Source of the DNA: Parcubacteria group bacterium
GTDB lineage: Bacteria; Patescibacteriota; Minisyncoccia; Moranbacterales; GCA-2747515
Direction: 5' to 3'
DNA length: 64,000 nt
Assembly: GCA_041660065.1 (NCBI GenBank)
Contig: JBAZXC010000002.1
Coordinates: 25,084 to 89,083 of the forward strand
Shown here: piece after piece, positions 1-64,000 of the stretch
Layout: each line of letters starts with the position of its first letter
How positions within the stretch are numbered: position 1 is the first letter of the stretch
Program-made: the position numbers and the translations under genes
The notes under the pieces: model-generated
What the model saw: the letters and a program-made list of their open reading frames with translations, nothing else
Told to the model about the DNA's origin: nothing
Databases searched by the model: none

Positions 1-17
1 GTCCTGAAAAAACAAAA

Positions 18-50
18 AAACCGCACGTATTTCACAATACTGCGGTTTTT
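18..50. terminator. Hairpin (accgca...tgcggt) flanked by an A-run upstream and a T-run downstream. Candidate bidirectional rho-independent terminator, 3' of the minus-strand helicase gene.
   Basis: 6 bp GC-rich stem at 20-25/41-46. Run of A at 7-19 (T-run on the minus strand) and ttttt at 46-50. Confidence 0.45.
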
Positions 51-59
51 GTTGTATTC

Positions 60-1712
60 CTATCGTTCAAAGAATGTAAGAGCCTGACCGATCTTTATGC
101 CACGACCCGTGCGTCCGATGCGGTGGATATAATCCTCGTACGTTTCCGGCAGATCATAGTTGATCACATGTGTGATCCCGTCAATATCAATGCCTCGTGC
201 TACGACATCCGTCGCCACCAATATATGCAACTTGTCATCACGGAAAGATGCAAGCGCTCTTTGTCGTTGTCCTTGCGACATATCACCATGGATTGCATCT
301 GCACGAAGTCCGCGCTGATACAATTTTTGCGCCAATCTCTTGGCACCCATTTTTGTGCGGCTGAAAATCAATGCTTTGTAACATTCTTTTTTCTGCAGAA
401 CAGTGTGAAGTTTTTCCAACTTATCCTCATCCTTTCCCACAAAGATCACATCTTGTTTTACATTTTCCGATGTCGGTCGCGAAGAAATTTCCACCGTCAC
501 GGGTTTTTGCAAATAATTCAATGTCAACTTTGCGATCTTTTCATCCATTGTCGCAGAGAAGAAAAGGGACTGGCGTTCTCGCGCCACTTTGGATAACAAT
601 AATGTAATGTCATTGATAAAGCCCATATCCAACATACGATCCACCTCATCTAACACGACATTGTTGACCTTTCCGAGATGTAGCGCATTGCGTTGCATCA
701 AGTCCTTGGTGCGACCCGGCGTGCCGATGATGATCTGTGCAATCTTGCGCACACTGCGAAGCTGTTTGTGCATCGATGTACCACCGATACAAACGATCGT
801 TTGAATTTGCATGTTTTTTGTGAACATCTGACATTCCGCATCGATCTGCAATGCCAATTCTCGCGTCGGTGCAAGGATCAATACCTGTTGATGCGGGTCA
901 AGACAAATTTTGTGTAATAGCGGCAACAAGAACGCTGCCGTTTTACCCGTACCCGTATTGGCAATCCCGATCACATCGCGACCAGTCATTGCATGAGGAA
1001 TTGCCTGATCTTGAATCGGTGTCGGATGCTCATATCCGCGATCGACAATGTTTTTTTGCAACTTTGGATGCAAATGAAAATCAACAAAACGATTTTTTGA
1101 CACGTATTGTTTTGCATCTTCATTCTGTGCTGTCGCCTCTTTGATAAAAACTCTGTGATCATACACGGGAGTTTTTTTCTTATTGCGTCCGCGACCGCTT
1201 GTCTGTCCTGAAAATTTTCCACCGACAAAACGAGATGGCGTCTTTTTTTGATATGTTTTTTTTCTGTCATCAAATCGTTGTGTACGTCGATCAGAATTTT
1301 TGTATTCTGTGCGCACATCTTGTATGATCGCAGATGCTCTCGAAGAATCCGTTTTATGTGTATATGGACGTGTAACACTGCCCCCATCACTCGTAGCACC
1401 TCGTTTTTTAATTCGTGATGCTCGACCTCGATCAGTCACAGGACTTTCCGTTCTTTTCCATGGTTTTGCGCTTGTGCCTCGTGACGCACGATCTTGTGTG
1501 CCCTCACTTTTGTGTGCATACGGACGTGGAGAACTACTCCCTGCGGTACCACGCTTCTTAAAACTTGATCGTTTCTGTCCGCGATCATCCGCAGAACTTC
1601 CCGTTTTTTTCCATGGTTTTGCACCCGTGCTTTTTTGCACACGAGTACTGCTGGCATGGCCAGTTTTTCGCGCTGATGGTTTTTGACCACCGCGTTCACT
1701 CTTTCTATACAT
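60..1712 (-). CDS. DEAD-box ATP-dependent RNA helicase with a ~180 aa basic, repetitive N-terminal extension
   Basis: Q-motif TPIQ, Walker A TGTGKTAAF, DEVD box, SAT, HRIGRTGR in the C-terminal 370 aa. The N-terminus is K/R/S/G-rich with internal repeats (KPWKKTGSSADDRGQKR / KPWKRTESPVTDRGRASR). The true start within the extension is uncertain. Confidence 0.85.
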   Translation of the reverse strand: MYRKSERGGQKPSARKTGHASSTRVQKSTGAKPWKKTGSSADDRGQKRSSFKKRGTAGSSSPRPYAHKSEGTQDRASRGTSAKPWKRTESPVTDRGRASRIKKRGATSDGGSVTRPYTHKTDSSRASAIIQDVRTEYKNSDRRTQRFDDRKKTYQKKTPSRFVGGKFSGQTSGRGRNKKKTPVYDHRVFIKEATAQNEDAKQYVSKNRFVDFHLHPKLQKNIVDRGYEHPTPIQDQAIPHAMTGRDVIGIANTGTGKTAAFLLPLLHKICLDPHQQVLILAPTRELALQIDAECQMFTKNMQIQTIVCIGGTSMHKQLRSVRKIAQIIIGTPGRTKDLMQRNALHLGKVNNVVLDEVDRMLDMGFINDITLLLSKVARERQSLFFSATMDEKIAKLTLNYLQKPVTVEISSRPTSENVKQDVIFVGKDEDKLEKLHTVLQKKECYKALIFSRTKMGAKRLAQKLYQRGLRADAIHGDMSQGQRQRALASFRDDKLHILVATDVVARGIDIDGITHVINYDLPETYEDYIHRIGRTGRGIKIGQALTFFER

Positions 1713-1969
1713 AGTGTTCCCTGTTTACATAAATTACTCATAAACCCAAACACGCATTTCCCCAAAATCTATGAGTAAAAAATGTTCAGATCCAGATGTG
1801 CGCTAAAAAAACGCATCATTCGAGGATCATTTCAAAAAGTATTGTATAGCACCTATAAAAGTGCCCAATGAGACTCGAATGCCCATTATAGCACAAATAT
1901 GTGGAAAAAGCAATAGTCGTATGAAAAACATGGAAAAAAGCCTCAACCACTTCTTTCTTATGCAAATCG

Positions 1970-2740
1970 CTATACTGTTCTTTTGCGCAAGATCGCGATA
2001 TTATCTGATGAGATCTTTGTCAATTTTTTAACAGTATACCGTTCAAAAAATCCGACAAACTCAAATTTACCATTTTTTTCCACGAGTAATTTGAATTCCT
2101 CCGGCGACACGATCTTCACATCATCCCTATCGGCAAATGTCATTTTTTTACCATTGTCATTGACCTCCAACGTAAGCACTTGCGTCACAGACTGTGTCAC
2201 GAGATCTTTTGGGATCAGTTGGTATTTTGTCTTCACTGCAATTTTCCCTCGTCGCATTGTCCATTGATGTAATTTCCAAAACGTCGGATCCGCCCAATTG
2301 ATCGTAAGATTCTCAATAAGATAAAGCCCACCAACAGCGAGACTGTCCGCTACAGAATCCAAATGAGAGGAAAGTTGAGCATTGTTCTTAGCATAGACGA
2401 TCGATCCCATCATGATGTATGCAAAATCAACTTTTTCCTTCAAGGAAAATTCATTCATATCCGCTTTGACCGTTTCTATATTCACATTCTTCTGCACGGC
2501 CTTATTTTTCAGATATGCAAGCATCGCAGAACTTCCATCAAGGCCAATCGCTCTGTATCCCCTCTTTGCCATCTCCTCAAGTTGCAAAGCGGTGCCACAT
2601 GCAACATCCAAAACAGACGTCACTTTTACATCGCTATATTTTTTGATAAATTTTTCAAACAGATCCGCCTGCTTTTTGGGATCAATAAAGCTAAAGGCAA
2701 TTTCATAGTATTCTGCTTGTTTGTAAATTTGTGATTTCAT
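1970..2740 (-). CDS. Class I SAM-dependent methyltransferase
   Basis: Motif I VLDVACGTALQ followed by an acidic loop (LDGS), typical of the Rossmann methyltransferase fold. Confidence 0.7.
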   Translation of the reverse strand: MKSQIYKQAEYYEIAFSFIDPKKQADLFEKFIKKYSDVKVTSVLDVACGTALQLEEMAKRGYRAIGLDGSSAMLAYLKNKAVQKNVNIETVKADMNEFSLKEKVDFAYIMMGSIVYAKNNAQLSSHLDSVADSLAVGGLYLIENLTINWADPTFWKLHQWTMRRGKIAVKTKYQLIPKDLVTQSVTQVLTLEVNDNGKKMTFADRDDVKIVSPEEFKLLVEKNGKFEFVGFFERYTVKKLTKISSDNIAILRKRTV

Positions 2741-2780
2741 ATTATTTGTTATTAGTCGCTACACCAACTTCCCCGGTTTT

Positions 2781-3038
2781 TCATTTCAAACTACTTTTGA
2801 TCCTATCCATAAGAGGTTTCCATACCGAACCACTCTTCTTGATACTGGATTCTCTCGTGCGAGCAACCTCCTCTGTTAGATATGCTTCATAATATACAAG
2901 AGCAAGCGGGATGTAAAATTTGGTAGATTGAACCTCTCCACAATTGTGTTGTTCAATTCTTCTCTTCAAATCATTCGTTGATCCTTTATAAAACCAGTTC
3001 GGTTCTTTTTTTGACTGAAGAACATAAACGTACCACAT
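2781..3038 (-). CDS. Small stand-alone GIY-YIG nuclease family protein
   Basis: YVYVLQS...YKGSTNDLKRRIEQHN matches the GIY-YIG core. About 85 aa. Start taken at the internal Met MWYVYVL. Confidence 0.7.
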   Translation of the reverse strand: MWYVYVLQSKKEPNWFYKGSTNDLKRRIEQHNCGEVQSTKFYIPLALVYYEAYLTEEVARTRESSIKKSGSVWKPLMDRIKSSLK

Positions 3039-3214
3039 ATTAAACAAAACGAAATTACTATTTATTTCATTATTTTAACATGCAAAATTCAAGATTACTA
3101 AAAATATTTCTCAAATTCGCTCGCGAGCGACAAAGAACCTAAAAATTGTGTAAAAAAGTAGAAGTTCTCACGTGACGTGACCTACCACAATGCAGATAGA
3201 ATATCTGTGGCGGG

Positions 3215-3238
3215 CCACGTCGCTCGCGAGCGACGTGG
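3215..3238. repeat. 24 bp perfect palindrome ccacgtcgctcgcgagcgacgtgg, abutting or overlapping the 3' end of tRNA-Asp
   Basis: The sequence is its own reverse complement. A related palindrome tcgctcgcgagcga lies at 3117-3131, a cacgtgacgtg motif at 3170-3183 and a second hairpin ccacaatgcagatagaatatctgtgg at 3183-3210. Confidence 0.8.
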
Positions 3239-3312
3239 CGGGGACGACCGGGCTCGAACCGGCGACCTTCTGCGTGACAGGCAGACGCTCTAACCAGCTG
3301 AGCTACGCCCCC
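3236..3312 (-). tRNA. tRNA-Asp (anticodon GTC)
   Basis: The reverse complement gives GGGGGCGTAGCTCAGCTGGTTAGAGCGTCTGCCTGTCACGCAGAAGGTCGCCGGTTCGAGCCCGGTCGTCCCCGCCA. It has a cloverleaf with anticodon loop CTGTCAC, a GTTCGAGC T-loop and an encoded CCA. Confidence 0.85.
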
Positions 3313-3349
3313 AATATAAAATGTAAAATCAAAAATTAAAGATCAAAAA

Positions 3350-3724
3350 TCACTTTTCCTTTCGTAGAGTTATAATACTCTTACCAAAAATCTTTGATAT
3401 TTCATCCAGTTCCGAGAGAAACCAATCGATCTTTTCAGCCTTTACTTTACCACTATCTCTCAAAAGTGCAAACCAGTACTTGCTCTCATTTGCAGATTTC
3501 AAAGATATTGCAAAAAAATTTGTATACTCTTTTTTTGATACTGACGACTTACCCTCAATATAATTTGCCATGATGCTTGTCCCGGAGCGAAACAGTTGAT
3601 CCGCAATTTTACGACTCGTTAGATCGACCTTATCCAGTGAATCGATAAAATTGATCAGCTTCAATGTAAATTTATATAATCTCATCTTGAAATAATCTCC
3701 ATTGTTCTCTTTTTGATCTTTCAT
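3350..3724 (-). CDS. Four-helix-bundle protein (23S rRNA intervening-sequence protein family)
   Basis: Signature IMANYIEG (ANIAEG-like) and a YWFALL helix. The start is moved to the internal Met (MKDQ) because the upstream part of the ORF overlaps tRNA-Met. Confidence 0.65.
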   Translation of the reverse strand: MKDQKENNGDYFKMRLYKFTLKLINFIDSLDKVDLTSRKIADQLFRSGTSIMANYIEGKSSVSKKEYTNFFAISLKSANESKYWFALLRDSGKVKAEKIDWFLSELDEISKIFGKSIITLRKEK

Positions 3725-3747
3725 CTTTAATTTTTTATTTTTCACCG

Positions 3748-3821
3748 TACCAGGGGTGAGGATCGAACTCACGACCTTGGGCTTATGAGTCCCACGCTCT
3801 AACCGACTGAGCTACCCTGGC
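3748..3821 (-). tRNA. tRNA with CAT anticodon (Met, fMet or Ile2-lysidine; not resolvable by eye)
   Basis: Reverse complement GCCAGGGTAGCTCAGTCGGTTAGAGCGTGGGACTCATAAGCCCAAGGTCGTGAGTTCGATCCTCACCCCTGGTA. Anticodon loop CTCATAA, a G1:U72 wobble and A73. Confidence 0.75.
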
Positions 3822-3950
3822 CTGCCTAATTTTCTACCCCCGTTATCAGTTGAAAAAATAACACAGTCAGAAAATTTGGCAGGCTGGCCTGCCTAATTTT
3901 CCATCCCTGTTATCAGTTGAAAAAATAACACAGTCAGAAAATTTGGCAGA
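3817..3950. repeat. Tandem direct repeat, 2 x ~67 bp
   Basis: ctggcctgcctaattttc-N-gttatcagttgaaaaaataacacagtcagaaaatttggcag appears at 3817 and again at 3884, with 3 mismatches. Each unit has internal inverted repeats (cctgcctaattttc / gaaaatttggcagg and gttat...ataac). Copy 1 includes the first bases of the tRNA 5' end, so the duplication spans the tRNA promoter region. Confidence 0.85.
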
Positions 3951-4061
3951 CCAGTTTTTAAAGTTAAAAAGCCAAAAGTGCAAAGTATATGCTTTATAAA
4001 CTTTTTTCGTCATAGACGAATCCGCATTTTGCAGAAACTTTTCACCTTCAACTAAGCGTGT

Positions 4062-4133
4062 TGCGGGAGCCGGATTTGAACCGGCGACCTTCTGGTTATG
4101 AGCCAGACGAGCTGCCAGACTGCTCTATCCCGC
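4062..4133 (-). tRNA. Second CAT-anticodon tRNA (elongator Met or Ile2 candidate)
   Basis: Reverse complement GCGGGATAGAGCAGTCTGGCAGCTCGTCTGGCTCATAACCAGAAGGTCGCCGGTTCAAATCCGGCTCCCGCA. Anticodon loop CTCATAA and a GGTTCAAAT T-arm. Confidence 0.7.
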
Positions 4134-4218
4134 TATATATACTAAACAGAAAAACAGTAAACGTGTACAGGGAAAATTGTACCATCTGACGATAATATTG
4201 TCAATCAAAAAAGAAATC

Positions 4219-4746
4219 TCACAAAACGTCGATGCTTTGCAAAAAGTATTTATAGACTTCCAAAGCATTTTTTGCCTGTTCTTGGGTGATCTGTACATTT
4301 TCCTTTTGTACGATTTTGTTGCTCAGCGCATGCACATCACGCACCGCATCAAGCGACGAGAGACTCCCTTGCGGGATACGCGCCAAACGCTCGGCAAATG
4401 TACTACCACCATATCCCTGCACTTCCAATGATTTGTATACGAAATGATCCGCCTCCAGTATGGCGGCTAGATATTGTTTGGTATCATCCGACCGCAAACG
4501 ATCAGTGATCGCACTCCATTCCCGCATATCATTTTTCTTGCTCGTTTTCTTTGCACCGGTTCCCATACGCATACTGCGCAATTGTTTGCGCACATTACCC
4601 AAATGGATCAAAAGGATCACATCCACAACCAAAACGGTGGAATAAATTACAAGAAAGATCTTTATGAATAAAAAGAGACCGCTGTGTAAAAATGCCACAA
4701 AAAGATTTTGTGCCGTAGATCCTAAAGTGACCAAAACATCTTCCAT
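4219..4746 (-). CDS. Hypothetical membrane-anchored protein downstream of gatCA
   Basis: N-terminal hydrophobic segment (LFLFIKIFLVIYSTVLVVDVILLI) followed by a soluble charged domain. No family recognised. Confidence 0.4.
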   Translation of the reverse strand: MEDVLVTLGSTAQNLFVAFLHSGLFLFIKIFLVIYSTVLVVDVILLIHLGNVRKQLRSMRMGTGAKKTSKKNDMREWSAITDRLRSDDTKQYLAAILEADHFVYKSLEVQGYGGSTFAERLARIPQGSLSSLDAVRDVHALSNKIVQKENVQITQEQAKNALEVYKYFLQSIDVL

Positions 4747-4752
4747 ACTCTA

Positions 4753-6180
4753 TTATGAATTAATTTCAAACGTATATCCTGCATTCAAAATTCCTTCTTC
4801 ATCAAACCATTTGCCCATCAACTGTCCTCCGACAGGAAGTTGTATGCCATCGCATGTCATTGTGCCTACCGGGATCGAAAGTCCCGGTACACCGACAAGG
4901 TTTGCCGTTACTGTATAGATATCCGAAAGATACATCTTGAGCGGATCATCGCATTTTTCACCGATCTTAAACGCAACCTCCGGCGCTGTCGGCGTGAATA
5001 CATAATGCACTTTTGTAAACGCATTCTCGAAATCTTTTTTCAAAAGCGCGCGAACCTTTTGCGCCTTCTTGTAATACGCATCATAATATCCCGCGGAAAG
5101 CGTATACGTCCCCAACATCACACGTCTCTTGATCTCCGGACCAAACCCCTTACCACGCGTTTCCATATATTGTTCCAATACGGTTTTTGGATCGATGCCT
5201 TGTGCCCCACCAAACCGTATGCCATCGTAACGCGCCAAATTTGAGCTCAGTTCTGAAGGCATGATGATATAGTATGTTGCAAGCGCATACTCGGTGTGTG
5301 GTAAACTGATATCCACGATCTCTGCACCAAGTTCTTTGAATTTCTCCACACTTTGCATAAATACCTCTTTCACACCATCATCCAAACCCTCGCCGAGGTA
5401 TTCTTTTGGGATACCGATCTTTACTCCCTTGATATCGCCAATACAATAATCCTCATACGACTTATCGCCACTTTGCGCGCTCGTCGCATCTTGCGGATCA
5501 TGTCCCGCGATCCGACTGAGCACGATCGCCGCGTCTTCCACCGTCTTGGTAATTGATCCAACCTGATCCAAGCTTGAACCCATTGCGATCACACCATACC
5601 GCGACACGCGTCCGTAGGTTGGCTTGAGTCCCACGACACCGCAAAAGCTCGCCGGCTGGCGAATTGATCCTCCTGTATCGGTGCCGAGTGCCCACACCAC
5701 TTCATCACTCCCTACCGCTGCAGCGCTACCACCACTTGTGCCACCAGGTACACGCGTAGGATCAACAGGATTTTTGGTCGGACCGTACGCACTGTTTTCT
5801 GTAGTACTACCGCATGCAAACTCATCAAGATTTGTTTTGCCGACGATCACTGCATCACTTTCTTTGATTCGTTTGGCAACTGTAGCATCATATGGTGCAA
5901 TATAATTTTCCAATATTTTTGACGCCGCAGTTGTTATCGTGCCAGCCATACAGATATTATCCTTCACTGCACAGGGAATGCCTGCCAACAGATCGATTTT
6001 TTCACCATTTTTGATCTTTGCATCCACTTCTGCTGCTTTGTGCAATGCCTGTTCTTTTGTAAGGCTAAGAAAAGCATGTAACTCGCCGTCCTTTTGATCA
6101 ATTGTTGCAAAAGATCTTTCCGCAAGTTCAACAGCAGTTACCTCGCCTTGTACTAATTTTTCATGTAAATCTCTGATCAT
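4753..6180 (-). CDS. gatA: Glutamyl-tRNA(Gln) amidotransferase subunit A
   Basis: Amidase signature GGTSGGSAAAVGSDEV. The N-terminus MIRDLHEKLVQGEVTAVEL is typical of GatA. Start placed at the internal Met so it does not overlap gatC. Confidence 0.9.
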   Translation of the reverse strand: MIRDLHEKLVQGEVTAVELAERSFATIDQKDGELHAFLSLTKEQALHKAAEVDAKIKNGEKIDLLAGIPCAVKDNICMAGTITTAASKILENYIAPYDATVAKRIKESDAVIVGKTNLDEFACGSTTENSAYGPTKNPVDPTRVPGGTSGGSAAAVGSDEVVWALGTDTGGSIRQPASFCGVVGLKPTYGRVSRYGVIAMGSSLDQVGSITKTVEDAAIVLSRIAGHDPQDATSAQSGDKSYEDYCIGDIKGVKIGIPKEYLGEGLDDGVKEVFMQSVEKFKELGAEIVDISLPHTEYALATYYIIMPSELSSNLARYDGIRFGGAQGIDPKTVLEQYMETRGKGFGPEIKRRVMLGTYTLSAGYYDAYYKKAQKVRALLKKDFENAFTKVHYVFTPTAPEVAFKIGEKCDDPLKMYLSDIYTVTANLVGVPGLSIPVGTMTCDGIQLPVGGQLMGKWFDEEGILNAGYTFEINS

Positions 6181-6205
6181 ATATAATTTCCAGTATACTA
6201 CTAAT

Positions 6206-6496
6206 TTATAATACGCTTTGCACCTTAATATATCCGTCCTTCTGACGCGACACATTGTCCATCATCCGCACCTTCTCTTCGATAGATGGCTCCATGATCG
6301 CATCAGCACGATACACATCCGTCATACCGGTAATATGCCCGATTTCCTCCACATCATCCGTATTCACTTCTTGGAGTTTTTCAAAATAATGCAATACCGA
6401 GGAAAGATCATGACGATATGATTCATTTTCCGCATCCGTAATACTTACACGCGCCAAAAGAGCAATGTCCTTGATATCATCATTTGTTAGTTCCAT
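6206..6496 (-). CDS. gatC: Asp/Glu-tRNA amidotransferase subunit C
   Basis: 96 aa. Begins MELTNDDIKDIALLARVSITDAE and ends HYFEKLQEVNTDDVE, as in GatC. Sits immediately upstream of gatA. Confidence 0.85.
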   Translation of the reverse strand: MELTNDDIKDIALLARVSITDAENESYRHDLSSVLHYFEKLQEVNTDDVEEIGHITGMTDVYRADAIMEPSIEEKVRMMDNVSRQKDGYIKVQSVL

Positions 6497-6566
6497 ACGT
6501 CATTTTTTTATACATTACACTGTTCTTACTATACGCAATATTTTATACGAGAGCAACAGATCACAT

Positions 6567-7271
6567 TTACATCACAGAGGCCTGATCGTCCGATATTTCT
6601 TTAAGCAGTGGCTCGACATCTTCATCGATCGTACTCTTAAAATCTTGCCATTCTTGTTCTCCGGACGTATCGCCATTGGATTGTTGTGAGCCTTCATATG
6701 CCATGATACCGAGAAATGCCAACAGCCCAAAAATACACATGAGGAAAAAGATTATCAATGCATAAAAAGCAAATACCGATCCAACAACGATTTTGCGCGG
6801 ACCTTCATCCGTATACACCACGACGGATTTTGCGATCATATCATGCAACCCCTGTTTTTTGCTTGTAAAACCAACCATAATATATCCAACACACAACGTG
6901 ATCCCCGATACCAATTTTCCAATTGTCTCCCGCAAGATAATACTTCCCAAAGTCAGTGGTTGTCCATCCTCTGCCACAACGCGCGCGCCGACTGCCATCT
7001 TTCCCAGCGTTGCCTGATATTTATGTGTCATAAAGATATAATATCCCCACCCGATGATCATACCCACGATCGTTGTGACTATTCGCGCAAGAATCTCCAT
7101 AACGTGCGTTTTGTCCATTGCTGCAAAAACACCAAACATGATGCTGAGCGGGATAATAATGACCATCGACGCAAAGGATATGACAAACCCATCAATAATG
7201 CGTGCCGCAAAACGAACCCAAAATCCGCCATAACGTACACTCACCTGTGGAACATCACTTGTTGTTTCCAT
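6567..7271 (-). CDS. RDD family membrane protein
   Basis: Multiple TM helices and an RDD-like core (YQATLGKMAVGARVVAEDG). Acidic C-terminal tail. Confidence 0.6.
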   Translation of the reverse strand: METTSDVPQVSVRYGGFWVRFAARIIDGFVISFASMVIIIPLSIMFGVFAAMDKTHVMEILARIVTTIVGMIIGWGYYIFMTHKYQATLGKMAVGARVVAEDGQPLTLGSIILRETIGKLVSGITLCVGYIMVGFTSKKQGLHDMIAKSVVVYTDEGPRKIVVGSVFAFYALIIFFLMCIFGLLAFLGIMAYEGSQQSNGDTSGEQEWQDFKSTIDEDVEPLLKEISDDQASVM

Positions 7272-7328
7272 ATTTTTTTATTATTACTTACTTTATAAAC
7301 TTTCTCCTTTATAAACTTTTTACTCCTT

Positions 7329-9580
<2,252 letters not shown>

Positions 9581-9607
9581 ATATTCTACACCACAACGAC
9601 AAAAATC

Positions 9608-9636
9608 AAAAAACCCTCACAAAGAGGGTTTTTATA
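9608..9636. terminator. Rho-independent terminator (aaccctcacaaagagggtt followed by T-runs on both strands)
   Basis: 7 bp stem ccctc/gaggg with T-runs on both sides. Lies immediately 3' of the LamG-domain gene at the end of the long minus-strand cluster. Confidence 0.7.
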
Positions 9637-9650
9637 CGCAGATGTGCTCC

Positions 9651-11045
9651 TTACGGTGTATAGCATTTTGGTTTCAGATTTTTTGGATCACTCTGTGCAT
9701 CAACACATAAGCGATTGACTTCGTTATCCGTAAGTGATCGGTCCCACATGCGCAAATCATCAATCGCACCCATATAAAATCCTGTCGTATGATCCTGTGT
9801 ACCGACATACAAAACCTCGCTTGGCACAGTCATAGATGTTCCTGATAGATCCCCTTTCTTCTGTTTGTCATCCACGACGATCTTTACTTCTTCACCACTT
9901 TTCCATCGCCCGACAATATGATGCCAATCCGTATTATCGATCGCATCCTCAGAACATGCCTCTTTATTTTGCACCATAAAACACACTTTACCGGCATCTA
10001 GATATACTTTATACCCATCACTGCTTGCATATTGCGATACGAGCGTGCCCGTGGAGCTTGCGACATCTTGCTTGATCCACAGAGAAATTGTGACACTATC
10101 GGTAAAATCGATCTTATTTTCCGTTGCTTTATCGACACAATTAAAATCATCAATGCCACAATTATTATCAATGTACATTGCCAGATAATCCGTGCCATCA
10201 AAATAGATTGCTTCTTGTGCATCATCGCCATACGGACTACCGATCACAGCGTCCTCCACCACAAAACCATCCACCCATGCTTCATCTTTTTCCGGTTCCA
10301 TAAAGTCTGTACTATTAGCCTCACACTCTGGAGAGAAGTCTACGACATTCCCCATTTTTGTGCCATCCGGTAGCGTGACCTTCACTGAATCTTCTTCCGG
10401 GTGGCACAGCGTCAAGACATGATCGTTTTTAGAAGAATCTTGTGCGATATACGCCTTTTCATCCTCGGTGAGTCGTGAATTGATCGCACGATCTTCAAAT
10501 GACCAGTGTGCCACAAGTCCCCGCGTCAAACTGTCACGCAATTTTACAAAAACCGCACGCACTGCCGTGCTATAGTTACCGGCAACTTTGAACCGCGCCA
10601 CATCTGCCAATTGCGCGTCACAATGTTGCAATGGTACCAAGTCAGAAGCCAAAACATCTTTTCTGAGATCCCATCCGGAATCATGTTCAACAACGGGATT
10701 TTCCATATATGCAGAAATGATGAACTCTGTATTCTTGTCACCGATATGCGCGGGAATTTCTGCAGACGGTCCGTCAACACATTTATAAACACCTGCACCA
10801 TAGATCTCATTCAATTTACCCGTCAATACACTAAGCGTATCGGTCTGCTCCAAATCCTTGTATAGCTGTTGAAGAAACTCTTCCATGCCCTTATCAGCTT
10901 GTTGAAATGCCGTTGTGGAATTCACAGAAATGTTGGCACTGCGTCGCTCCACCAACGTCACCGCCGCGACGGAAAAAGCCGCGATCAAAATGAATGATAA
11001 AACGATAAGTGCAAAAACGACAATGGAACCTTTGTGATATTTCAT
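9651..11045 (-). CDS. Membrane-anchored LamG / concanavalin A-like lectin domain protein (pilus-associated; candidate tip or adhesin protein)
   Basis: N-terminus MKYHKG followed by a hydrophobic helix, pilin-leader-like but lacking Glu+5. C-terminal motif IDDLRMWDRSLTDNEVNRL is typical of LamG-fold (LamG_3-like) domains. Last gene of the pilin/pseudopilin block. Confidence 0.55.
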   Translation of the reverse strand: MKYHKGSIVVFALIVLSFILIAAFSVAAVTLVERRSANISVNSTTAFQQADKGMEEFLQQLYKDLEQTDTLSVLTGKLNEIYGAGVYKCVDGPSAEIPAHIGDKNTEFIISAYMENPVVEHDSGWDLRKDVLASDLVPLQHCDAQLADVARFKVAGNYSTAVRAVFVKLRDSLTRGLVAHWSFEDRAINSRLTEDEKAYIAQDSSKNDHVLTLCHPEEDSVKVTLPDGTKMGNVVDFSPECEANSTDFMEPEKDEAWVDGFVVEDAVIGSPYGDDAQEAIYFDGTDYLAMYIDNNCGIDDFNCVDKATENKIDFTDSVTISLWIKQDVASSTGTLVSQYASSDGYKVYLDAGKVCFMVQNKEACSEDAIDNTDWHHIVGRWKSGEEVKIVVDDKQKKGDLSGTSMTVPSEVLYVGTQDHTTGFYMGAIDDLRMWDRSLTDNEVNRLCVDAQSDPKNLKPKCYTP

Positions 11046-11063
11046 ATCATCTAATTTAATAAC

Positions 11064-11810
11064 CTAAAAACTAAGATCTGGCGGATAATCTCGTAGTGAG
11101 ACAGAGGTTTGAATATAGATTGGCTGATCTCTCCTTTGTTCATAGAGGATATTTGTGCTCGACGGCAACACAGACATACCGATCGTCACGCGTCCGATCG
11201 TATCGGTTTTTTGGGAATCAAGTTGATCCATATAGCGCGTTGGTGCAGTCCAAAATTTCCCCGTAACATATCCGCTGGTCAACCGCTCCAATTTATAATC
11301 CGGACTACTCGGTACATACGTCGCATCTTTCGTACATTCCTCAATCTGATCAAAGCCAATTCCTACCATAGATTCGACCCATAGCGCACTATCATCATAT
11401 TTGCTTCCTGCCCGACCCTCGCCTGTCGCAAAATAAAACCGCATACACAATTCTTGCGAAAAATCATAAAGTACTAACTTGTTTGATCCATCAATACGCA
11501 AAAGAGAAAAATCATCCGTGTTCCCCTGTGCACTCGCGAATTGTGCCGGATCACGCAAGTCCTCATTATTCCTCCCCAATACCGTCGCCGTGCGCAATGT
11601 CTTTGCCATGTAGTTCATCGCAAATTGCGCATTTTCCAGATCATTTTGCGATACACGCGCATTTCGATATGCCTGAATTTGCCGTGCAAAGATGCCCACG
11701 ATCGCCGTCATGATGATGAGAAAAATGAAAATCGACACCATGAGCTCGATAAGCGTAAATCCTTTTTTGCAATTTTTTATTCTCCAATTATTCATTGTAT
11801 GATTTTTCAT
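11064..11810 (-). CDS. Pseudopilin / minor pilin (prepilin-type N-terminal cleavage/methylation domain)
   Basis: KKG|FTLIELMVSIFIFLII class III signal peptide. Start chosen at MKNHTMNNW; the ORF extends to 11885. Confidence 0.7.
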   Translation of the reverse strand: MKNHTMNNWRIKNCKKGFTLIELMVSIFIFLIIMTAIVGIFARQIQAYRNARVSQNDLENAQFAMNYMAKTLRTATVLGRNNEDLRDPAQFASAQGNTDDFSLLRIDGSNKLVLYDFSQELCMRFYFATGEGRAGSKYDDSALWVESMVGIGFDQIEECTKDATYVPSSPDYKLERLTSGYVTGKFWTAPTRYMDQLDSQKTDTIGRVTIGMSVLPSSTNILYEQRRDQPIYIQTSVSLRDYPPDLSF

Positions 11811-11815
11811 AGTTA

Positions 11816-12466
11816 TCAATCGCCATAGTTGATCCATGACGTCAGTCGCGTTTGCGCATAGACACATCCTTTTGCGATCATGCAATCCTTTTCAATATTT
11901 GCTTTCGTCGGGAAATCCGCGCCGCCAAAAACCACCACACTTGTCACATTCGCGATAATCTCATCTGGTGGCGTTGCTGCATTTATCGGGCCATTATTGG
12001 ACCGATCGTATTCTATGTAAATCTTTCGACGCAAGCCGGTTTCAAGAAACGTATTTCCTCCGGATTGATGCGTATACATACCGGTTGCCGTGTTGAGATA
12101 GATCTCCGATGGAGAGTTATTACACAAAAACTTAGAATCCGTCCCCCCAGTGTTATAGTCGATCGTACACTCAATGATCTGTGATCCTGTAATTGATGGA
12201 AATCCGTATTCTTGATCAAATGCCGTGCACCGCTCTGAACCGGTTCCGCATGTTGACTGCGTCACGTTATTATCTCGCACATTGCGCACCAACTCCGTCC
12301 CTTCTTGCGCGAGCAATGTCGCGATCACCGCATCACGACTGTCATGCAAATCTCCCACGCTTCGCACAGTCAGATAGATTGCATCCACAATACCCACAAG
12401 CAAAATAAACATCGCCACCATCACCTCGCCGATCGAAAAACCTCTTTTGTTTTTTTTATTATACAT
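11816..12466 (-). CDS. Pseudopilin / minor pilin
   Basis: KRG|FSIGEVMVAMFILLVGIV prepilin motif. Start chosen at MYNKKNKRG; the ORF extends to 12487. Confidence 0.65.
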   Translation of the reverse strand: MYNKKNKRGFSIGEVMVAMFILLVGIVDAIYLTVRSVGDLHDSRDAVIATLLAQEGTELVRNVRDNNVTQSTCGTGSERCTAFDQEYGFPSITGSQIIECTIDYNTGGTDSKFLCNNSPSEIYLNTATGMYTHQSGGNTFLETGLRRKIYIEYDRSNNGPINAATPPDEIIANVTSVVVFGGADFPTKANIEKDCMIAKGCVYAQTRLTSWINYGD

Positions 12467-12471
12467 AAATT

Positions 12472-13071
12472 TCAATAAAACGGACATGCAATATCACTAT
12501 CATTGAATCCCAACTCCTCTATAAGTCCGGTCGAATATACACAGACGTGGAATTTTTTGTCTTCATTGTTCTTTTTAATCACAAAATCAGTGCCCGTACT
12601 TGGGACTGTTTCCTGCGTGCCGCTGTCATAATATTTGCCATAGGGCACCGTAAAAATTACATGATCACTTACGCGACCCCTACTGTCATGTCCTGTAATG
12701 CTCATCCCATTGGAAGAAACATCCTCTGACAAAAAAGGGACGCCATATGCGTTTACATCCGTGTCCGTCGGACAAAATGTATCTATTGTACGCTGTGTTC
12801 CCCGAATGCTATAACCACTACTACCATTCAAAATAAATGCAAAAGAGCATGGCAACATGTCATTGTCACGCTGGCGACCTGTCAATGCGTTATTTTGCGC
12901 CTCACGCACAGCAGCAGAAACTTCTCGTCCGACAGCCTCAAGCTCTTTGGTCGAACGATCCTTAAATGAGATCACAAACATCACCATCGTCATAATCACA
13001 ATGATCGCAACGATAATGACCATTTCCAACAGTGAAAAACCTCGCCTCGTCCGTATTTTTGTTTTATACAT
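12472..13071 (-). CDS. Pseudopilin / minor pilin
   Basis: RRG|FSLLEMVIIVAIIVIM prepilin motif. Start chosen at MYKTKIRTRRG; the ORF extends to 13086. Confidence 0.7.
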   Translation of the reverse strand: MYKTKIRTRRGFSLLEMVIIVAIIVIMTMVMFVISFKDRSTKELEAVGREVSAAVREAQNNALTGRQRDNDMLPCSFAFILNGSSGYSIRGTQRTIDTFCPTDTDVNAYGVPFLSEDVSSNGMSITGHDSRGRVSDHVIFTVPYGKYYDSGTQETVPSTGTDFVIKKNNEDKKFHVCVYSTGLIEELGFNDSDIACPFY

Positions 13072-13142
13072 ATGTGTATTATCCATATGTCCCTTATTAT
13101 ATCATACACAATTCAAATTTGCACAAAGACGCGCAGATCACA

Positions 13143-13940
13143 TCACAAAAAAAGCGAGATCATATGCGGATAGACATTTTGCACGACAAATGCCGCACCC
13201 AGACCAAAGATGAGAAACGGACCAAAAGGCACTTCCGTCTTGAGAGATCGTTTTTTGATCACCATAAGACCGATCCCATAGATCGCACCCACGCAAAACG
13301 CTACCAAAAGTGCGATAAACGTGCCGATCGGTCCCAAAAGAAGTCCTATGGCAATCGCGATAAACGCATCCCCATATCCCATCCATGTTTCATCGGAGAT
13401 ATAACTCAATCCAAAGAAAAAACAAAACGCCACCACTGCACTCATGCCATGCGTAAAAGAAACACTACTCCACACATCCGTCCAAAAAGCGTCAATATGA
13501 AGATCTCGTGTCATATTTGCAACGATAAGCAATGCAATAGCCATCCACATCACATTCATGGGAATTTCCATGTATTTCCAATCATACACAAAAATAACGA
13601 CCAGATGCGCAAACACAAAAGCATACAGCACCGCAACAAGAAGATGATCAATTGATCCATGCACAAAAAAAGCACCAACAGCACCAAAGATCGCTCCCGT
13701 AGCAAACTCGACCAACGGATATTGCATCGAGATTTTCTTTTGACATGCGCGACATTTGCCACGCAATAAAATATAACTCAAAACCGGAATGTTATCTTTC
13801 CATGCAATATTTTTTTTGCACTGCGGACAGTGTGATTTTTGCACGACCAATCCCTCCCCTGTGCGCAAACGGCAAATCACCACATTGCAAAAACTCCCAA
13901 TCACCAACCCATAAATAAAAAAGAGAATTATATAGATCAT
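13143..13940 (-). CDS. pilD: Prepilin peptidase (A24 family, PilD-like)
   Basis: N-terminal TM helix, zinc-binding CxxC...CxxC (CPQCKK...CRACQKK) in the first cytoplasmic loop, and a polytopic membrane domain. Confidence 0.85.
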   Translation of the reverse strand: MIYIILFFIYGLVIGSFCNVVICRLRTGEGLVVQKSHCPQCKKNIAWKDNIPVLSYILLRGKCRACQKKISMQYPLVEFATGAIFGAVGAFFVHGSIDHLLVAVLYAFVFAHLVVIFVYDWKYMEIPMNVMWMAIALLIVANMTRDLHIDAFWTDVWSSVSFTHGMSAVVAFCFFFGLSYISDETWMGYGDAFIAIAIGLLLGPIGTFIALLVAFCVGAIYGIGLMVIKKRSLKTEVPFGPFLIFGLGAAFVVQNVYPHMISLFL

Positions 13941-14010
13941 ATTTATTACATATCCACTTTTGACTTTTGCATTTATACTTTTTACTTTTGCCTTTTGACT
14001 TTTGACTTAT

Positions 14011-14427
14011 CTAGCATCCTTCATCGCTGACAAAACCGATCTCACTGTACGTGATGCTTGTACAATTTCCCGCGTTTCCCGTTCCCGGGGTGATTACAAT
14101 CTCAAAATGTCCGTCAAAATCACATTGTATCGGCACTGTGACCGCACCAATATGTGCATCATCAGGATACACGCTATCAGCCAGATCCGTATCACTGCAA
14201 ATCGCCACAGTAGAGCCTGCATTGACCGCCTTACTTTGGATGTCTCCATTCTCATCACAGCACATAATACCCGCCTTGTGGATCGTTGCCGCACTCGACT
14301 TGAATGAAGCGTCCTTTGCCTTATTACGTGCATATCCCAAGGTCGTCAAGATGATTGACGCCAAAATACCAATGATCGCTATTGTGATCAAAAGCTCGAT
14401 CAATGTAAAGGCTTTTTTGGTATGCAT
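14011..14427 (-). CDS. Type IV pilin (major-pilin-like) with a Cys-rich, Ser/Thr-rich C-terminal domain
   Basis: MHTKKA|[19 protein letters not shown]. The residue at -1 is Ala rather than the canonical Gly. Shares the ARNKAK(D/Q)ASFKSSA segment and the Cys pattern (CC...C...C...GC end) with the pilin at 34054-34440. Confidence 0.8.
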   Translation of the reverse strand: MHTKKAFTLIELLITIAIIGILASIILTTLGYARNKAKDASFKSSAATIHKAGIMCCDENGDIQSKAVNAGSTVAICSDTDLADSVYPDDAHIGAVTVPIQCDFDGHFEIVITPGTGNAGNCTSITYSEIGFVSDEGC

Positions 14428-14524
14428 AACGGGAAAACAAAAAATCACACCTCCCCTTTGCTATTATCATATCATATACATCCAAAATTCATAGCATACA
14501 CAAAACAACAATATATCTTTTTTA

Positions 14525-15241
14525 CTATAAATAGGCACGGTGTTTGAACTCTTTGCTACTTGAGGGAATGAAAAAAGTATCCATTTGCCAAAAAGATTTA
14601 TCATGTTTTCTCAACATTAGATCAACTATTTCTATTGGAGAAAAACCCCGCTCTTCCATATATGCACACATTTGATAATATTTGAGGCTATCGTTTGTAA
14701 TTTGAAAGTTATAAGTCTCCAATATTATCAATTCAGCAGATCTGATAATTTCTTTTGCGCCCTCTAAAATTGGTATTTCAAATCCATGTGTGTCAAGTTT
14801 CAATAAATAAGGACCTTTCAACTGTCTTCTTTTGATCTCATTGTCAAGTGAAATTGCGTGTACTTCAACGCCATTTTCAAATGGTGTATCGGATGCCAGT
14901 CCTCCAAACTTAGCATGATTATCAAAATAGATTTTTCCATCTTTTTCGCCTGCTGCTGCAACTATAAATTGGGCATTTTTATTTTTGTGAACAAATTTAT
15001 TGAGGTCATCAGTGTGTGCATCTTGCGCATCTACAAGTAGATAATCTGCCTTCGGAAAAGTTTCCATGCAAAGTTTCGACCACTGGCCATTGGATGCACC
15101 TATATCAATAACAGTCTTGGGGTTTATTCCTCTCTGAGAACATCTTTTCAGCCCACCCCTCATTGTTAAATTTTCACCATGAATCTGACTATGAATGAAT
15201 TCGGATGTTTCTCTTTTAAAATTTAAGATACTGTTTATCAT
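14525..15241 (-). CDS. FkbM-family methyltransferase
   Basis: IDIGASNGQWS motif and a C-terminal KLDTHGFE...ILETYNF region, characteristic of the FkbM family. Confidence 0.7.
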   Translation of the reverse strand: MINSILNFKRETSEFIHSQIHGENLTMRGGLKRCSQRGINPKTVIDIGASNGQWSKLCMETFPKADYLLVDAQDAHTDDLNKFVHKNKNAQFIVAAAGEKDGKIYFDNHAKFGGLASDTPFENGVEVHAISLDNEIKRRQLKGPYLLKLDTHGFEIPILEGAKEIIRSAELIILETYNFQITNDSLKYYQMCAYMEERGFSPIEIVDLMLRKHDKSFWQMDTFFIPSSSKEFKHRAYL

Positions 15242-15249
15242 AATATTTA

Positions 15250-15345
15250 TGTTTATAAATTATTTTTTATGTCATTCCCGCCCTCCACAGGCGGATAAAT
15301 TCCAGCGGGAATTTTGCTTCCCCCTTGTCATTCCCGTGAAAACGG
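15250..15345. repeat. Two hairpins sharing ATTCCCG/CGGGAAT stems
   Basis: attcccgccctccacaggcggataaattccagcgggaat and attcccgtgaaaacgggaat. The second is exactly ATTCCC-N8-GGGAAT. They lie between the GT4 gene stop and the FkbM gene start. Confidence 0.7.
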
Positions 15346-15350
15346 GAATC

Positions 15351-16595
15351 TTAGCCCTTTTCCAATAAAATATCTTCATATAATTGTATGTATTTTTTTG
15401 CGACAATTTTTGAGTCAAATGTTGCCACTACTTTTTTCCTTGCATTTACTCGGAGATCCGCACAATTTTCATTATGCAAGATCCATTCAATGCCCTGGGC
15501 CAGATCCTTTGTGTCAAAAGGTTTTGCCACATATCCATTTTTTTTGTGATCGATCATGTCACTGTTGCCACCAATATCAAATCCCACAACAGGCGTCGCG
15601 CATGACAAACTCTCCATGATGGCATTTGAGAGATTTTCCTGTAAACTCGGTACCACCATCACATCAGCGGCACTATATAGGTTCACCAACTCCATATCAT
15701 TGTTGATGTGTCCCAAGTAATGTGTTTTAAAACCAAAATCCTGATCTTGATCCTCTTTGGCATTTCCAAAAACCACCAGCTCGATATCATCCGACTGCAA
15801 TTGATGCAATGCGGCGCATAATTCTTTAAAGCCTTTTCTGGGATCTTCTGTAGAATTTACTGCGCCAAACAGCACAAGCTTCTTATCCTGTGGCAAATTG
15901 AACATCTTCCGTGCCTCGGTTTTTTCCACTGCACAAAACACCGTCGTATCTATAGGATTTGGCAAGTTGATGTGCCGGTGATTTTTGAGCAGACTGCTTT
16001 GCTTGGAACACTCCGTCAACCATTTGCTTAAGCCGACTATGGTCAAATTTTTCATTTGAGAAAAAACATCACTCTTTCTTTTGAAAATTTTTCTACTGAG
16101 GTCTTTCTCTTTTTTACTGCGCAATACTTTGCAATTTCCGCATTGCGCATGATATAAACCACATTCATCATCATAATGACATCCGCCCGTAAATGCCCAC
16201 ATATCGTGCAATGACCACACAATAGGTGCGTTGATTTTTGACAGATCCTCTATTTTTATCATGCCCAGACAGATCCAGTGCAAATGCACAATATCAGGAT
16301 CAATCTCATTGATACGATCCACGATGCTCCTGTGAGGAAACCATGAGGAACTGAAAAATGCTTTCGTCTTATTGCGATAGGGATACAAATGAATCGCATC
16401 TATAATTGGACGCAAGTTATTGAAAAATTTGTAAATTTTGGATTTTTCAGTTATTACAGTCTCATCATCGCTCCTTTTGTACTGCACAAGCATCTGACTA
16501 TCGATGCCCTGACCTAACAACGAACGATGAAGTCTATGTGCCGCCCGTGCCGCACCACCATAAATATCAAATGTATTAACTATGAGTATTTTCAT
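15351..16595 (-). CDS. Glycosyltransferase family 4 (GT-B, Glycos_transf_1)
   Basis: N-terminus GGAARAAHRL and C-terminus VVPSLQENLSNAIMESLSCATPVVGFDIGG (E-X7-E-like motif). Confidence 0.8.
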   Translation of the reverse strand: MKILIVNTFDIYGGAARAAHRLHRSLLGQGIDSQMLVQYKRSDDETVITEKSKIYKFFNNLRPIIDAIHLYPYRNKTKAFFSSSWFPHRSIVDRINEIDPDIVHLHWICLGMIKIEDLSKINAPIVWSLHDMWAFTGGCHYDDECGLYHAQCGNCKVLRSKKEKDLSRKIFKRKSDVFSQMKNLTIVGLSKWLTECSKQSSLLKNHRHINLPNPIDTTVFCAVEKTEARKMFNLPQDKKLVLFGAVNSTEDPRKGFKELCAALHQLQSDDIELVVFGNAKEDQDQDFGFKTHYLGHINNDMELVNLYSAADVMVVPSLQENLSNAIMESLSCATPVVGFDIGGNSDMIDHKKNGYVAKPFDTKDLAQGIEWILHNENCADLRVNARKKVVATFDSKIVAKKYIQLYEDILLEKG

Positions 16596-17422
16596 TTTAT
16601 AATTGATCTCTTTATAGATTTTAACGTAGTCTCCATAAATTTCAAAATAGGAAAAGAAAATTTTGATAACTTCTCAAAAAATCTTATTTGAACCCAATTT
16701 TGGTCTTTAACTTTGACCTTTTGAAAGATCGTCGCATGACTTCCTGCCAATTTCCCAATCACTTTGAGCCCCATCATCATCGCAAAGAGATTGAATGTGT
16801 ATCGGAAATGAAAATTTTGAGGCAGATGACACTTGATAACGGGGAAAAAGCAATTTGCGATGATCAAATAGCCATCTTTTTTTACGGCTTTTATCATCCC
16901 CGCAAAATCCTCTAGAGGATCCGAAACGTGCTCCAAAACATCCGTACTCACCAGACAATCATATTCAAAATCCAATTTATCCACGATTGTGATATTTCCA
17001 AATTCCTCCGCTCTTTTTAAACCAAATTCACTTGGATGCGGTTCATAAATATTTACACTGCTTTTTCCATCTTTTTGCGCCACCAATCTCGCCAAAGTGC
17101 CGAAACCTCCGCCGTAATCAAGCACGTTTTTTATGTCATGATCGACAATCCAATCACTTATGGCATGACGGTGACCCATCGAAACATCATCCTGCTCTAT
17201 AAATAATCCGTTTAATAACCAAACCGGATGAGAATAATATCGTGATATTTTCTCAAAATTATTTTTTTTATTATCGCACCCATATTCATCCCAAACCAAA
17301 TCCATCAAATACCACATTTGCTCAAGATCATCGACCATGCTCGCATTGGCCTTTTGCAATAGATTCACGACCTCTCTCCTTTCTCTTTCTGTTAAATTTT
17401 TATCTTCTAAACTGATTTTCAT
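16592..17422 (-). CDS. Class I SAM-dependent methyltransferase
   Basis: Motif I VLDYGGGFGTLARL. ATGA overlap with the downstream gene. Confidence 0.65.
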   Translation of the reverse strand: MKISLEDKNLTERERREVVNLLQKANASMVDDLEQMWYLMDLVWDEYGCDNKKNNFEKISRYYSHPVWLLNGLFIEQDDVSMGHRHAISDWIVDHDIKNVLDYGGGFGTLARLVAQKDGKSSVNIYEPHPSEFGLKRAEEFGNITIVDKLDFEYDCLVSTDVLEHVSDPLEDFAGMIKAVKKDGYLIIANCFFPVIKCHLPQNFHFRYTFNLFAMMMGLKVIGKLAGSHATIFQKVKVKDQNWVQIRFFEKLSKFSFPILKFMETTLKSIKRSIIK

Positions 17423-17485
17423 AAATTATCGAGATTGATTATGTGATAAATATATACTGTAAATACGACTTTAAAAAATAGGTTG

Positions 17486-18211
17486 TTATATCGAAACGCT
17501 AATTTTTTTCCTAGCAATAACTACGTTATCTAAGTATAAATTATCATTTTTTGGCAGTATTTTTGATAAAATTGCCCCAACGATATTTACAGGCGCTATC
17601 AAAATAATAGTTATCAACACGTTTAAATAATTATTTTTTGTTAATGTTACGTCATATATATATGACGTAACTAACTGAAATATCGTTTCTATTCCTTTGC
17701 TCGTTTTTCTACTATCCAGCATCTCAAAACCATGCTCGCTTAAAATATGTTTTAAGCCAAATGATGTATATCTTGCAAAATCATATGGCTTTTCATGTTC
17801 TTCCCAAACGAGGGGAACGGTCAATAAAAAAATACCATCTTTTTTTAAAACTCTATTAGCCTCTTTCAAAAAATGACCTGGATTAAACACATGCTCAAAA
17901 ACTTGACTGGAAATTAAGCTATCAAAACTTGCATCACCAAATGGCATTTTATTACAGTCATAAAAATAATCCGCTTTTTCATTTGGTCTTCCTTCTACAT
18001 CAAGTCCAATATACTCATCACACACACACAAATTTTCGTATGGCTTTGATCCGCACCCAATATCCAAAACCCTGCCCCTTAAATTTACTATTAGATCTGA
18101 TACATTCTTATGCAAACCCCTTCTTGAAAAATAAAAAGGATTTATAAACAAACCAACAAAGCTGGGATTGAACTGCTCTCTTTCATATAATAACCTTATT
18201 TTTTCCAGCAT
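17486..18211 (-). CDS. Class I SAM-dependent methyltransferase (Methyltransf_11-like)
   Basis: Motif I VLDIGCGSKPYE and motif II/III LISSQVFEHVFNPGHFLKEANRVLKKDGIFLL. Confidence 0.7.
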   Translation of the reverse strand: MLEKIRLLYEREQFNPSFVGLFINPFYFSRRGLHKNVSDLIVNLRGRVLDIGCGSKPYENLCVCDEYIGLDVEGRPNEKADYFYDCNKMPFGDASFDSLISSQVFEHVFNPGHFLKEANRVLKKDGIFLLTVPLVWEEHEKPYDFARYTSFGLKHILSEHGFEMLDSRKTSKGIETIFQLVTSYIYDVTLTKNNYLNVLITIILIAPVNIVGAILSKILPKNDNLYLDNVVIARKKISVSI

Positions 18212-19119
18212 AACTTTTTCTCAAACAAATATTTTTTAAATAGTTTATAAAAGGATGTATTTCTCTTATAAAATTTTATGATCTTACGCACCGCCAAATC
18301 ATTCTCTCTCAAAACTGCATCCATTCTTACATTATATGATGAATTAAGACTGTTTTTGAAGATATCACCCCCTCGACAATTATGCCCGCTATCATCAATG
18401 CCTATATTATCGACAAAAGTTTTAGCTGGATTTAAACAGAGTCCACCCTGTTTAAATATAGTAGCATACCAAAAAATTGCCCACGTATCATTTTTTTTCA
18501 TTTTATTGGCGATGATCTGATCCCAAAACCCCGTTCCATTACATACGTTAAATTTTTTGATAGCTTTTTGATCAAATGTGGCAATGATTTTATCAAGATC
18601 TTTCTCAAAATATTGCCACCGATCGCGCCATGTTGCCCACCCCCAGCAATTCATACCCCTCCAAAGGAAAACATCATCAAGCCCATCGGTGTCGATTGGA
18701 TAATTCCATCCGCTGATATGCCACACTTTTTTTTCATTCTCATAATAATCCAATGCATCATTCATAAATTTCAAAAAGTATGGACTCGTGACCAGATCAT
18801 CTTCCAGCACAATAACCTTTCCATACATATTCACGATTTCCGTAACGCCGTCAATGATGGAATTTGCGAGTCCTTTGTTTTTTTCTTGCTCAATAATCGT
18901 CACTTTTTTGAATCCTGTTATGGTTTTGATATATGCACGCACCGCATCCACATCCTCTTGTACTTTTTCATCTCGCGCATTATCGCTATACACAAAAAGA
19001 TCGCTATCAAGCGCAAGATCATTTTTTTGCAACGCCTCAACCGTCCGTCGCGTATGCTCAGGGCGGTTATATACAAACAATACAATTGGCGCTAAATTAT
19101 GCATTTTTTTGAGTAACAT
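18196..19119 (-). CDS. Putative glycosyltransferase (GT-A-like; family uncertain)
   Basis: N-terminal IVLFVYNRPEHTRRTVEAL...LFVYSDN followed by a DD-containing segment (VIVLEDDLVTSPYF). A near-identical copy of its 5' end lies at 19998-20207. Confidence 0.45.
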   Translation of the reverse strand: MLLKKMHNLAPIVLFVYNRPEHTRRTVEALQKNDLALDSDLFVYSDNARDEKVQEDVDAVRAYIKTITGFKKVTIIEQEKNKGLANSIIDGVTEIVNMYGKVIVLEDDLVTSPYFLKFMNDALDYYENEKKVWHISGWNYPIDTDGLDDVFLWRGMNCWGWATWRDRWQYFEKDLDKIIATFDQKAIKKFNVCNGTGFWDQIIANKMKKNDTWAIFWYATIFKQGGLCLNPAKTFVDNIGIDDSGHNCRGGDIFKNSLNSSYNVRMDAVLRENDLAVRKIIKFYKRNTSFYKLFKKYLFEKKLCWKK

Positions 19120-19139
19120 TGGAAAATATATTATCTAAA

Positions 19140-19931
19140 TTATTTTTTAAGAATTGCGATAATGTTTTGAAATGCATAAATTTCACAAAACACTGGTGAA
19201 TAGTCTTTTATTTTCAAAAGTTCTCCACCAGGCAAAATTCTATAGAAATTATAATTTGGTAGAAAATCCCAAAAATCTTTAAAATTCGTTCTGCTTATAA
19301 TATTCATTTCATTGAATTCAAAATGTATAGCATTTATTTGATTATTTTTTATATACTTCTCAACACCTCTCAAAACATTAAACTCATTACCTTCTACATC
19401 AATCTTTAATAGATGTATTTCTCTAATATTGTGTTCTTGAATAAACGAATCCAAAGAAATCACATCTACCAAATGTGAGACAGCGTTCCCCTTGTGCAAA
19501 TCCTCAATAACATTTTTATACAATGAGGCGTGCGAAGACCCGTCATTACAATCATAATCATATAATTTCATCACACCACTCTCATTTCCCACCGCTACGT
19601 TATATGCAGTGAAATTATCACTCTTTACTTTGTTAATTAATTTTTGATATGTCCTGGGATGTGGCTCAAATGCAAAAATAATGCTACTATTATTCATTTT
19701 TAAAACAGTGGAAGAATAATTTCCAACGTTTGCGCCAACATCAATAACAATTGGGGATTTTTTGTTGTCCAAATATTTCTTGAGCCATATATTCTCGCCA
19801 GTTAGATAGCTACTTTTATAATTCAAGACACCCAATCCTCTCAAGCCCAATTGGTAAATTAGTCTATTGAACTTTCTAAATATTTTTCTACAAAATATAT
19901 ATGCGTACAGATTGTATATTTTTTCTATCAT
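19140..19931 (-). CDS. FkbM-family methyltransferase
   Basis: VIDVGANVGNYSS...FAFEPHP...LLKIDVEGNEFNVL. Confidence 0.75.
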   Translation of the reverse strand: MIEKIYNLYAYIFCRKIFRKFNRLIYQLGLRGLGVLNYKSSYLTGENIWLKKYLDNKKSPIVIDVGANVGNYSSTVLKMNNSSIIFAFEPHPRTYQKLINKVKSDNFTAYNVAVGNESGVMKLYDYDCNDGSSHASLYKNVIEDLHKGNAVSHLVDVISLDSFIQEHNIREIHLLKIDVEGNEFNVLRGVEKYIKNNQINAIHFEFNEMNIISRTNFKDFWDFLPNYNFYRILPGGELLKIKDYSPVFCEIYAFQNIIAILKK

Positions 19932-19997
19932 TTAGTTTGTTTTTTATTAAATCACACAGATCATCATCTCCACACAAAATATTTTACACCCCTGAAT

Positions 19998-20207
19998 TTA
20001 TATTTCAAAATAATTAATCCGAACATACTCACCAAAGACAGCCACCCGATGAACAAGATACTTACAATTTTTATCTCGCGCATTATCACTATACACAAAA
20101 AGCTCGCTATCAAGCGCAAGATCATTTTTTTGCAACGCCTCGACCGTCCGTCGCGTATGCTCAGGGCGGTTATATACAAACAATACAATTGGCGCTAAAT
20201 TATTCAT
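19998..20207 (-). pseudogene. Truncated duplicate of the 5' end of the glycosyltransferase gene at 18196-19119
   Basis: About 145 nt (20063-20207) match 18970-19113 with about 4 mismatches. The encoded MNNLAPIVLFVYNRPEHTRRTVEALQKNDLALDSELFVYSDNARD then diverges and terminates after 69 aa. Confidence 0.8.
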
Positions 20208-21333
20208 CTTTTTGTGTTAATAAATACAACGCTCTTTGCACAACAAATCTATGAGAATCTATTTTTATATTATGCAACAAAAGCAAATTCCGTTCTACAA
20301 TACTTTTTGTGGGAAAAAATGTTTTTCTTGCTATATTTGTAATTCCCTGAATAAATGTCACTTTCTGTAACATTCCATTCATGGCCTCTTCATAATAACC
20401 GCGATAGTATTTTTCAAAAAGGCACAGTGACGTAGTATCATTCAATCTTTCATATTCCGCACCAAGCAAAGAATTCAAATGATCCATATCATATACTACT
20501 TCATCCTCCTTTACTATACACAACTGACCATTACGTTTCTTGTGAAAGATAATATCAAAATCTTTTAGCCCATCTTTTTCAATGTCTAAAATCACACTGT
20601 AACTATCGTCACTTTTTTTCTCAAAACCATCCACATCAAAATAAAAATTTCCTAGACTGTAAAAGATCATGCTTTCGCCATATTTTTCATATCCCTGAGG
20701 CACGTGTGGATGATGACCGATCACGACATCCGCGCCAATGTCACAAAAACGCCTATATTGCTCACGCCACTCTTTGATAGGAAAATCGATATTCTCCACT
20801 CCTGCATGTGCCAACACAATGACAATGTCAACATTTTTTTTCAATTCTCGCACACAATCCTCCAGAGATCGATGCAATATCCACGCATATCCGCTACGAC
20901 CCCTATCTTCATCCAAACATCCAAATTCATTTTCACATCCAGCGATCAGGCCTATTTTTACACCATTTGTCTCCACTACCTTGGGCTGATACGTCTGGGC
21001 AAAATCCCTACCACATCCAACATATTGTAACCCATGATCTTCCAACATTGACATTGTATGTGCCATGGCAATATCACCATAATCATAAATATGATTGTTT
21101 GCCAATGATACATAATCAAATCCATACTTTCGCAACTGCGGGATCATCTCTGGTGCTTGCACAAGATGCGGACCCGCTTTTTTTATGGGATGTGCTCCAT
21201 CAGTTTTTATCGACGCCTCAAAATTACAGATTGCAATATCCGCATTTTCTACAACTTTTCGTATGTTATCATCCAAGAAATCTTTTGCATCAGTACTGAC
21301 GATATCCCCACATGCAAATATTTTTACACCCAC
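20200..21333 (-). CDS. CapA-family (PGA_cap) metallophosphatase-like capsule/polymer biosynthesis protein
   Basis: ICNFE...LANNHIYDYG...VVIGHHPHVPQG motifs of the CapA / calcineurin-like family. Confidence 0.7.
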   Translation of the reverse strand: MGVKIFACGDIVSTDAKDFLDDNIRKVVENADIAICNFEASIKTDGAHPIKKAGPHLVQAPEMIPQLRKYGFDYVSLANNHIYDYGDIAMAHTMSMLEDHGLQYVGCGRDFAQTYQPKVVETNGVKIGLIAGCENEFGCLDEDRGRSGYAWILHRSLEDCVRELKKNVDIVIVLAHAGVENIDFPIKEWREQYRRFCDIGADVVIGHHPHVPQGYEKYGESMIFYSLGNFYFDVDGFEKKSDDSYSVILDIEKDGLKDFDIIFHKKRNGQLCIVKEDEVVYDMDHLNSLLGAEYERLNDTTSLCLFEKYYRGYYEEAMNGMLQKVTFIQGITNIARKTFFPTKSIVERNLLLLHNIKIDSHRFVVQRALYLLTQKDE

Positions 21334-21352
21334 AGTTTTTGTTACTTAACAA

Positions 21353-22954
21353 TTACGTATATGATTGCGTATCTTTTATGCCTTTTTCAATCGCTTTTAC
21401 CACACAATAATCATACAATGCTCGTAAAAATTTGTTTTTTACTCCACACAATTGTAGCACGCCACGAATTTTTGGAACATGCAATAACTTATTCTGTAAA
21501 GACTGGTACAAATTCGTATTATCTAGTAATTTATTAATTTGCACAAGTCTGTTCTCATCTATGTATTTTTTCATTTTATCTGCATCAATTGGTTCAAATC
21601 GTGTCTTTCTTGCTACTTCATAATTCAAATCATTGTTTTTATCAGATTTTAAATCCATTTCTTCGAGATTGAGTCCAAAGCGCGCAAAAAAATCTTTTTC
21701 CCACACTCTATTTTTTCTCCGTTCATCAGATATATTCAAAGTTGCCTTTACGATATCAAAATTCAGGAATGGTGTCCAAACGGGCATGCCGAAATATTCA
21801 GGTATTTGTGTAAGATATGAGAGAAGAATCAACTTCACGCGCATTGCAAGAATTGATTTTATCTTATCATTTTTTAAATATTCACAATTCCTTTTATAAT
21901 ATTCTTTTTTCAATTTTTCATTACTCTGCAAATTCAGATATTTCAGATCCAAACTCATTCCATGCGCATACCCCAAATTAATAATATCGTGATAATTTTC
22001 TATTTCATCGAATTTACCTAATTCTGCCCACGCATCACCAATAATACCACTCAAAAAAGAAGACCCCGAGAAATCATGTCCTTTGGAAATATTTTTATAA
22101 AATTCTATATGATACATCCCATGAAGATGTGTGCTAAAGCCATATATTTTATACCATTTATCGATATATTTATGATACTCTTTTAATTCTATTTGCTCCC
22201 ATTTCGTATTGTAGATCTCTGATATTTTTTTTGCATGCGCCACTTCATGACTTTGGCTCTGATCTTCACTAACGCCATAAGTAAAACTTCGTATCCTTTT
22301 TTTATCTTTAACGAGATGATTTAACATACGACTATCATACCCGCCAGAAGTTGGGATAACTATATCGCCAACAGTTACAGATTCAACATCGGTTATATAT
22401 TTTTGCATGAGATCTATCACATCATTTTCATCTGACACATCTGCCAAAAAACTATCATCCAGAACAGGATCTTCTTTATATTCTATTTCTGCATGATCAG
22501 ATATGGTCAACGTGGAATAATATCTCATGAATTTTACATCTGCAAAGATCGTTTGTTCAAAAACACTATATCCAAATTCACAAAAATTCGACAATCCCTC
22601 TTCATGAATTTTTTTATCTCTTAAACAAAAATTAGATAATGTGGAAACGATATTTTCTTTTTGGTTGTAAAATACCGGGATAGACCCCAACCAATCATTT
22701 TCAACGATAATATTATCGCCTTCAAAACTGATCAGAATATTTCTATCCAAAAGACCATCGTTTAAGGGAAATGACAAAGAATATTTGCCATTGATCTTAT
22801 GTAGCTCAATATCTCCAATACCCCACAAATAGATATTATGATGACCATGTTTAACTACAATAGTTTTTATGCCAACATCAAAAAAATCAACTTCAGGTGA
22901 TCTATTTTCTTTTGTAATGAGAAATCCTATTATTTTATTCATTATAAAGATCAA
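21353..22954 (-). CDS. Asparagine synthetase-like PP-loop amidotransferase (no N-terminal glutaminase Cys)
   Basis: PP-loop motif VIPTSGGYDSRMLNHLV. 533 aa. The N-terminal ~200 aa domain is of unknown type. Confidence 0.6.
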   Translation of the reverse strand: MIFIMNKIIGFLITKENRSPEVDFFDVGIKTIVVKHGHHNIYLWGIGDIELHKINGKYSLSFPLNDGLLDRNILISFEGDNIIVENDWLGSIPVFYNQKENIVSTLSNFCLRDKKIHEEGLSNFCEFGYSVFEQTIFADVKFMRYYSTLTISDHAEIEYKEDPVLDDSFLADVSDENDVIDLMQKYITDVESVTVGDIVIPTSGGYDSRMLNHLVKDKKRIRSFTYGVSEDQSQSHEVAHAKKISEIYNTKWEQIELKEYHKYIDKWYKIYGFSTHLHGMYHIEFYKNISKGHDFSGSSFLSGIIGDAWAELGKFDEIENYHDIINLGYAHGMSLDLKYLNLQSNEKLKKEYYKRNCEYLKNDKIKSILAMRVKLILLSYLTQIPEYFGMPVWTPFLNFDIVKATLNISDERRKNRVWEKDFFARFGLNLEEMDLKSDKNNDLNYEVARKTRFEPIDADKMKKYIDENRLVQINKLLDNTNLYQSLQNKLLHVPKIRGVLQLCGVKNKFLRALYDYCVVKAIEKGIKDTQSYT

Positions 22955-23594
22955 CTAATAAAGATGTGTAGGAAATATTATTCTCTGTAAATTGTTTCCT
23001 TAAATGCCTTGGAACGCTCTGAATCATTTTTTCATATTCTTCATCATTATCTGTAAATCTACCTTTATAATTTTTTGAACATCGCGAGATATATCCATTT
23101 TCAAAATTAAGATCTGATGTATGAAAAACGCCATCTTTATCAAAATATTCAAGCCCTTTTATCTTGTAGCCACATCTCTCTGCAATTTGTTCAAGATCAT
23201 CAATGCTGTAATGATATTTATGATCATCTGCACCAGGCTCAGTGCCATTTTTTCCAGTCAACTCACGCACATATATTGATGGGTGATATGCATCTGGCAC
23301 GGCTATTCTAATTACACCATTTTTACTTAAATACTTTTTTGCAATTGAAAGAAAAAACAGAAAATCATCATATACCAAATGCTCTATCACATGCTCCAAC
23401 AATATCTTGTCAATTTTTTTATCACCAAAAATAAAAGCAAAATCACGCTCTTGCGTAATATCAAGCTCATCAATATCTGTAGCGACCCACCCATCAAATT
23501 CAGTAAAGTTTGCCCCAGCAATCAATTTGATCGACGGGTTTTTTTGAATCATATATTTTAATATATTTTTTTTTATTTTATTCACAAATTGCAT
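22935..23594 (-). CDS. SAM-dependent methyltransferase (Methyltransf_11-like)
   Basis: KLIAGANFTEFDGWVATDID (an LNxGCG...GWxNxD-type motif I variant) and ILLEHVIEHL...LSKNGVIRIAVPD. Confidence 0.5.
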   Translation of the reverse strand: MQFVNKIKKNILKYMIQKNPSIKLIAGANFTEFDGWVATDIDELDITQERDFAFIFGDKKIDKILLEHVIEHLVYDDFLFFLSIAKKYLSKNGVIRIAVPDAYHPSIYVRELTGKNGTEPGADDHKYHYSIDDLEQIAERCGYKIKGLEYFDKDGVFHTSDLNFENGYISRCSKNYKGRFTDNDEEYEKMIQSVPRHLRKQFTENNISYTSLLVDLYNE

Positions 23595-24372
23595 ATAGAT
23601 CCTCTTGTCCTAAATTATTAATATCATCATGCATCACTTCCGTTGCATCTAATTTATAGGTTTTGTATCTGTTTTTTGTGAGATAATCTATTACTTCACT
23701 TTTACTTTTTCCTTGCTTGTCTAATAATATTGGAGAATGTTCAAAAATAATCATTTTAATAGCATTAGATTGCAATTTCTTGCATGATCCTTGTAAAACA
23801 TCATACTCCAATCCTTCCACATCAATTTTTAAAACATCTATTTCTTGAATCCCCTTTTCTTCACAAAATTGATCTAGCGTTATTGTTTTAACTTGCACGG
23901 ATTTTTTAGCTTTCGCAATATGATTTTGATCAAGAGAATGATGCCCATACGAATCAAAAAGGTGAAATGTCGCTACGCCATTTTCATTTGAGACAGCTTG
24001 CTGAACTAACTCAACATTGCTAATATTATTCACCTCAATATTTTCATTAAATCTTTTTATGTTGTCCAAATCAGGTTCAAACGAGTAGACCTTCTCACAA
24101 TGTCGTGCCATCCACATAGTTGTAATCCCGATATTTGCTCCAATATCTATTCCAATTTTTGATTTTTTGATTTTTTTATCCAATGCAATCATCATCGGAA
24201 CAGCATCACAAGAGTTTTTTGTTGAAAAAATATATGCAAAATTATCTTTGAAATTTCTTTTTGCAAGTATCCCCATTCGATCTTTATGATAAAATTCTAC
24301 ATCATATTTTTTAAGTATATGCGAAAATATTTTGAATTCATATTTTTCAATTAGTTTCATTATTCTATTCAT
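23578..24372 (-). CDS. FkbM-family methyltransferase
   Basis: GIDIGANIGITTMWMARHCEKVYSFEPD...LKIDVEGLEYDVL. Confidence 0.75.
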   Translation of the reverse strand: MNRIMKLIEKYEFKIFSHILKKYDVEFYHKDRMGILAKRNFKDNFAYIFSTKNSCDAVPMMIALDKKIKKSKIGIDIGANIGITTMWMARHCEKVYSFEPDLDNIKRFNENIEVNNISNVELVQQAVSNENGVATFHLFDSYGHHSLDQNHIAKAKKSVQVKTITLDQFCEEKGIQEIDVLKIDVEGLEYDVLQGSCKKLQSNAIKMIIFEHSPILLDKQGKSKSEVIDYLTKNRYKTYKLDATEVMHDDINNLGQEDLYAICE

Positions 24373-24378
24373 ATTTTT

Positions 24379-25796
24379 TTAATTTTTTAGATATCTTCTT
24401 TTACTTAAAGCATACCCCCTTCTAAAAAGACTTGCAAAAAATAAGCTTTTTGATTGTGTGTAGAAATTAATCCTCGTTTTATTATAAATAACTAGTGAGA
24501 TATATCCTGCAAATGCGTATGAAATTAGAGTTGCCCACGCCGCACCCTCTATTCCCATTTTTGGAATTAAAATATAATTCATAAATATATTTATGACTGC
24601 ACCACTTGCAGTATTAATAAAAGAAAATATTTGCAGATTTTCCGTCACAAGCCACTTTCCACTTGCAACTCCCAAAACACAAAAACACCAGCCCAAATGT
24701 ATATTGTAAGCACACCTGCAGCTTGTGCATACTCTGCGCCATAGAGAAAATTGATGATCCAGCCACTCAAAAACGTCATTGGAATGGCAATGGCAATCGC
24801 CATCCATACCATCATATCATATAATTTTTGCAATCGTGCATAATATTCCTCTTCATTTCTCTTTTTTGTCACGATAATCGCGGGAAAGACCGAAGCGGTT
24901 ATGATTGTGGGGATAAAATACCACATTTCACTCAAATTGACCGCCACAGAATAGCTCCCGAGTGCCTCATAGCCCATCATATTACCAATCATCACCTGAT
25001 CGATACGCATATAGATCATCACAGAAATCGCAGATAATATGAGTGGCCATGAATCTTTCAACAAATCCCTCGCCACACCACGGTCAAACACCCACTTGCT
25101 GACATGTTTCTTGTTCTTATAATATGCAAAAGCAAAACCAATCGCCACAAAGATCGATTCCAATAACCCGACACTCGCAAACCATACAAGTGACGCACCC
25201 GTCGAAACTAAGCAGATCTTGATCGCTGCACTGATCAAAACCGCGGCGCTGCGTGAATATACAACGTATTTTGACACAACCTGCGATTGAAACCAGAGAT
25301 CGATCACATCCGCCGCTTGAAATACCAGGGTAAACGATACTGTTGCAGTTATGATCGTAATGAGGATATCCCCTTTCAACACATGCGCAGTGACGACAGC
25401 GAGCACGACCGCGAGCATGCCACCCCATAATTTGAGATAAAAAACTGTCCCGAGGAGTTTTTCTTTTTTGATCTTGCCCTCTACCAATTCCCTCACTGCA
25501 ATTGCGTCAAGACCCAACTTGGAAAAAACGCTAAAAAAACCTACAAGTGCTCCGGCATAACTCAAGACACCATATTTTTCCGGTCCCAAATAACGGATGA
25601 CCCACACGCCCACAAAAAAAGCCACTGCCATACGAATTGCCGTATCCAGAAAAAGCCAGTTCGCATTAGTGATGATCTTTCGGAGTTCGTGATGTGCGCG
25701 ATACTCGTGCCATTTTTTTTGCAAAAAATTTTTCATGTAATTATATCTTATATACATCATTTTTTTTAGCCATTCTCTTTTCGTGCATTTTATCAA
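24379..25796 (-). pseudogene. wzx: Wzx-like oligosaccharide flippase (PST family) split into two overlapping ORFs (24645-25796 and 24379-24807). Either a frameshift or a sequencing error.
   Basis: The 383 aa N-terminal part has the polysaccharide-biosynthesis-protein TM pattern (LGPEKYGVLSYAGALVGFFSVF...). The 142 aa ORF continues the TM domain in another frame, with a 160 nt overlap. Confidence 0.6.
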
Positions 25797-26517
25797 AATA
25801 TAGGAGTGCAGCGATCAATAAAGTGCTTTTACAATATTTTTTGTATAAAATTTCATGCTCATTATTATGTCTTGTCAGAGTTGTTTGTGAATCTTCTCTC
25901 ATATGAAAATTACATATAATTGTATCAATAAAACGAGAACGAACTTTATTTTTTGCTAAACGCAACCACATATCATAATCCATATTGCTACGCAAATTCT
26001 CATCAAATGTGCCGTAAACATCAAATACATCTTTTTTCAAAAAAACACTCTGATGCATCACATAATTCATCAGAAGCAAATACCAAAATCGTATTTTGTG
26101 ATGGCTTTTTCCATTCAGTACAACAAGAGAGGTATTATTAATGGTATTGATGACATGTGCCTTTCCATAGATCCAATCAGGACTATCATTCTTCTGGATG
26201 AAATCACTCACATTTTTGAGCACATCATGATCATAAAAACTGTCGTCAGAATGCAAATGATTGATATATTGCCCGGAAGATCTTTCGATCCCCTCATTCA
26301 TTGCATGTGATATGCCTCGCGGTTCAGATTGAAAGACCTTTACTCTGTCTGGATGCTTTTGCCGATATTTCTCTATGATCGCCATTGTGCCGTCAGTAGA
26401 AAACCCATCAATGAAAATATGTTCAAAATCTTCGTATGTCTGCGCTTCCACAGAATCGATATTTTCTTGCAAATATTTTGCACTGTTATATGTGCATGTA
26501 ACAATTGAAAATCTCAT
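25741..26517 (-). CDS. Glycosyltransferase family 2
   Basis: MRFSIVTCTYNSAKYLQENIDSVEAQTYEDFEHIFIDGFSTDGT plus a DxD/HSDD region. Tandem paralog of the next gene. Confidence 0.8.
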   Translation of the reverse strand: MRFSIVTCTYNSAKYLQENIDSVEAQTYEDFEHIFIDGFSTDGTMAIIEKYRQKHPDRVKVFQSEPRGISHAMNEGIERSSGQYINHLHSDDSFYDHDVLKNVSDFIQKNDSPDWIYGKAHVINTINNTSLVVLNGKSHHKIRFWYLLLMNYVMHQSVFLKKDVFDVYGTFDENLRSNMDYDMWLRLAKNKVRSRFIDTIICNFHMREDSQTTLTRHNNEHEILYKKYCKSTLLIAALLYFDKMHEKRMAKKNDVYKI

Positions 26518-26576
26518 AATTATACTTTATGAACGGATATCCTATTCAACAACGATTTAAATATTTTACTAAAAAC

Positions 26577-27356
26577 CTACACTTTATACAAAGAAATTTT
26601 GTATAATAAAAATTTATACAATGTAGTAAAAAGTATAAGAAATTTTCTCACAAACCGATTTTTGACATACCTCTCGTAGAGAATCACATTTTCTGTATTT
26701 GCTCTCCCAATGGTGCTTTGCGCATCTTCTCTGATCGAAAAATTGCAAATAATCTCATTGATGAATTTTGCATGAACATTCTTTTGCGTCAATTTCAACC
26801 ACAGATCGAGATCCATATAATTCTTGAGCGTTTCGTCAAAATATCCGTACTTTTCAAAGATTTGCTTTTTGATAAAAACGCTTTGATGTGGGATGTAGTT
26901 GCTCACCAACAAAAGCAACCAAAATCGCGATTTATCATAAAAATATCTTCGCGGCGGTATGATCGTTGTTTTTTTATTTGCAACATTTACTACTCTCGCT
27001 TTGCCATAGAGCCACAAAGGTTCATGATTTTTTTTGATGAAGTCATCTACTTTGCGCAATACGTGATCGTCATAAAAGCTATCATCAGAATGGAGATGGA
27101 TCAGGTATTCTCCCGCAGACCGCTTGATCCCCTCATTCATTGCATGTGATATGCCTCGCGGTTCAGATTGAAAGACTTTGACTCTATCCGGATGTTTTTG
27201 CTGATATGTCTCTATGATCGCCATTGTGCCATCAGTGGAAAATCCATCGATAAAGATGTGTTCAAAATCTTCGTATGTCTGCGCTTCCACAGAATCGATA
27301 TTTTCTTGCAAATATTTTGCACTGTTATATGTACATGTAATGACTGAAAATTTCAT
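26577..27356 (-). CDS. Glycosyltransferase family 2 (tandem paralog)
   Basis: MKFSVITCTYNSAKYLQENIDSVEAQTYEDFEHIFIDGFSTDGT. The first ~50 aa and two internal nucleotide tracts are near-identical to 25741-26517. Confidence 0.8.
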   Translation of the reverse strand: MKFSVITCTYNSAKYLQENIDSVEAQTYEDFEHIFIDGFSTDGTMAIIETYQQKHPDRVKVFQSEPRGISHAMNEGIKRSAGEYLIHLHSDDSFYDDHVLRKVDDFIKKNHEPLWLYGKARVVNVANKKTTIIPPRRYFYDKSRFWLLLLVSNYIPHQSVFIKKQIFEKYGYFDETLKNYMDLDLWLKLTQKNVHAKFINEIICNFSIREDAQSTIGRANTENVILYERYVKNRFVRKFLILFTTLYKFLLYKISLYKV

Positions 27357-27391
27357 AAATCAAAAAATATCTTTTAATAATCTCCTATAAC

Positions 27392-28411
27392 TCATTTCTT
27401 CGACGCAAAAAATCCCACACCGAAATTCTTAAACCATGTAGAAAAATCTTGCGCAACTCGTCTACGCTGGATATATCGCCTTTTTCTGCAAAGGGCCCGC
27501 ATATTTTTTATCACATCCCAAAACCCGCGAAGGGTCACACATGCGAGATCGACAGCACTAACATTTTTTTGAAATCGTTTCACGACGCCTGTGCCTCGCA
27601 TTGACAGCGTAAGCAGATATGGATACCTGATCACAGAAAGAAAAATCGCTTTCCAAAAAAAACATCCCGGATAATTTTTGATGATATTGTAAAAAAGATT
27701 TCTATTGGTATGAAACGCGATGAATTTGGAATACCCTCCGGATGTCGCATTTTTGTGATGATAAACAATTGATCGCGGATTATATTGACATTTCCACCCT
27801 CGCAATCGTGCACGCCAGCCCATGTCGAGATCTTCGAGATAATACGCATACTCCTCATCAAAGAACATCCCTTCCTGCTTGATGTCATTGAGCAGTCGTG
27901 TGCTAAAAAGCGCTGCCGCGCCCGCAGGACAGAACACCTCACATGCGTCATTTGCTTCGCTGGATGTTTTATCCATGAGCCGATTGATCGCCATCCCATC
28001 GGGCGTAATGACCAATCCGGCAGAATCGATCACGCTTTTATTTGCATACATCAAGATCTTTGGCGCGACCATCTCCACATGATCTTTTTTATCAACACGT
28101 GCGACCAGCTCAGTGATAAATGCCGGATCAACCTCCGTGTCATTGTTAAGCAAGATGATATTTTGCGCGCCATGGTCGATCGCTGTTTGGATGCCGACAT
28201 TGTTTGCCTTGCAAAAACCGGCATTATATCCCATGTCGATCACAAGCACCTCGGGAAATGCGTTTTGCACCATTGCGATCGAACCGTCAGCAGATCCGTT
28301 GTCCACAACAAAAACCGCGTGCTCGCACGGCTGTGCGTTGCGCAATGACAGCAGACACTGTGCCAAAAGCTCCTTTCTATTATAGTTGACGATGACAATT
28401 GCGTTTTTCAT
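27392..28411 (-). CDS. Glycosyltransferase family 2
   Basis: MKNAIVIVNYNRKELLAQCLLSL...FVVDNGSADGS. Start placed at the internal Met, giving an ATGA overlap with the upstream GT4 gene; the ORF extends to 28540. Confidence 0.75.
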   Translation of the reverse strand: MKNAIVIVNYNRKELLAQCLLSLRNAQPCEHAVFVVDNGSADGSIAMVQNAFPEVLVIDMGYNAGFCKANNVGIQTAIDHGAQNIILLNNDTEVDPAFITELVARVDKKDHVEMVAPKILMYANKSVIDSAGLVITPDGMAINRLMDKTSSEANDACEVFCPAGAAALFSTRLLNDIKQEGMFFDEEYAYYLEDLDMGWRARLRGWKCQYNPRSIVYHHKNATSGGYSKFIAFHTNRNLFYNIIKNYPGCFFWKAIFLSVIRYPYLLTLSMRGTGVVKRFQKNVSAVDLACVTLRGFWDVIKNMRALCRKRRYIQRRRVAQDFSTWFKNFGVGFFASKK

Positions 28412-29577
28412 GTGATAAATTTTTCTTGTGTAAAAAATGTGGTGATCTTTTTTTGCATTACCTGCAATGTATATTGTTCCGCCTCTTTGACCGCGCCACC
28501 CGACAGCGCTGTCAATTGCTCCTGAGAATCCGCACTGCACAAGACATCGCGCACTTTTTGATAGAGATCATCTTCATCTGCACACACATATCCGTTGACC
28601 CCGTTTTTGACAAGTTCCGCGGACGCATTGTCCGGATATGCGATCACAAAAACCGGTAAACCGCAGGTATTTGCTTCAGCGACTGTGATGCCAAATCCCT
28701 CGCGCTCCGATGGCTGAATCATCACTTTGGACGATTTGATCCGTGTGATGAGCGTAGCATAATCCTCGACAAAGTCCTCGAGATCGATATGATCTTCCAG
28801 TTTTTTCGTTTTGATCATATCACTGATGCGTTCTTTATCCGGTCCATTTCCGATGATGAGTGCGCGTACAGAGATATGCTGTGAAACAAATTGTTCCACA
28901 ATATGCACGATATGCTCGACGCGCTTGTGTGCGATGATCCGTCCGTAGTAGATCATATCATATTTTTTTTCTTGTGCGGGCACACTGTTTATCGCCTCAG
29001 CATCGATATATGCCGGCGGGAGGATCGCAATGTCTTTTTTGCCATCGGGAAATGCATGTGCGATCTTCTCTTTTGTGAAGTGTGAGATCGCGAGGATGTG
29101 ATCACATGCGCCATAACTCATCCGCTCCAAAAACACACCCATCCACCAATGATACGGATAATATTTTTGCCAATACCCTTTTCCCCAATATTCCGCCCAA
29201 CTCCCTATGATAATGGGTTTTTTTGTTTTGAAAAATAGTGCTAGACGCGCAAAGAGCAATGGAAAATACGGGAAGACATTGATCAAAAGGATGTCCTCAC
29301 GAGAGCGCAAAACCCAAAAGAATGTCTTGATACCGAGCCACAAGCTCGACAGCGTGTTTCTTTTGCCGTTTTTTTTGTAAATCGCCAATCGCGGACAAAT
29401 ACCCGCATATGTGACACCGTCCTTGATCATTGTCGAAGCGCCATCCCATTGCTTCATCGTGACGACCTTTACTGCATTGTGCTGTGACAACATCGTCGCG
29501 TAATCATAGATCATTTTTTCCTGCCCGCCAAAAAAATACGGATACACACTTTCTGTGATGAACGCGATCTTTTTCAT
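28408..29577 (-). CDS. Glycosyltransferase family 4
   Basis: C-terminus EREGFGITVAEANTCGLPVFVIAYPDNASAELVKNGVNGYV (GT-B E-X7-E region). Confidence 0.8.
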   Translation of the reverse strand: MKKIAFITESVYPYFFGGQEKMIYDYATMLSQHNAVKVVTMKQWDGASTMIKDGVTYAGICPRLAIYKKNGKRNTLSSLWLGIKTFFWVLRSREDILLINVFPYFPLLFARLALFFKTKKPIIIGSWAEYWGKGYWQKYYPYHWWMGVFLERMSYGACDHILAISHFTKEKIAHAFPDGKKDIAILPPAYIDAEAINSVPAQEKKYDMIYYGRIIAHKRVEHIVHIVEQFVSQHISVRALIIGNGPDKERISDMIKTKKLEDHIDLEDFVEDYATLITRIKSSKVMIQPSEREGFGITVAEANTCGLPVFVIAYPDNASAELVKNGVNGYVCADEDDLYQKVRDVLCSADSQEQLTALSGGAVKEAEQYTLQVMQKKITTFFTQEKFIT

Positions 29578-29584
29578 AGTAAAA

Positions 29585-30496
29585 TTATTTTATTCTGTTG
29601 AGCAAGACGACCAATTCATCATGCCGACGCTTGATCGAACTCAAGATCAGCCCTGCGATACCACTGATGAGCCCCGCGATAAAGAAAAACCCGGACACAA
29701 TAAGCGACGGCACACGCGTCACGACCCCTGTTTCAAAATATTCTTTCGTGCCATACCACCCCAAGATGACACCAGCTGCAAAACAAAAACCCAACAAAGT
29801 CGTAAAAAATTGCAACGGTTTATAATCGCGAAAGAGCGAGACAAGCGTATACAGTGCGATCGTGCCGTCGCGCACGGCATTGATCTTGGAATGACTGCCG
29901 TCAGGCCGTGCATGCAGAGAGATCGGCAATTCTCTTACGATCATTCCTTTTTCGACTGCCTGAATCGTTAATTCCGGCTCGATAGAAAAACCTCCGGCGA
30001 GAAGTGCTGTCGAATTCATGAAACGCTTGTTCATCACGCGCAGACCTGACTGCATATCATTGAGATGCGTATAAAAAAACATGTTGAGCGCGATATTCAA
30101 AAATTTGTTCCCAAACCAATGACTCGTGCTAAACGCATCTCTGTTGGTCACTGTCATGCGATCTCCCACTGCCATGTCAGCGACATCTTTTACGATCAAT
30201 TCTATCAACTGATGCACATCAGACGCTCGATACGTATCATCCCCATCCACAAGCACAAAGATATCTTCACGGAATTCCTCCAATGACCGCTGTACGGCAT
30301 GTCCCTTCCCCTGTTTTTTCTCAAATACCACTTCAGCACCCGCCTCCAGAGCCTTTGCGTGTGTGTGATCGGTGGAATTATTGTCCACCACCAAAACACG
30401 CGCTTGTGGCAATTCTTTCCTGAAATCGCCAATGACCTTTTGAATTGTTTTTTCCTCGTTGTAACATGGGATGACAACGATGATCTTTTCATTCAT
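29585..30496 (-). CDS. Polyprenol-phosphate sugar synthase (GT2; GtrB / ArnC / Ppm1-like)
   Basis: IVVIPCYNEEKTI...VLVVDNNSTDHT...VDGDDTY catalytic domain followed by two C-terminal TM helices, as in GtrB or dolichol-phosphate-mannose synthase-like enzymes. Confidence 0.75.
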   Translation of the reverse strand: MNEKIIVVIPCYNEEKTIQKVIGDFRKELPQARVLVVDNNSTDHTHAKALEAGAEVVFEKKQGKGHAVQRSLEEFREDIFVLVDGDDTYRASDVHQLIELIVKDVADMAVGDRMTVTNRDAFSTSHWFGNKFLNIALNMFFYTHLNDMQSGLRVMNKRFMNSTALLAGGFSIEPELTIQAVEKGMIVRELPISLHARPDGSHSKINAVRDGTIALYTLVSLFRDYKPLQFFTTLLGFCFAAGVILGWYGTKEYFETGVVTRVPSLIVSGFFFIAGLISGIAGLILSSIKRRHDELVVLLNRIK

Positions 30497-30503
30497 ATAC
30501 TCT

Positions 30504-32261
30504 TTATTTTAACTTAAATACGGTAAAGTGCATACTCTCCCCCTTGTATTTTTCCGATTGCACATTATAGCGCTCTTCGATCAATTCCGGACTCAATGCG
30601 ATCGTCCCGGTAAATACATCCGAATTGGAAAGGATGATCTTTGCTCCAAAATCATTTTTGATCGCGTTGATAACCTTCTCACTATTTTCTTTTTTAAACG
30701 CGTTGCGAGATTCTGCGTCCGTTCTTTTGACCATTAATTCATCAAACAATTCATCTTTGCACACCTTTGGCAATTCACAATAGTACTTATATGCAAAAAT
30801 ATTATAATATTTCCAGTACAACGACTCATCATATGCTTTGAGTGTCAACGGCTCAATGCCCATGGAATATTTATTGTGTGCATTTGTAAAAAACATCAAA
30901 TTAAAATAACTCCAGTTATGCAAATACACCTTGTCACCATCATCAGAGTGCTCGTCGATCCACTGCGCCGCACGTTGCGCCGGACGATAATCAAATGTAT
31001 TTGCTTCATTATAAATATGTGAAAAAGAATACGCACACATGGCAAGTACAACAACCCACACGCTACATTCAAAGCCCTTCCCTCCAAACGATCGTGGCGG
31101 GATCAATTGTGTGTCAAGTAATGCTGTAATGACAAAGCCCAGCAAAAGGACAAGTGCCGGTATGAAAAAATCAAAAAGTCGTCCCGTAAGAAAAAAGGAT
31201 CCGCCCGCCATGCATAATGTAAAGATCATCAACGTGATCAACCAATGCATTTTACCTGCATGGAGCGCTTCATGCACATCAGCATCTTTTTCCCTAAATA
31301 AGTGATACATATATGCCACGGCCATCACACAAAAGATCATCGTAACCACGGTAACCGATTGTCCGAATGTATTCATCGTGAGATCCATCGTCGCCATTTC
31401 AATGCCGCCAAGTGATCCATGTGCTGATGCAGAACCACTTTGCTGGATCTTAAAAATCCATTGCAACCATCTAAACAATGACCCGGGAAAACCGGGAAAA
31501 AATGCCATGCCAAAAATAATCCCACCAAGCGCTGCCACAAAGACCTTTACATCAACCTTTTTTTCTACAAGATAACGAGAAAACTCCACCATGCCCACGA
31601 TGATAAGTGGCATAAAATATGTGGATTGATGCCACAACACATGAATGAGTACGACAAAAAAGAGGGGAACGTACTTTCTATGAATTGCAAAACGCATCTC
31701 AAAAAAAACAAGTGCGATCATCAAGACAAGAGCCCTCCCGAGCAACATCCTCGACACAAAAAACGATGACCCCACAAGAAGCAATGTAAAAAAAAGCGGA
31801 TGACGCACATGTTCTTTGCGCATCAAAAAATACATCAGTGCAATCACGACACCGCCATAAAACGCATCCAGAGCACGCAGTGCAAAAATCCAATCGTGGA
31901 AATATGTAAAAGGAATGAGCGACACTTGAAACAAACTCACGGCATAACGACTGCCACCATCTGAATGCGATAAAAGATAGATCCAATCGAAGTGATTGAC
32001 AGCATTCAATCCCTCCGTCCGAAGCAGATATGCATACTTGAGATGAAAATAATGATCATCAAATATCGGATCCCCCTCGGCAAAAGCATAGATCGTCATC
32101 ACAATAGCAAAGAACACGACAAAAAGAATCGTCGACGCAATGCGTGGACGACCCCAAATATTTTTCAAAAAAACCACACCCTGATCAATCGCTCGATGCA
32201 TGACATGACGCCCTCGATCTTCAGTCACTGCCGTCGCATTCTTTTTTCGCTTTTTCCCCAT
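30504..32261 (-). CDS. GT-C fold membrane glycosyltransferase (PMT_2 / ArnT-like), copy 2
   Basis: About 12 predicted TM helices. First-loop acidic motif EGDPIFDDHYFHLKYAYLLRTEG. C-terminal soluble domain ending FTVFKLK. Paralog of 32266-33996. Confidence 0.65.
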   Translation of the reverse strand: MGKKRKKNATAVTEDRGRHVMHRAIDQGVVFLKNIWGRPRIASTILFVVFFAIVMTIYAFAEGDPIFDDHYFHLKYAYLLRTEGLNAVNHFDWIYLLSHSDGGSRYAVSLFQVSLIPFTYFHDWIFALRALDAFYGGVVIALMYFLMRKEHVRHPLFFTLLLVGSSFFVSRMLLGRALVLMIALVFFEMRFAIHRKYVPLFFVVLIHVLWHQSTYFMPLIIVGMVEFSRYLVEKKVDVKVFVAALGGIIFGMAFFPGFPGSLFRWLQWIFKIQQSGSASAHGSLGGIEMATMDLTMNTFGQSVTVVTMIFCVMAVAYMYHLFREKDADVHEALHAGKMHWLITLMIFTLCMAGGSFFLTGRLFDFFIPALVLLLGFVITALLDTQLIPPRSFGGKGFECSVWVVVLAMCAYSFSHIYNEANTFDYRPAQRAAQWIDEHSDDGDKVYLHNWSYFNLMFFTNAHNKYSMGIEPLTLKAYDESLYWKYYNIFAYKYYCELPKVCKDELFDELMVKRTDAESRNAFKKENSEKVINAIKNDFGAKIILSNSDVFTGTIALSPELIEERYNVQSEKYKGESMHFTVFKLK

Positions 32262-32265
32262 ACTG

Positions 32266-33996
32266 TTATTTTAACTTAAATACCGTAAATTCCATATATT
32301 TCCCTGCAAATTTCTCAGATTTTACATGAAATTGATCCTCGATCAGATCGGGATTCCGCTCGATCGTTTCACTAAACACGTCTGATCCCGATATGATAAA
32401 TTGCGCGTCAAAATCATTTTTGATGGAAGTGATGATCTTGCGACTATTTTCTTTCTCCACTTGATCTTTTTTATCCTGACTCGCATCTTTGATGTTTTGC
32501 TTGAGTGCTGTAACGATATCGCCGCAATCACCCGGTTTATCACAATAATAATTATACCGAAACATATTATAATATTTCCAGTATAGTGCTTCATCATAGG
32601 ATTTTAAACTCATCGGCTCAATACCGGTACTATAGACATTATGCGAGTTTTCAAAAAACATCAGTGGAAAATTTCCCCAATCCTGCAAAAAGACCTTGTC
32701 CCTTCCCGTTGAATGCTCTTGTACCCATTGCGCCGCTTGCCGGGCGGGTGAATAATCATATTGCTGGGCAAGCGCATAGATATTGATCCCTGTATTCAAA
32801 AAAAGTATACCACAATACAATCCTATGCCAAATTTTAGAAACGTACCGAAAGAGCGTTCCATCGTGACTTTTTCGGTCATACCGATAAATGTCACCAAGA
32901 ACGCCACAAGGACAAATGCGATCGGAATAAAAAAATCAAAGACACGTCCACTCATCGTAATTGTGGCTGACATCATGCTGATCATCGATACAAAAAGCGC
33001 GTAGATCCAGATCACCTGTTTTTTGTCCGTTTTTTGCAAAAAAGAATCCCCGTGCTTTTTTTGTGTTACATAGATAAAAATAACGGCGATACTGCTAAGA
33101 ACGATCAGGAGGAGGAGCATTTTTTCTTCGGCAAAGTAATTCATAAAATCCTTTGATGCCATTTCCCCACCGCCAATCGACTGTGCGTTGCCGGTCTGCA
33201 CATCTGTCTGCGCAGTCGTTTGCAGACTGATAATATTACCCGCCCACAAAAATAGCGACTGCGGAAATCCCGGAAAAAATGCCATGCCCACAACCGTTGC
33301 AAGTGCCGTGGATGCAATATTTCTCAAAAACATCTTATGCTCCGTCAAATATCGCGCAATTTCCACAACACCGACAAAAAAGATCGGCATGAAATATGTG
33401 GATTGATGCCACAACACATGAAATATGCACACCAGGAACAATTGCTTATACTTCCTTTCAACCGCAAAATATAATTCCAAAAAGATCAATCCAACCGCCA
33501 AAACAAACGCGCGACCCAATAGCAATCGCTCGATGAAATACATGGAGCTAAATAATGCCACGATAAAAAAGAGAGGATATCGCACATGCGCTTTTCGCAA
33601 GACATAATAGATTAAAGCAAGTGCCGCACTGAGATAAAATGCATCCGCAATATACAACCCCAGCAACCAATCGTGAAAATATGTAAATGGAATCAGCGAC
33701 ACTTGAAATAACGTTGCCGCATAACGACTGCCACTATCAGAATGCGACAAAAGATAGATCCAATCAAAATGATTTACGGCGTTCAATCCTTCCGTTCGAA
33801 GCAGATATGCATACTTGAAGTGAAAATAATGATCATCCATGCGCGGATCACCCGCCGCATATGCATAGATCAACGATATACTCACAAATATCCCCAAAAA
33901 TACGACGAAAGCTGCACTGAGAGGATGAAGACTCCAGTGCTTTTTTATACGATCCCACAACATAAATTTATCATTAAAGCATGTATCCTGCACCAA
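32266..33996 (-). CDS. GT-C fold membrane glycosyltransferase (PMT_2 / ArnT-like), copy 1
   Basis: Same architecture (AGDPRMDDHYFHFKYAYLLRTEGLNAVNHFDWIYLLSHSD...). Lies immediately downstream of the major pilin gene. Confidence 0.65.
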   Translation of the reverse strand: MVQDTCFNDKFMLWDRIKKHWSLHPLSAAFVVFLGIFVSISLIYAYAAGDPRMDDHYFHFKYAYLLRTEGLNAVNHFDWIYLLSHSDSGSRYAATLFQVSLIPFTYFHDWLLGLYIADAFYLSAALALIYYVLRKAHVRYPLFFIVALFSSMYFIERLLLGRAFVLAVGLIFLELYFAVERKYKQLFLVCIFHVLWHQSTYFMPIFFVGVVEIARYLTEHKMFLRNIASTALATVVGMAFFPGFPQSLFLWAGNIISLQTTAQTDVQTGNAQSIGGGEMASKDFMNYFAEEKMLLLLIVLSSIAVIFIYVTQKKHGDSFLQKTDKKQVIWIYALFVSMISMMSATITMSGRVFDFFIPIAFVLVAFLVTFIGMTEKVTMERSFGTFLKFGIGLYCGILFLNTGINIYALAQQYDYSPARQAAQWVQEHSTGRDKVFLQDWGNFPLMFFENSHNVYSTGIEPMSLKSYDEALYWKYYNMFRYNYYCDKPGDCGDIVTALKQNIKDASQDKKDQVEKENSRKIITSIKNDFDAQFIISGSDVFSETIERNPDLIEDQFHVKSEKFAGKYMEFTVFKLK

Positions 33997-34053
33997 AAAA
34001 CTCTATCTACTTGCTGTTTACCATAAACAGCAAGTAAGAACAATCTTTTTGTA

Positions 34054-34440
34054 CTAACAACCTGCGAAAGTTGTCGATGTTTCTGTAACTGTTGCACTTG
34101 TACAACCACCTGCTTCATTTGCATTTGCTGTAACAGTAAGTCGGAATGTACCACCTGCACACTGGTTGCCAATGGCGATGCTGCTGATAACCGGTGAAGC
34201 TGGATATGTTGCCTGTACTGCCGGGCTACAAATTTCTGCACCTGAAGTAGTTTGCAATGCGCCACCCACCTGATCACAACACAAAATTGCTGCTGGAGCA
34301 ATTGATGATGCTGATGATTTGAATGATGCTTGTTTTGCTTTATTACGTGCACTGTTCAACGATACCAAAACAATAGATGCCAAGATACCGATGATCGCGA
34401 TCACGATCAAAAGTTCAATCAATGTAAAACCTTTTTTCAT
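34054..34440 (-). CDS. pilA: Type IV major pilin (PilA-like)
   Basis: MKKG|[32 protein letters not shown]. Cys-rich C-terminal domain ending in a Ser/Thr-rich tail [15 protein letters not shown]. Confidence 0.85.
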
Positions 34441-34641
34441 CTATATGTCACCTCCATTCTTTTTTTGTTTTTTTCTTTACTAAACTATTATACACCCGAA
34501 TGTCAAAATATGTAACCCCTCCATCCACAACTTATACCCATGCCAGTTTTCAATGATCAATTATCAATTTTCAAAAAAATAATTTCTTGCGCTTTCAATT
34601 TCTACTCCCTACCACCTACTTACTACCACCTACTCCCTAGA

Positions 34642-35850
34642 TCACAATTGTCCCGCAATATTATAGATCGGCAACAAAACAGCCATGACCAATACACCCA
34701 CACCCAATCCCAAGATCACGATAAGGATCGGCTCAATGATCGACGAAAGATTGCGCGTGATCTGATCGACTTCCGAAGTATAAAATCGCGCAACATCTTC
34801 CAATATCTCGCTGAGACGACCAGTCTCCTCACCAATCTTGATCATGCTCGATACCATTGGTGGAAATTCATCGTGTTTGAAAAATTCCTTATTGATCTCA
34901 CCGCCAACTTTGACATCCTGTGCTGATTTAAGGATGATGTTTTTGTACACGATATTGTCCACGACATCCGCCACAACGATGAGCGCACGCACAATCGGGA
35001 TACCTCCCTTGAGGAGAACGGAGAGATTGTCCGCAAAGCGCGTGATATAGACATACTGGAATAATTGACCGACAACAGGGATGCGCAATTTGATCCGATC
35101 CCACTCCTTTTTACCCTCTTCAGAACGCGCGTAATAGATCATCGAAGCAACAATGCCCGCAATCACAATAAGAACGGCCCACCAATACGCTTGCATGAAA
35201 TCCCCGATCTTGATCATTAATTGCGTGTACCATGGGATCTCTACATTCAATTCTTTGATCACTTGTGTCAACCGTGGCAAGATCCACGTCATCGTCAAAA
35301 ATCCGATAACCCCGGCAACACTGATCACAAAGACCGGATACATCAAGGCACCGCGCACCTTGCTTTTTAATTGATAATTTTGTTCAGCACTTTGGGCGAC
35401 AAATTCGATCGCCCCTTGCAAATTACCGGATAATTCACCCGCTCTGATCATATGGACAGCAAGCGTCGTGAACACATTTTCATGTTTTGCAAAACTTTCC
35501 GAAATCGACATACCATCCTCCACATCGGCGGCAACCTCGGTAATGACGAGTCGTAACTGGACATTTTGCGTCTGATTATGAATCGTGCGCAACGCAGGCG
35601 CGATTGGAATTTTTGCACCGACAAGTGTCGACAACTCACGATAAAAAAGCAAAAGATCCTTCTGCGAGATCGATGATGTCATTCTCTCCAAAGCGGCGGC
35701 CAGTGAGGTTCCCGGCTTGTATTCTTTCAATTCCAACGGGACGAGGTCATTCTTCTGTAATAATTGTGTCGCTGTTTCTCTGTCGATCGCCTCAATTTTT
35801 CCCCGCTTCACTTCACCCTCGCGCGTAGTTGCCTTAAATTTAAATTGCAT
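34642..35850 (-). CDS. pilC: Type IV pilus assembly platform protein PilC (GspF family)
   Basis: Two T2SS-F repeats and three TM segments. The N-terminus MQFKFKATTREGEVKRGKIEA is typical of PilC. Confidence 0.85.
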   Translation of the reverse strand: MQFKFKATTREGEVKRGKIEAIDRETATQLLQKNDLVPLELKEYKPGTSLAAALERMTSSISQKDLLLFYRELSTLVGAKIPIAPALRTIHNQTQNVQLRLVITEVAADVEDGMSISESFAKHENVFTTLAVHMIRAGELSGNLQGAIEFVAQSAEQNYQLKSKVRGALMYPVFVISVAGVIGFLTMTWILPRLTQVIKELNVEIPWYTQLMIKIGDFMQAYWWAVLIVIAGIVASMIYYARSEEGKKEWDRIKLRIPVVGQLFQYVYITRFADNLSVLLKGGIPIVRALIVVADVVDNIVYKNIILKSAQDVKVGGEINKEFFKHDEFPPMVSSMIKIGEETGRLSEILEDVARFYTSEVDQITRNLSSIIEPILIVILGLGVGVLVMAVLLPIYNIAGQL

Positions 35851-35992
35851 AAAAAATAGTTTATAAAGTTAAAAGTTTGTAAAGTTTAAATTTTATAAAG
35901 TAAATAATAATTCATATTTGTAATAGCATAAGATTGTTATTGATTGAAAAGACTTTATGAGCTTTTCACTTTCGACTTTATAAACTGCTTAT

Positions 35993-37093
35993 TTATTCTT
36001 CAATATGTATTTGCTCTCCCCGCCCCACAAGCATACGGACATAATCACGATTCTTGGCATATGTCATTGCATAATCCAATGAGATGTCGCCGGACTGCAA
36101 CAATTGCGCAAGCGCTTTGTCCAGAGAGATCATCCCTTCTTTTGAGCTTGTTTCGATCACGGTGTCGATCTGATATGTTTTGTCTTCGCGGATGAGATTC
36201 TCGATCGCATGATTCTTGATCATGATCTCGCATGCCGGCACGCGACCGCCATTTGTATGTGGGATCAAGCGTTGTGACATGACACCGAGAAGCACATTTG
36301 CAAGTTGCGCGCGGATCTGATTTTGCTGATGTGACGGAAATGTATCCACAATACGATCGATCGTTTGTGCCGCATCATTGGTATGCAGTGTGGCAAAGAT
36401 CAAATGTCCGGTTTCTGCAGCAGTGATCGCCGTGCCAATCGTTTCAAGATCACGCATCTCTCCAATCAATATCACATTGGTATCCTCACGCAATGCCGCA
36501 CGCAGAGCACCGGAAAATGTTTGCGAATCCTGTCCGATCTCCCTTTGATTGATAATGCAGAGATCCTGCTCATACATATACTCGATCGGATCTTCGATGG
36601 TGATCACATGACTTTTCTTGTTGTGGTTGATATAATCCACAAGCGCGGCAAGCGTCGTTGACTTCCCATGTCCTACCGGACCCGTTACGAGAAAGAGTCC
36701 CTGCGAAAAATTTGCAAATTCATAAACCAATTGTGGCACACCCAATTCATCAAGCTGTCGAATATGACTATTGATCACACGCATGACAATGCCGACATGA
36801 CCCCTCTGATAAAACACATTGGTACGAAATCGCACTTTTTCTTCCAAACTGTACGAAAAATCAATTTCACCACTTTCGAGAAATTTTTCCTTATGATGTG
36901 CATTCATGAAGTAGTCCGCAAACGCTTTTGTATCTTCCGGTAACAAAACGGCCTCTTGTTCAAGCGGGATCAGCTTTCCATCGATCCTAAGGGTTGGATG
37001 TCTTCCTACGGCAAAATGAAGATCTGACGCATTTTGTTGTGCACCCAATCGCAATAAATTTTTCAACCGTTGTTCTACGTGTAAAGAGCTCAT
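35993..37093 (-). CDS. pilT: Type IV pilus retraction ATPase PilT
   Basis: Walker A GPVGHGKSTTLAA, ITIEDPIEY, and an AIRNLIRE-like helix (AIENLIREDK). 366 aa. Confidence 0.85.
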   Translation of the reverse strand: MSSLHVEQRLKNLLRLGAQQNASDLHFAVGRHPTLRIDGKLIPLEQEAVLLPEDTKAFADYFMNAHHKEKFLESGEIDFSYSLEEKVRFRTNVFYQRGHVGIVMRVINSHIRQLDELGVPQLVYEFANFSQGLFLVTGPVGHGKSTTLAALVDYINHNKKSHVITIEDPIEYMYEQDLCIINQREIGQDSQTFSGALRAALREDTNVILIGEMRDLETIGTAITAAETGHLIFATLHTNDAAQTIDRIVDTFPSHQQNQIRAQLANVLLGVMSQRLIPHTNGGRVPACEIMIKNHAIENLIREDKTYQIDTVIETSSKEGMISLDKALAQLLQSGDISLDYAMTYAKNRDYVRMLVGRGEQIHIEE

Positions 37094-37141
37094 AATCCGT
37101 ATATATTTTTATTTTAATTTAAGACTTTCTGCAAACATCTC

Positions 37142-37531
37142 CTATGTCATGTATTTTTGCACCTTTGCCAAAACTTCCGATGGTGTAAAATGTGATTTGA
37201 TCAAAAAATCTTTTGCACCAAGCGCCATGCCTCGATCCACATCTTCTTTTTGTGAAAGATTTGTCAGCAAAACGACAGGGATTTCCTTCCATTCCGGACG
37301 ATGACTGATCGCCTCCAAAACATCAAAGCCATCCATATACGGCATGACAATGTCCAAAAGCATGATATTGGGTCGCGCGCCGGCCTCCAACTTTTCAATT
37401 GCATCACGACCGTTACTTGCCAAAATGACGTTATATCCCGCATCTTTCAGCTTTACCTCATAAATATCGCCAATGAACGCATCGTCTTCCGCGATCATGA
37501 TGGTTTTTTTTGTTGTTTCTTCTTGTGTCAT
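37142..37531 (-). CDS. Stand-alone CheY-like response regulator receiver domain
   Basis: Acidic pocket EDD, phospho-acceptor D in LLDIVMPYMDG, conserved T (LLTNL) and K (KDFLIKS). 129 aa with no output domain. Confidence 0.8.
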   Translation of the reverse strand: MTQEETTKKTIMIAEDDAFIGDIYEVKLKDAGYNVILASNGRDAIEKLEAGARPNIMLLDIVMPYMDGFDVLEAISHRPEWKEIPVVLLTNLSQKEDVDRGMALGAKDFLIKSHFTPSEVLAKVQKYMT

Positions 37532-37561
37532 AGGTTTTCTTTATAATGAAATAAGATTTTA

Positions 37562-39292
37562 TCAATGCGCGTGTTTTTTATCCTTTTGCATCTGATCCTC
37601 ATCAGTGACTTCATCAAGTTTTCCGCCAATGCTCATATCCCCTTCCGTAACGCGTTCGAGCTCAGACAACGTTGTCAATCCAAGCAGTACTTTCAGTATA
37701 CCATCTTGTTTCAAAGTAATAAATCCCTTATTGCGCGCTTGTCTTTCAACCTTGACGATATTACCTTCTTCTTCTACGATCAAATTTTGCATGTCATTAT
37801 CCACTTCAATTGCTTCATAGAGAGCGAGGCGTCCTTTCAATCCCAATTCGCCACAGTTCTTGCACCCTTTCCCATGATAAAATTTGAACCCCTGTGATAT
37901 ATCCAATCCGTATTTTTTCATTTCCTCCTCGGATACACCTTCCAAATCACGTTTGATCTGCTCCACGATATTATCCGGCATATGCATTTCCTCTTTACAA
38001 TCCGGACAAATGCTTCGCACCAGGCGCTGCGCAGCGATCACGCGCAAAGCGGATGCGATCAGAAACGGCTCAATGCCCAAATCAATAAGTCGTGGCAACG
38101 CACCAATGGCATTATTTGTATGCACCGTCGAAAAAACAAGATGTCCGGTAAGCGCAGCATGTACAGCGAGTTCTGCAGTTTCACCATCACGAATCTCACC
38201 TACCATGATCACATTTGGATCCTGACGGAGAATACTGCGCAAACCGCTTGCAAAAGAATATCCGATTTCCGGCTTGACCTGTGATTGGTTGATGCCCGGA
38301 ACAAAATACTCTACGGGATCCTCCAATGTAATAATGTTTCGTTCCTCCCCATTGAGAATCTGCAAAAAAGCATACAATGTGGTGGATTTCCCCGATCCGG
38401 TCGGCCCTGTCATAAGGATCATGCCATACGGATCTTTGATGCGCTTCAAGAACATCTCATGCTGTGTGCCCATCATACCAAGTTCAATAAGATCAAATGT
38501 CTGACGATCCTTTTCCAAAACACGCATCACAATTTTTTCACCCTCAACAACAGGCAAACTGGATACACGAAAATCAATATCATTTCCCTGATCATTGATG
38601 CGAAACCGTCCATCTTGCGGCTTGCGTCTTTCATCAATTTTCAAATTAGAAAGGATCTTAATGCGAGAAATTACCGCTCTACCCACATCCTCAGGAAATG
38701 TCAGAGATGCATGCAAAATACCATCCTGTCGAAAACGCACACGATATGTTTTGTCAATTGGTTCAATATGAATGTCTGATGCCTTTCCATCCAACGCATG
38801 CTTGATAATCACATGCACAAGCTTTGCCACAGGCGCATCTTGGATACTTTCTCTCTCACCGATAACATTAAGTGAGTCTTTTTTCTCCTCATCTTCAATC
38901 TCAAAAGATTGCACCACATCTTCCACCGCTTTTTCGGCACTACCATACAACGCATAGAGTTTCTCCAACAATTCATCCCCGGCGAGATAGATCTCAATAT
39001 TCATATGATCCTTCTGCGCAATAAATCGCAAAATATTCAACGCATTGACATCCTGTATATCTTTCATGGCGACGTGCAGTGTTTTGGTTTTTTTGTCACG
39101 ATCAAAAATCGCAATTCTATTTTTCTTTGCGATATCTTCAGACAACATCTGAATTGATTCTCGATTTGCATTCGTCGGTATATCTACCAGCACTTTCACT
39201 CCCAATTCCTGTGCACGCGCGACAAGCTGATCACGCTCATCGTGATCCTTTTGCCCGACATCATCCTGCGTTTCGTTTTCGCCTTGTGTCAT
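37562..39292 (-). CDS. pilB: Type IV pilus assembly ATPase PilB (GspE family)
   Basis: Walker A MTGPTGSGKSTT, a tetracysteine motif CPDCK...CKNC and an N-terminal GspE_N-like domain. Confidence 0.9.
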   Translation of the reverse strand: MTQGENETQDDVGQKDHDERDQLVARAQELGVKVLVDIPTNANRESIQMLSEDIAKKNRIAIFDRDKKTKTLHVAMKDIQDVNALNILRFIAQKDHMNIEIYLAGDELLEKLYALYGSAEKAVEDVVQSFEIEDEEKKDSLNVIGERESIQDAPVAKLVHVIIKHALDGKASDIHIEPIDKTYRVRFRQDGILHASLTFPEDVGRAVISRIKILSNLKIDERRKPQDGRFRINDQGNDIDFRVSSLPVVEGEKIVMRVLEKDRQTFDLIELGMMGTQHEMFLKRIKDPYGMILMTGPTGSGKSTTLYAFLQILNGEERNIITLEDPVEYFVPGINQSQVKPEIGYSFASGLRSILRQDPNVIMVGEIRDGETAELAVHAALTGHLVFSTVHTNNAIGALPRLIDLGIEPFLIASALRVIAAQRLVRSICPDCKEEMHMPDNIVEQIKRDLEGVSEEEMKKYGLDISQGFKFYHGKGCKNCGELGLKGRLALYEAIEVDNDMQNLIVEEEGNIVKVERQARNKGFITLKQDGILKVLLGLTTLSELERVTEGDMSIGGKLDEVTDEDQMQKDKKHAH

Positions 39293-39307
39293 AATTCTGT
39301 AAAAAAA

Positions 39308-40021
39308 TTATGGTAAAAATGGGTTTGGTCTGTTCGTCGACTGCGACACTAACGGATTTGTCTGTGCTGTTGCTTTCATCACAGTATCAATAGAATCAAA
39401 ATCCGTCTTTTGATCAAATGTCGATGGATTGACTTGTGCCTGTCCAGGGATATAGCCATATGCAAAAGAGATCACACCACTGAGCATTTGTTCTTGTTGC
39501 ATGTCCACTGCAGCTCCCCCTTCACTTTTTTCTTTCTCAACTTTTGTCAATTCAAGTGTCTTGAAAGCATATAACCGTTTGAGATGAAAAAGCTCGTATG
39601 AAAACTTCTTGAATTCCTCATATGTACCACTTGCGATCATTTTTCCTTCGATCAGGTATGCTTGTTGATCCGCAGCTGCAGAAGATCGTACATCTTGCCG
39701 TCCTTCAGAAAAACCGACAGAAAACAAACTCACACCGGACTTCTCCGCAAGTTGCGAAATATCACTAAGAATAATCTCCTCTCGTTGATCATTTGGCACA
39801 AAATCCATAACAAAACTCTTTTCTTCTGGATGACTCTTTACCGTATCCACAAAAGCATTCACATTCTTTTGTTTTTCTTGCGCCTTCGCAAGCATTTCCT
39901 TTTTTTGGACAACGGTCTTTTTTTCCGTAGAAATTGAACGCGATGTCGGTACAACCAGTGCAATCACAAAATAAAGCACTAGCAGTAAAATAACAGGAAA
40001 CAGGAGCATTCTAATGATCAT
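39308..40021 (-). CDS. PilO-like inner-membrane pilus alignment protein (positional call)
   Basis: N-terminal TM helix followed by a coiled-coil-like region. Sits between pilN-like and pilB. Confidence 0.4.
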   Translation of the reverse strand: MIIRMLLFPVILLLVLYFVIALVVPTSRSISTEKKTVVQKKEMLAKAQEKQKNVNAFVDTVKSHPEEKSFVMDFVPNDQREEIILSDISQLAEKSGVSLFSVGFSEGRQDVRSSAAADQQAYLIEGKMIASGTYEEFKKFSYELFHLKRLYAFKTLELTKVEKEKSEGGAAVDMQQEQMLSGVISFAYGYIPGQAQVNPSTFDQKTDFDSIDTVMKATAQTNPLVSQSTNRPNPFLP

Positions 40022-40047
40022 ATTTTTATTTTATTAGTAAATATACA

Positions 40048-40749
40048 TTATTGATTTAGCGTCGTGTCACTTGCCGTTGCATCGCTTTGCGACGGCAACA
40101 AAACCTCATTGTTAACATTGTCCGGCACCGCTGCCACAACATCATCATATGGCGACGCTGTGGATGGCTTTACATCCATCGTAAGCGTAAAGATGATCCG
40201 ACCGAAATCATCACGGTCCGTTGTACCCACTTTTACATTTTCAAAATATTCACTCTTTTTGAAAACATCGATTTGTTGTGCCATGACATCGAATGTATCT
40301 GAATCCGCAGTGATCGTTACCTTTCCTTGTCCGGTAATTGTTGAGCTGACAGTTCCCACCGTCTTTTTTTCATGTGCGCCGGAATCATGTTGAAACGATT
40401 TCAAAACCACGCGAGGAATCATGATCCTCTCGATCTCTTGGAAAATATCATTTGTGTCATATCCGCGATATAATTCCTTATCCATAACGTGTGATCGCAC
40501 AGCAAAGTCCGATGTTTCACCGGATAGTGATTTGACAATTTCATCATTGACAGCTGTAATTTCTCCATCCAAAACATCTGACTCGGAGCGCAATGAACTT
40601 TCCCATAATTTCAAAAGTCCATATGATGCAATAACTACAACAAGCACGCCGAAAGAAACAAGAAGCGCCCTCGAAATCGTTCTCTTACGCGGTGTCCCGC
40701 CTTGATCATCTTCAACTGCTGTATTTTTAAAACCAATTCCTGAAACCAT
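40048..40749 (-). CDS. PilN-like protein (positional call)
   Basis: Short cytoplasmic N-terminus, a single TM helix (LLVSFGVLVVVIASYGLL) and a periplasmic domain. Immediately downstream of pilM. Confidence 0.45.
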   Translation of the reverse strand: MVSGIGFKNTAVEDDQGGTPRKRTISRALLVSFGVLVVVIASYGLLKLWESSLRSESDVLDGEITAVNDEIVKSLSGETSDFAVRSHVMDKELYRGYDTNDIFQEIERIMIPRVVLKSFQHDSGAHEKKTVGTVSSTITGQGKVTITADSDTFDVMAQQIDVFKKSEYFENVKVGTTDRDDFGRIIFTLTMDVKPSTASPYDDVVAAVPDNVNNEVLLPSQSDATASDTTLNQ

Positions 40750-40796
40750 ATTTTTATTTTTAATGATTTAAAAAAATATATATAAAAATTTATACA

Positions 40797-41849
40797 TCAA
40801 TGCGATCCTTTTTCATCGATCCCTCGCAAAGCAAGTCCAATTGCGACAGAAAATGCCGAGGAAAGATCTTTGATTTTACCGGAAGTATTCTCATCATATA
40901 CGACATGGCTTAGTGGATTACCCATTGTCACTTTTAATCCTGTAAGTTGCGCCATATACTCTGGCAACCCCACAAGAAGCGACCCACCCCCGCAAAGGAC
41001 CAATGACTCTACAACATCGCTTTTTTGTGTATCCAAAACGCGTTTCACCTCATTTGCCACGAAATTCAATGACGGAAATCCCACCTTTGTTGCCCCCGTA
41101 AAAAAATTTTCTCCCCCCTCTTTCAAAACAACAGCACGTTCTCGTGTGATATTCAAGCTTTGCATGATCGCATTGGTCATATCAGATCCGCCAATATCAA
41201 CACTGCGACTGATATGCACGATACCATTCTCTACCAAAACGATATTTGTCGTTTTCGCACCCATATCCACCAGAATGAAGCGCCCTTTTGTATTGCCGAT
41301 AATTGCACGCGCAAGTGAAAAAGATTCCAGCTCCAACGAATCGATCACTACTGGTACATCTTTGAATAAACTGTCATAATATTGCACTTCACTCTTTGGC
41401 GCGGCAACAAGTAGCACCTTCATCGTTGGATTTTCTTTGTCTTTTTCGGTTTCTTCCTCATCCAAAACATCCCAGCTGACATTCACTTCATCCAATGATG
41501 CGGGAATATATTTTCGTGATTCAAATTTGATCGCAGAAGCAACATCTTTTTCACTCATGCGCGGGAAATCCACGATCATCACCAGACCATTGAAACTCGG
41601 AATTGCAACGATCGCCTTTCTTGCAGTTGGCTTCATCTGAGAAAATAGCTCCCGCAATGCATCACTCAAACGCTTCGCGTAATCATTATCATATGCATCG
41701 GGAACTTCTTTGATATTTGTCACGTTCACCCACCCATAATTCGTCAAATACGGCCTCCCCTTGGAAACCTTTAACTCCACAGCCTTGATTGACTGTGTTC
41801 CAAAATCCACCCCAAGATAATGTCCTGACCGTGAAGAAAACAATGACAT
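40797..41849 (-). CDS. pilM: Type IV pilus assembly protein PilM (actin-like ATPase fold)
   Basis: LGVDFGTQSIKAVEL N-terminal phosphate-1 motif and an ASKHA fold. 350 aa. Confidence 0.8.
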   Translation of the reverse strand: MSLFSSRSGHYLGVDFGTQSIKAVELKVSKGRPYLTNYGWVNVTNIKEVPDAYDNDYAKRLSDALRELFSQMKPTARKAIVAIPSFNGLVMIVDFPRMSEKDVASAIKFESRKYIPASLDEVNVSWDVLDEEETEKDKENPTMKVLLVAAPKSEVQYYDSLFKDVPVVIDSLELESFSLARAIIGNTKGRFILVDMGAKTTNIVLVENGIVHISRSVDIGGSDMTNAIMQSLNITRERAVVLKEGGENFFTGATKVGFPSLNFVANEVKRVLDTQKSDVVESLVLCGGGSLLVGLPEYMAQLTGLKVTMGNPLSHVVYDENTSGKIKDLSSAFSVAIGLALRGIDEKGSH

Positions 41850-41917
41850 AACTTTTTTTTATTTTATATTTTCATTATCTGTATTGTACCACAATATTTT
41901 ACAAAACCGCAAACGAC

Positions 41918-42958
41918 CTACACTACTTCTTCTGAGACAATCTCTTTTTTACGTGCATCATTTACCACTTTATGCACTTCTTTTGCAATTGTATCAAGGA
42001 GTTTTCTATTCGCTTTTAGCGTTGCTTTTGCTTGTTCTCTCCCGACGCCGAGTTTTTCCTCTTTATAACTATATGAATTGCCTTTTTTCGTAATAACCTC
42101 ATATAATGATCCCACATCCAAAACGTCTCCTGTGAGAGAAATGCCTTCATTGTACATAATATCAAACTCTGCAACCTTAAATGGTGGAGCCACTTTGTTT
42201 TTTACAATCTTCACTTTGGTACGGTTACCCACAACATTATCACCTTTTTTGATTTGTGCCGATCGCCGTACATCCATACGCATCGACGCATAGAATTTGA
42301 GTGCATTGCCACCAGTCGTTGTCTCAGGATTACCAAACATCACACCAATCTTCATGCGGATCTGATTGATAAAGATCACCACACAATTTGATTTTGCGAT
42401 GATCGGCGTTAGCTTGCGCATCGCTTGACTCATAAGTCGCGCTTGTCGTCCCATGTGTTGATCACCCATTTCCCCATCGATCTCTGCCTGTGGCGTCAAG
42501 GCTGCAACAGAGTCCACCACAATCACATCCACCACATCCGATCGCACCAATGTTTCCACAATATCCAACGCCTGCTCTCCGGCATCCGGCTGTGACACAA
42601 GAAGGTCATTGATCTTCACACCAATATTTTTTGCATATTCCGGGTCAAGTGCATGCTCTGCATCCACAAAAGCCGCCGTTCCGCCATCTCTCTGCGCATT
42701 CGCAACAATATGCAATGCAAGCGTCGTTTTACCTGATGACTCCGGTCCGTAGATCTCGATCACACGACCGCGTGGCACACCACCGATCCCCGTCGCAATA
42801 TCCAGAGAAAGTGCACCCGTCGAGATCGCAGCGACATCAACGCGTGGCACATCACCCAATTTCATAAGCATGCCGTCTCCAAATTTTGTCCTAATCTCTT
42901 TCACAACCGCATCAATACTTTTATTCTCTTCAAGATTCTCCGCTTTCTTTTTTGCCAT
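41918..42958 (-). CDS. recA: Recombinase A
   Basis: [18 protein letters not shown] Walker A, plus L1/L2 loop regions. 346 aa. Confidence 0.92.
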
Positions 42959-43059
42959 ATATTTTGCAATAGAATGATTACGTCAACAATTATTCCTCCC
43001 CCACCTCCTTATAATGCACTATATCATACCTTTCATTGTACTAAAAACACTCGCAATTG

Positions 43060-44052
43060 TCATCTTTTTTCTGAATCGTCATTATCATCTTTTGGGATAT
43101 TGTCACAACGTGTATCCTTGTCATATACACGATCTTTGATGCTCTCATTACCCTCGCCAAGCGGTATGAAATTTTCACCATCACAACTCACAAGCGTTCC
43201 TCCTCCGTTATCAGTGGTGATCATGATCTCTTTTGCTGCATGAAATTCTTTATTGTCACCCATAACAATTGTGCCATTATACACATTTGTGCCATCAGCA
43301 AGAACACTGACCGTAATTGTTTCTTTTTTTGTTTGTACAAAAAGTCGCACGTCTTTTTCCGGCTCCTCGATCACATACTGCGCATCGACGATCACATCCA
43401 TTGCACTTTCCTTATCAAATTTATTGGCACTTTTTACATGAATGATATTCACTCCTTGCAACAAACCTACGCTCTCTGTAAATGATCCGTCCATACCGAC
43501 AAATACCTGTTGTCCGTTTATAAAAACTCGCGAGTTATTGCGTGTTTTACCCTGCACCACGATAGAATCTTGTGTCACAACACTGTTTTGCGCAGGAGAT
43601 TCTACAATAAGCCACGGAGAGGATATGAAATTATCAACGCCAAAATACAAATACACTCCGATTGATCCCAGTATCAAAAACCCTACCCCTACCATGATCA
43701 CGCGCGGAGTGAACACAAAACGTGGCACATACGGCAATTTGTTTACCGTTTCCTCCTCATCTTTACTGTTAATGTTGTTGTATACGCTATATTCTCGTTC
43801 AAAAAGATTGAGAAGCACGTGCTCAGTCACACCAAAGAATCGCGCGTACGAACGTACAAATCCTTTTACATACACCTTCGTCGGCAATTTATTATATTGT
43901 CCTTTTTCCAATGCTTCAATATAAGAATCCTTCACATTGATCTTGTGCGAAAGATCATACACACGCATATGACGCTCCTCCCGCAATTGCCGCAACTTCT
44001 CGCCGAGTGTCAGTGATTTTACCTTTTTCCGTACAAAACTTTTTTCAATCAT
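43060..44052 (-). CDS. rodZ: RodZ-like protein (XRE-type HTH, one TM helix, periplasmic domain)
   Basis: HTH LTLGEKLRQLREERHMRVYDLSHKINV...YVKGFVRSYARFFG, a TM helix (VIMVGVGFLILGSIGVYLYF) and a C-terminal beta-rich domain. Confidence 0.6.
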   Translation of the reverse strand: MIEKSFVRKKVKSLTLGEKLRQLREERHMRVYDLSHKINVKDSYIEALEKGQYNKLPTKVYVKGFVRSYARFFGVTEHVLLNLFEREYSVYNNINSKDEEETVNKLPYVPRFVFTPRVIMVGVGFLILGSIGVYLYFGVDNFISSPWLIVESPAQNSVVTQDSIVVQGKTRNNSRVFINGQQVFVGMDGSFTESVGLLQGVNIIHVKSANKFDKESAMDVIVDAQYVIEEPEKDVRLFVQTKKETITVSVLADGTNVYNGTIVMGDNKEFHAAKEIMITTDNGGGTLVSCDGENFIPLGEGNESIKDRVYDKDTRCDNIPKDDNDDSEKR

Positions 44053-44140
44053 AACGCATCATCAAAATTATCAACTCGTTCTGAATTTCTCCTTCCTTAT
44101 ATATTCTTACTGTACTGGATAATACGCCTTTTGTACAAGT

Positions 44141-46501
44141 TTATACGTCTTCGTCCATGTGCACCTCCACATTATCATTATGATTGTCAGTCAAAACCCG
44201 CCGTCCGCGCGATCCTTCCGCAGGACCGACCACACCATTGCTTTCCAACTCATCTATCAATCGCGCAGCACGCGAATATCCGATACGCAACCGCCGCTGA
44301 ATATATGATGTTGACGCTTTACCTGTCTGAATAACCAACTCTTTTACCTCCGCATAAAGCGGGTCATCCGACTCCATAGAAGATCCTCGATTGAGATCAA
44401 GGGTCATCGCACCGCCGGAGACCTTGCCGCTACTACCCTCTGCCATAAAATCCTCATCAATTGCATATGCACCGACACTCTGCGCTTGTCTCTTAATGAA
44501 GTTTACCACTCTTCTTACCTCTTCCTCCTCTACAAAGGCGCTTTGTAAGCGATGTGGTGTGGAGCTTTGCGGACTGATAAAAAGCAGATCGCCATTACCC
44601 ACCAACTTCTCCGCTCCCGGCACATCAATAATTGTACGTGAATCGATATTTGTCGCAACTTTGAGAGCGATTCGCGCAGGCAAATTTGCTTTGATGAGTC
44701 CCGTGATTACTTCAACACTTGGTCGTTGCGTAGAAATCACCAAATGAATACCTACTGCGCGTGATTTTTGTGCCAAACGAACGATCACACCTTCCACTTC
44801 TTTGCCGTGTGATGACATCAGGTCCGACAATTCATCAATGACGATCACAATTGCAGGAAGATTTTCCATTTCTTCTTCACACCGCTGTCCCGTCTCAGGA
44901 TCGACGAAAGACCGCACACCTCCCGTTTCTCTCTTTTGTCCATATGATGCGAGATCGCGCGATCCTGTTTCTTCCAACAATTTATAGCGTCGCTCCATTT
45001 CAGAAACTGCCCATTTCAATGCATTGATCACTTTGCTGTTATCCACGATCACATCAGCCAAAAGATGCGGAATGCCATTATACAAAGTCAGTTCAACATG
45101 CTTTGGATCCACCAAGATCAATCGTAGATCATCCGGCGAATTCTTGTAGAGAAGCGATAATAAAATACAATTGATTGTCACGGATTTCCCGGACCCTGTC
45201 GTACCTGCGACAAGAAGATGTGGCATCTTACTGAGATTCTCAAAAACATAATCACCATTTACATCCTCCCCCAAGGCAAGAAGTAATTTCTTGTTTGGGT
45301 TGGAAAATTCATCAGTATTCAATAAATCACGCATACGCACGGTTGCCGGCGATTTATTTGGCACTTCGATCCCTACAAATGATTTGCCCGGAATTGGCGC
45401 CTCGATACGAATTGGATGTGCGGCAAGCGCAAGCGCGAGATCGGCATTGAGTGCTGTGATGCGCGAAAGTTTCACACCACTCTGCGGACGAAAGCTGTAT
45501 TGCGTCACTGTCGGACCGGTGACAATATCATCCAACTCCATCGTAATTCCAAAATTGGCGAATGTTTCTTCAATGCGCGCAGCTCTCTGTTTTACATCAC
45601 CACATTGTGCTTTTTCCCCGCCCTTTTTCAACAACTTGAGTGGTGGCAATTCCCAATCCACATCGCGTGGCAACGTCCTCACGTGCTCGATCATTTTTTG
45701 CTCGACGATCTCCTGCGCTTTTTGATGTGCTGACCCGACAAAAACAGGTGCACTGACCGCTGATCGCTCTTGTACATTTTGATATTCTTCATCATCAAAA
45801 TCCGTATCATCAAGATCATCCTCGCTCGTATAATCATCCGATATGATTTCCGCTTGGCTCTCTTCCGGATCCATTGCTTCATTGTCATCATCTGCTGACT
45901 CATCATCTTTTTTCTTTCGCCAAAACATCCATGTATGTTCGGGTTTACTGATAGATACGCGATCACTCATGCCGACAAAAGACATGTTGAACGCCACAAT
46001 GAGTCCGACAAGAATCACTGCAATAAGTACAACCGTTCCCGCAATTTTACCCATAAATGCCACCAAGAGATGCGCAAGTATATATCCCACATAACCACCA
46101 CCTACGCCTTCCTGCGCCATCTTTGCATAGTGGCTTTGTTCAAAAGGCAACAAGTGAAGAAGGGCAAGAAAACCCCAAAACGCAAAAGAAATTCCGATGA
46201 TCTTTGTCACATAAAATTGTGTATCAACTTTCTTGCGCAATAATATAAATCCGGCAAAAGCAAAAACAAACGGCGCAATATACTTTCCCCATCCAAAAAT
46301 TTTTCCGACGCCAGCCGTCATTTTTGCACCCGCAATGCCCGCCGCATTAAAAAATCCCAAGATAAAAAGTAAAGCCACAACGAAAAGAACAATCGCCGCG
46401 ATCGATCGTTTCGCATGACCGCTGAGCTGTAATGACACAAAGTCTTCCCCATCCCCCTCATATTCTCCTTCTTCTTTTTCTTTTTTTGATCGCATAAACA
46501 T
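44141..46501 (-). CDS. ftsK: DNA translocase FtsK/SpoIIIE
   Basis: N-terminal TM domain, Walker A AGTTGSGKSVTINC and a C-terminal gamma winged-helix (TSYIQRRLRIGYSRAARLIDELESNGVVGP). Confidence 0.9.
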   Translation of the reverse strand: MFMRSKKEKEEGEYEGDGEDFVSLQLSGHAKRSIAAIVLFVVALLFILGFFNAAGIAGAKMTAGVGKIFGWGKYIAPFVFAFAGFILLRKKVDTQFYVTKIIGISFAFWGFLALLHLLPFEQSHYAKMAQEGVGGGYVGYILAHLLVAFMGKIAGTVVLIAVILVGLIVAFNMSFVGMSDRVSISKPEHTWMFWRKKKDDESADDDNEAMDPEESQAEIISDDYTSEDDLDDTDFDDEEYQNVQERSAVSAPVFVGSAHQKAQEIVEQKMIEHVRTLPRDVDWELPPLKLLKKGGEKAQCGDVKQRAARIEETFANFGITMELDDIVTGPTVTQYSFRPQSGVKLSRITALNADLALALAAHPIRIEAPIPGKSFVGIEVPNKSPATVRMRDLLNTDEFSNPNKKLLLALGEDVNGDYVFENLSKMPHLLVAGTTGSGKSVTINCILLSLLYKNSPDDLRLILVDPKHVELTLYNGIPHLLADVIVDNSKVINALKWAVSEMERRYKLLEETGSRDLASYGQKRETGGVRSFVDPETGQRCEEEMENLPAIVIVIDELSDLMSSHGKEVEGVIVRLAQKSRAVGIHLVISTQRPSVEVITGLIKANLPARIALKVATNIDSRTIIDVPGAEKLVGNGDLLFISPQSSTPHRLQSAFVEEEEVRRVVNFIKRQAQSVGAYAIDEDFMAEGSSGKVSGGAMTLDLNRGSSMESDDPLYAEVKELVIQTGKASTSYIQRRLRIGYSRAARLIDELESNGVVGPAEGSRGRRVLTDNHNDNVEVHMDEDV

Positions 46502-46564
46502 GTGAGATCATTACCCCATTAAAAATCATATTTCATTTTAACACAAAAAAGACTTTTTCTACAA

Positions 46565-46595
46565 TAAAAGCCGGCGCGTACCAGCCCCGGCTTGT
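46565..46595. terminator. Hairpin gccggcgcgtaccagccccggc with flanking A/T runs; candidate terminator of the minus-strand gene 46614-47093
   Basis: GC stem followed by ttttattgt on the minus strand. Confidence 0.45.
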
Positions 46596-46613
46596 GTAAT
46601 AGACCATCTGTTG

Positions 46614-47093
46614 TTATCCGATCATTTTTTGCCACATTTTTCGATCATGGATACCCAGATTTTGTGTAATCTCCTGTGCTTCTTCGTGACGGCCTTGTCG
46701 ATGCAAATCACGCGCCTCGATCAACTGTGCAAATTTTTCCGCCGTATCGATCACTGCAACTTTGCGGGTACCGTTACTGGCACTATGATATGCCAGCCAA
46801 TCGTGTGTATCTACGGCATTTTTTAGCACTGTACGACGATCAAATTGTGGATATGAAAATACATCGCATTCACGATCTTGCACGTCATGTGTTGCAATCG
46901 ACTGCTGGATAGTACAGTACTTCTGCGCGATCATTTCAGATCGCACATTCCCGTACTTGGTATTTTTTACACCCATATATGACGCCTGCGCCATGTTGAC
47001 CCCGATCGCACCAGCAGCAATAACTGTCACCAAAGAACTCATAAATATTTTTCTCTTTTTTTTCATAAAAAACAATTTACATATTACATGCAC
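46614..47093 (-). CDS. Hypothetical secreted protein
   Basis: Signal-peptide-like N-terminus MKKKRKIFMSSLVTVIAAGAIGVNMAQA. Confidence 0.45.
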   Translation of the reverse strand: MHVICKLFFMKKKRKIFMSSLVTVIAAGAIGVNMAQASYMGVKNTKYGNVRSEMIAQKYCTIQQSIATHDVQDRECDVFSYPQFDRRTVLKNAVDTHDWLAYHSASNGTRKVAVIDTAEKFAQLIEARDLHRQGRHEEAQEITQNLGIHDRKMWQKMIG

Positions 47094-47187
47094 TAGTACG
47101 TATGTAATGCATGATTATCTTTCAAAAGAGTTACGCATGAACCATTAAAAGCAAAAGCAACCGCTAAAATACGGATTTTGCGTCTGA

Positions 47188-48042
47188 TCATTCTTCTTCC
47201 GCAACGCGCCATCGCACTTGTTCATTGCAAATATACGACACGGGATGAGACATGACGTGAATACGCTCAATGATCTGTTCTCGTTCGTTTATTTCTCGCT
47301 CTTCCAATTCTGCGCGCAATTTGTCTTTGATCGTCTGACGCAAACCGTTAATTTGCCTCGTACGCACATCGCATGCGACAAAAACGCCCTCCTCATTGAC
47401 CCTGCCAAGAAAAACCACTTGATCACTCGCTTGCAAATGCTCCTGTTTTTGCGGATCAATATTGCCCGTAGACACCGCCAACAAACGATTTTCCGGTGTC
47501 ATGATCACAACAAAGGACGGATCATAGGATATGATCTGTCCCATAATAATTCCTTTTTCCGGCATATTAAAGAGCATCGTTCTCCTCTTGTCCACATTGT
47601 AATAATACCGCACATGCGTACCCAACAAATGATCCACATAATAGCTGACACCAACTTTATAAAACACCGCCCCCAGCGCGACACTCAGAAGAAAATTGAT
47701 CGCGACAATCGCCCACAGAGGATATACATAACCGCGATTTGTATGACGTATGGACACGTCACACAATGTAATAAAAAGCCCCGTCAGTAGCACCCATACA
47801 CCAATGATCACAAATGTAATCCGCGGCACCGCACAGCCATAGATCTCCTGATGCAGATCCATATCACTGTTTGTGATCGTGAAAATAATGATGCTCACAA
47901 TAAGCGCACCGACAAAAACACTCAATACACCAAAAAACCACAAGGCAATATTGAACAAAACGAAACGCACGCGCGGTCGTTTGATCACCTCGCCTTTCAT
48001 AATTTTTTCCATCGCTCGCTGCGCAGCGCTGTGTTGCGTCAT
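47188..48042 (-). CDS. Polytopic membrane protein; candidate anti-sigma factor
   Basis: Translationally adjacent, 10 nt downstream of the ECF sigma gene. Four predicted TM helices and an acidic, coiled C-terminus. Confidence 0.4.
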   Translation of the reverse strand: MTQHSAAQRAMEKIMKGEVIKRPRVRFVLFNIALWFFGVLSVFVGALIVSIIIFTITNSDMDLHQEIYGCAVPRITFVIIGVWVLLTGLFITLCDVSIRHTNRGYVYPLWAIVAINFLLSVALGAVFYKVGVSYYVDHLLGTHVRYYYNVDKRRTMLFNMPEKGIIMGQIISYDPSFVVIMTPENRLLAVSTGNIDPQKQEHLQASDQVVFLGRVNEEGVFVACDVRTRQINGLRQTIKDKLRAELEEREINEREQIIERIHVMSHPVSYICNEQVRWRVAEEE

Positions 48043-48051
48043 ATAATTTGA

Positions 48052-48639
48052 TTACACATTAATATTACTTTTTTGATATAATTCTTTGAATTGTTTTTTC
48101 GCACGATTAATATGTGTCGCTACCGTGCCCGCCGGTTTTTTCAAAATGTCAGAAATCTCTTCATAATTTTTATCTTCGATATATTTTAAAATAAGAATGT
48201 CACGATATTTTTCATCCATCACATCAAAAACCTTCTGCACGACATCTTTTAAATGTTTTTTGTCCACATCGGCAACCATATCCCGCGCATCGGCAATACG
48301 TTCAAGAAAATCATCATCCACAAAAATTGTATTGCCATGCGGACGGATTTTTTTCTTACGCCAATAACTGATCGTTTCATTGTGCACGATACGATACAAC
48401 CACGACGAAAAAGACAACTTTTCATCAAAACTGTTCACATTTTGATACGCCTTCAAAAAACTTTCCTGCAGAACGTCTTCCGCTTCTTCGGTTGTAACTG
48501 CCGAGATACGTTTAATATACAAAAGCATTTTTGCCTCATATCGTTCCATAAGCAACCCAAAAAACGATGGGTCATTCCGCGTCAAAATCACCAACTCTTC
48601 GTCAGATTGTTGTGTGTTTTCATGTGATATCATATGCAA
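48052..48639 (-). CDS. RNA polymerase sigma-70 factor, ECF subfamily
   Basis: Region 2 (LLYIKRISAVTTEEAEDVLQESFLKAYQNVNSFD...FSSWLYRIVHNE) and region 4 (YRDILILKYIEDKNYEEISDIL). Confidence 0.8.
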   Translation of the reverse strand: MHMISHENTQQSDEELVILTRNDPSFFGLLMERYEAKMLLYIKRISAVTTEEAEDVLQESFLKAYQNVNSFDEKLSFSSWLYRIVHNETISYWRKKKIRPHGNTIFVDDDFLERIADARDMVADVDKKHLKDVVQKVFDVMDEKYRDILILKYIEDKNYEEISDILKKPAGTVATHINRAKKQFKELYQKSNINV

Positions 48640-48735
48640 TCCTCTATATACCCATCTTGCACATTACTACGCATTCTATCCATTTTCCTTTCATATAATG
48701 CCATCTCCAGCAAATCACTTCTCATAAGTCGCAGT

Positions 48736-48817
48736 AAATCTTGATGAAAACAGTAGAAAAAATGCGGAGTATATCTGGATATATGAAGTATTTTTTATAC
48801 TGTTTTCATCAAGATTT
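48736..48817. repeat. 20 bp near-perfect inverted repeat (aaatcttgatgaaaacagta / tactgttttcatcaagattt) with a ~40 nt spacer
   Basis: Arms at 48736-48756 and 48797-48817. Upstream of the ECF sigma gene and downstream of the HAD/mscL operon. Confidence 0.75.
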
Positions 48818-48860
48818 TCAAGACTTGGTGGGGAGTGATTTGTTGGAGATGGTATAAATA

Positions 48861-49337
48861 CTATTTCGCCAATCCAATCCATCGTGCAATATTGTATACG
48901 CAATCATCAAAAACACAGGCTGCACGATCCCAGATAGAATCAGCCGCACAACGATAGCGTCGCACGCGAATATGCTCTGCACGAGAAAAGCGTGCAAAAA
49001 GACCGTCTGTAAGAAATTTATCACCGATCGCGATCACGGGACACGTCCCTTGCATGATATAATTCAAGACCTTTTTATTCGGCTTTTTGTGCGGTGATTC
49101 GATGTATGGCACATTGAGATCGTGCGCGATCATTCTACTGCGTACACCATTGTAGTTGTTGGAAAAAAGATACACCGCATTTGATCGTTGTAATACAGAA
49201 ATTTTTTGCCGTACTGCATCGCTGACGCCTGTACTCGAACTGCATGTCAATGTCCCATCGATATCCAAAATCACCACAGAATCCCTAATAGCGTCTGTGG
49301 GTACATCATGAAAAAATTGCATGTCGCGCACAATCAC
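48861..49337 (-). CDS. HAD-superfamily phosphatase (subfamily IIIA, YqeG-like)
   Basis: ILDIDGTL motif I, then SNN (motif II) and GDKFLTD (motif IV). Confidence 0.65.
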
Positions 49338-49723
49338 CTATTTTTCTTTAATAGATCGCGGATCTCCGTAAGCAATTCCACCTCCTTAGTAACTTTTTTT
49401 TCTTCTTTCTTTTCATCGGCTTTTTTCTTTTTGATCACTGCACCCATCACCTTCACCGCAAGGAATATACACAATGCGATAATGACAAAATCTACAATTG
49501 TTTGAATGAAATTTCCATACGTCAATATTGCTTCCCCAAAGGTAAACTTGAGCGTTGTAAAATCAATCCCACCAAGGAGGATGCCCATGAGTGGCATGAT
49601 AATATCATTGACAAGCGATGTTACGATCTTGCCAAATGCTCCGCCGATCACTACCGCCACTGCCAAATCCATGACATTGCCCCTAATGGCGAATTCTTGA
49701 AATTCTTTGAGAAACTTTTTCAT
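49334..49723 (-). CDS. mscL: Large-conductance mechanosensitive channel
   Basis: [37 protein letters not shown] is a near-canonical MscL N-terminus/TM1. 129 aa. Confidence 0.85.
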
Positions 49724-49768
49724 ACAAATACTATTAAATGAATTGGTGTCTCTAGCATAAAGGAAAAA

Positions 49769-50092
49769 TCACAATAATTCAAATGTGATGATCTTTACGC
49801 GTGTTTTCGGACCAACCGGTTTTTTATAGTATTGTGTGAACGCGCGATACATTTTTTCATTACTGGCATAGCGATCATGTCCGCGCCAATCTTCTTCATT
49901 TACTTGATCAAAACATTTTTCCACAACACGCGTCAATTGTGCTTGTGCAAATAGTTCTCCCGTTTCCCACACAACAAAGGAGACCTCATCTCCTACACGG
50001 AGATCCTTGTCATCAAATAATCGCCACGTTGTTGTTTTTGCGCCGGCGAGGATCTGTTCACTCAAATACTTGCGGAATTTCAGCGTCTTCAT
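49769..50092 (-). CDS. ASCH domain protein
   Basis: About 105 aa PUA-like ASCH pattern (KTTTWRLFDD...VGDEVSFVVWETGE). Confidence 0.55.
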   Translation of the reverse strand: MKTLKFRKYLSEQILAGAKTTTWRLFDDKDLRVGDEVSFVVWETGELFAQAQLTRVVEKCFDQVNEEDWRGHDRYASNEKMYRAFTQYYKKPVGPKTRVKIITFELL

Positions 50093-50261
50093 ATTTTATG
50101 TGATCAAAAATTGCATCCCTTTTTTAACCAATTGCGTGATTGCTTCTTTCTTGCAATCAGTTGATTCTCTCGCACCGCCGTATGTATGTAAAAAAATTAT
50201 CACCAAAAGATTTATGTACATTATACACCATTAAACTATTTCATTGATCGTTTTTGACTAC

Positions 50262-50296
50262 AATAAAGCCGGGTGTTTGCAAACAACCGGCTTTTC
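50262..50296. terminator. Hairpin aagccgggtgtttgcaaacaaccggctt followed by a T-run; candidate terminator downstream of the manC-like gene
   Basis: Stem gccgg/ccggc with an internal gtttgcaaac palindrome, followed by ttttcctttt. Confidence 0.45.
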
Positions 50297-50311
50297 CTTT
50301 TACATATGATC

Positions 50312-51418
50312 TTATAGAAGATGCCTATATCCTCGTTTCCCGAGAAGGGCGACAACCTCTTTTACATCTTTTACGCGATCGCGATCAGCAACAAGGATCA
50401 CATCACCGGACTGAACGATTACGATCCCCTTAAGCCCGAGCGTTGCGATCACGGACTTGTCATTGCCAAAAACAAAACAATTTTGCGTATCAACACTGAC
50501 AACGTCGCCGCGCATATAATTATGATCCGGATTGCCAGTACAGTGCACATCATGCAACGACCGCCAATTGCCCACATCGCTCCATGTCAATGTTGCAGGA
50601 ACAACAAAGAGTTCAAGGCTCGAAAGTTTTTCCAACACTACTGTGTCAATCGGATGATCCTGCAATGCAGAAAAAAGACTGCGTTGCTCATCCTCACTGG
50701 GACACGCATTGACCTGTTCCAATGTCTGTGAAATTTCCGGCACGTATTTTTTAATTTGATCGAGAAATACGCTCGCACAAAAAACAAAACAACCCGAATT
50801 CCACAAGAATTGCCAATCGGAAAAATATTCCTTTGCTTTATCGGAGGAAGGCTTCTCTGCAAAAGCAGAAACGTGATGCACAGAATGAGCAAACTTCTTT
50901 CTTGTTTCATTGCCCATTTTAATGTATCCCAGCTCCGTACTCGGTTCTGTAGGCTTGATGCCGATGAGCCCAATCCTTTCAGGATAATAATCCACCACAC
51001 GAAACATTGTCTGCACAACATCGGCAAAAGTACCAACCTCCTTGATCATATGGTCCGATGGCACTGCGAGAATCACAGCGTTGGGATTCAATTGATAAAT
51101 TTTATCAGCCACAAAAGCCAACGCCGGCGCAGTGTTGCGTCCGCACGGCTCGATGAGAATATTTTCTGGCGCAACTTCCGGCAATTGTTCCGCGATGATC
51201 TCTCTATATTCAGCAATCGTGGACACAAAAAGATGCTCCGGAAGCACGAGATCTTTGACACGCTGATGCGTTCCTTGCAACAACGTATAGTCCTCCGTGA
51301 TCAAACGGTGAAACTGTTTTGGATTGTTTGCACGCGATTCCGGCCATAGTCTCTTGCCGGAACCACCTGCCATAATAACAACATAACGATCACTCTTCCC
51401 TTCTTTGCGATGCGGCAT
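50312..51418 (-). CDS. manC: Mannose-1-phosphate guanylyltransferase-like sugar nucleotidyltransferase
   Basis: VVIMAGGSGKRLWPESR N-terminal nucleotidyltransferase motif. The ORF extends to 51589, but the upstream part overlaps the ATPase gene, so the start is placed at an internal Met (uncertain). Confidence 0.65.
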   Translation of the reverse strand: MPHRKEGKSDRYVVIMAGGSGKRLWPESRANNPKQFHRLITEDYTLLQGTHQRVKDLVLPEHLFVSTIAEYREIIAEQLPEVAPENILIEPCGRNTAPALAFVADKIYQLNPNAVILAVPSDHMIKEVGTFADVVQTMFRVVDYYPERIGLIGIKPTEPSTELGYIKMGNETRKKFAHSVHHVSAFAEKPSSDKAKEYFSDWQFLWNSGCFVFCASVFLDQIKKYVPEISQTLEQVNACPSEDEQRSLFSALQDHPIDTVVLEKLSSLELFVVPATLTWSDVGNWRSLHDVHCTGNPDHNYMRGDVVSVDTQNCFVFGNDKSVIATLGLKGIVIVQSGDVILVADRDRVKDVKEVVALLGKRGYRHLL

Positions 51419-51512
51419 AAGTCCCAACCTCCATTGATATCCATGTATATTGATCTGTAAAACAACTCCGTATGTTTTCACACTATATCCTCTCGGTTGT
51501 TTTTGGTCAATA

Positions 51513-54074
51513 TCATGAAGGATCGATGTCATTCGCACTGATCCGCACTTTTTTTTGCATAAAACGTTTGTATATCTCAAACCACGCAATACTTACAATC
51601 GCCACACACAAACTTAATAATATTTCATTCACTTTCAATGCACTAAAATGGAAAATATTTCTCAAAAATGGCGTATACAATATCACCAGAAGAAAAAATG
51701 CCGCAGAAATCAAAATGTATTTCAATGCCTTGTTGCCATTACCCAGGATCTGCATAAAATTTTTGTATTGCGCTAAATTGGTGACAATAAGCATTAAATT
51801 GCCAAAGACAAGTGTAACAAAAGTGATCGTCCGAATTTTTTCCTCGCTAAAATGCCAGTGTAATGCCAAAAAATACACTACCAGCGCAGCAATCAAAACA
51901 CCAAGTCCTTGTAACAAACTGATCACAAAGGTCGAGCGATCCAGCAATCGTTTTTTTAGGTTGCGTGGATTGCGTTTCATGATGCCTTTTTCCGCTTTTT
52001 CTGATTCATACACCACCGAGCACGCCGGATCAATGATCAATTCCAAAAAGGCAATATGTGCCGGAAAAAGAACCACCGGCAAGTGAAAAATGACAGGGAT
52101 AAGTGATATGCCGGCAATCGGTATGTGCACGGAAAAAATATATGAGATCGCTTTTTTGAGATTATCAAATATGCGACGACCCATCTTGACTGCCTCCACA
52201 ATTGACAAAAAGTGATCATCCAAGAGCACAATGTCTGATGCCTCACGCGCCACATCCGTCCCGCGCCTTCCCATCGCAACACCGATATGTGCAGATTTTA
52301 ACGCCGGAGCATCATTCACGCCATCGCCTGTCATCACCACGATCTCACCATTTGCCTTGAGTGCCTCAACGATCGCCAACTTCTGATCCGGAACAACACG
52401 TGTAAAAATATTCACATCACGAATACGCATTTGCAATGTTGCACGATCACATTGCGCCAGATCTTGTCCGGTCATGTGTTCACCGACATTGCGCAATCCG
52501 ATCTTCTGTGCGACAAATTGTGCCGTGCCGGGATAGTCTCCCGTAACCATGATCACACGTATACCTGCCGTATAACATTCTTGCACGGCTTGTGCAACAG
52601 ACGGACGAACCGGGTCCACGAAGCCGATCAATCCGACAAATTCATATGCATAATCGTGCTGATCTTGTATGCGATCAGAATGATCCACTGTGGCCTTTGC
52701 CACACCAAGTACGCGCAAGCCTTTTTGGGACATCGCATCCACCTTTTTCAAAACATCCTCACCATGCATGTGATCCATGTGGCACAATTCAATGATCGCT
52801 TCCGGCGCACCTTTGGCCGCAACGATGTGTGCATTTGTGCCCGCCAACATCCACACATGCGACAAAGCGAGTAGTTCTTTTGACAATGGAAATTCTCGCA
52901 CCAATGTCCATCGATCATCAAGATGGACATCCCCATACGACAAAATATTACACACGCGATGAATCTCTTTCTCGATCGGATCAAACGGATCATGATGGCT
53001 TGCAAGCAAGGAATATTTCAGCAATGCATGATACTTTTCCGGCATCTCTTTTATATCAAACACATCGAGATCCATGATCTCTTGATCGATGACAACAGAT
53101 GCCAACCGCATTTCATTAAGCGTCAATGTGCCTGTTTTATCAACACACAATACTGTCGCAGCTCCCAATGTTTCAATTGCCGCAGACTTTCTCACGAGAA
53201 CGCGCTTGCGCGACATACGCCATGCCCCGATCGCCAAAAATACTACCAAGACAACGGAAAATTCTTCCGGCAAGAGCGCCATACTCAAAGACAATCCCGA
53301 CAAAACGCCACGGATCCAATCATGATAATAAATACCATATGCCACCAAAACACCAGCGCACATGACCATACCGACAATCGCAAAATTGCGAACCAGTATG
53401 CGCGTTTCTTTTTTGAGGAGCATTTCTTCCTCCACAATTGATTGCAATGATACACCGATCTTCCCAATCTCAGTATTCACGCCAATCCGCGTCACGCGCA
53501 CAAGTGCATGTCCCTGTGTCACCATTGTGCCAGAAAAAACAAACGGCAGGCCATCACCGCCAGGTTGCCCCAATTTTTCTTTACCATCCCACTCGCTTTT
53601 GCGCACAGATATAGACTCTCCTGTAAGCAAGGATTCGTCAATATATAAATGTGCAGATGACACGACCACAGCATCAGCCGGCACACGCGCGCCTTCGCGC
53701 AAAACGACAATGTCATCGCGCACCACTTCCCGACCGGCAACAGTATACTGCACACCATCTCGCACAACGGAAGCGCGCGGACTGGACAGATCGCGTAATG
53801 CTTCAAGAGCGCGTTCCGTCTTTCGTTCTTGATAAAATGTGATCCCCACCACCACACAGACAAAAGCAGAAAGCATCAATGCATCCTCCACCTCACCCAA
53901 AAAAAGATACACTCCGCCGGCAGCAATAAGTAAAAAAAGCATGGGATCTTTGATCACGCCGATAAAAATAGAAAATGCACTTTGCTTTCTTTGCGATGGT
54001 AGTTCATTGAATCCTTCCTGCGCCAATCGCTCTTTTGCTTCTTGGACAGTCAGACCCATTATTTGTTCAGACAT
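51513..54074 (-). CDS. P-type cation-transporting ATPase (P2-type, Ca2+/Mg2+-like)
   Basis: TGES, CVDKTGTLT, MVTGD and TGDGVNDAPALK motifs, with 10 TM helices. 853 aa. Confidence 0.88.
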   Translation of the reverse strand: MSEQIMGLTVQEAKERLAQEGFNELPSQRKQSAFSIFIGVIKDPMLFLLIAAGGVYLFLGEVEDALMLSAFVCVVVGITFYQERKTERALEALRDLSSPRASVVRDGVQYTVAGREVVRDDIVVLREGARVPADAVVVSSAHLYIDESLLTGESISVRKSEWDGKEKLGQPGGDGLPFVFSGTMVTQGHALVRVTRIGVNTEIGKIGVSLQSIVEEEMLLKKETRILVRNFAIVGMVMCAGVLVAYGIYYHDWIRGVLSGLSLSMALLPEEFSVVLVVFLAIGAWRMSRKRVLVRKSAAIETLGAATVLCVDKTGTLTLNEMRLASVVIDQEIMDLDVFDIKEMPEKYHALLKYSLLASHHDPFDPIEKEIHRVCNILSYGDVHLDDRWTLVREFPLSKELLALSHVWMLAGTNAHIVAAKGAPEAIIELCHMDHMHGEDVLKKVDAMSQKGLRVLGVAKATVDHSDRIQDQHDYAYEFVGLIGFVDPVRPSVAQAVQECYTAGIRVIMVTGDYPGTAQFVAQKIGLRNVGEHMTGQDLAQCDRATLQMRIRDVNIFTRVVPDQKLAIVEALKANGEIVVMTGDGVNDAPALKSAHIGVAMGRRGTDVAREASDIVLLDDHFLSIVEAVKMGRRIFDNLKKAISYIFSVHIPIAGISLIPVIFHLPVVLFPAHIAFLELIIDPACSVVYESEKAEKGIMKRNPRNLKKRLLDRSTFVISLLQGLGVLIAALVVYFLALHWHFSEEKIRTITFVTLVFGNLMLIVTNLAQYKNFMQILGNGNKALKYILISAAFFLLVILYTPFLRNIFHFSALKVNEILLSLCVAIVSIAWFEIYKRFMQKKVRISANDIDPS

Positions 54075-54193
54075 GATGTTCTTATAAATACCTAAAAATA
54101 TATGGCGTGATCCATCGCACGCATTTCTATATTATCATAAAAAGCACCTTTTTATACAAGAGACATCACAATAACATCCGCCGATACAAAAAT

Positions 54194-54697
54194 CTATCGA
54201 TAGATTGCGATGATTTGCCGAATGATCAATGTATCCGGTGTAATATATTCTCCAGAAAAATCGAACCACACACGCAGAAAATCCTCACGGACAATTTTTC
54301 GCACACGTCCTACTTCCGGATCTTGTAGATAAATATGCATATCATCCAATCCCGTCACCACGGAATAATGCCCATCCGCTACGTCATCTTCGTCATAATC
54401 CGTGCGTCCTCGCGTAAACCAATCCACAATTACCGGCACACCTTTTTCAAGCCATTGTGCGATTTCTTTCATCGATGATTCATTTTTGATCGTAACAGAA
54501 AATCCCAATGATCGTGCAACTCTTTCGATATCCACATCGGTGACGCCAAGGTTCGCATCAACCTCGCATAGTTGCGCAAATTCTTTCTCCGTCTTTTCAA
54601 CACCATACTGCATCAAAACGATCTTGAGAGACGCGGGTCCGCACATACCGGCATGCAATGTCTCTTGAAATGGCTGTACATGTAGTTGTATGTTCAT
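54194..54697 (-). CDS. Papain-like cysteine peptidase domain protein (C39-like)
   Basis: MCGPASLKIVL catalytic-Cys context and a downstream HYSVV. 167 aa, with no transporter fusion. Confidence 0.45.
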   Translation of the reverse strand: MNIQLHVQPFQETLHAGMCGPASLKIVLMQYGVEKTEKEFAQLCEVDANLGVTDVDIERVARSLGFSVTIKNESSMKEIAQWLEKGVPVIVDWFTRGRTDYDEDDVADGHYSVVTGLDDMHIYLQDPEVGRVRKIVREDFLRVWFDFSGEYITPDTLIIRQIIAIYR

Positions 54698-54698
54698 A

Positions 54699-54935
54699 TT
54701 ATTTTTTGTGACTGATATATATTTCTTTTTGTTTGAGTACCCAATCGCGCAAAACGATCCGCAATCCCAAAAGTTCCAAACCGATGATCGCCAACCATGA
54801 CCCCGGCGTAAGTGGTGTCACAAGTGCGACAAAACCCACCACGATCAAAGCAACCCCCACGATCATTTTGAGTTTTGGACGCTCTTTGATGAATTTTTTG
54901 CAATTGTACAACACCCCATGTATTTTTCTTTTCAT
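54699..54935 (-). CDS. Small membrane protein
   Basis: Two hydrophobic helices (MIVGVALIVVGFVALVTPLTPGSWLAIIGLELLGL). Start chosen at an internal Met so the zur operator is left intergenic. Confidence 0.35.
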   Translation of the reverse strand: MKRKIHGVLYNCKKFIKERPKLKMIVGVALIVVGFVALVTPLTPGSWLAIIGLELLGLRIVLRDWVLKQKEIYISHKK

Positions 54936-55028
54936 ATGACATGATAACCTATTTTTTCTATATATCCACAGTACCACATTTCTACAAGATACAATATGCA
55001 TTTGACAATGTGCTGCCTGCGCTTTATT

Positions 55029-55053
55029 ATAAATGCAACAATAGTGCATTTAT
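55029..55053. promoter_or_regulatory. Candidate Zur/Fur operator: 9-7-9 palindrome ataaatgca-acaatag-tgcatttat, 9 bp upstream of the zur start
   Basis: Perfect inverted repeat. AT-rich like Fur-family boxes. Located at the zur / small-membrane-gene divergent promoter. Confidence 0.5.
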
Positions 55054-55061
55054 ACAATTTT

Positions 55062-55478
55062 ATGAATCTTGATCTCATCCTCACAAAGGTCCGCGCATGT
55101 GGTGGCCGCATTTCTCCTGTGCGCAAAGCGATCATTCATAGTTTACTGACAAAAGATTGTCTCGTATCTCATGCCAATATCGTCACGCAGCTCAAGAAGC
55201 ACCACCTCACACCGGACCGTTCCACGATCTTTCGTGAATTGCGCTTTCTTACAGCACACAACATCATCTGCAAAAGTACGATCGCCGATGTTGATTATTA
55301 CGAGATCCCCCACGACCATCATCATCACCTCATCTGCCTCCATTGTGACAAGATCACAAAAGTTGTCATGAAAGATCATATAAAATGCACTTCTGCGCAC
55401 ATCGCACGCAAAAATCATTTTACGATCACCGGACATTCCTTGGAGTTTTACGGCTATTGCGCGCAATGCCGTGCATAA
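55062..55478 (+). CDS. zur: Fur-family metalloregulator, probably Zur
   Basis: Winged-helix N-terminus, HDHHHHLICLHCDKI and a C-terminal CAQC metal site. Directly precedes znuABC. Confidence 0.7.
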   Translation: MNLDLILTKVRACGGRISPVRKAIIHSLLTKDCLVSHANIVTQLKKHHLTPDRSTIFRELRFLTAHNIICKSTIADVDYYEIPHDHHHHLICLHCDKITKVVMKDHIKCTSAHIARKNHFTITGHSLEFYGYCAQCRA

Positions 55479-55500
55479 ATTTCCCCTTATTTTTTAATTA

Positions 55501-56448
55501 ATGACCACGTATATGAAACAAAAGATCTTTATCGCCATCATTGTGATCCTCGCACTCATTGCCGTTGTATTCTTACTCAAAAGCAATCAAAAAAAAGAAT
55601 CCCCTTCTGCGCGTATTTCCGTCGTGACCACGCTATTTCCACTCTATGACTTTGCAAAAAATGTCGGCGGTGATCATGTCGATGTGTCCCTCCTTCTCCC
55701 GCCGGGCGTTGAAGCACACTCTTTTGAACCAACACCCAGCGACATCATCACGATCAACCGGTCCGATGTGTTCGTATATACAGGCGCATTCATGGAGCCC
55801 TGGGTGGAGGATGTGATCGCCGGCATGCAAAATGACACCGTTACCATTGTAAATACAAGCGCACATATTGCATTGATCAACGAGAATGAGGATCATGGTG
55901 ACGAATCATCCCATAGCGGTATTGATCCGCATGTCTGGCTCGATTTTGACAATGCGCAAAAAATGGTGGATGCGATCACGGATGCGCTTGCGCAAAAAGA
56001 CCCTACACATGCCGGCGACTATCGCACCAATGCCGTGCAGTACAAAGAAACGCTTGCACAATTGGATCACACATATGCAACAACGCTTGCACAATGCCGG
56101 CGGAGAGACATCGTCTACGGCGGTCATTATGCATTCGGATACATGAGCAAAAAATATGATCTCCGCTATGAAGCAGCATATGGCATTTCACCGAATGCGG
56201 AACCCTCGGCACAAGACCTTGCGCAACTTGTGGAACAAATCAAAAAAAATGGTATCACAACGATATTTTATGAGGATCTCCTCAATCCAAAGATCGCTGA
56301 AACATTGGCGCGAGAAACAAACACAAAACTCCTCGCATTGACTCCGGCAGGAAACATTTCAAAAGAGGATTACCAAACTGGCACAACGTTTGTCATGCTT
56401 ATGGAAAAAAATTTACAAAACCTCGCGCAGGGATTATCATGTAACTAA
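55501..56448 (+). CDS. znuA: Zinc ABC transporter substrate-binding protein (cluster A-I SBP, ZnuA-like)
   Basis: Signal/TM N-terminus, a His/acidic-rich loop NENEDHGDESSHSGIDPHVW, and metal-binding His residues. Confidence 0.8.
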   Translation: MTTYMKQKIFIAIIVILALIAVVFLLKSNQKKESPSARISVVTTLFPLYDFAKNVGGDHVDVSLLLPPGVEAHSFEPTPSDIITINRSDVFVYTGAFMEPWVEDVIAGMQNDTVTIVNTSAHIALINENEDHGDESSHSGIDPHVWLDFDNAQKMVDAITDALAQKDPTHAGDYRTNAVQYKETLAQLDHTYATTLAQCRRRDIVYGGHYAFGYMSKKYDLRYEAAYGISPNAEPSAQDLAQLVEQIKKNGITTIFYEDLLNPKIAETLARETNTKLLALTPAGNISKEDYQTGTTFVMLMEKNLQNLAQGLSCN

Positions 56449-57200
56449 TGGAAAAAATAATTTCTGTAGACAAAATTTCTGTCCAGTACGGACAAAATAA
56501 AATTCTCCATGATATTTCCTTTGCCATCGACAAAGGTGATTTCATCGGTCTCGCCGGACCAAACGGTGCCGGCAAAACAACACTTGTCAAAGCCATTCTC
56601 GGACTTCTGCCAATCGCAAAAGGCACGATCACCATTTTTGGAATACCACAAAGATCTTTCACGGGTTTTTCCAAGATCGGTTATCTCCCGCAAAAACATA
56701 CCGGCATCAATAATCTTTTCCCCGCATCGGTCAAAGAGATCGTCGCATTGGGATTATTATCTTCAAAAAAACCACCCCGCAATCTCTCACATACGGATTG
56801 GCACAAGGTTACCACGGCACTCCATGAATTGGACATCATAGACCTACAAGACAAAATGATTTCCGAGCTCTCCGGTGGACAACAGCAAAAAGTATTGCTC
56901 GCTCGTGCGATCGTCGCAAAACCGGAACTCCTCATTTTTGATGAACCCTCCACAGCACTCGACCCGGAGTCTCGCAATGAATTTTTCACACTCGTCCAAA
57001 AATTCAACAAAGAAAAAGGTCTGACAGTGATTTTGATCACACATGACACAGGCTATATCGGCAGTTATGCGAATAAATTGCTTTATATCGACCACAAGCT
57101 CATTCATTTCGGACCAATTGCGGATTTTTGCAAAAAAGATGCTACAGCGGCATGTTTTGAGAAAATCGGAGAACACGTCGTTTGGCATCAGCACACATAA
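56448..57200 (+). CDS. znuC: Zinc ABC transporter ATP-binding protein
   Basis: GLAGPNGAGKTT Walker A, LSGGQQQKVLLARA signature and ILITHD. Confidence 0.85.
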   Translation: MEKIISVDKISVQYGQNKILHDISFAIDKGDFIGLAGPNGAGKTTLVKAILGLLPIAKGTITIFGIPQRSFTGFSKIGYLPQKHTGINNLFPASVKEIVALGLLSSKKPPRNLSHTDWHKVTTALHELDIIDLQDKMISELSGGQQQKVLLARAIVAKPELLIFDEPSTALDPESRNEFFTLVQKFNKEKGLTVILITHDTGYIGSYANKLLYIDHKLIHFGPIADFCKKDATAACFEKIGEHVVWHQHT

Positions 57201-57203
57201 CCT

Positions 57204-58010
57204 ATGGATATATTATATTTTTTACAATACGCATTCATACAAAAAGCGTTCCTCGCAGGATCTTTTGTCGCGATCACCTGTGCTGTATTGGGCATGTTTC
57301 TGGTCCTGCGCAAGATGTCATTGATCGGCGATGGTCTTTCCCATGTCAGCTTTGGTGCCATCGCTCTTGGCTTATTTTTTGGCTTTTATCCTTTTTATAT
57401 CGCTGTTCCCATTGTCATGATCGGCGCTCTGATCATCCTAAAAATCACAGAAAGAGCCCGCGTTTACGGTGACGCGGCAATCGGGATCGTTTCCGCCGTC
57501 GGCATTGCCGGTGGCGTGATTTTGGCGAGTGCATCCAACGGATTTAATATTGATCTATTCAGTTATCTTTTTGGCAATATCCTTGCAATCAGCACAACGG
57601 AAGTATTCTTGTCGATCATTCTTTCTTTTGTCGTACTCATAACCATTTATTTTTTTTATTGGGATCTTTTTTCCGCCACATTCGATGAAGAATACGCCAA
57701 AACAACAGGCATCAAAACCCACCTGATCAATACGATCCTTGCGATCCTTACAGCGATCACTGTCGTTCTTTCTATCAAAGTCGTTGGCGTTATGCTGGTT
57801 TCTGCGTTGCTCATTTTTCCGGCGGTCACAGCATTGCAGATCGCCAAGGGTTTTAAAAAGGCGATTTTGTATGCAGTGATGTTTTCTCTTCTCTCGGTTT
57901 TGATCGGTATCACGATATCGTTTTTTCTCGACTTCCCCGCCGGCGCAACGATCGTCATGGTCAATGCACTTTTCTTTGGTATAACATTTCTCTACAAGAA
58001 ACTCGCCTGA
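57204..58010 (+). CDS. znuB: Zinc/manganese ABC transporter permease (ABC-3 family)
   Basis: 268 aa with 8 TM helices. Position within the zur-znuAC operon. Confidence 0.8.
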   Translation: MDILYFLQYAFIQKAFLAGSFVAITCAVLGMFLVLRKMSLIGDGLSHVSFGAIALGLFFGFYPFYIAVPIVMIGALIILKITERARVYGDAAIGIVSAVGIAGGVILASASNGFNIDLFSYLFGNILAISTTEVFLSIILSFVVLITIYFFYWDLFSATFDEEYAKTTGIKTHLINTILAILTAITVVLSIKVVGVMLVSALLIFPAVTALQIAKGFKKAILYAVMFSLLSVLIGITISFFLDFPAGATIVMVNALFFGITFLYKKLA

Positions 58011-58024
58011 TAAAAAAAGATCAC

Positions 58025-59260
58025 TTATTTTATTCGTATCAAAATATTTTTTGGCGTCACGACAAGCAACACTGCCGCAAGTACCACCCCAATAAGACCC
58101 AAAACACTAAATGCTCCCGGAATACCGAGAAGACCGGCCAGAACACCTGCAAAGACCGGCCCAAAAATATACCCGGAATTGAAAGATAAATCTTCCACAC
58201 CTTCAATCTCACTATCTACGCATGGCGCTTCGGAAATATAGTCCGCATATGCCGCATTAATCGCCGGCAATGCAATACTGATAAAACACGCAGCGACAAA
58301 AATTGTGATAATTGCAAACGGTGCGTATGACACATGGACAAAAGATGTTAAAATCGTTGACCCGATCAGTATACCGAGAAGTGCCGTCCGTTTTTTCCCA
58401 AAACGTCGCGTGACATTCCCCACGATCCACCCGACAAAAAGCGCCGGAAGGATGTACGCTGTCAAAAACAACCCGCCAAATTTACCAAGATCGATCGTCT
58501 CCACATAGAGTGGTGCCAACGTCCAGAAAAATGCATCCACAAAAGAAAGAAAGAACGTGACACAGAGAACCGGCGTCATGATTTTGCCTAACTTTTTCCA
58601 CAAATCAATCTCTCGAAAAAGACTTTTATGTTTTTGCTCCTTGTGTGCCGTCACATGCACATCTTTTCTGCCGTGTATATACATGAGAAAGAGCAGGATG
58701 ATAAAAAGTCCGAGTCCAATACCCAAAAAGATCCAACTCACTGCAAATACGCGCCAATCGATTGCAGACACGATCACAAAACCGACAATGAGCGGTGCCA
58801 AGACACTGCCCAACGCACGGAAGATCTGCACAACACCAAAGTGCGATGCGTGATCGGATTTTTTGGTATAGCGACCGATAAAATTAAATGTCCCAAAACC
58901 GCTCAGGTCATAGTATAATCCCCAGACTGCCATCACAAAAAGATAAAACCATACGCCATTTGCTTGCGAAAGCAACAGCGGATACGAAGCACAAACGACA
59001 AACATAAGCCAGAACATATGGCGAAAATCCGCATTCTTGAAAAATTTGCAGATCAAAAAATCAAAGAACGCACCACTGATCGATGATGTCCCGATGATCA
59101 ACCCGATCATGCCGATAGAAAAACCGTTTTCTTCCATAAGGATCGGCGTGATATATGTCAGCATGCAATCAAAGATCGTCCAAAAAAAGATCACCAATCC
59201 GAACAAAAAAACAGGTGGTAAATATGGGTCACGATGTTTGGTCTTATTTAATGCTGTCAT
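58025..59260 (-). CDS. MFS transporter
   Basis: 12 TM helices. 411 aa. Confidence 0.6.
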   Translation of the reverse strand: MTALNKTKHRDPYLPPVFLFGLVIFFWTIFDCMLTYITPILMEENGFSIGMIGLIIGTSSISGAFFDFLICKFFKNADFRHMFWLMFVVCASYPLLLSQANGVWFYLFVMAVWGLYYDLSGFGTFNFIGRYTKKSDHASHFGVVQIFRALGSVLAPLIVGFVIVSAIDWRVFAVSWIFLGIGLGLFIILLFLMYIHGRKDVHVTAHKEQKHKSLFREIDLWKKLGKIMTPVLCVTFFLSFVDAFFWTLAPLYVETIDLGKFGGLFLTAYILPALFVGWIVGNVTRRFGKKRTALLGILIGSTILTSFVHVSYAPFAIITIFVAACFISIALPAINAAYADYISEAPCVDSEIEGVEDLSFNSGYIFGPVFAGVLAGLLGIPGAFSVLGLIGVVLAAVLLVVTPKNILIRIK

Positions 59261-59304
59261 GAGTGAGAAAAATATAAAAAAAATCTAGCCATCATATTAT
59301 ATCA

Positions 59305-60213
59305 TTATCTCTTTTTTCCAACAAAAATAGGATCTTTTAGAACGAAATATCCGCTCACATAACTTGTAATATCTGTGTCCGCGCCACTATAGTCCATAGA
59401 GTTTTTATGATCGCGCACGACAAATGCCCGGTCATCGCCCACATATCCGCGCAGGAAAACCATGCACGACGGACAATCACATATGATATCATCGACCGTT
59501 TCCGACGAAAAATGCGCCAGCGCATCCAGACTCTTTTCATCCCGTGACAGTGTCGTTTGCACATCGCCATGATGGCTAAAATCCGAACTTACGACAAGAA
59601 TTGTGTCGTCATCAGCCATGTGACGTATCTCTTTTCCCAATGCAGAAAGCATTTCTTGATCGGCTTTTGCATTTACTACAAGACTCGTAACTTCTACACC
59701 TGAGAAATATTTCGCAACAAATGGAACAAGTGTATACACGCCATGTTCCATAAAAAAAGGGGTGTTATTTATTTCAACGCCCGGCAGAGTATCAATCCGT
59801 TCAAAAAGAGCCGTGTCATTGGCCACTGCGCCAAACGGTGTATCCCATGACAATGCTGTGACATATGCGATCGTTTTTTGATCGTGAAATCGATTGAAGT
59901 GGTCCGGACTGACAATGATCACGTGTCGTGGGATATTTTCAACGCCACAAAAAAAGTTTGTGATAAGCCCCTGTGCCAAAAAATGATGTGACGTGATACC
60001 GGCGATCACATGCGACGTTGGCAGAACATCATCACATGTACTCGTATACAGCGACGCATTGTCATAAAAACTCCGCAATACTTTTTCATTCCCCTGTCCA
60101 AATCTCTCCTCATTCACAAAAGATCTTTGCACCATAAAACGAACGGCAAAAAACCCACCGATCACAACAAGCGGTGGGAGTAAATATCCGATCCAATGAT
60201 ATTTTTTTTGCAT
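59305..60213 (-). CDS. MEMO1-family (AmmeMemoRadiSam system protein B-like) protein with an N-terminal TM anchor
   Basis: ITSHHFLA...VIIVSPDHF...SSDFSHHG metal-site-like His motifs. Confidence 0.45.
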   Translation of the reverse strand: MQKKYHWIGYLLPPLVVIGGFFAVRFMVQRSFVNEERFGQGNEKVLRSFYDNASLYTSTCDDVLPTSHVIAGITSHHFLAQGLITNFFCGVENIPRHVIIVSPDHFNRFHDQKTIAYVTALSWDTPFGAVANDTALFERIDTLPGVEINNTPFFMEHGVYTLVPFVAKYFSGVEVTSLVVNAKADQEMLSALGKEIRHMADDDTILVVSSDFSHHGDVQTTLSRDEKSLDALAHFSSETVDDIICDCPSCMVFLRGYVGDDRAFVVRDHKNSMDYSGADTDITSYVSGYFVLKDPIFVGKKR

Positions 60214-60219
60214 ATCTTT

Positions 60220-62703
60220 TTATTTGACGAGTTCTTGTGTCCACGTCGGCACAGGCGATACCTGTGTTTGATCATTTGCATATTGCCACTCTTTCCACTT
60301 TTCATCCGTCAACCGTTCGCCGATTGGATGTGTGAATTCATAATATGCATACACCAACCCCTTGGTCAGACGCACACCGTTTGCATCTTTGACCGCGACA
60401 TAGATATAATTTGGGATCCCTGTTGCTTCATAGAGGATCTCCCCCGAAATCATATCCGTATGCACATCTGCAATGAGTGCCGCACGTGCTTGGTCTTCTG
60501 TACCGTCTTCACCCGGCAGTGGACGGATCACGCTATTGAGTTGTGCCGGCTCCCTGCGCAATCGCTCAAACTCGTCATCGCTGATCGTTTGATTTGCCAA
60601 TTCTTTAACCGCAATGTCGCGGAAAAAATTTACACTCGCGACAAAACTATCCGTACGTCCGACAAACTCATTTGGCAATAATTGTCGACTTTCCAAACCG
60701 GTACGCGTCATCTTTGTCAAAGCCAGTAAGCGATCATAAAACTCGATATTTGGCTCGACATACCCCTTCGGCACAGGTGGTGGCGTCTCCTCATTGAATC
60801 CCGCGCCCATTTCCGCATAGGATTGTTTTGCATAGAGAAGCGTATCGTGCTTAAGCTCTGTCCATGAGCCAAGTGCGCTCTGCAGGTTCTTTTTGTCCCA
60901 CTGCGCGCTTTGCACAAACATCGGATATCCTGCGAGATTCTCATGATTTCTAAAGAGCGACGTGATCGTATACAACCATGACCAATAAATATTTTGCGTC
61001 CATGCCTTATCATCAAGTGCGCCAAAATGTTGTTCCAGTTGACCCATTTTTTTTGCAAGAACATTTTTTGATGCGGGCGCATTTTGTGCGATCCACTGAT
61101 CCGTAAGTGGTTGCGCCGTATCATTGCCCAATACCGTCATCACCTGCAATGCCGTCGGCATTGATGGCAATTTCTCACCTGTTTCCGGATCCGGCTTTTC
61201 ATCACCTTGTGTCAATGTGGAAAAGACAAATGCGTCCGGCGTAAACCTCTGTCCCATGAAACGGAAACCTTTGGTGGTGTTTTGCAATTCTTCCTTTGTC
61301 ATATCTGTCACTTTTTGACCCACGGCAACCGATGACATAATTTGTGGATTTTTATAATTCTTCATTTTCTCTTGCATCTTGGCGATGCTCACCGTATCAA
61401 ATGCGATATTTTTGCCAAAAACCTGCTCCATCGCACCGGCATATTCCGTGATGCCCAAGTCGTCGCTCTCCCCGACAAAAAATGCTGTCGGGATATAGAT
61501 ATCGTCCCATGCCTTACGCAACTGCGCGTCCTGCATCATGAGCGTGATATTCATCGCATCCCGCGTCAATTCCGGACTGCTTGCCAACAAGTTCTGTCGC
61601 CCATACCACATCATTGCACGAAAGTAGGTGCGAAGTACAGCATTTTTATTGTAATGACTACGCGGACCAAACTGCGTGTAATCCTCCGGCATCGCAACAC
61701 CCTGCGCCTGGCGATACGCGCCATACAACGGTGAATCTTGTATTTCTTTTGCCGCCATGATCAATGTAATCTCCGCCTTTGCATCATTGTATGATCTTTC
61801 CGGAATGGATGCACGACGCTTCTCCACATTTGCCATGATCCGCTCTGCTGCGTCACTCTGCGTATTGGTAAAATTCTCAGCAGAAAAATCCTCATACGCA
61901 GATTCCAAAATTGCCGTCGGCACCAAGAAGTATGCGATCAGACGTTGGTAACTCTCTTTCTTATCCTGTTCATTGCTCTTGTTGTATGCCGTAATTGAAT
62001 TCTCGAGAAGTGTCTGACTCAATGTGACCAAGCGTGGATAAAATTCTTTTTGTTCGATGTATTCGAATTCTTTTTCCAATAACCGATGATACACATGCAA
62101 CAGATAATCACTGCTCACGAACACCGCATTTTCCGGCAGACGCCCTCCCGCATCCCATGCGCCTCCGATCTCATCATACAACTGCGTCCAATCATCCGTG
62201 CGCATACTGATCGCTTTCGGATCATCGCCAAAAAACCGATCTGTATTTTTTTGTATGAAAAAATAACTTTTTTCCAATGCGGTCTTTTGCTCTGCGCTAA
62301 ACGCCTTTTTGGTTGCTTTTTCAAATGCACCGAGATTTGGCAGTTCTTTCACAGCGATCGTATATGATGGCACTTGCGCAACATACGGCGTCTCCTCCAG
62401 TTCAAACGGCGCAAAAACAAATTTACTGGACGTCATAAAAGGCACTTCTCCCTGTCCGGTCACCGCACCGGAGGTGACATCCTTGTCGGTCGATCCTCCA
62501 TCATTCACAGTTCCCTGATCGCTTCTTTGTATAAAAAAGTAATACGCAAAGCCAAACGAAACCATGCACAAAAAAACAATACTCCCGACGATAATAGCTA
62601 CGCGCATCCGTGATGACTTTTGTGTTTCCGCAGGCTGTTGCACACCTTGCTCGTTCTCGTTCATATTTTTTGTATTACATTTTATATGTGCATTATACCA
62701 CAT
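60220..62703 (-). CDS. Large membrane-anchored extracytoplasmic protein, function unknown
   Basis: N-terminal TM helix (VAIIVGSIVFLCMVSFGFAYYFFI) and an 800 aa soluble domain with no recognised motif. Confidence 0.4.
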   Translation of the reverse strand: MWYNAHIKCNTKNMNENEQGVQQPAETQKSSRMRVAIIVGSIVFLCMVSFGFAYYFFIQRSDQGTVNDGGSTDKDVTSGAVTGQGEVPFMTSSKFVFAPFELEETPYVAQVPSYTIAVKELPNLGAFEKATKKAFSAEQKTALEKSYFFIQKNTDRFFGDDPKAISMRTDDWTQLYDEIGGAWDAGGRLPENAVFVSSDYLLHVYHRLLEKEFEYIEQKEFYPRLVTLSQTLLENSITAYNKSNEQDKKESYQRLIAYFLVPTAILESAYEDFSAENFTNTQSDAAERIMANVEKRRASIPERSYNDAKAEITLIMAAKEIQDSPLYGAYRQAQGVAMPEDYTQFGPRSHYNKNAVLRTYFRAMMWYGRQNLLASSPELTRDAMNITLMMQDAQLRKAWDDIYIPTAFFVGESDDLGITEYAGAMEQVFGKNIAFDTVSIAKMQEKMKNYKNPQIMSSVAVGQKVTDMTKEELQNTTKGFRFMGQRFTPDAFVFSTLTQGDEKPDPETGEKLPSMPTALQVMTVLGNDTAQPLTDQWIAQNAPASKNVLAKKMGQLEQHFGALDDKAWTQNIYWSWLYTITSLFRNHENLAGYPMFVQSAQWDKKNLQSALGSWTELKHDTLLYAKQSYAEMGAGFNEETPPPVPKGYVEPNIEFYDRLLALTKMTRTGLESRQLLPNEFVGRTDSFVASVNFFRDIAVKELANQTISDDEFERLRREPAQLNSVIRPLPGEDGTEDQARAALIADVHTDMISGEILYEATGIPNYIYVAVKDANGVRLTKGLVYAYYEFTHPIGERLTDEKWKEWQYANDQTQVSPVPTWTQELVK

Positions 62704-62807
62704 CAGAAAGCACTAAATTGAGAATTTTTCACGCAACACAACATTCATTTTTTTAAATCGCTGTACAAACATTTGAAAACCGAGAGAGAATACCGTTTCA
62801 AAATACA

Positions 62808-62840
62808 AAAAAAGGGCTCCAAGCAACACTCAGAGCCCTC
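62808..62840. terminator. Hairpin agggctccaagcaacactcagagccct followed on the minus strand by a T-run
   Basis: 7 bp stem with a tttttttgtatttt tail on the minus strand. 3' of the small basic protein gene. Confidence 0.55.
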
Positions 62841-62861
62841 CATTTCAGCGGATTTTTCCGC

Positions 62862-63101
62862 CTACTTTTTCTTTCTTTTCTTTTTTTTCTTACCGAACGT
62901 AAAGTTCAACGCTCCCCGGACAGCACCTTCTACGACACTCTTGGAGAACACATACGCTTCCGTGTTTGATATGCCGGTCAGACGGGCAAAGCGCTTAATG
63001 CTTTTCTTCACCCGTTTGGGATCAAAGGTGTCGACACCCTCATCCTTCATTTCACCTTTGACATAGCGCCACGCGATTTCGTTCCGTCTTTTTTTCTTCA
63101 A
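62862..63101 (-). CDS. Small, highly basic protein (Lys-rich tails), unknown function
   Basis: 79 aa, beginning MKKKRRNE and ending KKKKKRKKK. Followed by a terminator hairpin. No confident family assignment. Confidence 0.35.
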   Translation of the reverse strand: MKKKRRNEIAWRYVKGEMKDEGVDTFDPKRVKKSIKRFARLTGISNTEAYVFSKSVVEGAVRGALNFTFGKKKKKRKKK

Positions 63102-63188
63102 AACATACCTCCATTATATTTTTGAAAAAATTACCCTGTCCTTTGACCACCAAAGAACGACTTATCGTATCACAGAAAACGCATTTCG

Positions 63189-63641
63189 TCAATCATGCGC
63201 AAAGACTCTTGCCAAAAAGATCATACCGATTGGCAAAATGATCATTTGCATGACGGGAAGAAGCCCCACATGCGCCACTGGGATCAGTGGCATTGCGCTA
63301 TTATACACCCACCGCCCTTGTGCAAGCGCGAGCTTTTCAACAAGAACGGCAAGTGCACATCCTACAAAAACACAATATAAAAATATCCACATATTTCGTT
63401 GCATCACCCACCGCACATCACGAAATATCATTGCACCGAAAAGATAGCCGATACCCACGATTACCACATCCCCAAGAGACGCCCTGACATGCACGATGAT
63501 AAATTCATAGAGACCCTGATAATGCGGGGCATATAAAAACGACTGACCCATCTCCCATAGAAGGTTTACCACCAAAACAATAGCAAAGATCATTCCGTAT
63601 GTTTTGATCTTTGTATATCTCATCTCATTGATCTTTGTCAT
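63189..63641 (-). CDS. Hypothetical integral membrane protein
   Basis: Four predicted TM helices. 150 aa. Confidence 0.4.
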   Translation of the reverse strand: MTKINEMRYTKIKTYGMIFAIVLVVNLLWEMGQSFLYAPHYQGLYEFIIVHVRASLGDVVIVGIGYLFGAMIFRDVRWVMQRNMWIFLYCVFVGCALAVLVEKLALAQGRWVYNSAMPLIPVAHVGLLPVMQMIILPIGMIFLARVFAHD

Positions 63642-63994
63642 TTTTTCATGTCATCCAATTTCATCCGCAGCGCTATCTCAAATTTTTGTATGATCCTCTG
63701 TTCTTCTTCATCAGTAAACTCTGTATTGCCATCCACACTGACCAGGAGGAAATAGTCCGGCACAGACACATCATCCTGCATGTACGAAGGAAAATGATCA
63801 AGCTTATACGCATGCCCGCCATACTCGAACGAGATCAGTTCGCCATTGAATTTTCTTTCTCTTTCCTGTATTTCTAGATTGTGTATATCGGAAACTATTT
63901 TCTGCGCTTCCTGCGCCAATACTTCTACACCCATATCAAACGCCGCCTCCCGCCCTTCCGCCAATCGTTCTTCTGACGGCTTAACAAACCCCAT
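63638..63994 (-). CDS. Hypothetical acidic protein
   Basis: 118 aa ORF with an ATGA overlap with the downstream membrane protein gene. Confidence 0.35.
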   Translation of the reverse strand: MGFVKPSEERLAEGREAAFDMGVEVLAQEAQKIVSDIHNLEIQERERKFNGELISFEYGGHAYKLDHFPSYMQDDVSVPDYFLLVSVDGNTEFTDEEEQRIIQKFEIALRMKLDDMKK

Positions 63995-64000
63995 TTTTTT

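Follow-up and report, generated by a model that had tools for sequence, protein, structure and literature searches.

What is a long run of glycan genes doing between the two pilin genes of a type IV pilus cluster, and does it act on the pilus? The locus that raises this question lies in 64,000 nucleotides of DNA (GCA_041660065.1 JBAZXC010000002.1:25084-89083), hereafter the window, from a tiny uncultured bacterium of the Moraniibacteria (Patescibacteria). The combined pilus and glycan cluster occupies its minus strand from 41849 to 9651.

The pilus backbone and its setting

Gene families were assigned with Pfam and NCBIfam, and the GT-C proteins with structure prediction and a fold search; longest-ORF starts lie too far upstream for a few genes. 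The outcome bears out the gene order and families of an initial annotation, with the PilN-like and AsnB-like assignments weak. The pilus genes and the signals around them are as follows.

40797..41849, minus: PilM, actin-like pilus alignment protein (Pfam PilM_2, E 2.4e-38)
40048..40749, minus: PilN-like (weak Pfam PilN, E 0.006, below cut-off)
39308..40021, minus: PilO (Pfam PilO, E 2.2e-6, 28.3 bits)
37562..39292, minus: PilB extension ATPase (Pfam T2SSE, E 6e-130, plus MshEN)
37142..37531, minus: CheY-like receiver (Pfam Response_reg, E 1.1e-21)
35993..37093, minus: PilT retraction ATPase (Pfam T2SSE, E 3.4e-45)
34642..35850, minus: PilC platform protein (Pfam T2SSF, E 1.7e-55, two repeats)
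34487..34516, minus: promoter-like site GTTACA-18-TATAAT (consensus scan, pattern match only)
34054..34440, minus: pilin 1, 128 aa (Pfam N_methyl, E 7.8e-9; TIGR02532)
33991..34035, minus: terminator-like hairpin, 14-bp stem and U-run, directly past the pilin 1 stop (fold z-score -4.05)
14011..14427, minus: pilin 2, 138 aa from ATG (Pfam N_methyl, E 4.7e-8)
13143..13940, minus: PilD prepilin peptidase (Pfam A24_N_bact, E 5.8e-34; Peptidase_A24, E 1.6e-11)
11064..13086, minus: three minor pilins/pseudopilins at 12472-13086, 11816-12487 and 11064-11885 (Pfam N_methyl, E 6e-4, 3.5e-4 and 2.9e-9)
9651..11045, minus: LamG/pentraxin-domain protein with an N-terminal membrane helix (Pfam Laminin_G_3, E 1.6e-18)
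9609..9633, minus: intrinsic-terminator-like hairpin, 10-bp stem and T-run, 18 nt past the LamG stop

The PilN-like gene keeps its place between PilM and PilO in relatives, and in almost every related locus the CheY-like gene holds the same place among the pilus genes. No secretin gene was seen in this Patescibacterium host. Pilin 1 has the class III signal KKGFTLIE and a Cys-rich globular part, and the two pilins are paralogous, as proposed, with 49% identity. The third pseudopilin probably starts near 11810. The LamG protein, which gives a weak NCBIfam match to fimbrial TafC and whose gene occupies the same place in two related loci (L004 and L005), is probably a pilus-associated lectin-like adhesin. 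The cluster's 3′ end is marked by the strong hairpin behind the LamG gene, first among the minus-strand terminator-like sites listed for 9000-26000.

The description of the locus as a one-strand supercluster holds in that every gene is on the minus strand, but this is not specific to the cluster. When long ORFs are filtered longest first, the minus-strand run extends from 60 to 50092, its exceptions being three shadow ORFs that overlap genes, and the shared strand is therefore uninformative; GC skew is below zero over the entire window. The reported 4-20 nt overlaps between adjacent genes are real (16592/16595, 18196/18211, 22935/22954 and 23578/23594, for example). GC content is 0.31-0.35 at 16-25 kb, compared with about 0.43 elsewhere in the window. 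RecA upstream and LigA downstream, non-pilus genes at the locus borders, are also syntenic across these genomes, so that conserved position by itself is weaker evidence here than in other bacteria.

The promoter-like site falls within the 201-nt gap before pilin 1, with a GGAGG ribosome-binding site after it. The hairpin after pilin 1 is kept, with compensatory changes in the alignment, in 10 related loci, where z-scores run from -5.0 to -6.8. Because this conserved terminator-like element separates pilin 1 from the first GT-C gene, the long polycistronic transcript envisaged earlier is unlikely.

The GT-C enzymes, their synthase and the extended block

Between the pilin genes lie the following. 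Besides the GT-C enzymes and their synthase, the pilus genes surround about 18 kb of additional glycan genes.

32266..33963, minus: GT-C1, membrane glycosyltransferase of GT-C fold, unannotated family
30504..32261, minus: GT-C2, GT-C1 paralogue (46% identity by alignment; DDH at residues 68-70)
29585..30496, minus: GT2 polyprenyl-phosphate sugar synthase, GtrB/DPM1/AglJ-like (Pfam GT2, E 1.3e-21)
28408..29577, minus: GT4 glycosyltransferase (Pfam Glycos_transf_1, E 8.5e-30)
27392..28540, minus: GT2 glycosyltransferase (Pfam GT2, E 9.2e-17)
26577..27356, minus: GT2 glycosyltransferase (Pfam, E 1.5e-27)
25741..26517, minus: GT2 glycosyltransferase (Pfam, E 4e-26)
24379..25796, minus: Wzx-type (MOP) flippase (Pfam Polysacc_synt, E 4e-25)
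23578..24372, minus: FkbM-family methyltransferase (Pfam Methyltransf_21, E 8.2e-27)
22935..23594, minus: class I methyltransferase, weak (Pfam Methyltransf_23, E 8.9e-6, just below cut-off)
21353..22954, minus: AsnB-like amidotransferase, weak (Pfam Asn_synthase, E 0.009; TIGR01536, E 3e-8, far below cut-off)
20200..21333, minus: CapA / PGA_cap protein (Pfam PGA_cap, E 1.7e-56)
19140..19931, minus: FkbM-family methyltransferase (Pfam, E 7.3e-27)
18196..19119, minus: GT2 / GNT-I-like glycosyltransferase (Pfam GNT-I, E 1.8e-6; GT2, E 3.5e-5)
17486..18211, minus: class I methyltransferase (Pfam Methyltransf_11, E 3.2e-13)
16592..17422, minus: class I methyltransferase (Pfam Methyltransf_23, E 1.2e-9)
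15351..16595, minus: GT4 glycosyltransferase (Pfam Glycos_transf_1, E 5.3e-27)
14525..15241, minus: FkbM-family methyltransferase (Pfam Methyltransf_21, E 2e-10)

The GT-C call, which is beyond Pfam's reach, was confirmed by structure prediction and fold search, the nearest folds including PMT, DPY19 and the STT3/AglB/PglB group, protein glycosyltransferases of broad specificity. The probable start of GT-C1 is 33963 (565 aa). In its 576-aa longest ORF a DDH motif occupies residues 54-56, after TM1, and the C-terminal domain, an extramembrane portion with a conserved Cys pair, is modelled as mixed alpha/beta. Alignment of the family reveals a near-invariant acidic residue in the first outer loop, along with numerous charged and aromatic positions that do not vary, as is typical of active sites. 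Sequence searches detect no signature of a known catalytic family. A motif check found neither the WWDYG motif of AglB, STT3 and PglB nor an Emb-type proline motif; Pfam matches neither PMT nor PMT_2, and MIR domains are absent. Paired or triple GT-C copies also occur in five related loci (L003, L006, L013, L014 and L018).

Among NCBIfam models the adjoining GT2 synthase best matches AglJ (TIGR04182), over its full length at 209 bits, below the cut-off of 325, and it also matches PpgS and Dol-P-hexose transferase. From these matches, it probably makes the lipid-linked sugar donor for the GT-C enzymes. In 9 species a GT2 domain is fused to the GT-C N-terminus in one protein; all nine fused domains are 24-30% identical to the GT2 of the window, and two of them reach a Pfam E of 1e-32. 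Such fusions link synthase and transferase, and this linkage and fusion together argue that the GT-C protein is an enzyme that uses the donor concerned.

In the extended block, the GT4 at 28408..29577 has orthologues in L003, L004, L012 and L013. The start of the following GT2 (27392..28540) is uncertain because its longest ORF shares 133 nt with the GT4 gene; it is 61-68% identical to its orthologues in seven Moraniibacteria loci (L001, L003, L004, L006, L012, L013 and L014) and 40-47% identical in L017 and L018. The flippase is frameshifted near 24680 into ORFs 24645-25796 and 24379-24807. Searching with the L003 orthologue (tblastn) placed its residues 1-362 in frame -3 and 359-442 in frame -2. 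Nowhere in the window is there an initiating phosphoglycosyl transferase, a nucleotide-sugar gene, GtrA or a Wzy_C protein. The idea that the block encodes a complete glycan pathway thus fails on two counts, the lack of a priming transferase in the window and the frameshift in Wzx.

A fixed slot between pilC and pilD

A GT-C-anchored scan of species-representative genomes yielded 38 Patescibacteria loci, 34 with enough flanking DNA. In all 34 the GT-C gene, at 22-68% identity, lies between pilC or a pilin and pilD. Short or cut contigs carry the remaining four, of which three have pilins or pilD beside GT-C and L015 (1.7 kb) has neither. In 31/34 loci the nearest recognised gene upstream of GT-C is a pilin, no more than 170 bp away in 28; the three exceptions have in that place either PilC or the synthase, itself preceded by a pilin. 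A GT2 polyprenyl-phosphate-sugar synthase often adjoins GT-C.

The Moraniibacteria order is pilin 1, GT-C (1-3 copies), GT2, GT4, GT2, Wzx, a variable part, pilin 2 and pilD, the block measuring 8-20 kb with variable glycan gene content. The suggestion that relatives would keep the block between pilin genes is upheld by both of its ends in four distinct relatives (L001, L004, L013 and the more distant L017) and by the upstream order pilC, pilin, GT-C in eight more loci (L003, L006, L010, L012, L014, L016, L018 and L019). Distant Patescibacteria have a minimal form in the same slot: apart from pilus genes, the interval from pilC to pilD holds just GT-C, joined in some loci by the synthase and in some by a methyltransferase.

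Neither GT-C nor any other glycosyltransferase occurs in 35 PilC-anchored loci from other Patescibacteria, in 31 of which pilC and pilD are only 0.6-2.6 kb apart. Most often the backbone lacks the insert. At similar PilC distances some loci have it and others do not, the slot being the same throughout, and the 35 insert-free loci thus define it as an accessory module gained or lost at a fixed place. Outside Patescibacteria we found two closer GT-C homologues (32-35% identity) and three distant ones, none of them pilin-adjacent.

A putative pilin glycosylation island and its alternatives

Since relatives keep this arrangement, the pilus subunits are most likely glycosylated. By analogy with pilA-tfpW of P. 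aeruginosa, we consider, with moderate confidence, that the locus is an island serving to glycosylate type IV pilus subunits, one whose two-enzyme core fills the accessory slot that follows the major pilin gene. If so, it would represent pilin glycosylation, so far undescribed for this bacterium's group. The GT2 at 29585-30496 would attach a sugar to polyprenyl phosphate on the cytoplasmic side of the membrane; the lipid-linked sugar would be flipped to the outer face, where GT-C1 and GT-C2 would pass it to pilin before or during pilus assembly. We infer donor, acceptor, residue type and step order alike. In Moraniibacteria the core would be extended by cytoplasmic GT4 and GT2 enzymes, Wzx, methyltransferases, the amidotransferase-like protein and CapA, which may build and decorate a larger, strain-variable glycan. 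As a priming phosphoglycosyl transferase is absent, the glycan may be assembled on a polyprenyl-monophosphate sugar.

The Ser/Thr-rich pilin tails had been quoted exactly and put forward as glycan sites. That of pilin 2, CTSITYSEIGFVSDEGC, is conserved in L001 and L004, but that of pilin 1 is confined to the window, L001 and probably L013 (pilin 84% identical), its remaining orthologues ending in a Cys-rich tail instead. Whether or not a locus has GT-C makes no difference to the Ser+Thr content of its pilins. O-linkage had been assumed; what is enriched in GT-C-adjacent pilins of distant relatives is N-x-S/T sequons, not Ser/Thr.

The block might instead make a cell-envelope glycan (a wall polysaccharide, teichoic-acid-like polymer, S-layer or lipid glycan) that the GT-C proteins decorate or attach, on the model of GtrB/GT-C for O-antigen and CsbB/YfhO for teichoic acids, its position in the pilus locus reflecting ancestral gene order in genomes that are very small and seldom rearranged. 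The Moraniibacteria part does resemble a generic heteropolysaccharide cluster of the Wzx type (GT4, several GT2, MOP flippase, methyltransferases, CapA), with the low GC and variable content of O-antigen loci; known three-component GT-C systems mostly modify polysaccharides, the hairpin uncouples the block from pilin 1, and RecA and LigA, unrelated to pili, share the synteny. We nevertheless find this account doubtful: the loci of distant relatives hold no polysaccharide pathway for GT-C to decorate, the insert comes and goes in one slot, and RecA and LigA stand at the borders whereas GT-C lies inside, between pilins and peptidase. Only the pilins directly upstream of GT-C are enriched in sequons, the minor pilins after PilD are not, and we found no pointer to targets beyond the pilus. 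Both points make it rather improbable that the enzymes glycosylate surface proteins at large (pilins, minor pilins, the LamG adhesin, other secreted proteins) in the manner of Neisseria PglL or actinobacterial Ppm1/Pmt, with the pilus locus a mere gene location. The broad specificity of the nearest folds, the two or three GT-C paralogues per locus, which could mean different acceptors, and the minor pilins and LamG protein at the cluster end would suit such a role. Very improbable, finally, is a non-enzymatic pilus assembly accessory, TfpY/TfpZ-like, that retains a GT-C-like fold. The missing catalytic signature would agree with it, and the Pseudomonas slot after pilA is reported to hold accessory genes of unknown enzymology (PMC11841053); against it, the invariant residues point to an active site, and repeated linkage and fusion to a GT2 synthase fits only a donor-using enzyme.

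Several observations count against the island reading itself: the Ser+Thr result, the unconserved pilin 1 tail, RecA/LigA synteny, the hairpin after pilin 1, the frameshifted Wzx, the absence of a priming transferase and a small GtrA-type flippase, and the non-Patescibacteria homologues, which are not pilin-adjacent.

Among known systems, three-component extracytoplasmic glycosylation (GtrA/GtrB/Gtr-specific GT-C; CsbB/GtcA/YfhO; Kelly et al. 2024, PMC11127046) likewise pairs a GT2 polyprenyl-phosphate sugar synthase with a GT-C at the membrane's outer face, but its acceptors are O-antigen or teichoic acids, not proteins, it includes a small GtrA-type flippase, none of which was seen here, and PMC11127046 makes no mention of GT2-GT-C fusions like those in the 9 species. 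Actinobacterial Ppm1/Pmt O-mannosylation differs in its PMT/PMT_2 and MIR domains, which are lacking here, and in genes that are not pilus-linked.

In the archaeal Agl system (Haloferax AglJ, AglR, AglP, AglB, AglS), which N-glycosylates S-layer proteins, archaellins and type IV pilins, an AglJ-type GT2, the best NCBIfam match of the window GT2, starts the glycan on polyprenyl monophosphate; soluble glycosyltransferases, methylation, a Wzx-like flippase and GT-C transfer to targets including type IV pilin-like proteins follow. The differences are the absent WWDYG motif and the sub-threshold AglJ match.

A precedent in P. aeruginosa had been claimed, and pilin-linked glycosylation genes do exist there, but the closest is tfpW, a GT-C, not tfpO. 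Group I pilA-tfpO (PilO) and Neisseria PglL share with this locus pilin-linked glycosylation genes, a lipid-carrier glycan and a Wzx-type flippase; TfpO and PglL are WaaL/Wzy_C-family enzymes using undecaprenyl-diphosphate oligosaccharides, whereas the window has no Wzy_C protein or priming transferase. Group IV tfpW, directly downstream of pilA, arabinosylates pilin. A sequence relationship to TfpW could not be shown; the GT-C here lacks the Emb-type proline motif, its modelled C-terminal domain is mixed alpha/beta, and the donor would come from a GtrB/DPM1-type GT2 rather than PRPP-derived DprE1/E2. The slot here lies between pilin and pilD in a host with no secretin gene seen, and the Moraniibacteria island reaches 20 kb, including Wzx and a large set of modifying enzymes. 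As in pilA-tfpW(-tfpX) of P. aeruginosa / P. paraeruginosa group IV, however, a GT-C gene with an acidic DDx motif in its first outer loop stands immediately 3′ of the major pilin gene in a strain-variable accessory slot, a polyprenyl-phosphate monosaccharide from cytoplasmic enzymes is the donor (here putatively), and in some species with pilA-tfpW the donor-synthesis genes are clustered alongside.

Gene content and putative transcription signals of the pilus locus

Pfam and NCBIfam searches of the ORFs matched, almost item by item, the gene families and gene order that the initial annotation had read as a pilin O-glycosylation island between two pilin genes; the observation itself is real, and its interpretation is supported in part. 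The machine genes encode PilM, a weak PilN-like protein, PilO, PilB, a CheY-type receiver, PilT and PilC. Type IVa pilus machinery is present in the window (PilB, PilT, PilC, PilM/N/O, PilD and pilins with class III signals), and no secretin was seen among the ORFs of the 64 kb. On its upstream side the locus is flanked by the housekeeping genes for RecA, a RodZ-like protein and FtsK, and on its downstream side by that for LigA. From pilin 1 onward, the features are:

34054-34440, minus strand: pilin 1, followed by two paralogous membrane proteins of 565-585 aa without a family match
32266-33963, minus strand: the first of these proteins, GT-C1
30504-32261, minus strand: the second, GT-C2
29585-30496, minus strand: GT2 synthase, then in order a GT4 enzyme, three GT2 enzymes, a Wzx-type flippase, FkbM and class I methyltransferases, a weak AsnB-like protein, CapA/PGA_cap, a GT2/GNT-I-like enzyme, further methyltransferases and a GT4 enzyme
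14011-14427, minus strand: pilin 2, a paralogue of pilin 1 (49% identity), at the far end of the block and followed by PilD, three pseudopilins and a LamG-domain protein

These genes form an unbroken minus-strand series from 41849 down to 9651, which had been taken as a sign that they constitute a unit. We reject that argument, because the same strand bias covers everything from 60 to 50092, where all long ORFs retained by a longest-first filter lie on the minus strand except three shadow ORFs that overlap genes. GC skew is negative over the whole 64 kb, and the window probably lies within one replichore with a strong gene-strand bias. GC content is 0.31-0.35 at 16000-25000 versus about 0.43 in the rest of the window. 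This low-GC stretch covers the modifying enzymes of the glycan block, a part whose content varies among relatives, and variable glycan regions usually show such a drop. Other genes in the window encode a member of the "23S rRNA-intervening-sequence protein" family (3350-3772), a stand-alone 167-aa C39-like peptidase (54194-54697) and an 827-aa DUF3160 protein (60220-62703).

Consensus scans for promoters and terminators gave site counts near shuffled expectation, and for that reason we use only two strong hairpins and one promoter-like site, with caution. The strongest terminator-like hairpin of the region lies at 9633-9609, 18 nt 3′ of the LamG stop codon. The other, with a 14-bp stem between an A-run and a U-run (33991-34035, minus strand; z -4.05), directly follows the pilin 1 stop codon. 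It is kept in ten loci of the Moraniibacteria clade (the window, L001, L003, L004, L006, L010, L012, L013, L014 and L016), with compensatory changes in the stem, for example CTTGC/GCAAG to TCTAC/GTAGA in L012, and it probably acts as a leaky terminator or stabilises the major pilin mRNA at its 3′ end. The consensus scan and inspection of the sequence place a promoter-like site with a strong ribosome-binding site 5′ of pilin 1. Since a conserved hairpin follows its stop codon and a promoter-like site precedes it, pilin 1 is probably made from a separate, abundant transcript, with the GT-C genes predicted to be expressed by read-through or separately. The same transcript arrangement is typical of pilA-tfpO.

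The GT-C enzymes and the presumed donor pathway

Sequence-level searches of Pfam, NCBIfam and PDB sequences placed the two membrane proteins in no family. An AlphaFold2 model built from an alignment of 30 sequences (pLDDT 85.8, pTM 0.86) was compared with the PDB by Foldseek, and ranks 1-19 were all GT-C enzymes (E down to 2e-7, TM 0.5-0.6), including STT3, ALG12, PglB, DPY19, AftA, ArnT, ALG9, AftB and Pmt4. GT-C1 and GT-C2 are thus GT-C enzymes from an unannotated family, and the structure model and fold search back the earlier identification of two such proteins. A DDH motif directly follows TM1, in the first extracytoplasmic loop (residues 54-56 in GT-C1 and 68-70 in GT-C2); across the 30 sequences F58 and H59 never vary and D55 is kept in at least 90%, and a DDHFFHF motif is common to distant homologues also. 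Alignment and model together place an invariant Glu in a disordered outer loop, and the C-terminal domain, modelled as mixed alpha/beta over residues 411-576, carries invariant aromatics and a Cys pair. The likeness of fold to STT3, AglB and PglB is real, yet it is common to all GT-C enzymes, and the window proteins contain neither WWD nor the W[WY][DE][YFW]G form of the WWDYG motif and have no STT3 Pfam match. They fall outside the PMT/PMT_2 sequence family and lack MIR domains. An identity as EpsG was rejected, the matches being weak and below cut-off and the fold unlike that of Wzy or WaaL; no WaaL-type structure appeared among the top fold matches.

A homologue search with the GT-C returned 60 proteins, the identical one from a MAG labelled "Parcubacteria group bacterium" and the named relatives from Moraniibacteriota; the deposited GT-C1 gene starts 11 codons after the longest-ORF start. 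A profile search of 1.84 billion representatives recovered 2,156 family members at E <= 1e-3 and 1,398 at E <= 1e-10.

A GtrB-like GT2 polyprenyl-phosphate sugar synthase is encoded immediately beyond GT-C2. Over its full length it matches synthases of polyprenyl- and dolichyl-phosphate sugars best: the NCBIfam model for AglJ (209 bits), and also those for PpgS and Dol-P-hexose transferase, all with scores below the curated equivalog cut-offs. From this adjacent synthase and from natural fusions of the two domains, the GT-C is predicted to take a lipid-phosphate-linked sugar as donor. The initial annotation had described a complete pathway of glycan assembly, modification and export, and this part of it does not hold, because the 64-kb window contains no priming phosphoglycosyl transferase (Bac_transf, MraY/WecA-type) and no nucleotide-sugar pathway, no window ORF matches Wzy or Wzy_C, and no GtrA-family small flippase was matched. 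Nor does the cluster hold a free-standing small ORF, its ORFs of 80-140 aa all being nested in larger genes. The Wzx flippase gene is itself frameshifted near 24680, in an A-rich stretch, CCCAAAACACAAAAACACC (window 24645-24690): residues 1-362 of the L003 orthologue match one frame of the window and residues 359-442 another. Orthologues are intact in the related loci L001, L003 and L004 (419-465 aa), and the frameshift reflects either a pseudogene or an assembly error.

The accessory insert in the pilus locus

Patterns derived from the GT-C alignment alone were used to scan one genome per species (GTDB). The 38 loci found, whose labels include Moraniibacteriota, Paceibacterota, Parcubacteria and Minisyncoccia, were annotated by BLAST against the window proteins. 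In 34 of them the GT-C, at identities down to 22-27%, is placed between pilC/pilin and pilD. Four loci stand on contigs that are short or cut; three of these have pilins or pilD beside the GT-C and one (L015, 1.7 kb) shows nothing. In 31 of the 34 the nearest recognised gene 5′ of the GT-C is a pilin, at a distance of 170 bp or less in 28; in the remaining three the GT2 synthase precedes the GT-C and a pilin precedes the synthase. GT-C1 of the window, immediately 3′ of pilin 1 with a gap of about 90 nt, follows the same pattern.

Among relatives whose GT-C is 43-68% identical, the window's layout is kept, including the position of the glycan block between the pilin genes that the initial annotation had proposed to compare. 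Upstream, (RodZ-like)-RecA-pilMNOB-CheY-pilT-pilC-pilin 1 leads into a run of one to three GT-C genes; downstream come GT2, GT4, GT2, Wzx, a variable part, pilin 2, pilD, pseudopilins and LamG. The block measures 8-20 kb in Moraniibacteria and varies in content by genome. In distant lineages the entire insert is a GT-C alone, or a GT-C with a GT2 synthase and sometimes a methyltransferase.

Nine species encode the GT-C as a protein of about 800 aa with a GT2 domain of the polyprenyl-phosphate-sugar-synthase type fused at its N-terminus (L020:9200-11608, L027:9233-11629, L029, L034, L036, L037, L043, L044:9098-11572 and L045), and each fusion gene sits between a pilin gene and pilin-pilD. All nine fused domains are 24-30% identical to the window GT2 synthase, and the two that were checked in Pfam match PF00535 at E 1e-32 to 1e-34. 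Fusion in nine species is direct genomic evidence that synthase and GT-C act in one pathway.

Two GT-C homologues with 32-35% identity are not pilin-adjacent, one of them lying 3.5 kb from pilM, and for three distant homologues outside Patescibacteria no pilus linkage was found, their neighbours being unrelated. Because some homologues are not adjacent to pilins, we regard the pilus-embedded GT-Cs as a Patescibacteria subfamily of a broader GT-C family. The records of four loci assign their MAGs to predatory Proteobacteria (L009 and L012, "Micavibrio sp."; L019 and L021, "Bdellovibrionales"); their pilus loci are syntenic with, and highly similar to, those of Moraniibacteria/Patescibacteria, and these labels are probably wrong. 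L009 also appears to be the same contig as L001 (177,270 versus 177,274 bp, with identical annotation).

Metagenome contigs were also scanned with a PilC alignment, yielding 80 loci whose PilC is 31-50% identical to that of the window. Both PilC and PilD are present in 35, and in 31 of these the interval spans 0.6-2.6 kb and holds one to three pilins. A family HMM (E < 1e-5) detected no GT-C in the 35 loci, nor was any glycosyltransferase present. The PilC distances from the window are similar in GT-C-positive and GT-C-negative loci. Because none of the 35 carries a GT-C, we conclude that the common Patescibacteria backbone is pilMNOB-CheY-pilT-pilC-pilin(s)-pilD-minor pilins-LigA, into which the GT-C module is inserted, as an accessory, at a single fixed point of the pilus locus. 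The idea that another glycosylation enzyme fills the slot in GT-C-negative loci was rejected, since none of their few larger inserts contains a glycosyltransferase; what these carry is an IS200-type transposase, PKD and HYR proteins, an ABC ATPase or further pilins.

Across the compared loci (L001-L126), DNA-handling genes border the pilus locus in conserved order (41918-46501 and 7329-9416 in the window). In the Moraniibacteria clade pilM has RecA as its immediate upstream neighbour, and in most Patescibacteria loci, whether or not they carry a GT-C, the minor pilins are followed at once by LigA; FtsK is also near the pilus locus, and TM7x locus 2 likewise carries recAX (PMC11623550). These syntenic DNA-handling genes fit a role of the pili in DNA uptake. 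Since RecA and LigA also travel with the pilus locus, conserved position is weaker evidence here than it would be elsewhere.

Acceptor, linkage and relation to known systems

On balance we favour the pilins as the acceptor of the GT-C enzymes. The GT2 synthase, whose assignment to a family is clear and whose substrate is presumed, would load a sugar onto polyprenyl phosphate on the cytoplasmic side. The lipid-linked sugar would then reach the outer face of the membrane; the window has no GtrA, and TfpW, the pilin-adjacent GT-C of Pseudomonas group IV, has been proposed to flip its own donor. At the membrane, pilin would receive the sugar from the GT-C enzymes. A larger glycan would be built and decorated in Moraniibacteria, by the GT4 and GT2 enzymes, Wzx, the methyltransferases, the amidotransferase-like protein and CapA; it may be assembled on the monophosphate-linked sugar, because a priming transferase is absent. 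Haloarchaeal Agl pathways assemble their glycan on a monophosphate-linked sugar.

The Ser/Thr-rich tails of the two pilins had been proposed as O-glycan acceptor sites. The tails were quoted exactly, and that of pilin 1 is shared by the window, L001 and probably L013 (84% identical), but other pilin 1 orthologues end in a Cys-rich CTQxGCTF...GC tail, and Ser+Thr content does not differ between loci with and without a GT-C (Mann-Whitney p 0.94 for the globular part and 0.75 for the tail). Ser/Thr richness was accordingly rejected as an acceptor signal. Asparagine behaves differently: the pilins between PilC and the GT-C (L017-L046) contain 2.40 N-x-S/T sequons per 100 aa and 9.2% Asn, versus 0.96 and 5.3% in pilins of GT-C-negative loci (L047-L126). 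This enrichment keeps in play a reading by archaeal logic, in which the GT-C is a bacterial N-glycosyltransferase: an AglJ-like GT2 would start the glycan on polyprenyl monophosphate, the soluble glycosyltransferases and methyltransferases of Moraniibacteria would extend it, and the GT-C would transfer it to the Asn of N-x-S/T in the major pilin.

We consider this reading unlikely. In its favour, sequons in the pilins directly 5′ of the GT-C exceed composition-matched shuffles (115 observed versus 93 +/- 8, z 2.65; reverse motif 78), and the excess survives the use of one pilin per cluster (n=11, z 3.25), although these statistics ignore kinship and the pilins are phylogenetically non-independent. 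It is confined to that position, with none in pilins after the GT-C, in minor pilins or in pilins of GT-C-negative loci; the lack of a diphosphate-forming priming transferase and the presence of STT3, AglB and PglB among the nearest folds point the same way. Yet it is largely the distant clade (z 2.5) that produces the excess, which is weak within Moraniibacteria (z 1.0); pilin 1 of the window has no sequon at all, and the GT-C lacks the WWDYG motif of that enzyme class.

The preferred reading, with the pilins as acceptor, has precedents. Glycosylation by a pilin-adjacent GT-C is already known from TfpW, and three-component GT2/GT-C systems have been described (PMC11127046). As in the TfpW system, with its DDx in loop 1, the GT-C of the window follows a pilin and carries DDH. 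Several genera have tfpW 3′ of pilA, at times in a cluster that also contains its donor-synthesis genes. Both window paralogues lack the TfpW/Emb proline motif Y-x6-PF-x7-P, the TfpW type also has a C-terminal TPR domain, and the families of the TfpW D-arabinofuranose donor route (DprE1/DprE2, GtrA-like) are absent among the window ORFs. The three-component GtrA/GtrB/GT-C systems share the GtrB-like GT2 with the window, where GtrA was not found. TfpO/PglL systems place a Wzy_C protein beside the pilin gene, unlike the window, which has none; as for Wzx/Wzy-dependent assembly, the window has a frameshifted Wzx and lacks a priming transferase, Wzy or a ligase. What is new is an unannotated GT-C family embedded in a Patescibacteria pilus locus, its natural GT2-GT-C fusions, and its growth into an 8-20 kb island in Moraniibacteria. 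Open-access papers and bioRxiv yielded no account of a glycosyltransferase within a pilus locus of Patescibacteria; the one detailed study of Patescibacteria pili lists none in the TM7x pilus loci, guesses at pilin glycosylation from a sequence predictor alone and leaves it to future work (PMC11623550).

No surface machine of Patescibacteria is better conserved than the type IV pilus, on which cultured Saccharibacteria rely for binding to the host, for twitching and for competition (PMC11623550). The locus gives a concrete genetic basis for varying them: a two-enzyme core of lipid-sugar synthase and GT-C, gained or lost in a fixed slot of a pilus locus that is invariant otherwise, and grown in one lineage into a strain-variable island of 8-20 kb. 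If pilins are the acceptor, variation of the pilus glycan is likely to determine host range and evasion of phages or predators in these symbionts; glycosylation of Pseudomonas pilin is reported to block phages specific for the pilus (10.1101/150227). For the GT-C family, which counts about 1,400 cluster representatives (E <= 1e-10), it would also be the first functional assignment.

The position of the window's GT-C follows the accessory-slot logic of the Pseudomonas post-pilA slot, which holds tfpO, tfpW/X, tfpY or tfpZ. Mobile-element genes also occupy the post-pilin slot in three of the compared loci, an IS200-type transposase at L073:13194-13850 and GIY-YIG endonuclease ORFs at L006:17686-17970 and L120:11868-12614, which suggests that the slot is an insertion hotspot. 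The L120 ORF is read together with a pilin N-terminal motif.

Follow-up and report, generated by a model that had tools for sequence, protein, structure and literature searches.

A string of pilin-related genes in the analysed stretch of DNA (64 kb in all; the window) encodes one pilin with Ala rather than Gly before the cleavage site (-1) and a LamG-domain protein without Glu at +5, raising the question of whether these products are processed in some different way or belong to a type IV pilus (T4P) of a familiar sort. The operon is real and conserved, and is of an already known kind; each of its "atypical" leader traits has a known precedent and none is truly aberrant. The region most probably encodes the accessory half of one T4P system, in a CPR bacterium belonging to Candidatus Moraniibacteriota. 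The best matches carry the names 'Parcubacteria group bacterium' and Candidatus Moraniibacteriota, which bears out the original prediction of a CPR host.

The predicted set of pilin, PilD, minor-pilin and LamG genes was also borne out, and is likely to comprise a second pilin (pilin2), PilD, three minor pilins and a tip pilin of PilX/GspK type that carries a lectin-like domain. All features described here lie on the minus strand. The LamG gene (9651–11045) comes last, and its stop codon is directly followed by an intrinsic terminator (9609–9633; AAAAACCCTC-TTTGT-GAGGGTTTTT, then a T-run) that closes the operon. The order glycan genes, pilin2, pilD, minor pilins, LamG, ligA is conserved wherever a contig extends far enough, and is complete with all three minor pilins in six relatives. 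One further relative contig shows pilin2 through ligA and carries no DNA upstream of these, and another ends after the second minor pilin. Among species-representative genomes, all of them Moraniibacteriota, several hold the full set, while in a few only one or two minor pilins can be recognised or a contig end cuts the locus short.

The three minor prepilins all have canonical G|F..(E5) junctions: minor pilin 1 (12472–13086, RRG|FSLLE), minor pilin 2 (11816–12466, KRG|FSIGE) and minor pilin 3 (11064–11810, KKG|FTLIE; PF07963, 36.7 bits). They occupy H-like, I/PilV-like and J/PilW-like positions, labels that reflect gene order and size only, and none of the three reaches the equivalog cut-offs for GspH, GspI, GspJ or PilV. 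Minor pilin 1 gives weak N-terminal matches to ComGD and GspH, below the family cut-offs; minor pilin 2 scores 27.2 bits against PilV (TIGR02523, cut-off 52.2); and the ComGE, ComGF and GspJ matches of minor pilin 3 are all under cut-off. A promoter-like site, the extended -10-like TGATATAAT, ends 9 nt 5′ of the minor pilin 1 ATG. These genes had been described as uniformly separated by 5 nt, suggesting tight translational coupling. Two junctions are indeed exactly 5 nt (TGA-AATTT-ATG at 12472/12466 and TGA-TAACT-ATG at 11816/11810), but there are only two, each depending on one start chosen from 3–6 candidates, and the third junction is 18 nt, which is no more than expected by chance. Minor pilin 2 also has an alternative start at 12487 that would give a 16-nt overlap with the upstream gene. 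The equivalent gaps in four relatives are 8/28, 11–23/25–40, 13/1 and 15/6 nt; since the spacing is not conserved, it does not support coupling, and the 5-nt value is a coincidence.

The LamG protein starts MKYHKG|SIVVF, confirming the Phe in place of Glu at +5. Its N-terminal moiety (aa 1–175; 10521–11045), with the leader MKYHKG|SIVVFALIVLSF... and the motif ERRSANISVNS..AFQ.AD, is probably a tip minor pilin of K type (PilX/GspK/ComGG-like), as judged from its invariant junction and from a profile family that matches Pfam PilX_N. A [KR]G|S[IV][LIV]VFAL junction, behind a basic leader of 5–27 residues, is present in 36 of 37 orthologs; the remaining one (P0148) is truncated at its N-terminus. 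A profile of aa 1–178 retrieved 752 clusters at E ≤ 1e-3. In 174 family members the -1 residue is Gly (161) or Ala (12) in all but one, +1 is Ser in 171, and +5 is Phe or Tyr in 168 and never Glu. Most of the remote members sampled (76/95; best E 1.7e-10) match PilX_N, and IMG calls one of them 'Tfp pilus assembly protein PilX'. Close family members match it weakly in only 4 of 18 cases (best E 0.006), and the window protein has no match to PilX_N at E ≤ 10, so that the link is transitive, with most of its weight on the first ~80 residues, hydrophobic helix included. In HIJK operons, the K subunit is the tip cap and has no Glu5 (PMC9934059); Glu5 is likewise missing from ComGG (PMC3694846). 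The absence of Glu5 defines the GspK/PilX/ComGG class, and its absence here thus points to a K subunit (PMC9934059, PMC3694846).

That the LamG protein might be no pilin at all, and instead a surface lectin, either Sec-secreted or anchored in the membrane as a type II protein, encoded merely downstream of minor pilin genes, is very improbable. Such a protein would fit the missing Glu5, the Ser rather than Phe at +1, the lack of a direct PilX_N or N_methyl Pfam match and the uninformative structural searches with the N-terminal domain; SignalP called no PilD site in the analogous Saccharibacteria PilX1/PilX2 (PMC11623550). However, the Gly sits exactly at the boundary of charged leader and hydrophobic segment while the leader varies from 5 to 27 residues, a signature of class III signal peptides and not of Sec. 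The hydrophobic segment (about 26 residues) is also over-long for a Sec h-region, PilX_N homology is seen at the family level, and at every locus long enough to tell, the minor-pilin operon ends with this gene. Nothing points to a Sec-type signal peptide, and with the [KR]G|S junction kept and Gly or Ala at -1 in 173 of 174 members, the earlier suggestion that the protein is an uncleaved anchor or a non-canonical substrate is not the preferred interpretation of the missing Glu5.

The remainder of the protein (aa ~176–464; 9651–10520) is a LamG/concanavalin-A-like jelly-roll module, with a Laminin_G_3 match of 67.8 bits over aa 310–444 and a variable, Cys-containing insertion at about aa 190–300. 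In an AF2 model, pLDDT is mostly 88–96 over aa 281–450 (one ten-residue block at 82), and the jelly-roll fold was recovered by Foldseek, the best matches including the LG domains of agrin and neurexin and the Hc jelly rolls of botulinum and tetanus toxins (E about 1e-8, probability 1.0). The position of this protein is the one expected of a tip adhesin, as predicted.

Pilin2 (14011–14427, 138 aa) carries the leader MHTKKA|FTLIE, confirmed in the sequence: the gene starts ATG CAT ACC AAA AAA GCC TTT, and Ala(-1) is the GCC codon at 14412–14410. It scores 32.8 bits against PF07963 (cut-off 21.2) and 33.2 bits against TIGR02532 (cut-off 16.3). An upstream start that would restore Gly(-1) was searched for and none was found; the only in-frame candidate, GTG at 14448, gives the leader MIFCFPVMHTKKA and keeps the Ala. 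Every ortholog has its start at the corresponding ATG, which gives a leader of 6 aa. Pilin2 is a paralog of the canonical PilA (34054–34440; 49% identity), and the cysteine pattern said to be common to both was confirmed as six aligned Cys, the norm of the family (78/114 homologs).

Comparison with relatives showed Ala(-1) in 15 and Gly(-1) in 7 of the 22 closest pilin2 orthologs, and Ala in 24/114 of all homologous pilins as well as in 12 PilX-type proteins. To call Gly 'near-invariant' here was therefore an overstatement, the published prepilin motif being (A/G)X4(D/E) and PilD being described as cleaving "at a glycine or alanine" (PMC3244431). For S. pneumoniae ComGC, cleavage after Ala15 and N-methylation were established by mass spectrometry (PMC3694846). 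One review calls Gly(-1) 'absolutely critical' in bacteria (PMC4471445), and reduced processing of pilin2 is thus possible. Our reading is that Ala(-1) represents a tolerated, lineage-typical cleavage-site variant and does not mark a different processing route.

The residue could instead be functionally meaningful, by slowing PilD cleavage and so setting the pilin2:PilA stoichiometry, with maturation slow or conditional, or by needing an Ala-adapted PilD. Ala is enriched in the pilin2 clade (15/22 versus 9/92 other homologs, Fisher p = 6e-8), but this test counts related sequences and not independent events. Strom and Lory (1991) reportedly found that P. aeruginosa PilA with Gly-1 changed to Ala was still cleaved, at reduced efficiency, which also counts in favour. 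Against this, close orthologs switch between Gly and Ala in genomes of identical synteny, the Gly forms falling into three nested sub-groups of a neighbour-joining tree (at least three switches), as if near-neutral, and more distant Moraniibacteriota have Gly at the pilin2 position.

PilD itself, the bifunctional prepilin peptidase/N-methyltransferase (13143–13940, 265 aa; A24_N_bact 116.5 bits, Peptidase_A24 45 bits) has the motifs CPQC-(21 aa)-CRAC, matching the four-Cys pattern of P. aeruginosa PilD (PMC3584216), and the Asp motifs FVYDWKYMEIP and WMGYGDAF. In an alignment with seven orthologs (eight genomes), no column segregates meaningfully with A or G at -1, and no residue near the catalytic motifs, both of which are the same in the two groups, co-varies with it. 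The closest PilD (73%) comes from a Gly(-1) genome. The same enzyme must also cleave five Gly(-1) substrates in the window, and the proposed co-adaptation of PilD is therefore unsupported. A functional role for Ala(-1) is quite unlikely.

About 20 kb away lies the core T4P machinery (34642–41849, assigned from translations, with Pfam matches for pilM and pilO): pilM (40797–41849; PilM_2, 132 bits), a pilN-like gene (40048–40749), pilO (39308–40021; PilO, 28 bits), pilB (37562–39292), a response regulator (37142–37531), pilT (35993–37093) and pilC (34642–35850), with pilB, pilT and pilC recognised by inspection of the sequences (Walker motifs and overall similarity). The adjacent PilA (MKKG|FTLIE) is the presumed major pilin. 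A second, distinct filament may also exist, with pilin2 as its major subunit and the operon's own tip complex, leaving PilA to a separate one; this could be a competence (ComG-like) DNA-uptake pilus or a thin adhesive pilus, analogues being the two T4P of Saccharibacteria and PilA4/PilA5 of Thermus. The order pilin(A-1), three minor pilins and Glu5-less subunit mirrors comGC-GD-GE-GF-GG, S. pneumoniae ComGC also has Ala(-1) (PMC3694846), and the best NCBIfam matches of minor pilins 1 and 3, although sub-threshold, are ComGD and ComGE/ComGF. Pilin2 is conserved about as well as PilA (81% versus 86% identity, two genomes), and Saccharibacteria do assemble two distinct T4P (PMC11623550). Nevertheless, a second filament is unlikely: the 64 kb hold a single pilB/pilC/pilM-N-O set and a single K-type gene, and PilA lacks neighbouring minor pilin genes of its own. 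The gene for PilA is preceded by a strong, well placed Shine-Dalgarno sequence (GGAGGTGA, 8 nt upstream of the ATG), whereas the only such site of pilin2 is GGGGAGG, ~22 nt upstream. A LamG tip, moreover, suggests binding of glycan and not of DNA.

Among known systems, the HIJK tip complex (GspH-I-J-K; FimU/PilV/PilW/PilX; PilH-I-J-K) shares four consecutive prepilin genes in one operon, the last encoding the largest subunit, the only one without Glu5 and with an N-terminal family matching PilX_N, and a proposed role as primer of assembly and tip cap (PMC9934059, PMC4471445). It differs in that the first three proteins here fall under the GspH/I/J and PilV cut-offs, that PilD and a pilin paralog lie in the same gene string, and that the K subunit has a C-terminal LamG module in place of the inserted alpha-domain of GspK or a separate PilY1 adhesin. 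Streptococcal ComGC resembles pilin2 as an Ala(-1) pilin cleaved and N-methylated by PilD, and ComGG, with a degenerate peptidase motif, is likewise last in its pilin string and lacks Glu5 (PMC3694846); here, in contrast, there is no adjacent comGA/comGB, no feature for DNA binding was found, and a lectin-like domain is borne by the last subunit.

The lectin-bearing PilX architecture has precedents in Saccharibacteria PilX proteins and in a ConA-like modular pilin of Streptococcus sanguinis. PilX1/PilX2 of N. lyticus TM7x, also CPR, are lectin-like putative tip pilins, PilX2 being needed for normal host binding; there as here, a C-terminal lectin-like domain (in PilX1 an L-type-lectin-like beta-jelly roll) belongs to the largest minor pilin of the locus, the proposed tip protein and glycan binder (PMC11623550). 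Standard tools call a PilD signal in neither case, but the present phylum is Moraniibacteriota, the LamG domain is Pfam-recognised, and the conserved [KR](G/A)|S-x-L-V-F junction argues for PilD processing. S. sanguinis PilC, of a monoderm-type T4P, also fuses a pilin moiety to a concanavalin-A-like/LamG-superfamily lectin module; models place it at the tip, in a complex with further minor pilins, and its glycan binding has been shown experimentally (PMC9934059). The class III signal peptide of PilC is canonical and Glu5 is present, the Glu5-less subunit there being PilA, whereas here the lectin module is on the Glu5-less K-type subunit itself.

The mechanism that probably follows from this arrangement is that of a tip complex; processing (cleavage and methylation), tip placement and the binding of glycans are inferences. 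[quoted passage not shown] A priming complex, formed by the K-type subunit with the three minor pilins, would start the filament on the PilB/PilC/PilM-N-O machine and end at the pilus tip, with the K subunit topmost, where it would need no Glu5, there being no subunit above whose N-terminal amine would need neutralising. Pilin2 may serve as a PilE/GspG-like link between tip complex and PilA shaft, or as an alternative major pilin. The LamG module would thereby be displayed at the tip, where its most likely ligand would be a glycan of a host cell or a surface.

The genes from pilin2, the second pilin gene of the window, through to that of the LamG protein all lie on the minus strand. Pilin2 (14427-14011; 138 aa, beginning MHTKKA↓, where the arrow marks the cleavage site) matches PF07963 (32.8 bits; cut-off 21.2) and TIGR02532 (33.2 bits; cut-off 16.3), and has the features of a type IV prepilin: a short basic leader, a small residue at -1, a hydrophobic one at +1, Glu at +5 and a hydrophobic stretch of about 20 residues. 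It is followed by the gene for the prepilin peptidase PilD (13940-13143, 265 aa; A24_N_bact 116.5 bits, Peptidase_A24 45 bits), by three minor pilin genes, and by the gene for the LamG protein (11045-9651; 464 aa, beginning MKYHKG↓SIVVFALIVLSF), which shows a Laminin_G_3 match of 67.8 bits at aa 310-444. An intrinsic terminator (9633-9609, minus strand) comes directly after the LamG gene. Minor pilin 1 (13086-12472, RRG↓FSLLE) and minor pilin 2 (12466-11816, KRG↓FSIGE) score 19.7 and 20.5 bits with N_methyl, just under the gathering score of 21.2, so they were assigned mainly from the G↓F..E motif; for minor pilin 3 (11810-11064, KKG↓FTLIE) the prepilin N-terminal motif is confirmed by Pfam/NCBIfam. 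The minor pilins do not reach the NCBIfam cut-offs for GspH (24.3 vs 80), GspI/PilV (27.2 vs 52.2) or GspJ/PilW (22.4 vs 64.85), and their matches to these models are confined to the N-terminal prepilin segment. They appear to be H/I/J-like by position, and not members of those equivalogs.

The order pilin-pilD-minor pilins-LamG-ligA is common to all eight inspected contexts (five with Ala and three with Gly at position -1 of the pilin), as far as the contigs reach. Database records list the exact proteins under 'Parcubacteria group bacterium', on a contig of 307 kb, and the relatives with resolved genomes all belong to Candidatus Moraniibacteriota, in line with the CPR context first proposed for the operon. 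The canonical pilin PilA, presumed to be the major pilin (MKKG↓FTLIE; 34440-34054, minus strand), is encoded some 20 kb from the operon, where its gene closes a pilM-N-O-pilB-response regulator-pilT-pilC cluster adjoining recA. Pilin2 and PilA are 49% identical with six Cys aligned, so the cysteine pattern reported for the two pilins is indeed shared, and it is the norm of the family (78 of 114 homologs). Between two genomes, identity is 81% for pilin2 and 86% for PilA, values that do not separate major from minor status.

The Ala before the cleavage site of pilin2 is encoded by GCC (14412-14410). The sole in-frame upstream start, a GTG at 14448, only extends the leader and leaves Ala at -1; the residue is independent of start codon choice, and translation of the orthologs begins at the matching ATG, giving a leader of six residues. 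The reading of pilin2 as a pseudogene or a product of sequencing error was rejected in view of 22 intact orthologs (47-81% identity) with conserved Cys and conserved synteny. These were taken from a comparison of 114 homologous pilins with a recognisable motif, the closest 22 of which form one neighbour-joining clade. Within this clade, 15 members have Ala at -1 and seven have Gly, and Ala occurs in nine of the 92 remaining homologs (Fisher p=6e-8 for the enrichment, counting related sequences rather than independent events). The Gly forms fall into three nested sub-groups of the tree, indicating that the residue has switched several times, and farther Moraniibacteriota have Gly. The effect of a Gly-1 to Ala change in P. 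aeruginosa was reportedly described by Strom and Lory in 1991. Gly(-1) has been called invariant in bacteria by one review (PMC4471445), which makes the initial surprise at Ala understandable. A survey of Gram-positive bacteria gives the motif as (A/G)X4(D/E), which permits the Ala of pilin2, and states that PilD 'cleaves at a glycine or alanine' (PMC3244431). In S. pneumoniae ComGC, cleavage after Ala15 and N-methylation were found by mass spectrometry (PMC3694846), and by this likeness pilin2 would also be cleaved and N-methylated after its Ala. The departure from a near-invariant Gly therefore stands as regards the Ala itself, but not as an anomaly: it is a real, lineage-typical and tolerated variant, present in 15 of 22 orthologs and accommodated in the literature. 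A regulatory role of Ala(-1) through processing kinetics is possible, with the enrichment as its sole support.

It had also been suggested that the adjacent PilD may have co-adapted to this residue. PilD has two catalytic Asp motifs and a CxxC...CxxC domain, the four-Cys domain described in PMC3584216. Eight orthologs were aligned, from five genomes with Ala(-1) and three with Gly(-1). In all of them CPQC-21 aa-CRAC, FVYDWKYMEIP and GYGDAF are conserved, and neither the Asp motifs nor the CxxC-21-CxxC domain differs between the Ala and Gly genomes. Only seven columns segregate with the -1 residue; they are variable, mostly hydrophobic and expected by chance at n=8. The nearest relative (73%) of the window's PilD, which comes from a genome with Ala, belongs to a genome with Gly, and the window's enzyme must handle five Gly(-1) substrates in the window. 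Co-adaptation was rejected on this evidence. The pilin2-pilD intergenic region (13941-14010, minus strand) is an A-rich spacer with repeated (A)GTCAAAAG / GCAAAAG units (AAGTCAAAAGTCAAAAGGCAAAAGTAAAAAGTATAAATGCAAAAGTCAAAAGTGG), and no terminator hairpin was found in it.

The minor pilin genes were originally described as separated by exactly 5 nt. Two such gaps exist (TGA-AATTT-ATG and TGA-TAACT-ATG), but only two, and each requires one start to be chosen among several candidates. In four relatives the corresponding distances are 8/28, 11-23/25-40, 13/1 and 15/6 nt. As the spacing is not kept, the translational coupling drawn from it finds no support; compact spacing is general in the operon and the value of exactly 5 is a coincidence.

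The LamG protein consists of a putative N-terminal pilin moiety (aa 1-175) and a C-terminal LamG module. It lacks Glu5, with Phe at +5 as first noted; this and the other initial statements about the sequence all proved correct. The full-length orthologs number 37, with BLASTP identities of 43-88%, except two at 38% (P0154) and 34% (P0157). In 36 of them (the exception, P0148, is truncated N-terminally) a basic leader of 5-27 residues ends in [KR]G and is followed by S-[IV]-[LIV]-V-F-A-L. The Gly is thus fixed at the boundary between charged and hydrophobic residues while the leader length floats, which points to a class III (prepilin) signal, unlike a Sec signal. A profile of residues 1-178, searched against 1.84 billion representatives, retrieved 752 clusters (50% identity) at E<=1e-3. 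Among 174 family members, -1 is Gly in 161 and Ala in 12, +1 is Ser in 171, and +5 is Phe or Tyr in 168 and never Glu. PilX_N (PF14341) was matched by 76 of 95 scanned remote members (best E 1.7e-10), one of which is annotated as PilX by IMG, and weakly by four of 18 close relatives (best E 0.006). The protein of the window has no PilX_N match at E<=10, so its membership rests on transitive homology, through the matches of remote homologs found by its own profile. Foldseek of a model of the N-domain (aa 1-178, pLDDT 71.5) against PDB gave no match at E<1, which speaks neither for nor against a pilin fold, and the N-domain profile gave chance matches only against PDB sequences.

A prepilin-type junction without Glu at +5, in a protein encoded last in a minor-pilin operon, defines a K-type (PilX/GspK/ComGG-like) minor pilin, and the LamG gene is last in every locus long enough to show it. 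Lack of Glu5 is a recognised hallmark of the K subunit of HIJK, the core minor-pilin tip complex; this subunit caps the tip, with no subunit above it whose N-terminus needs neutralising (PMC9934059, PMC4471445). ComGG likewise lacks Glu5 (PMC3694846). The absence of Glu5 in the LamG protein is expected rather than anomalous, since it is this hallmark, and with the [KR]G↓S junction in 36 of 37 orthologs the view of the protein as a non-canonical substrate is set aside.

The C-terminal part belongs to the LamG/concanavalin-A-like superfamily (PF13385; 67.8 bits against a threshold of 27.6) and is confidently modelled as a jelly roll, with AF2 pLDDT mostly 88-96 over aa 281-450 and one ten-residue block at 82. 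The closest Foldseek matches of the module include agrin and neurexin LG domains and the lectin-like Hc jelly rolls of BoNT/TeNT (E ~1e-8). The LamG fold family has protein-binding members and enzymes as well. A GLVAHWSFED motif (aa 176-185), nearly invariant across the orthologs, looks like the first strand of the jelly roll. Between it and the Pfam-matched aa 310-444 lies a variable insertion of about 110 aa that contains Cys (aa ~190-300; window ~10146-10478) and whose length differs among orthologs. This insertion could be a specificity-determining region. The proposed tip adhesin finds support in the position of this lectin-like protein's gene, last in a minor-pilin operon. The sequence identities, the conservation and the structure of the operon are direct observations; processing, tip location and ligand are inferred.

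Several neighbouring elements were also observed. Just upstream of pilin2 (14428-14475, minus strand) and of its orthologs in five relatives (L001-L003, L005, L006), the 5' leader follows a conserved plan, in which an extended -10-like TGnTAnnAT precedes AAAGGGGAG(G), itself about 22-25 nt upstream of the ATG, and UUUCCC adjoins the start codon. In single-sequence folds GGGGAG pairs with UUUCCC in six of eight loci (dG -6 to -11 kcal/mol, weak z-scores), and RNAalifold gave no consensus structure for this leader. The pairing may represent a hairpin masking or positioning the Shine-Dalgarno-like element. Upstream of minor pilin 1 (13078-13105, minus strand) lies TGATATAAT, with TGGTATAAT at the equivalent site in L004 and a similar element in L001. 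Since the element ends only 6-9 nt 5' of the ATG, the minor-pilin operon may be transcribed from a promoter of its own, as a leaderless or near-leaderless mRNA. The minor pilin genes and the LamG gene all lack an upstream Shine-Dalgarno sequence.

Between the two pilin loci (14525-30496, minus strand) is a glycan-biosynthesis island of about 16 kb, encoding GT2 and GT4 glycosyltransferases, several FkbM and other methyltransferases, a Wzx-type flippase and a PGA_cap protein. Its G+C falls to 0.31-0.39 around 16-28 kb, and its gene content varies among relatives (L001-L004, L006) while the flanking pilus genes are fixed. Directly downstream of pilA (30504-33996, minus strand) are two paralogous polytopic membrane proteins of 576 and 585 aa, one with a weak EpsG match (E 2e-4) and the other with no Pfam match; L001 has a similar 587-aa gene, also without a Pfam match. 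They are candidates for pilin or surface glycosylation (oligosaccharyltransferase- or polymerase-like). Three third-party-annotated MAGs with the Moraniibacteriota-type operon (L008, L013 and L017; DYDB01000002.1, CAZHQB010000001.1 and CAYRUU010000052.1) are titled 'Micavibrio sp.', the name of an alphaproteobacterial predator. L008 and a Moranbacteria-like NCBI assembly (L002) share one and the same contig, and the titles look like a taxonomic mislabel in public records.

CPR/Patescibacteria depend on physical attachment to other cells, for which type IV pili are the best-supported device. All six prepilins would be cleaved, and probably methylated, by PilD. Minor pilins 1-3 and the K-type LamG protein would then form a priming complex on the PilB/PilC/PilMNO machine and be pushed out at the filament tip, where the displayed LamG module would bind a host-cell or surface ligand, most likely a glycan. 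Pilin2 may either link the tip complex to the PilA shaft, as PilE/GspG do in analogous operons, or form an alternative filament.

Three known systems are closest. The large minor pilins PilX1 and PilX2 of Saccharibacteria end in lectin-like domains and have been proposed to act as tip proteins; normal host binding requires PilX2, and for neither protein was a PilD signal predicted (PMC11623550). PilC of S. sanguinis is a modular pilin with a glycan-binding ConA-like lectin, but it retains Glu5 (PMC9934059). The third is the generic HIJK complex. To these the analysis adds a Moraniibacteriota example of a lectin-capped tip complex and sequence evidence that the N-terminus of CPR PilX-type proteins is a prepilin signal with a conserved G/A↓S-x-L-V-F junction; it also offers a brief look at a large modular family. 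In this family the conserved prepilin module [KR](G/A)↓S-x-L-V-F ... ER[RK]S ... AFQ.A is fused to a range of domains, among them LamG, Fib_succ_major, VWA and endosialidase-chaperone, over at least 750 protein clusters (50% identity); the C-termini of 95 remote members include LamG in 22, Fib_succ_major in eight, VWA in two, and other modules. A tentative joint reading, on balance somewhat doubtful, would make the Glu5-less K-type tip pilin a general carrier of interchangeable host-recognition modules in CPR, so that the tip subunit, and not a separate PilY1-type protein, sets the host or surface bound, with the Ala(-1) pilin beside PilD serving in the Moraniibacteriota subclade as a deliberately slow-maturing linker.

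The current understanding of type IV pili is unchanged by these results. For annotation, prepilin patterns that accept only Gly overlook real pilins in this lineage. CPR PilX-type proteins reported by prediction tools to lack a PilD signal carry the [KR](G/A)↓S-x-L-V-F junction and should be treated as K-type prepilins, a rule that helps in annotating candidate host-recognition proteins in metagenomes.

Follow-up and report, generated by a model that had tools for sequence, protein, structure and literature searches.

A methyltransferase-rich, low-GC cassette among the type IV pilus genes of a Parcubacteria bacterium, and its probable relation to a pilin-linked glycan

What is modified by a dense group of methyltransferase and glycosyltransferase genes, and where does such a group come from? 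These questions are raised by a segment of the window analyzed here, a stretch of 64 kb from an ultrasmall CPR bacterium (Parcubacteria/Moraniibacteria-like, genome of ~1 Mb). A previous sequence-only reading proposed an AT-rich sub-island, and the windowed GC check bore this out: 14525-24680 has 34.0% GC compared with 43.2% in the remainder of the window, and the lowest-GC 10-kb window in all 64 kb starts at 14501, coinciding with the block. Since the rest of the window is at 43.2%, the flanks are at 43% GC and not at the 45-50% that had been estimated. The foreign composition of the block is also supported by its GC3 (0.305 vs 0.437 elsewhere in the window, Mann-Whitney p = 3.9e-6) and by its codon usage, with a synonymous codon heterogeneity of chi2 = 531 when random 11-gene control sets reach 78 at most. 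The lowest-GC gene in the window is FkbM3 (29.3%), followed by FkbM2 (29.7%). Just beyond the block, two tandem GT2 genes (25741-27356) form a further low-GC patch, at 34%.

The block is part of an island of ~20 kb (14525-33996) that lies within a type IV pilus operon, between two pilin genes. The edges are pilin 1/pilC on one side and pilin 2/pilD on the other, and the island genes are closely packed, with intergenic gaps of -133 to +109 nt. The pilus genes and the remaining island genes are the following:

34642-41849, minus strand: pilM, pilN, pilO, pilB, response regulator, pilT, pilC, the upstream machinery (Pfam)
34054-34440, minus strand: pilin 1, type IV prepilin, leader MKKG FTLIE with cleavage after G (Pfam N_methyl)
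32266-33996, minus strand: MP1, GT-C-fold membrane glycosyltransferase, proposed pilin glycosyltransferase (fold, position)
30504-32261, minus strand: MP2, GT-C paralog, 46% identical to MP1, with the DDHYFH motif shared
29585-30496, minus strand: GtrB/DPM1-like polyprenyl-phosphate glycosyltransferase (Pfam GT2, two C-terminal TM helices)
28408-29577, minus strand: GT4 glycosyltransferase, conserved island core, host-like GC (Pfam)
27392-28414, minus strand: GT2 glycosyltransferase, conserved core, host-like GC (Pfam)
25741-27356, minus strand: two tandem paralogous GT2 genes, 26577-27356 and 25741-26517 (Pfam)
24379-25760, minus strand: wzx-type flippase, frameshifted (Pfam Polysacc_synt; alignment to the intact Wzx of L046)
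14011-14427, minus strand: pilin 2, pilin 1 paralog, distal island boundary (Pfam N_methyl; alignment)
13143-13940, minus strand: prepilin peptidase PilD, conserved downstream island anchor (Pfam A24)

The order of the upstream pilus genes, from pilM to pilC, is kept in relatives. The MP1 gene begins 57 nt past the pilin 1 stop codon, and the DDHYFH motif of MP1 sits in the first extracytoplasmic loop. Neither MP1 nor MP2 matched a family in Pfam or NCBIfam; tandem GT-C pairs were found as well in L010, L011, L015 and L046. The GtrB-like protein presents TM segments at 228-246 and 259-284, and its best PDB match is the Dol-P-Man synthase of P. furiosus (5mlz, E 7e-10). Orthologs of the core GT4 were found in L004, L010 and L046. 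For the GT2 at 27392 the ORF runs to 28540, and the proteins of relatives have 340 aa. The tandem GT2 genes, which share a 300-nt direct repeat of 80% identity, have L046 orthologs of 64% and 80%. Pilins 1 and 2 share a 122-nt repeat. In the globular part of pilin 1, Ser and Thr account for 25% of the residues, and a Ser-rich patch, KSSxSS, is conserved in the alignment of its orthologs. This protein carries no N-x-S/T sequon, which makes an O-linkage likelier.

In the low-GC block, the following genes were recognized:

23578-24372, minus strand: FkbM methyltransferase 3 (Pfam 8.2e-27)
22935-23594, minus strand: probable class I SAM methyltransferase (Methyltransf_23, 26.0 bits, under the cut-off of 27)
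21353-22954, minus strand: AsnB-fold PP-loop enzyme without glutaminase nucleophile (NCBIfam asn_synth 3e-8, PP-loop, fold)
20200-21333, minus strand: PGA_cap protein, CapA-like metallophosphatase fold (Pfam 1.7e-56)
19998-20207, minus strand: duplicated GT-A N-terminal fragment, 69 aa, pseudogene remnant (sequence, repeats)
19140-19931, minus strand: FkbM methyltransferase 2, RfbT-like (Pfam 7.3e-27)
18196-19119, minus strand: GNT-I-like GT-A glycosyltransferase (Pfam GNT-I 27.5 bits, GT2)
16592-18211, minus strand: two class I SAM methyltransferases, 17486-18211 and 16592-17422 (Pfam, above thresholds)
15351-16595, minus strand: cassette GT4 glycosyltransferase (Pfam)
14525-15241, minus strand: FkbM methyltransferase 1 (Pfam; TIGR01444 1e-20)

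A glycan-modification module with many methyltransferases, as had been described, is thus supported, although the census needs correction. Four FkbM genes had been counted and three were confirmed, all of them above threshold in Pfam (~95 bits) and NCBIfam. The supposed fourth, at 19931, was rejected, because this position is the opposite end of the gene 19140-19931; the sole ORF beside it, 19998-20207, was also discarded as an FkbM, being the duplicate fragment of the GT-A gene. From three class I methyltransferases, those at 16592 and 17486 stood, whereas the one at 22935 stays below threshold. The interleaved GT4, GT-A, CapA-like and AsnB-like genes were all found as claimed. In L046, the orthologs of the methyltransferase pair at 16592-18211 present identities of 61% and 59%, that of 22935 has 66% and that of FkbM3 60%, and L052 has another ortholog of that at 22935 (65%). 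The cassette GT4 shows 60-61% identity to L046, L047 (Thermodesulfovibrio) and L071.

The AsnB-like protein, weak in Pfam, had been interpreted as an amidotransferase of the PseA/WbpS type. This assignment did not hold: the N-terminal Cys nucleophile is missing, none of the PseA/WbuX-type amidotransferase models in NCBIfam was matched, and the fold is synthetase-like. For these reasons it is proposed to be a putative ATP-dependent amide-bond former and not a glutamine amidotransferase. The SGGxDS PP-loop motif is invariant, and 670 homologs were found. With the AF2 model (pLDDT 90.3), Foldseek matched carbapenam synthetase, TsnB9, beta-lactam synthetase and AsnB, the closest folds being the beta-lactam and carbapenam synthetases. 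With these synthetases and the lasso-peptide cyclases, a branch of the AsnB superfamily, it shares the two-domain AsnB fold, an inactive N-terminal domain without the Cys nucleophile, and an intact PP-loop, by which a carboxylate is adenylated on the way to an amide; sequence identity is just 10-12%. In a lasso peptide cluster, the PGA_cap protein MslH accompanies the AsnB-like cyclase, and MslH (8gq9) is the best PDB match of our PGA_cap protein, which also matched NCBIfam NF038314. Unlike in the beta-lactam synthetase and lasso cyclase systems, here the pair lies within glycan clusters beside a GT-A, and the enzyme presumably acts on a sugar carboxylate and not on a peptide. The PGA_cap gene comes after the AsnB-like gene in every case, and the trio that they form with the GT-A as third gene is co-linear in ~30 of 50 metagenome loci.

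The distribution of the cassette is patchy, and it is not a block kept in all relatives: it is missing from the two closest ones, L002 and L010, and present in the more distant L046. The island tail consists of TOD1, two methyltransferases and a GT2 in L002, of a single epimerase in L004, and of other genes in L010. A different donor lineage for each gene had been expected; instead, a single co-linear cassette of nine genes was found, with synteny in the CPR genome L046 (59-77% aa identity), and the AsnB-like gene clusters with other CPR copies in an NJ tree without support values, which disagrees with a gene-by-gene mosaic. Only two genes look like separate additions, FkbM2 and probably FkbM1. 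FkbM2 is an insertion relative to the L046 cassette, 150-nt direct repeats that are 95% identical flank it (18965-19114 and 20068-20217), and none of its named homologs comes from CPR (Psychroserpens, Francisella, Flavobacteriales, Burkholderiaceae). For FkbM1, the slot in L046 holds a 193-aa protein and an AbiEii gene, and a homolog is found in L098 (60%). The AsnB-like/PGA_cap/GT-A trio, also in an extended form with MTa and GT4a, recurs in ordinary Wzx-type polysaccharide loci, including Thermodesulfovibrio (Nitrospirota). Those of other phyla are mostly metagenome contigs of 25-31% GC, and such loci also carry Wzz, sugar-nucleotide genes and Wzy-like proteins. The cassette itself is therefore not pilin-specific.

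Nevertheless, the pilus protein itself is the most likely target of the island. Its location in a type IV pilus operon, beside pilin-adjacent GT-C genes, makes the pilin a likelier acceptor than a generic surface glycan; the latter framing, which had been put forward, keeps its glycan module and overlooked the pilus-operon setting. The same arrangement was observed among species-representative loci of Patescibacteria; the 25 that have 4 kb or more of flank on each side span several CPR phyla, and in these pilC is upstream of the GT-C in 24, pilD downstream in 23 and both in 22, and a pilin motif appears within 3 kb upstream in 24/25. A GtrB-like GT2 adjoins the GT-C in 20 of the 25, and in four family members (P0369, P0374, P0387 and P0420) both are fused, the fused GT2 domain being 35% identical to the GtrB-like protein of the window. 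That the island would make a general cell-envelope glycan, either a wall/membrane-anchored glycopolymer or an S-layer/general protein glycan, seems unlikely to us. The GtrB-like/GT-C pair would then decorate a polymer, as three-component systems of the CsbB/YfhO type do on teichoic acids in Gram-positives, and its place in the pilus operon would be owed to co-regulation or to a hot spot of recombination, not to the acceptor. GtrB and GT-C pairs do modify non-protein acceptors, e.g. LTA, and the polysaccharide loci with cassette homologs, the lack of a sequon in pilin 1 and the putative character of its glycosylation sites fit this explanation. It is opposed by the recurrent placement of the GT-C between pilin/pilC and pilD, usually with the GtrB-like GT2 as its only companion for glycosylation, by the short distance from the pilin stop codon to MP1, and by an island with no Wzy/WaaL-fold polymerase, chain-length regulator or exporter. 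In the literature found, pilin glycosylation in CPR figures only as a prediction from sequence (PMC11623550).

Regarding the origin, we consider it moderately probable that the variable tail of the island (14525-24680 plus 25741-27356) is a laterally exchanged cassette diversifying a pilin-linked glycan. The lateral acquisition suggested before agrees with the recombination scars observed, namely the repeats around FkbM2 and a wzx frameshifted at the GC break. The frameshift, located by alignment in a T4G3 run near 24680, coincides with the break; the N part of wzx has host-like GC and its best matches are CPR loci (67-69%), and the low-GC C-terminal tail of 97 aa matches best L062, on a 25%-GC contig (62% vs 49% for L046). 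This region is a probable recombination junction, and wzx is possibly chimeric, judging by that tail. It is rather doubtful that the cassette descends vertically from an ancestor common to the window lineage and that of L046, with later replacement or loss in L002 and L010. On this view, its low GC would come from relaxed selection, from low expression or from mutational AT drift, as glycan genes evolve fast. Such descent is conceivable because the L046 copy shows no GC deviation (GC3 ~0.39 vs ~0.38 in the L046 core) and nucleotide identity between window and L046 is near that of the core (66-71% for the cassette, 70-76% for pilus core genes); the amino acid identity is in the range of the less conserved pilus genes, the AsnB-like protein groups with CPR copies, and no tRNA, integrase or transposase was found at the block boundaries. 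However, the window cassette has a GC3 0.13 below its own core, and the break inside wzx, the lack of the cassette in both closest relatives and the insertion of FkbM2 between repeats also speak against it. It is very improbable that the tail is a nonfunctional relic drifting to AT by pseudogenisation. The wzx frameshift and the truncated GT-A duplicate would agree with decay, but the ten other cassette ORFs are all full length against their L046 orthologs and retain catalytic motifs, e.g. SGGxDS in the AsnB-like protein, with FkbM scores of ~95 bits in Pfam; the lone frameshift falls in a homopolymer run, where an assembly error or slippage may account for it. Either the elaborate glycan is not exportable with this wzx, or the assembly contains an indel error.

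Under the pilin-linked reading, the GtrB/DPM1-like GT2 would, by homology, load a sugar onto polyprenyl phosphate, and the soluble GT4, GT2 and GT-A enzymes would lengthen the lipid-linked oligosaccharide. Methylation would fall to the three FkbM enzymes together with the class I methyltransferases, two to three in number; the AsnB-fold enzyme, the PGA_cap protein and the GT-A may install an amide-bearing residue, and Wzx would flip the product. MP1 and MP2 would then take the sugar or glycan off its polyprenyl carrier and attach it to Ser/Thr of the pilins on the external side of the membrane, in a TfpW-like manner; their fold and synteny were established here, and we infer their activity and the pilin acceptor. 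The core (GT-C, GtrB-like, GT4, GT2, wzx), of host-like GC, is vertically conserved, and the tail would be swapped by recombination as in an O-antigen serotype cassette, the resident copy being compositionally unameliorated.

TfpW is the pilin arabinosyltransferase of P. aeruginosa group IV (Pa5196/PA7). Its gene lies right behind pilA, and the enzyme, a membrane GT-C, O-glycosylates the pilin at Ser/Thr. A DDx motif in its first periplasmic loop is essential, its C-terminal part forms a large extracytoplasmic domain, and the sugar that it uses, linked to polyprenyl phosphate, is provided by separate enzymes (bioRxiv 10.1101/2020.04.19.049825). MP1/MP2 resemble it in position, GT-C fold, DD motif and C-terminal soluble domain. 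However, no sequence family connects them to TfpW, a TPR domain was not detected in either, and the donor enzyme is a DPM1/GtrB-like GT2 and not the DprE1/E2 arabinose pathway. In addition, six further GTs are encoded in the CPR island, along with a Wzx flippase and the modification cassette, which implies a complex heteroglycan and not an Araf homo-oligomer.

Where O-antigen units are placed on the pilin, by TfpO/PilO of P. aeruginosa group I and PglL of Neisseria, a lipid-linked oligosaccharide undergoes Wzx-type flipping and en bloc transfer to the pilin. The steps proposed here share with them the cytoplasmic lipid-linked assembly, the flipping, the en bloc transfer and the variable, horizontally exchanged glycan genes. 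Their oligosaccharyltransferases are Wzy_C/WaaL-like, whereas MP1 gave a Foldseek probability of 0.11 for the WaaL fold, which is no match, and profile searches found no initiating phosphoglycosyltransferase (WecA/WbaP type) in the island. Three-component systems were also compared (GtrA/GtrB/GT-C O-antigen glucosylation, CsbB/GtcA/YfhO glycosylation of teichoic acids, and actinobacterial Ppm1/PMT protein O-mannosylation). Here a small flippase similar to GtrA was not identified, the module is tied to a type IV pilus operon, and the acceptor would be the pilin. Another comparison was archaeal Agl N-glycosylation, with the Dol-P-hexose synthase AglJ, soluble GTs, the methyltransferase AglP, the Wzx-like flippase AglR and the GT-C AglB. 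Here the host is bacterial, pilin 1 has no sequon, and the relation between MP1 and AglB goes no further than the fold (9% identity). Finally, enterobacterial rfb-type O-antigen and capsule cassettes have a low-GC variable centre and conserved flanks, are replaced by recombination and are shared across distant taxa. The block behaves similarly, but its flanks are pilus genes and not galF/gnd-type housekeeping genes, and it resides in a CPR bacterium whose genome has ~1 Mb.

The AT-rich sub-island proposed by the sequence-only reading was borne out when GC and codon usage were computed in windows and gene by gene. The GC content is 34.0% in 14525-24680, compared with 43.2% across the remaining window, and the lowest-GC 10-kb window within the 64 kb starts at position 14501. 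Mean GC3 is 0.305 for the 11 genes of the block and 0.437 for the 44 others (Mann-Whitney p = 3.9e-6), GC1 and GC2 are likewise reduced, and the synonymous-codon heterogeneity of the block reaches chi2 = 531, against at most 78 in the controls, which were 200 random 11-gene sets. A further low-GC patch, consisting of two tandem GT2 genes (25741-27356), was found just beyond the range named in that reading. The methyltransferases of the block are the following:

14525-15241, minus strand: FkbM1, FkbM-family methyltransferase (PF05050 41.5 bits, TIGR01444 74.6 bits; above threshold)
16592, minus strand: class I methyltransferase (Methyltransf_23, 38.5 bits; passes threshold)
17486, minus strand: class I methyltransferase (Methyltransf_11, 50.6 bits; passes threshold)
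19140-19931, minus strand: FkbM2, FkbM-family methyltransferase (PF05050 95.0 bits; above threshold)
22935, minus strand: putative class I methyltransferase (26.0 bits, cut-off 27)
23578-24372, minus strand: FkbM3, FkbM-family methyltransferase (PF05050 94.8 bits; above threshold)

Four FkbM genes had been counted from the sequence, of which these three stood. The fourth, placed at 19931, is absent: this position is the start of the minus-strand gene 19140-19931, that is, FkbM2 itself, and the only ORF beside it (19998-20207) is a 69-aa duplicate of the GT-A N-terminus. As regards the three class I SAM methyltransferases, those at 16592 and 17486 were confirmed and the one at 22935 lies just below the threshold. 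The assignments of a GT4 (15351), a GNT-I-like GT-A (18196), a PGA_cap protein (20200) and an AsnB-related protein (21353) were all backed by Pfam/NCBIfam. The only exact match to FkbM2 was one 1-kb fragment from sequencing run SRR18595301.

All genes of the region are on the minus strand, and the glycan genes are enclosed by genes of a type IV pilus:

Upstream, in minus-strand order: recA, pilM, pilN, pilO, pilB, a response regulator, pilT, pilC and pilin 1 (34054-34440)
Downstream: the paralogous pilin 2 (14011-14427), pilD, three minor pilins and a LamG-domain protein

Given the presence of pilus genes on both sides, the block is therefore part of a glycan island of about 20 kb (14525-33996) in a type IV pilus operon. 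From pilin 1 through the LamG gene the intergenic gaps range from -133 to +109 nt, and a promoter and terminator scan of the island gave counts marginally higher than in shuffles, without concentration at gene boundaries. This context had been missed by the idea of a modified, laterally exchanged glycan, which was right in spirit but wrong in several details. The island contains neither an initiating phosphoglycosyltransferase nor any Pfam match to the Wzy_C domain. Pilin 1 is 25% Ser/Thr, has a conserved KSSxSS patch and carries no N-x-S/T sequon.

Some accompanying genes deserve mention. The stand-alone response-regulator receiver gene (37142-37531) keeps its position in the pilB/pilT interval in essentially all the CPR (Patescibacteria) pilus loci retrieved. 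The last member of the minor-pilin set encodes a 464-aa protein (9651-11045) with a LamG/pentraxin-like lectin domain, conserved in relatives such as L004, which may be a candidate tip adhesin with the lectin-like PilX proteins of TM7x as a parallel. Outside the island, a ManC-type mannose-1-phosphate guanylyltransferase (50312-51589) could be the GDP-mannose source for the DPM1-like GT2 of the island.

The island begins, directly after pilin 1, with a set of three genes:

32266-33996, minus strand: MP1, membrane protein of about 575 aa
30504-32261, minus strand: MP2, paralog of MP1 of similar length
29585-30496, minus strand: GtrB/DPM1-type GT2 (Pfam GT2 77.7 bits; two C-terminal TM segments within 228-284)

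The MP1 gene is separated from the pilin 1 stop by a 57-nt gap. Neither MP1 nor MP2 has a family in Pfam or NCBIfam. The AlphaFold2 model of MP1, built with 32 homologs, has a pLDDT of 86.9 and matches STT3/PglB, ALG12, DPY19, ArnT and AftA in Foldseek (E down to 3e-7); by their modelled membrane fold, MP1 and MP2 fall within the GT-C superfamily. In both proteins the motif DDHYFH is located about 10 residues past TM1, in the first extracytoplasmic loop; in the family alignment D55 is kept in at least 90% of the sequences, and F58 and H59 are invariant. Two other functions were considered for these proteins. A role as Wzy/EpsG-like polymerases was discarded, the EpsG match being 20.9 bits against a threshold of 30.1 and both fold searches yielding GT-C enzymes only; and a role as WaaL/PglL/TfpO-like ligases was discarded with a Foldseek probability of 0.11 for WaaL (7tpg). 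The relatives of the MP1 protein belong to Candidatus Moraniibacteriota, and a distant Acidobacteria homolog (25% identity) is located outside any pilus locus.

For the protein encoded at 29585, the best match in the PDB search was the Dol-P-Man synthase 5mlz (E 7e-10), and its architecture and relatives are those expected of a GtrB/DPM1-type polyprenyl-phosphate glycosyltransferase, as which we would classify it. The proposed use of a polyprenyl-phosphate-linked donor by the GT-C proteins is supported only indirectly, through their adjacency to, or fusion with, a DPM1/GtrB-like GT2. The closest functional precedent is TfpW of P. aeruginosa, a GT-C protein encoded right after pilA, with an essential DDx motif, which O-glycosylates pilin from a polyprenyl-P-sugar (bioRxiv 10.1101/2020.04.19.049825). 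As in TfpW, the MP1 gene is placed directly downstream of a pilin gene. However, MP1 and MP2 show no TPR or other Pfam domain, TfpW itself being compared here by its description, and the modelled C-terminal domain of MP1 is mixed alpha/beta.

This organization extends far beyond the present genome. In a scan that took one genome per GTDB species, the MP1-type GT-C family was encoded in 40 loci, all of them from Patescibacteria (Moraniibacteriota, Paceibacterota, Saccharibacteria, Parcubacteria and Minisyncoccia), and a profile search retrieved 2159 cluster representatives of the family, 334 with E <= 1e-30. Synteny was counted in the 25 GT-C loci whose flanks measure 4 kb or more on either side: pilC is located upstream in 24 and pilD downstream in 23, with both present in 22; the GtrB-like GT2 adjoins the GT-C in 20; and a prepilin motif occurs within 3 kb upstream of the GT-C in 24. 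In most phyla the minimal module consists of pilin, GT2, GT-C, pilin and pilD. Moreover, in four of the proteins retrieved by the profile search (P0369, P0374, P0387 and P0420) a GtrB-like GT2 is fused to the N-terminus of the GT-C, the fused domain having 35% identity to the GtrB-like protein of the window. The fusions, together with the synteny with pilus loci, are strong genomic evidence for a joint action of the GtrB-like GT2 and the GT-C and for a function linked to pilins; it is from synteny alone that we infer pilin as the acceptor. In the course of the scan, four MAG records labelled Micavibrio sp. or Bdellovibrionales (L006, L009, L016 and L018) were seen to hold typical CPR pilus loci, L006 being near-identical to the L002 contig of the closest relative; these labels look like wrong taxonomy or mixed bins.

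Within the AT-rich block, the AsnB-like, PGA_cap and GT-A genes form a trio that recurs as a co-linear module in the polysaccharide loci of many phyla (L047, L049, L053, L056-L061 and others). For the AsnB-like protein, 670 homologs were detected, the most similar at 74% identity; a source is named for a few of them, namely Epsilonproteobacteria, Spirochaetota and Thermodesulfovibrio. A Wzz-containing polysaccharide locus of Thermodesulfovibrio hydrogeniphilus runs wzx, AsnB-like (56%), PGA_cap (51%), GT-A (55%), a gene with no assignment, FkbM, deacetylase and GT4 (61%), and in one 30%-GC contig the trio lies within a classic O-antigen-like cluster. Among 50 metagenome loci it was co-linear in about 30, mostly on contigs of 25-31% GC, and pilus genes were found on none of the 50 contigs.

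The model of the AsnB-like protein (pLDDT 90.3) has the two-domain AsnB fold, with carbapenam and beta-lactam synthetases as top Foldseek matches, in addition to TsnB9 and AsnB itself (1ct9, E 1.3e-10). The PP-loop SGGxDS is invariant in the family (S203, G204, G205, D207 and S208), and the Cys nucleophile is absent at position 2, the N-terminus of the window protein reading MNKIIGF..., like that of the family consensus. Therefore, as modelled, the enzyme should activate a carboxylate by adenylation to make an amide, with no hydrolysis of glutamine. The comparison with PseA/WbpS-type amidotransferases had to be abandoned: in addition to the missing Cys nucleophile, no dedicated family was matched. 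The whole-protein score against TIGR01536 was 33 bits with a cut-off of 267, and in NCBIfam there was no PseA/WbuX-type match; the models returned were asn_synth, eps_aminotran_1 and NAD synthase alone, none of them anywhere near its cut-off. A PDB sequence search with the AsnB-like and GT-A proteins gave nothing useful. The neighbouring gene encodes the constant partner of the AsnB-like enzyme:

20200, minus strand: PGA_cap/CapA protein (PF09587, E 1.7e-56, 192 bits), a family name that does not imply a poly-gamma-glutamate role

Its nearest solved relative is the epimerase MslH (8gq9), and the presence of a PGA_cap protein beside an AsnB-like enzyme recalls the lasso-peptide clusters, in which a cyclase accompanies the MslH epimerase. 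The trio is an uncharacterised glycan-modification module of wide distribution; speculatively, it would install a uronic acid in amide linkage to an amine or an amino acid. The enzymes of the FkbM and class I types are predicted to methylate sugars at O or N, and FkbM2, which is RfbT-like, could cap a terminal sugar. The named homologs of FkbM2 (55-60%) come from Flavobacteriia, Francisella and Burkholderiaceae, and the RfbT model of V. cholerae is matched by many of these homologs as well.

The comparison with Moraniibacteria-like relatives showed a conserved island head (GT-C, GtrB-like GT2, GT4, GT2 and wzx), followed by a tail that differs before pilin 2:

L002, closest relative (PilT 97%, PilC 89%): TOD1, two methyltransferases and GT2
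L010 (PilT 94%): other genes
L004: a single epimerase
L046/L050, a more distant CPR genome (PilT 91%, PilC 83%): the cassette of the window, with its order kept

The distribution of the cassette is thus patchy, missing in L002 and L010 and present in L046. In the latter, an intact wzx is followed by FkbM3, MTc, AsnB-like, PGA_cap, GT-A, MTb, MTa and GT4a (MTa and MTb being class I methyltransferases and MTc a putative one), with 59-77% amino acid identity to the window. Two differences were observed: in the window, a GT-A fragment and FkbM2 are inserted, and FkbM1 replaces a 193-aa gene and an AbiEii toxin-family gene. These two L046 genes (16658-17948) resemble a toxin-antitoxin pair at the edge of the variable tail.

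The expectation of a different donor for each gene did not survive, for the most part, since nine genes are co-linear in L046 and the AsnB-like protein groups with other CPR copies. In the neighbor-joining tree, calculated without support values, this CPR group has long branches and is nested among non-CPR sequences; the grouping suggests that this lineage of CPR was entered once and that many donors were not involved. In the window, GC3 of the cassette falls short of that of the core by 0.13; in L046 it is not deviant (about 0.39, with 0.38 in the core). Since the cassette has diverged from L046 to a similar degree as the pilus core (66-71% and 70-76% nucleotide identity, respectively), it is also possible that the cassette descended vertically and was replaced in the other lineages. 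As for the features of a horizontal island, a deviant composition and a patchy distribution were found, but not mobility genes or tRNA or att boundaries: the island contains no integrase, transposase or att-like boundaries, the nearest tRNAs lie at 3236-4134, and no repeats occur other than those between paralogs and an internal pair of 150 nt that encloses FkbM2. As a variable cassette in the style of O-antigen loci, the block is nothing out of the ordinary. The tRNAs mentioned form a tRNA-Asp, tRNA-Met, tRNA-Met cluster, among which sits an ORF of the 23S-rRNA-intervening-sequence family (3350-3772) that shares a few bases with the second tRNA.

Possible traces of recombination were found at two points of the cassette. 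The wzx gene (24379-25760, minus strand; Polysacc_synt 89 bits in Pfam) has one frameshift in a TTTTGGG run near 24680 when compared with the intact 453-aa ortholog of L046, and GC falls from about 43% to about 33% exactly there (24600-24780). The N-terminal part (362 aa) is most similar to CPR loci (67-69%), and the tail of 97 aa has its best match in a 25%-GC contig (62%, vs 49% for L046). This pattern, based on the short 97-aa segment, fits a crossover inside wzx; the frameshift could be the scar of the crossover, a slippage-prone site or an assembly error. The other point is the direct repeat of 150 nt, 95% identical (18965-19114 and 20068-20217), which flanks FkbM2 and is a second copy of the start of the GT-A gene (its 5' end), marking an insertion or an unequal recombination.

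As an organelle of host contact in CPR/Patescibacteria, type IV pili have the best support. The literature that we found on CPR pili holds a sequence-based prediction of pilin O-glycosylation only, with no enzyme named; in particular, the genetic study of the TM7x pilus lists pilin glycosylation as predicted but unexplored, without naming an enzyme (PMC11623550). As far as we could find, a glycosylation island in a pilus operon, built on a Patescibacteria-wide GT-C family, had no earlier description. The GT-C family and its GtrB-like partner, in the interval between pilin and pilD, are thus concrete candidates for CPR pilin glycosylation, and, being present in Saccharibacteria, Paceibacterota, Moraniibacteriota and others, they can be tested in the cultivable and genetically tractable Saccharibacteria. 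To judge by the AT-rich cassette, horizontal exchange with unrelated bacteria may be able to re-tailor the glycan of the pilus, in analogy to serotype switching of O-antigens. Such re-tailoring bears on host range and on the evasion of phages.

Taken as a whole, a reading that we consider rather improbable is that pilins are glycosylated throughout the Patescibacteria by an undescribed, operon-bound GT-C family, the Moraniibacteria pathway being of an archaeal/eukaryote style and cassette-swapped. In such a pathway, the DPM1-like GT2 would prime the glycan on polyprenyl monophosphate without a phosphoglycosyltransferase, extension and methylation would take place in the cytoplasm before flipping by Wzx, the GT-C would move the glycan en bloc onto pilin, and the outer sugars would be swapped through inter-phylum cassette exchange. 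If true, there would be a serotype-like variation of the pilus, the host-binding organelle of an episymbiont and a phage receptor. Elsewhere in the window, we also observed an 827-aa DUF3160 protein (60220-62703) and a small protein with a C39-like peptidase domain (54194-54697).
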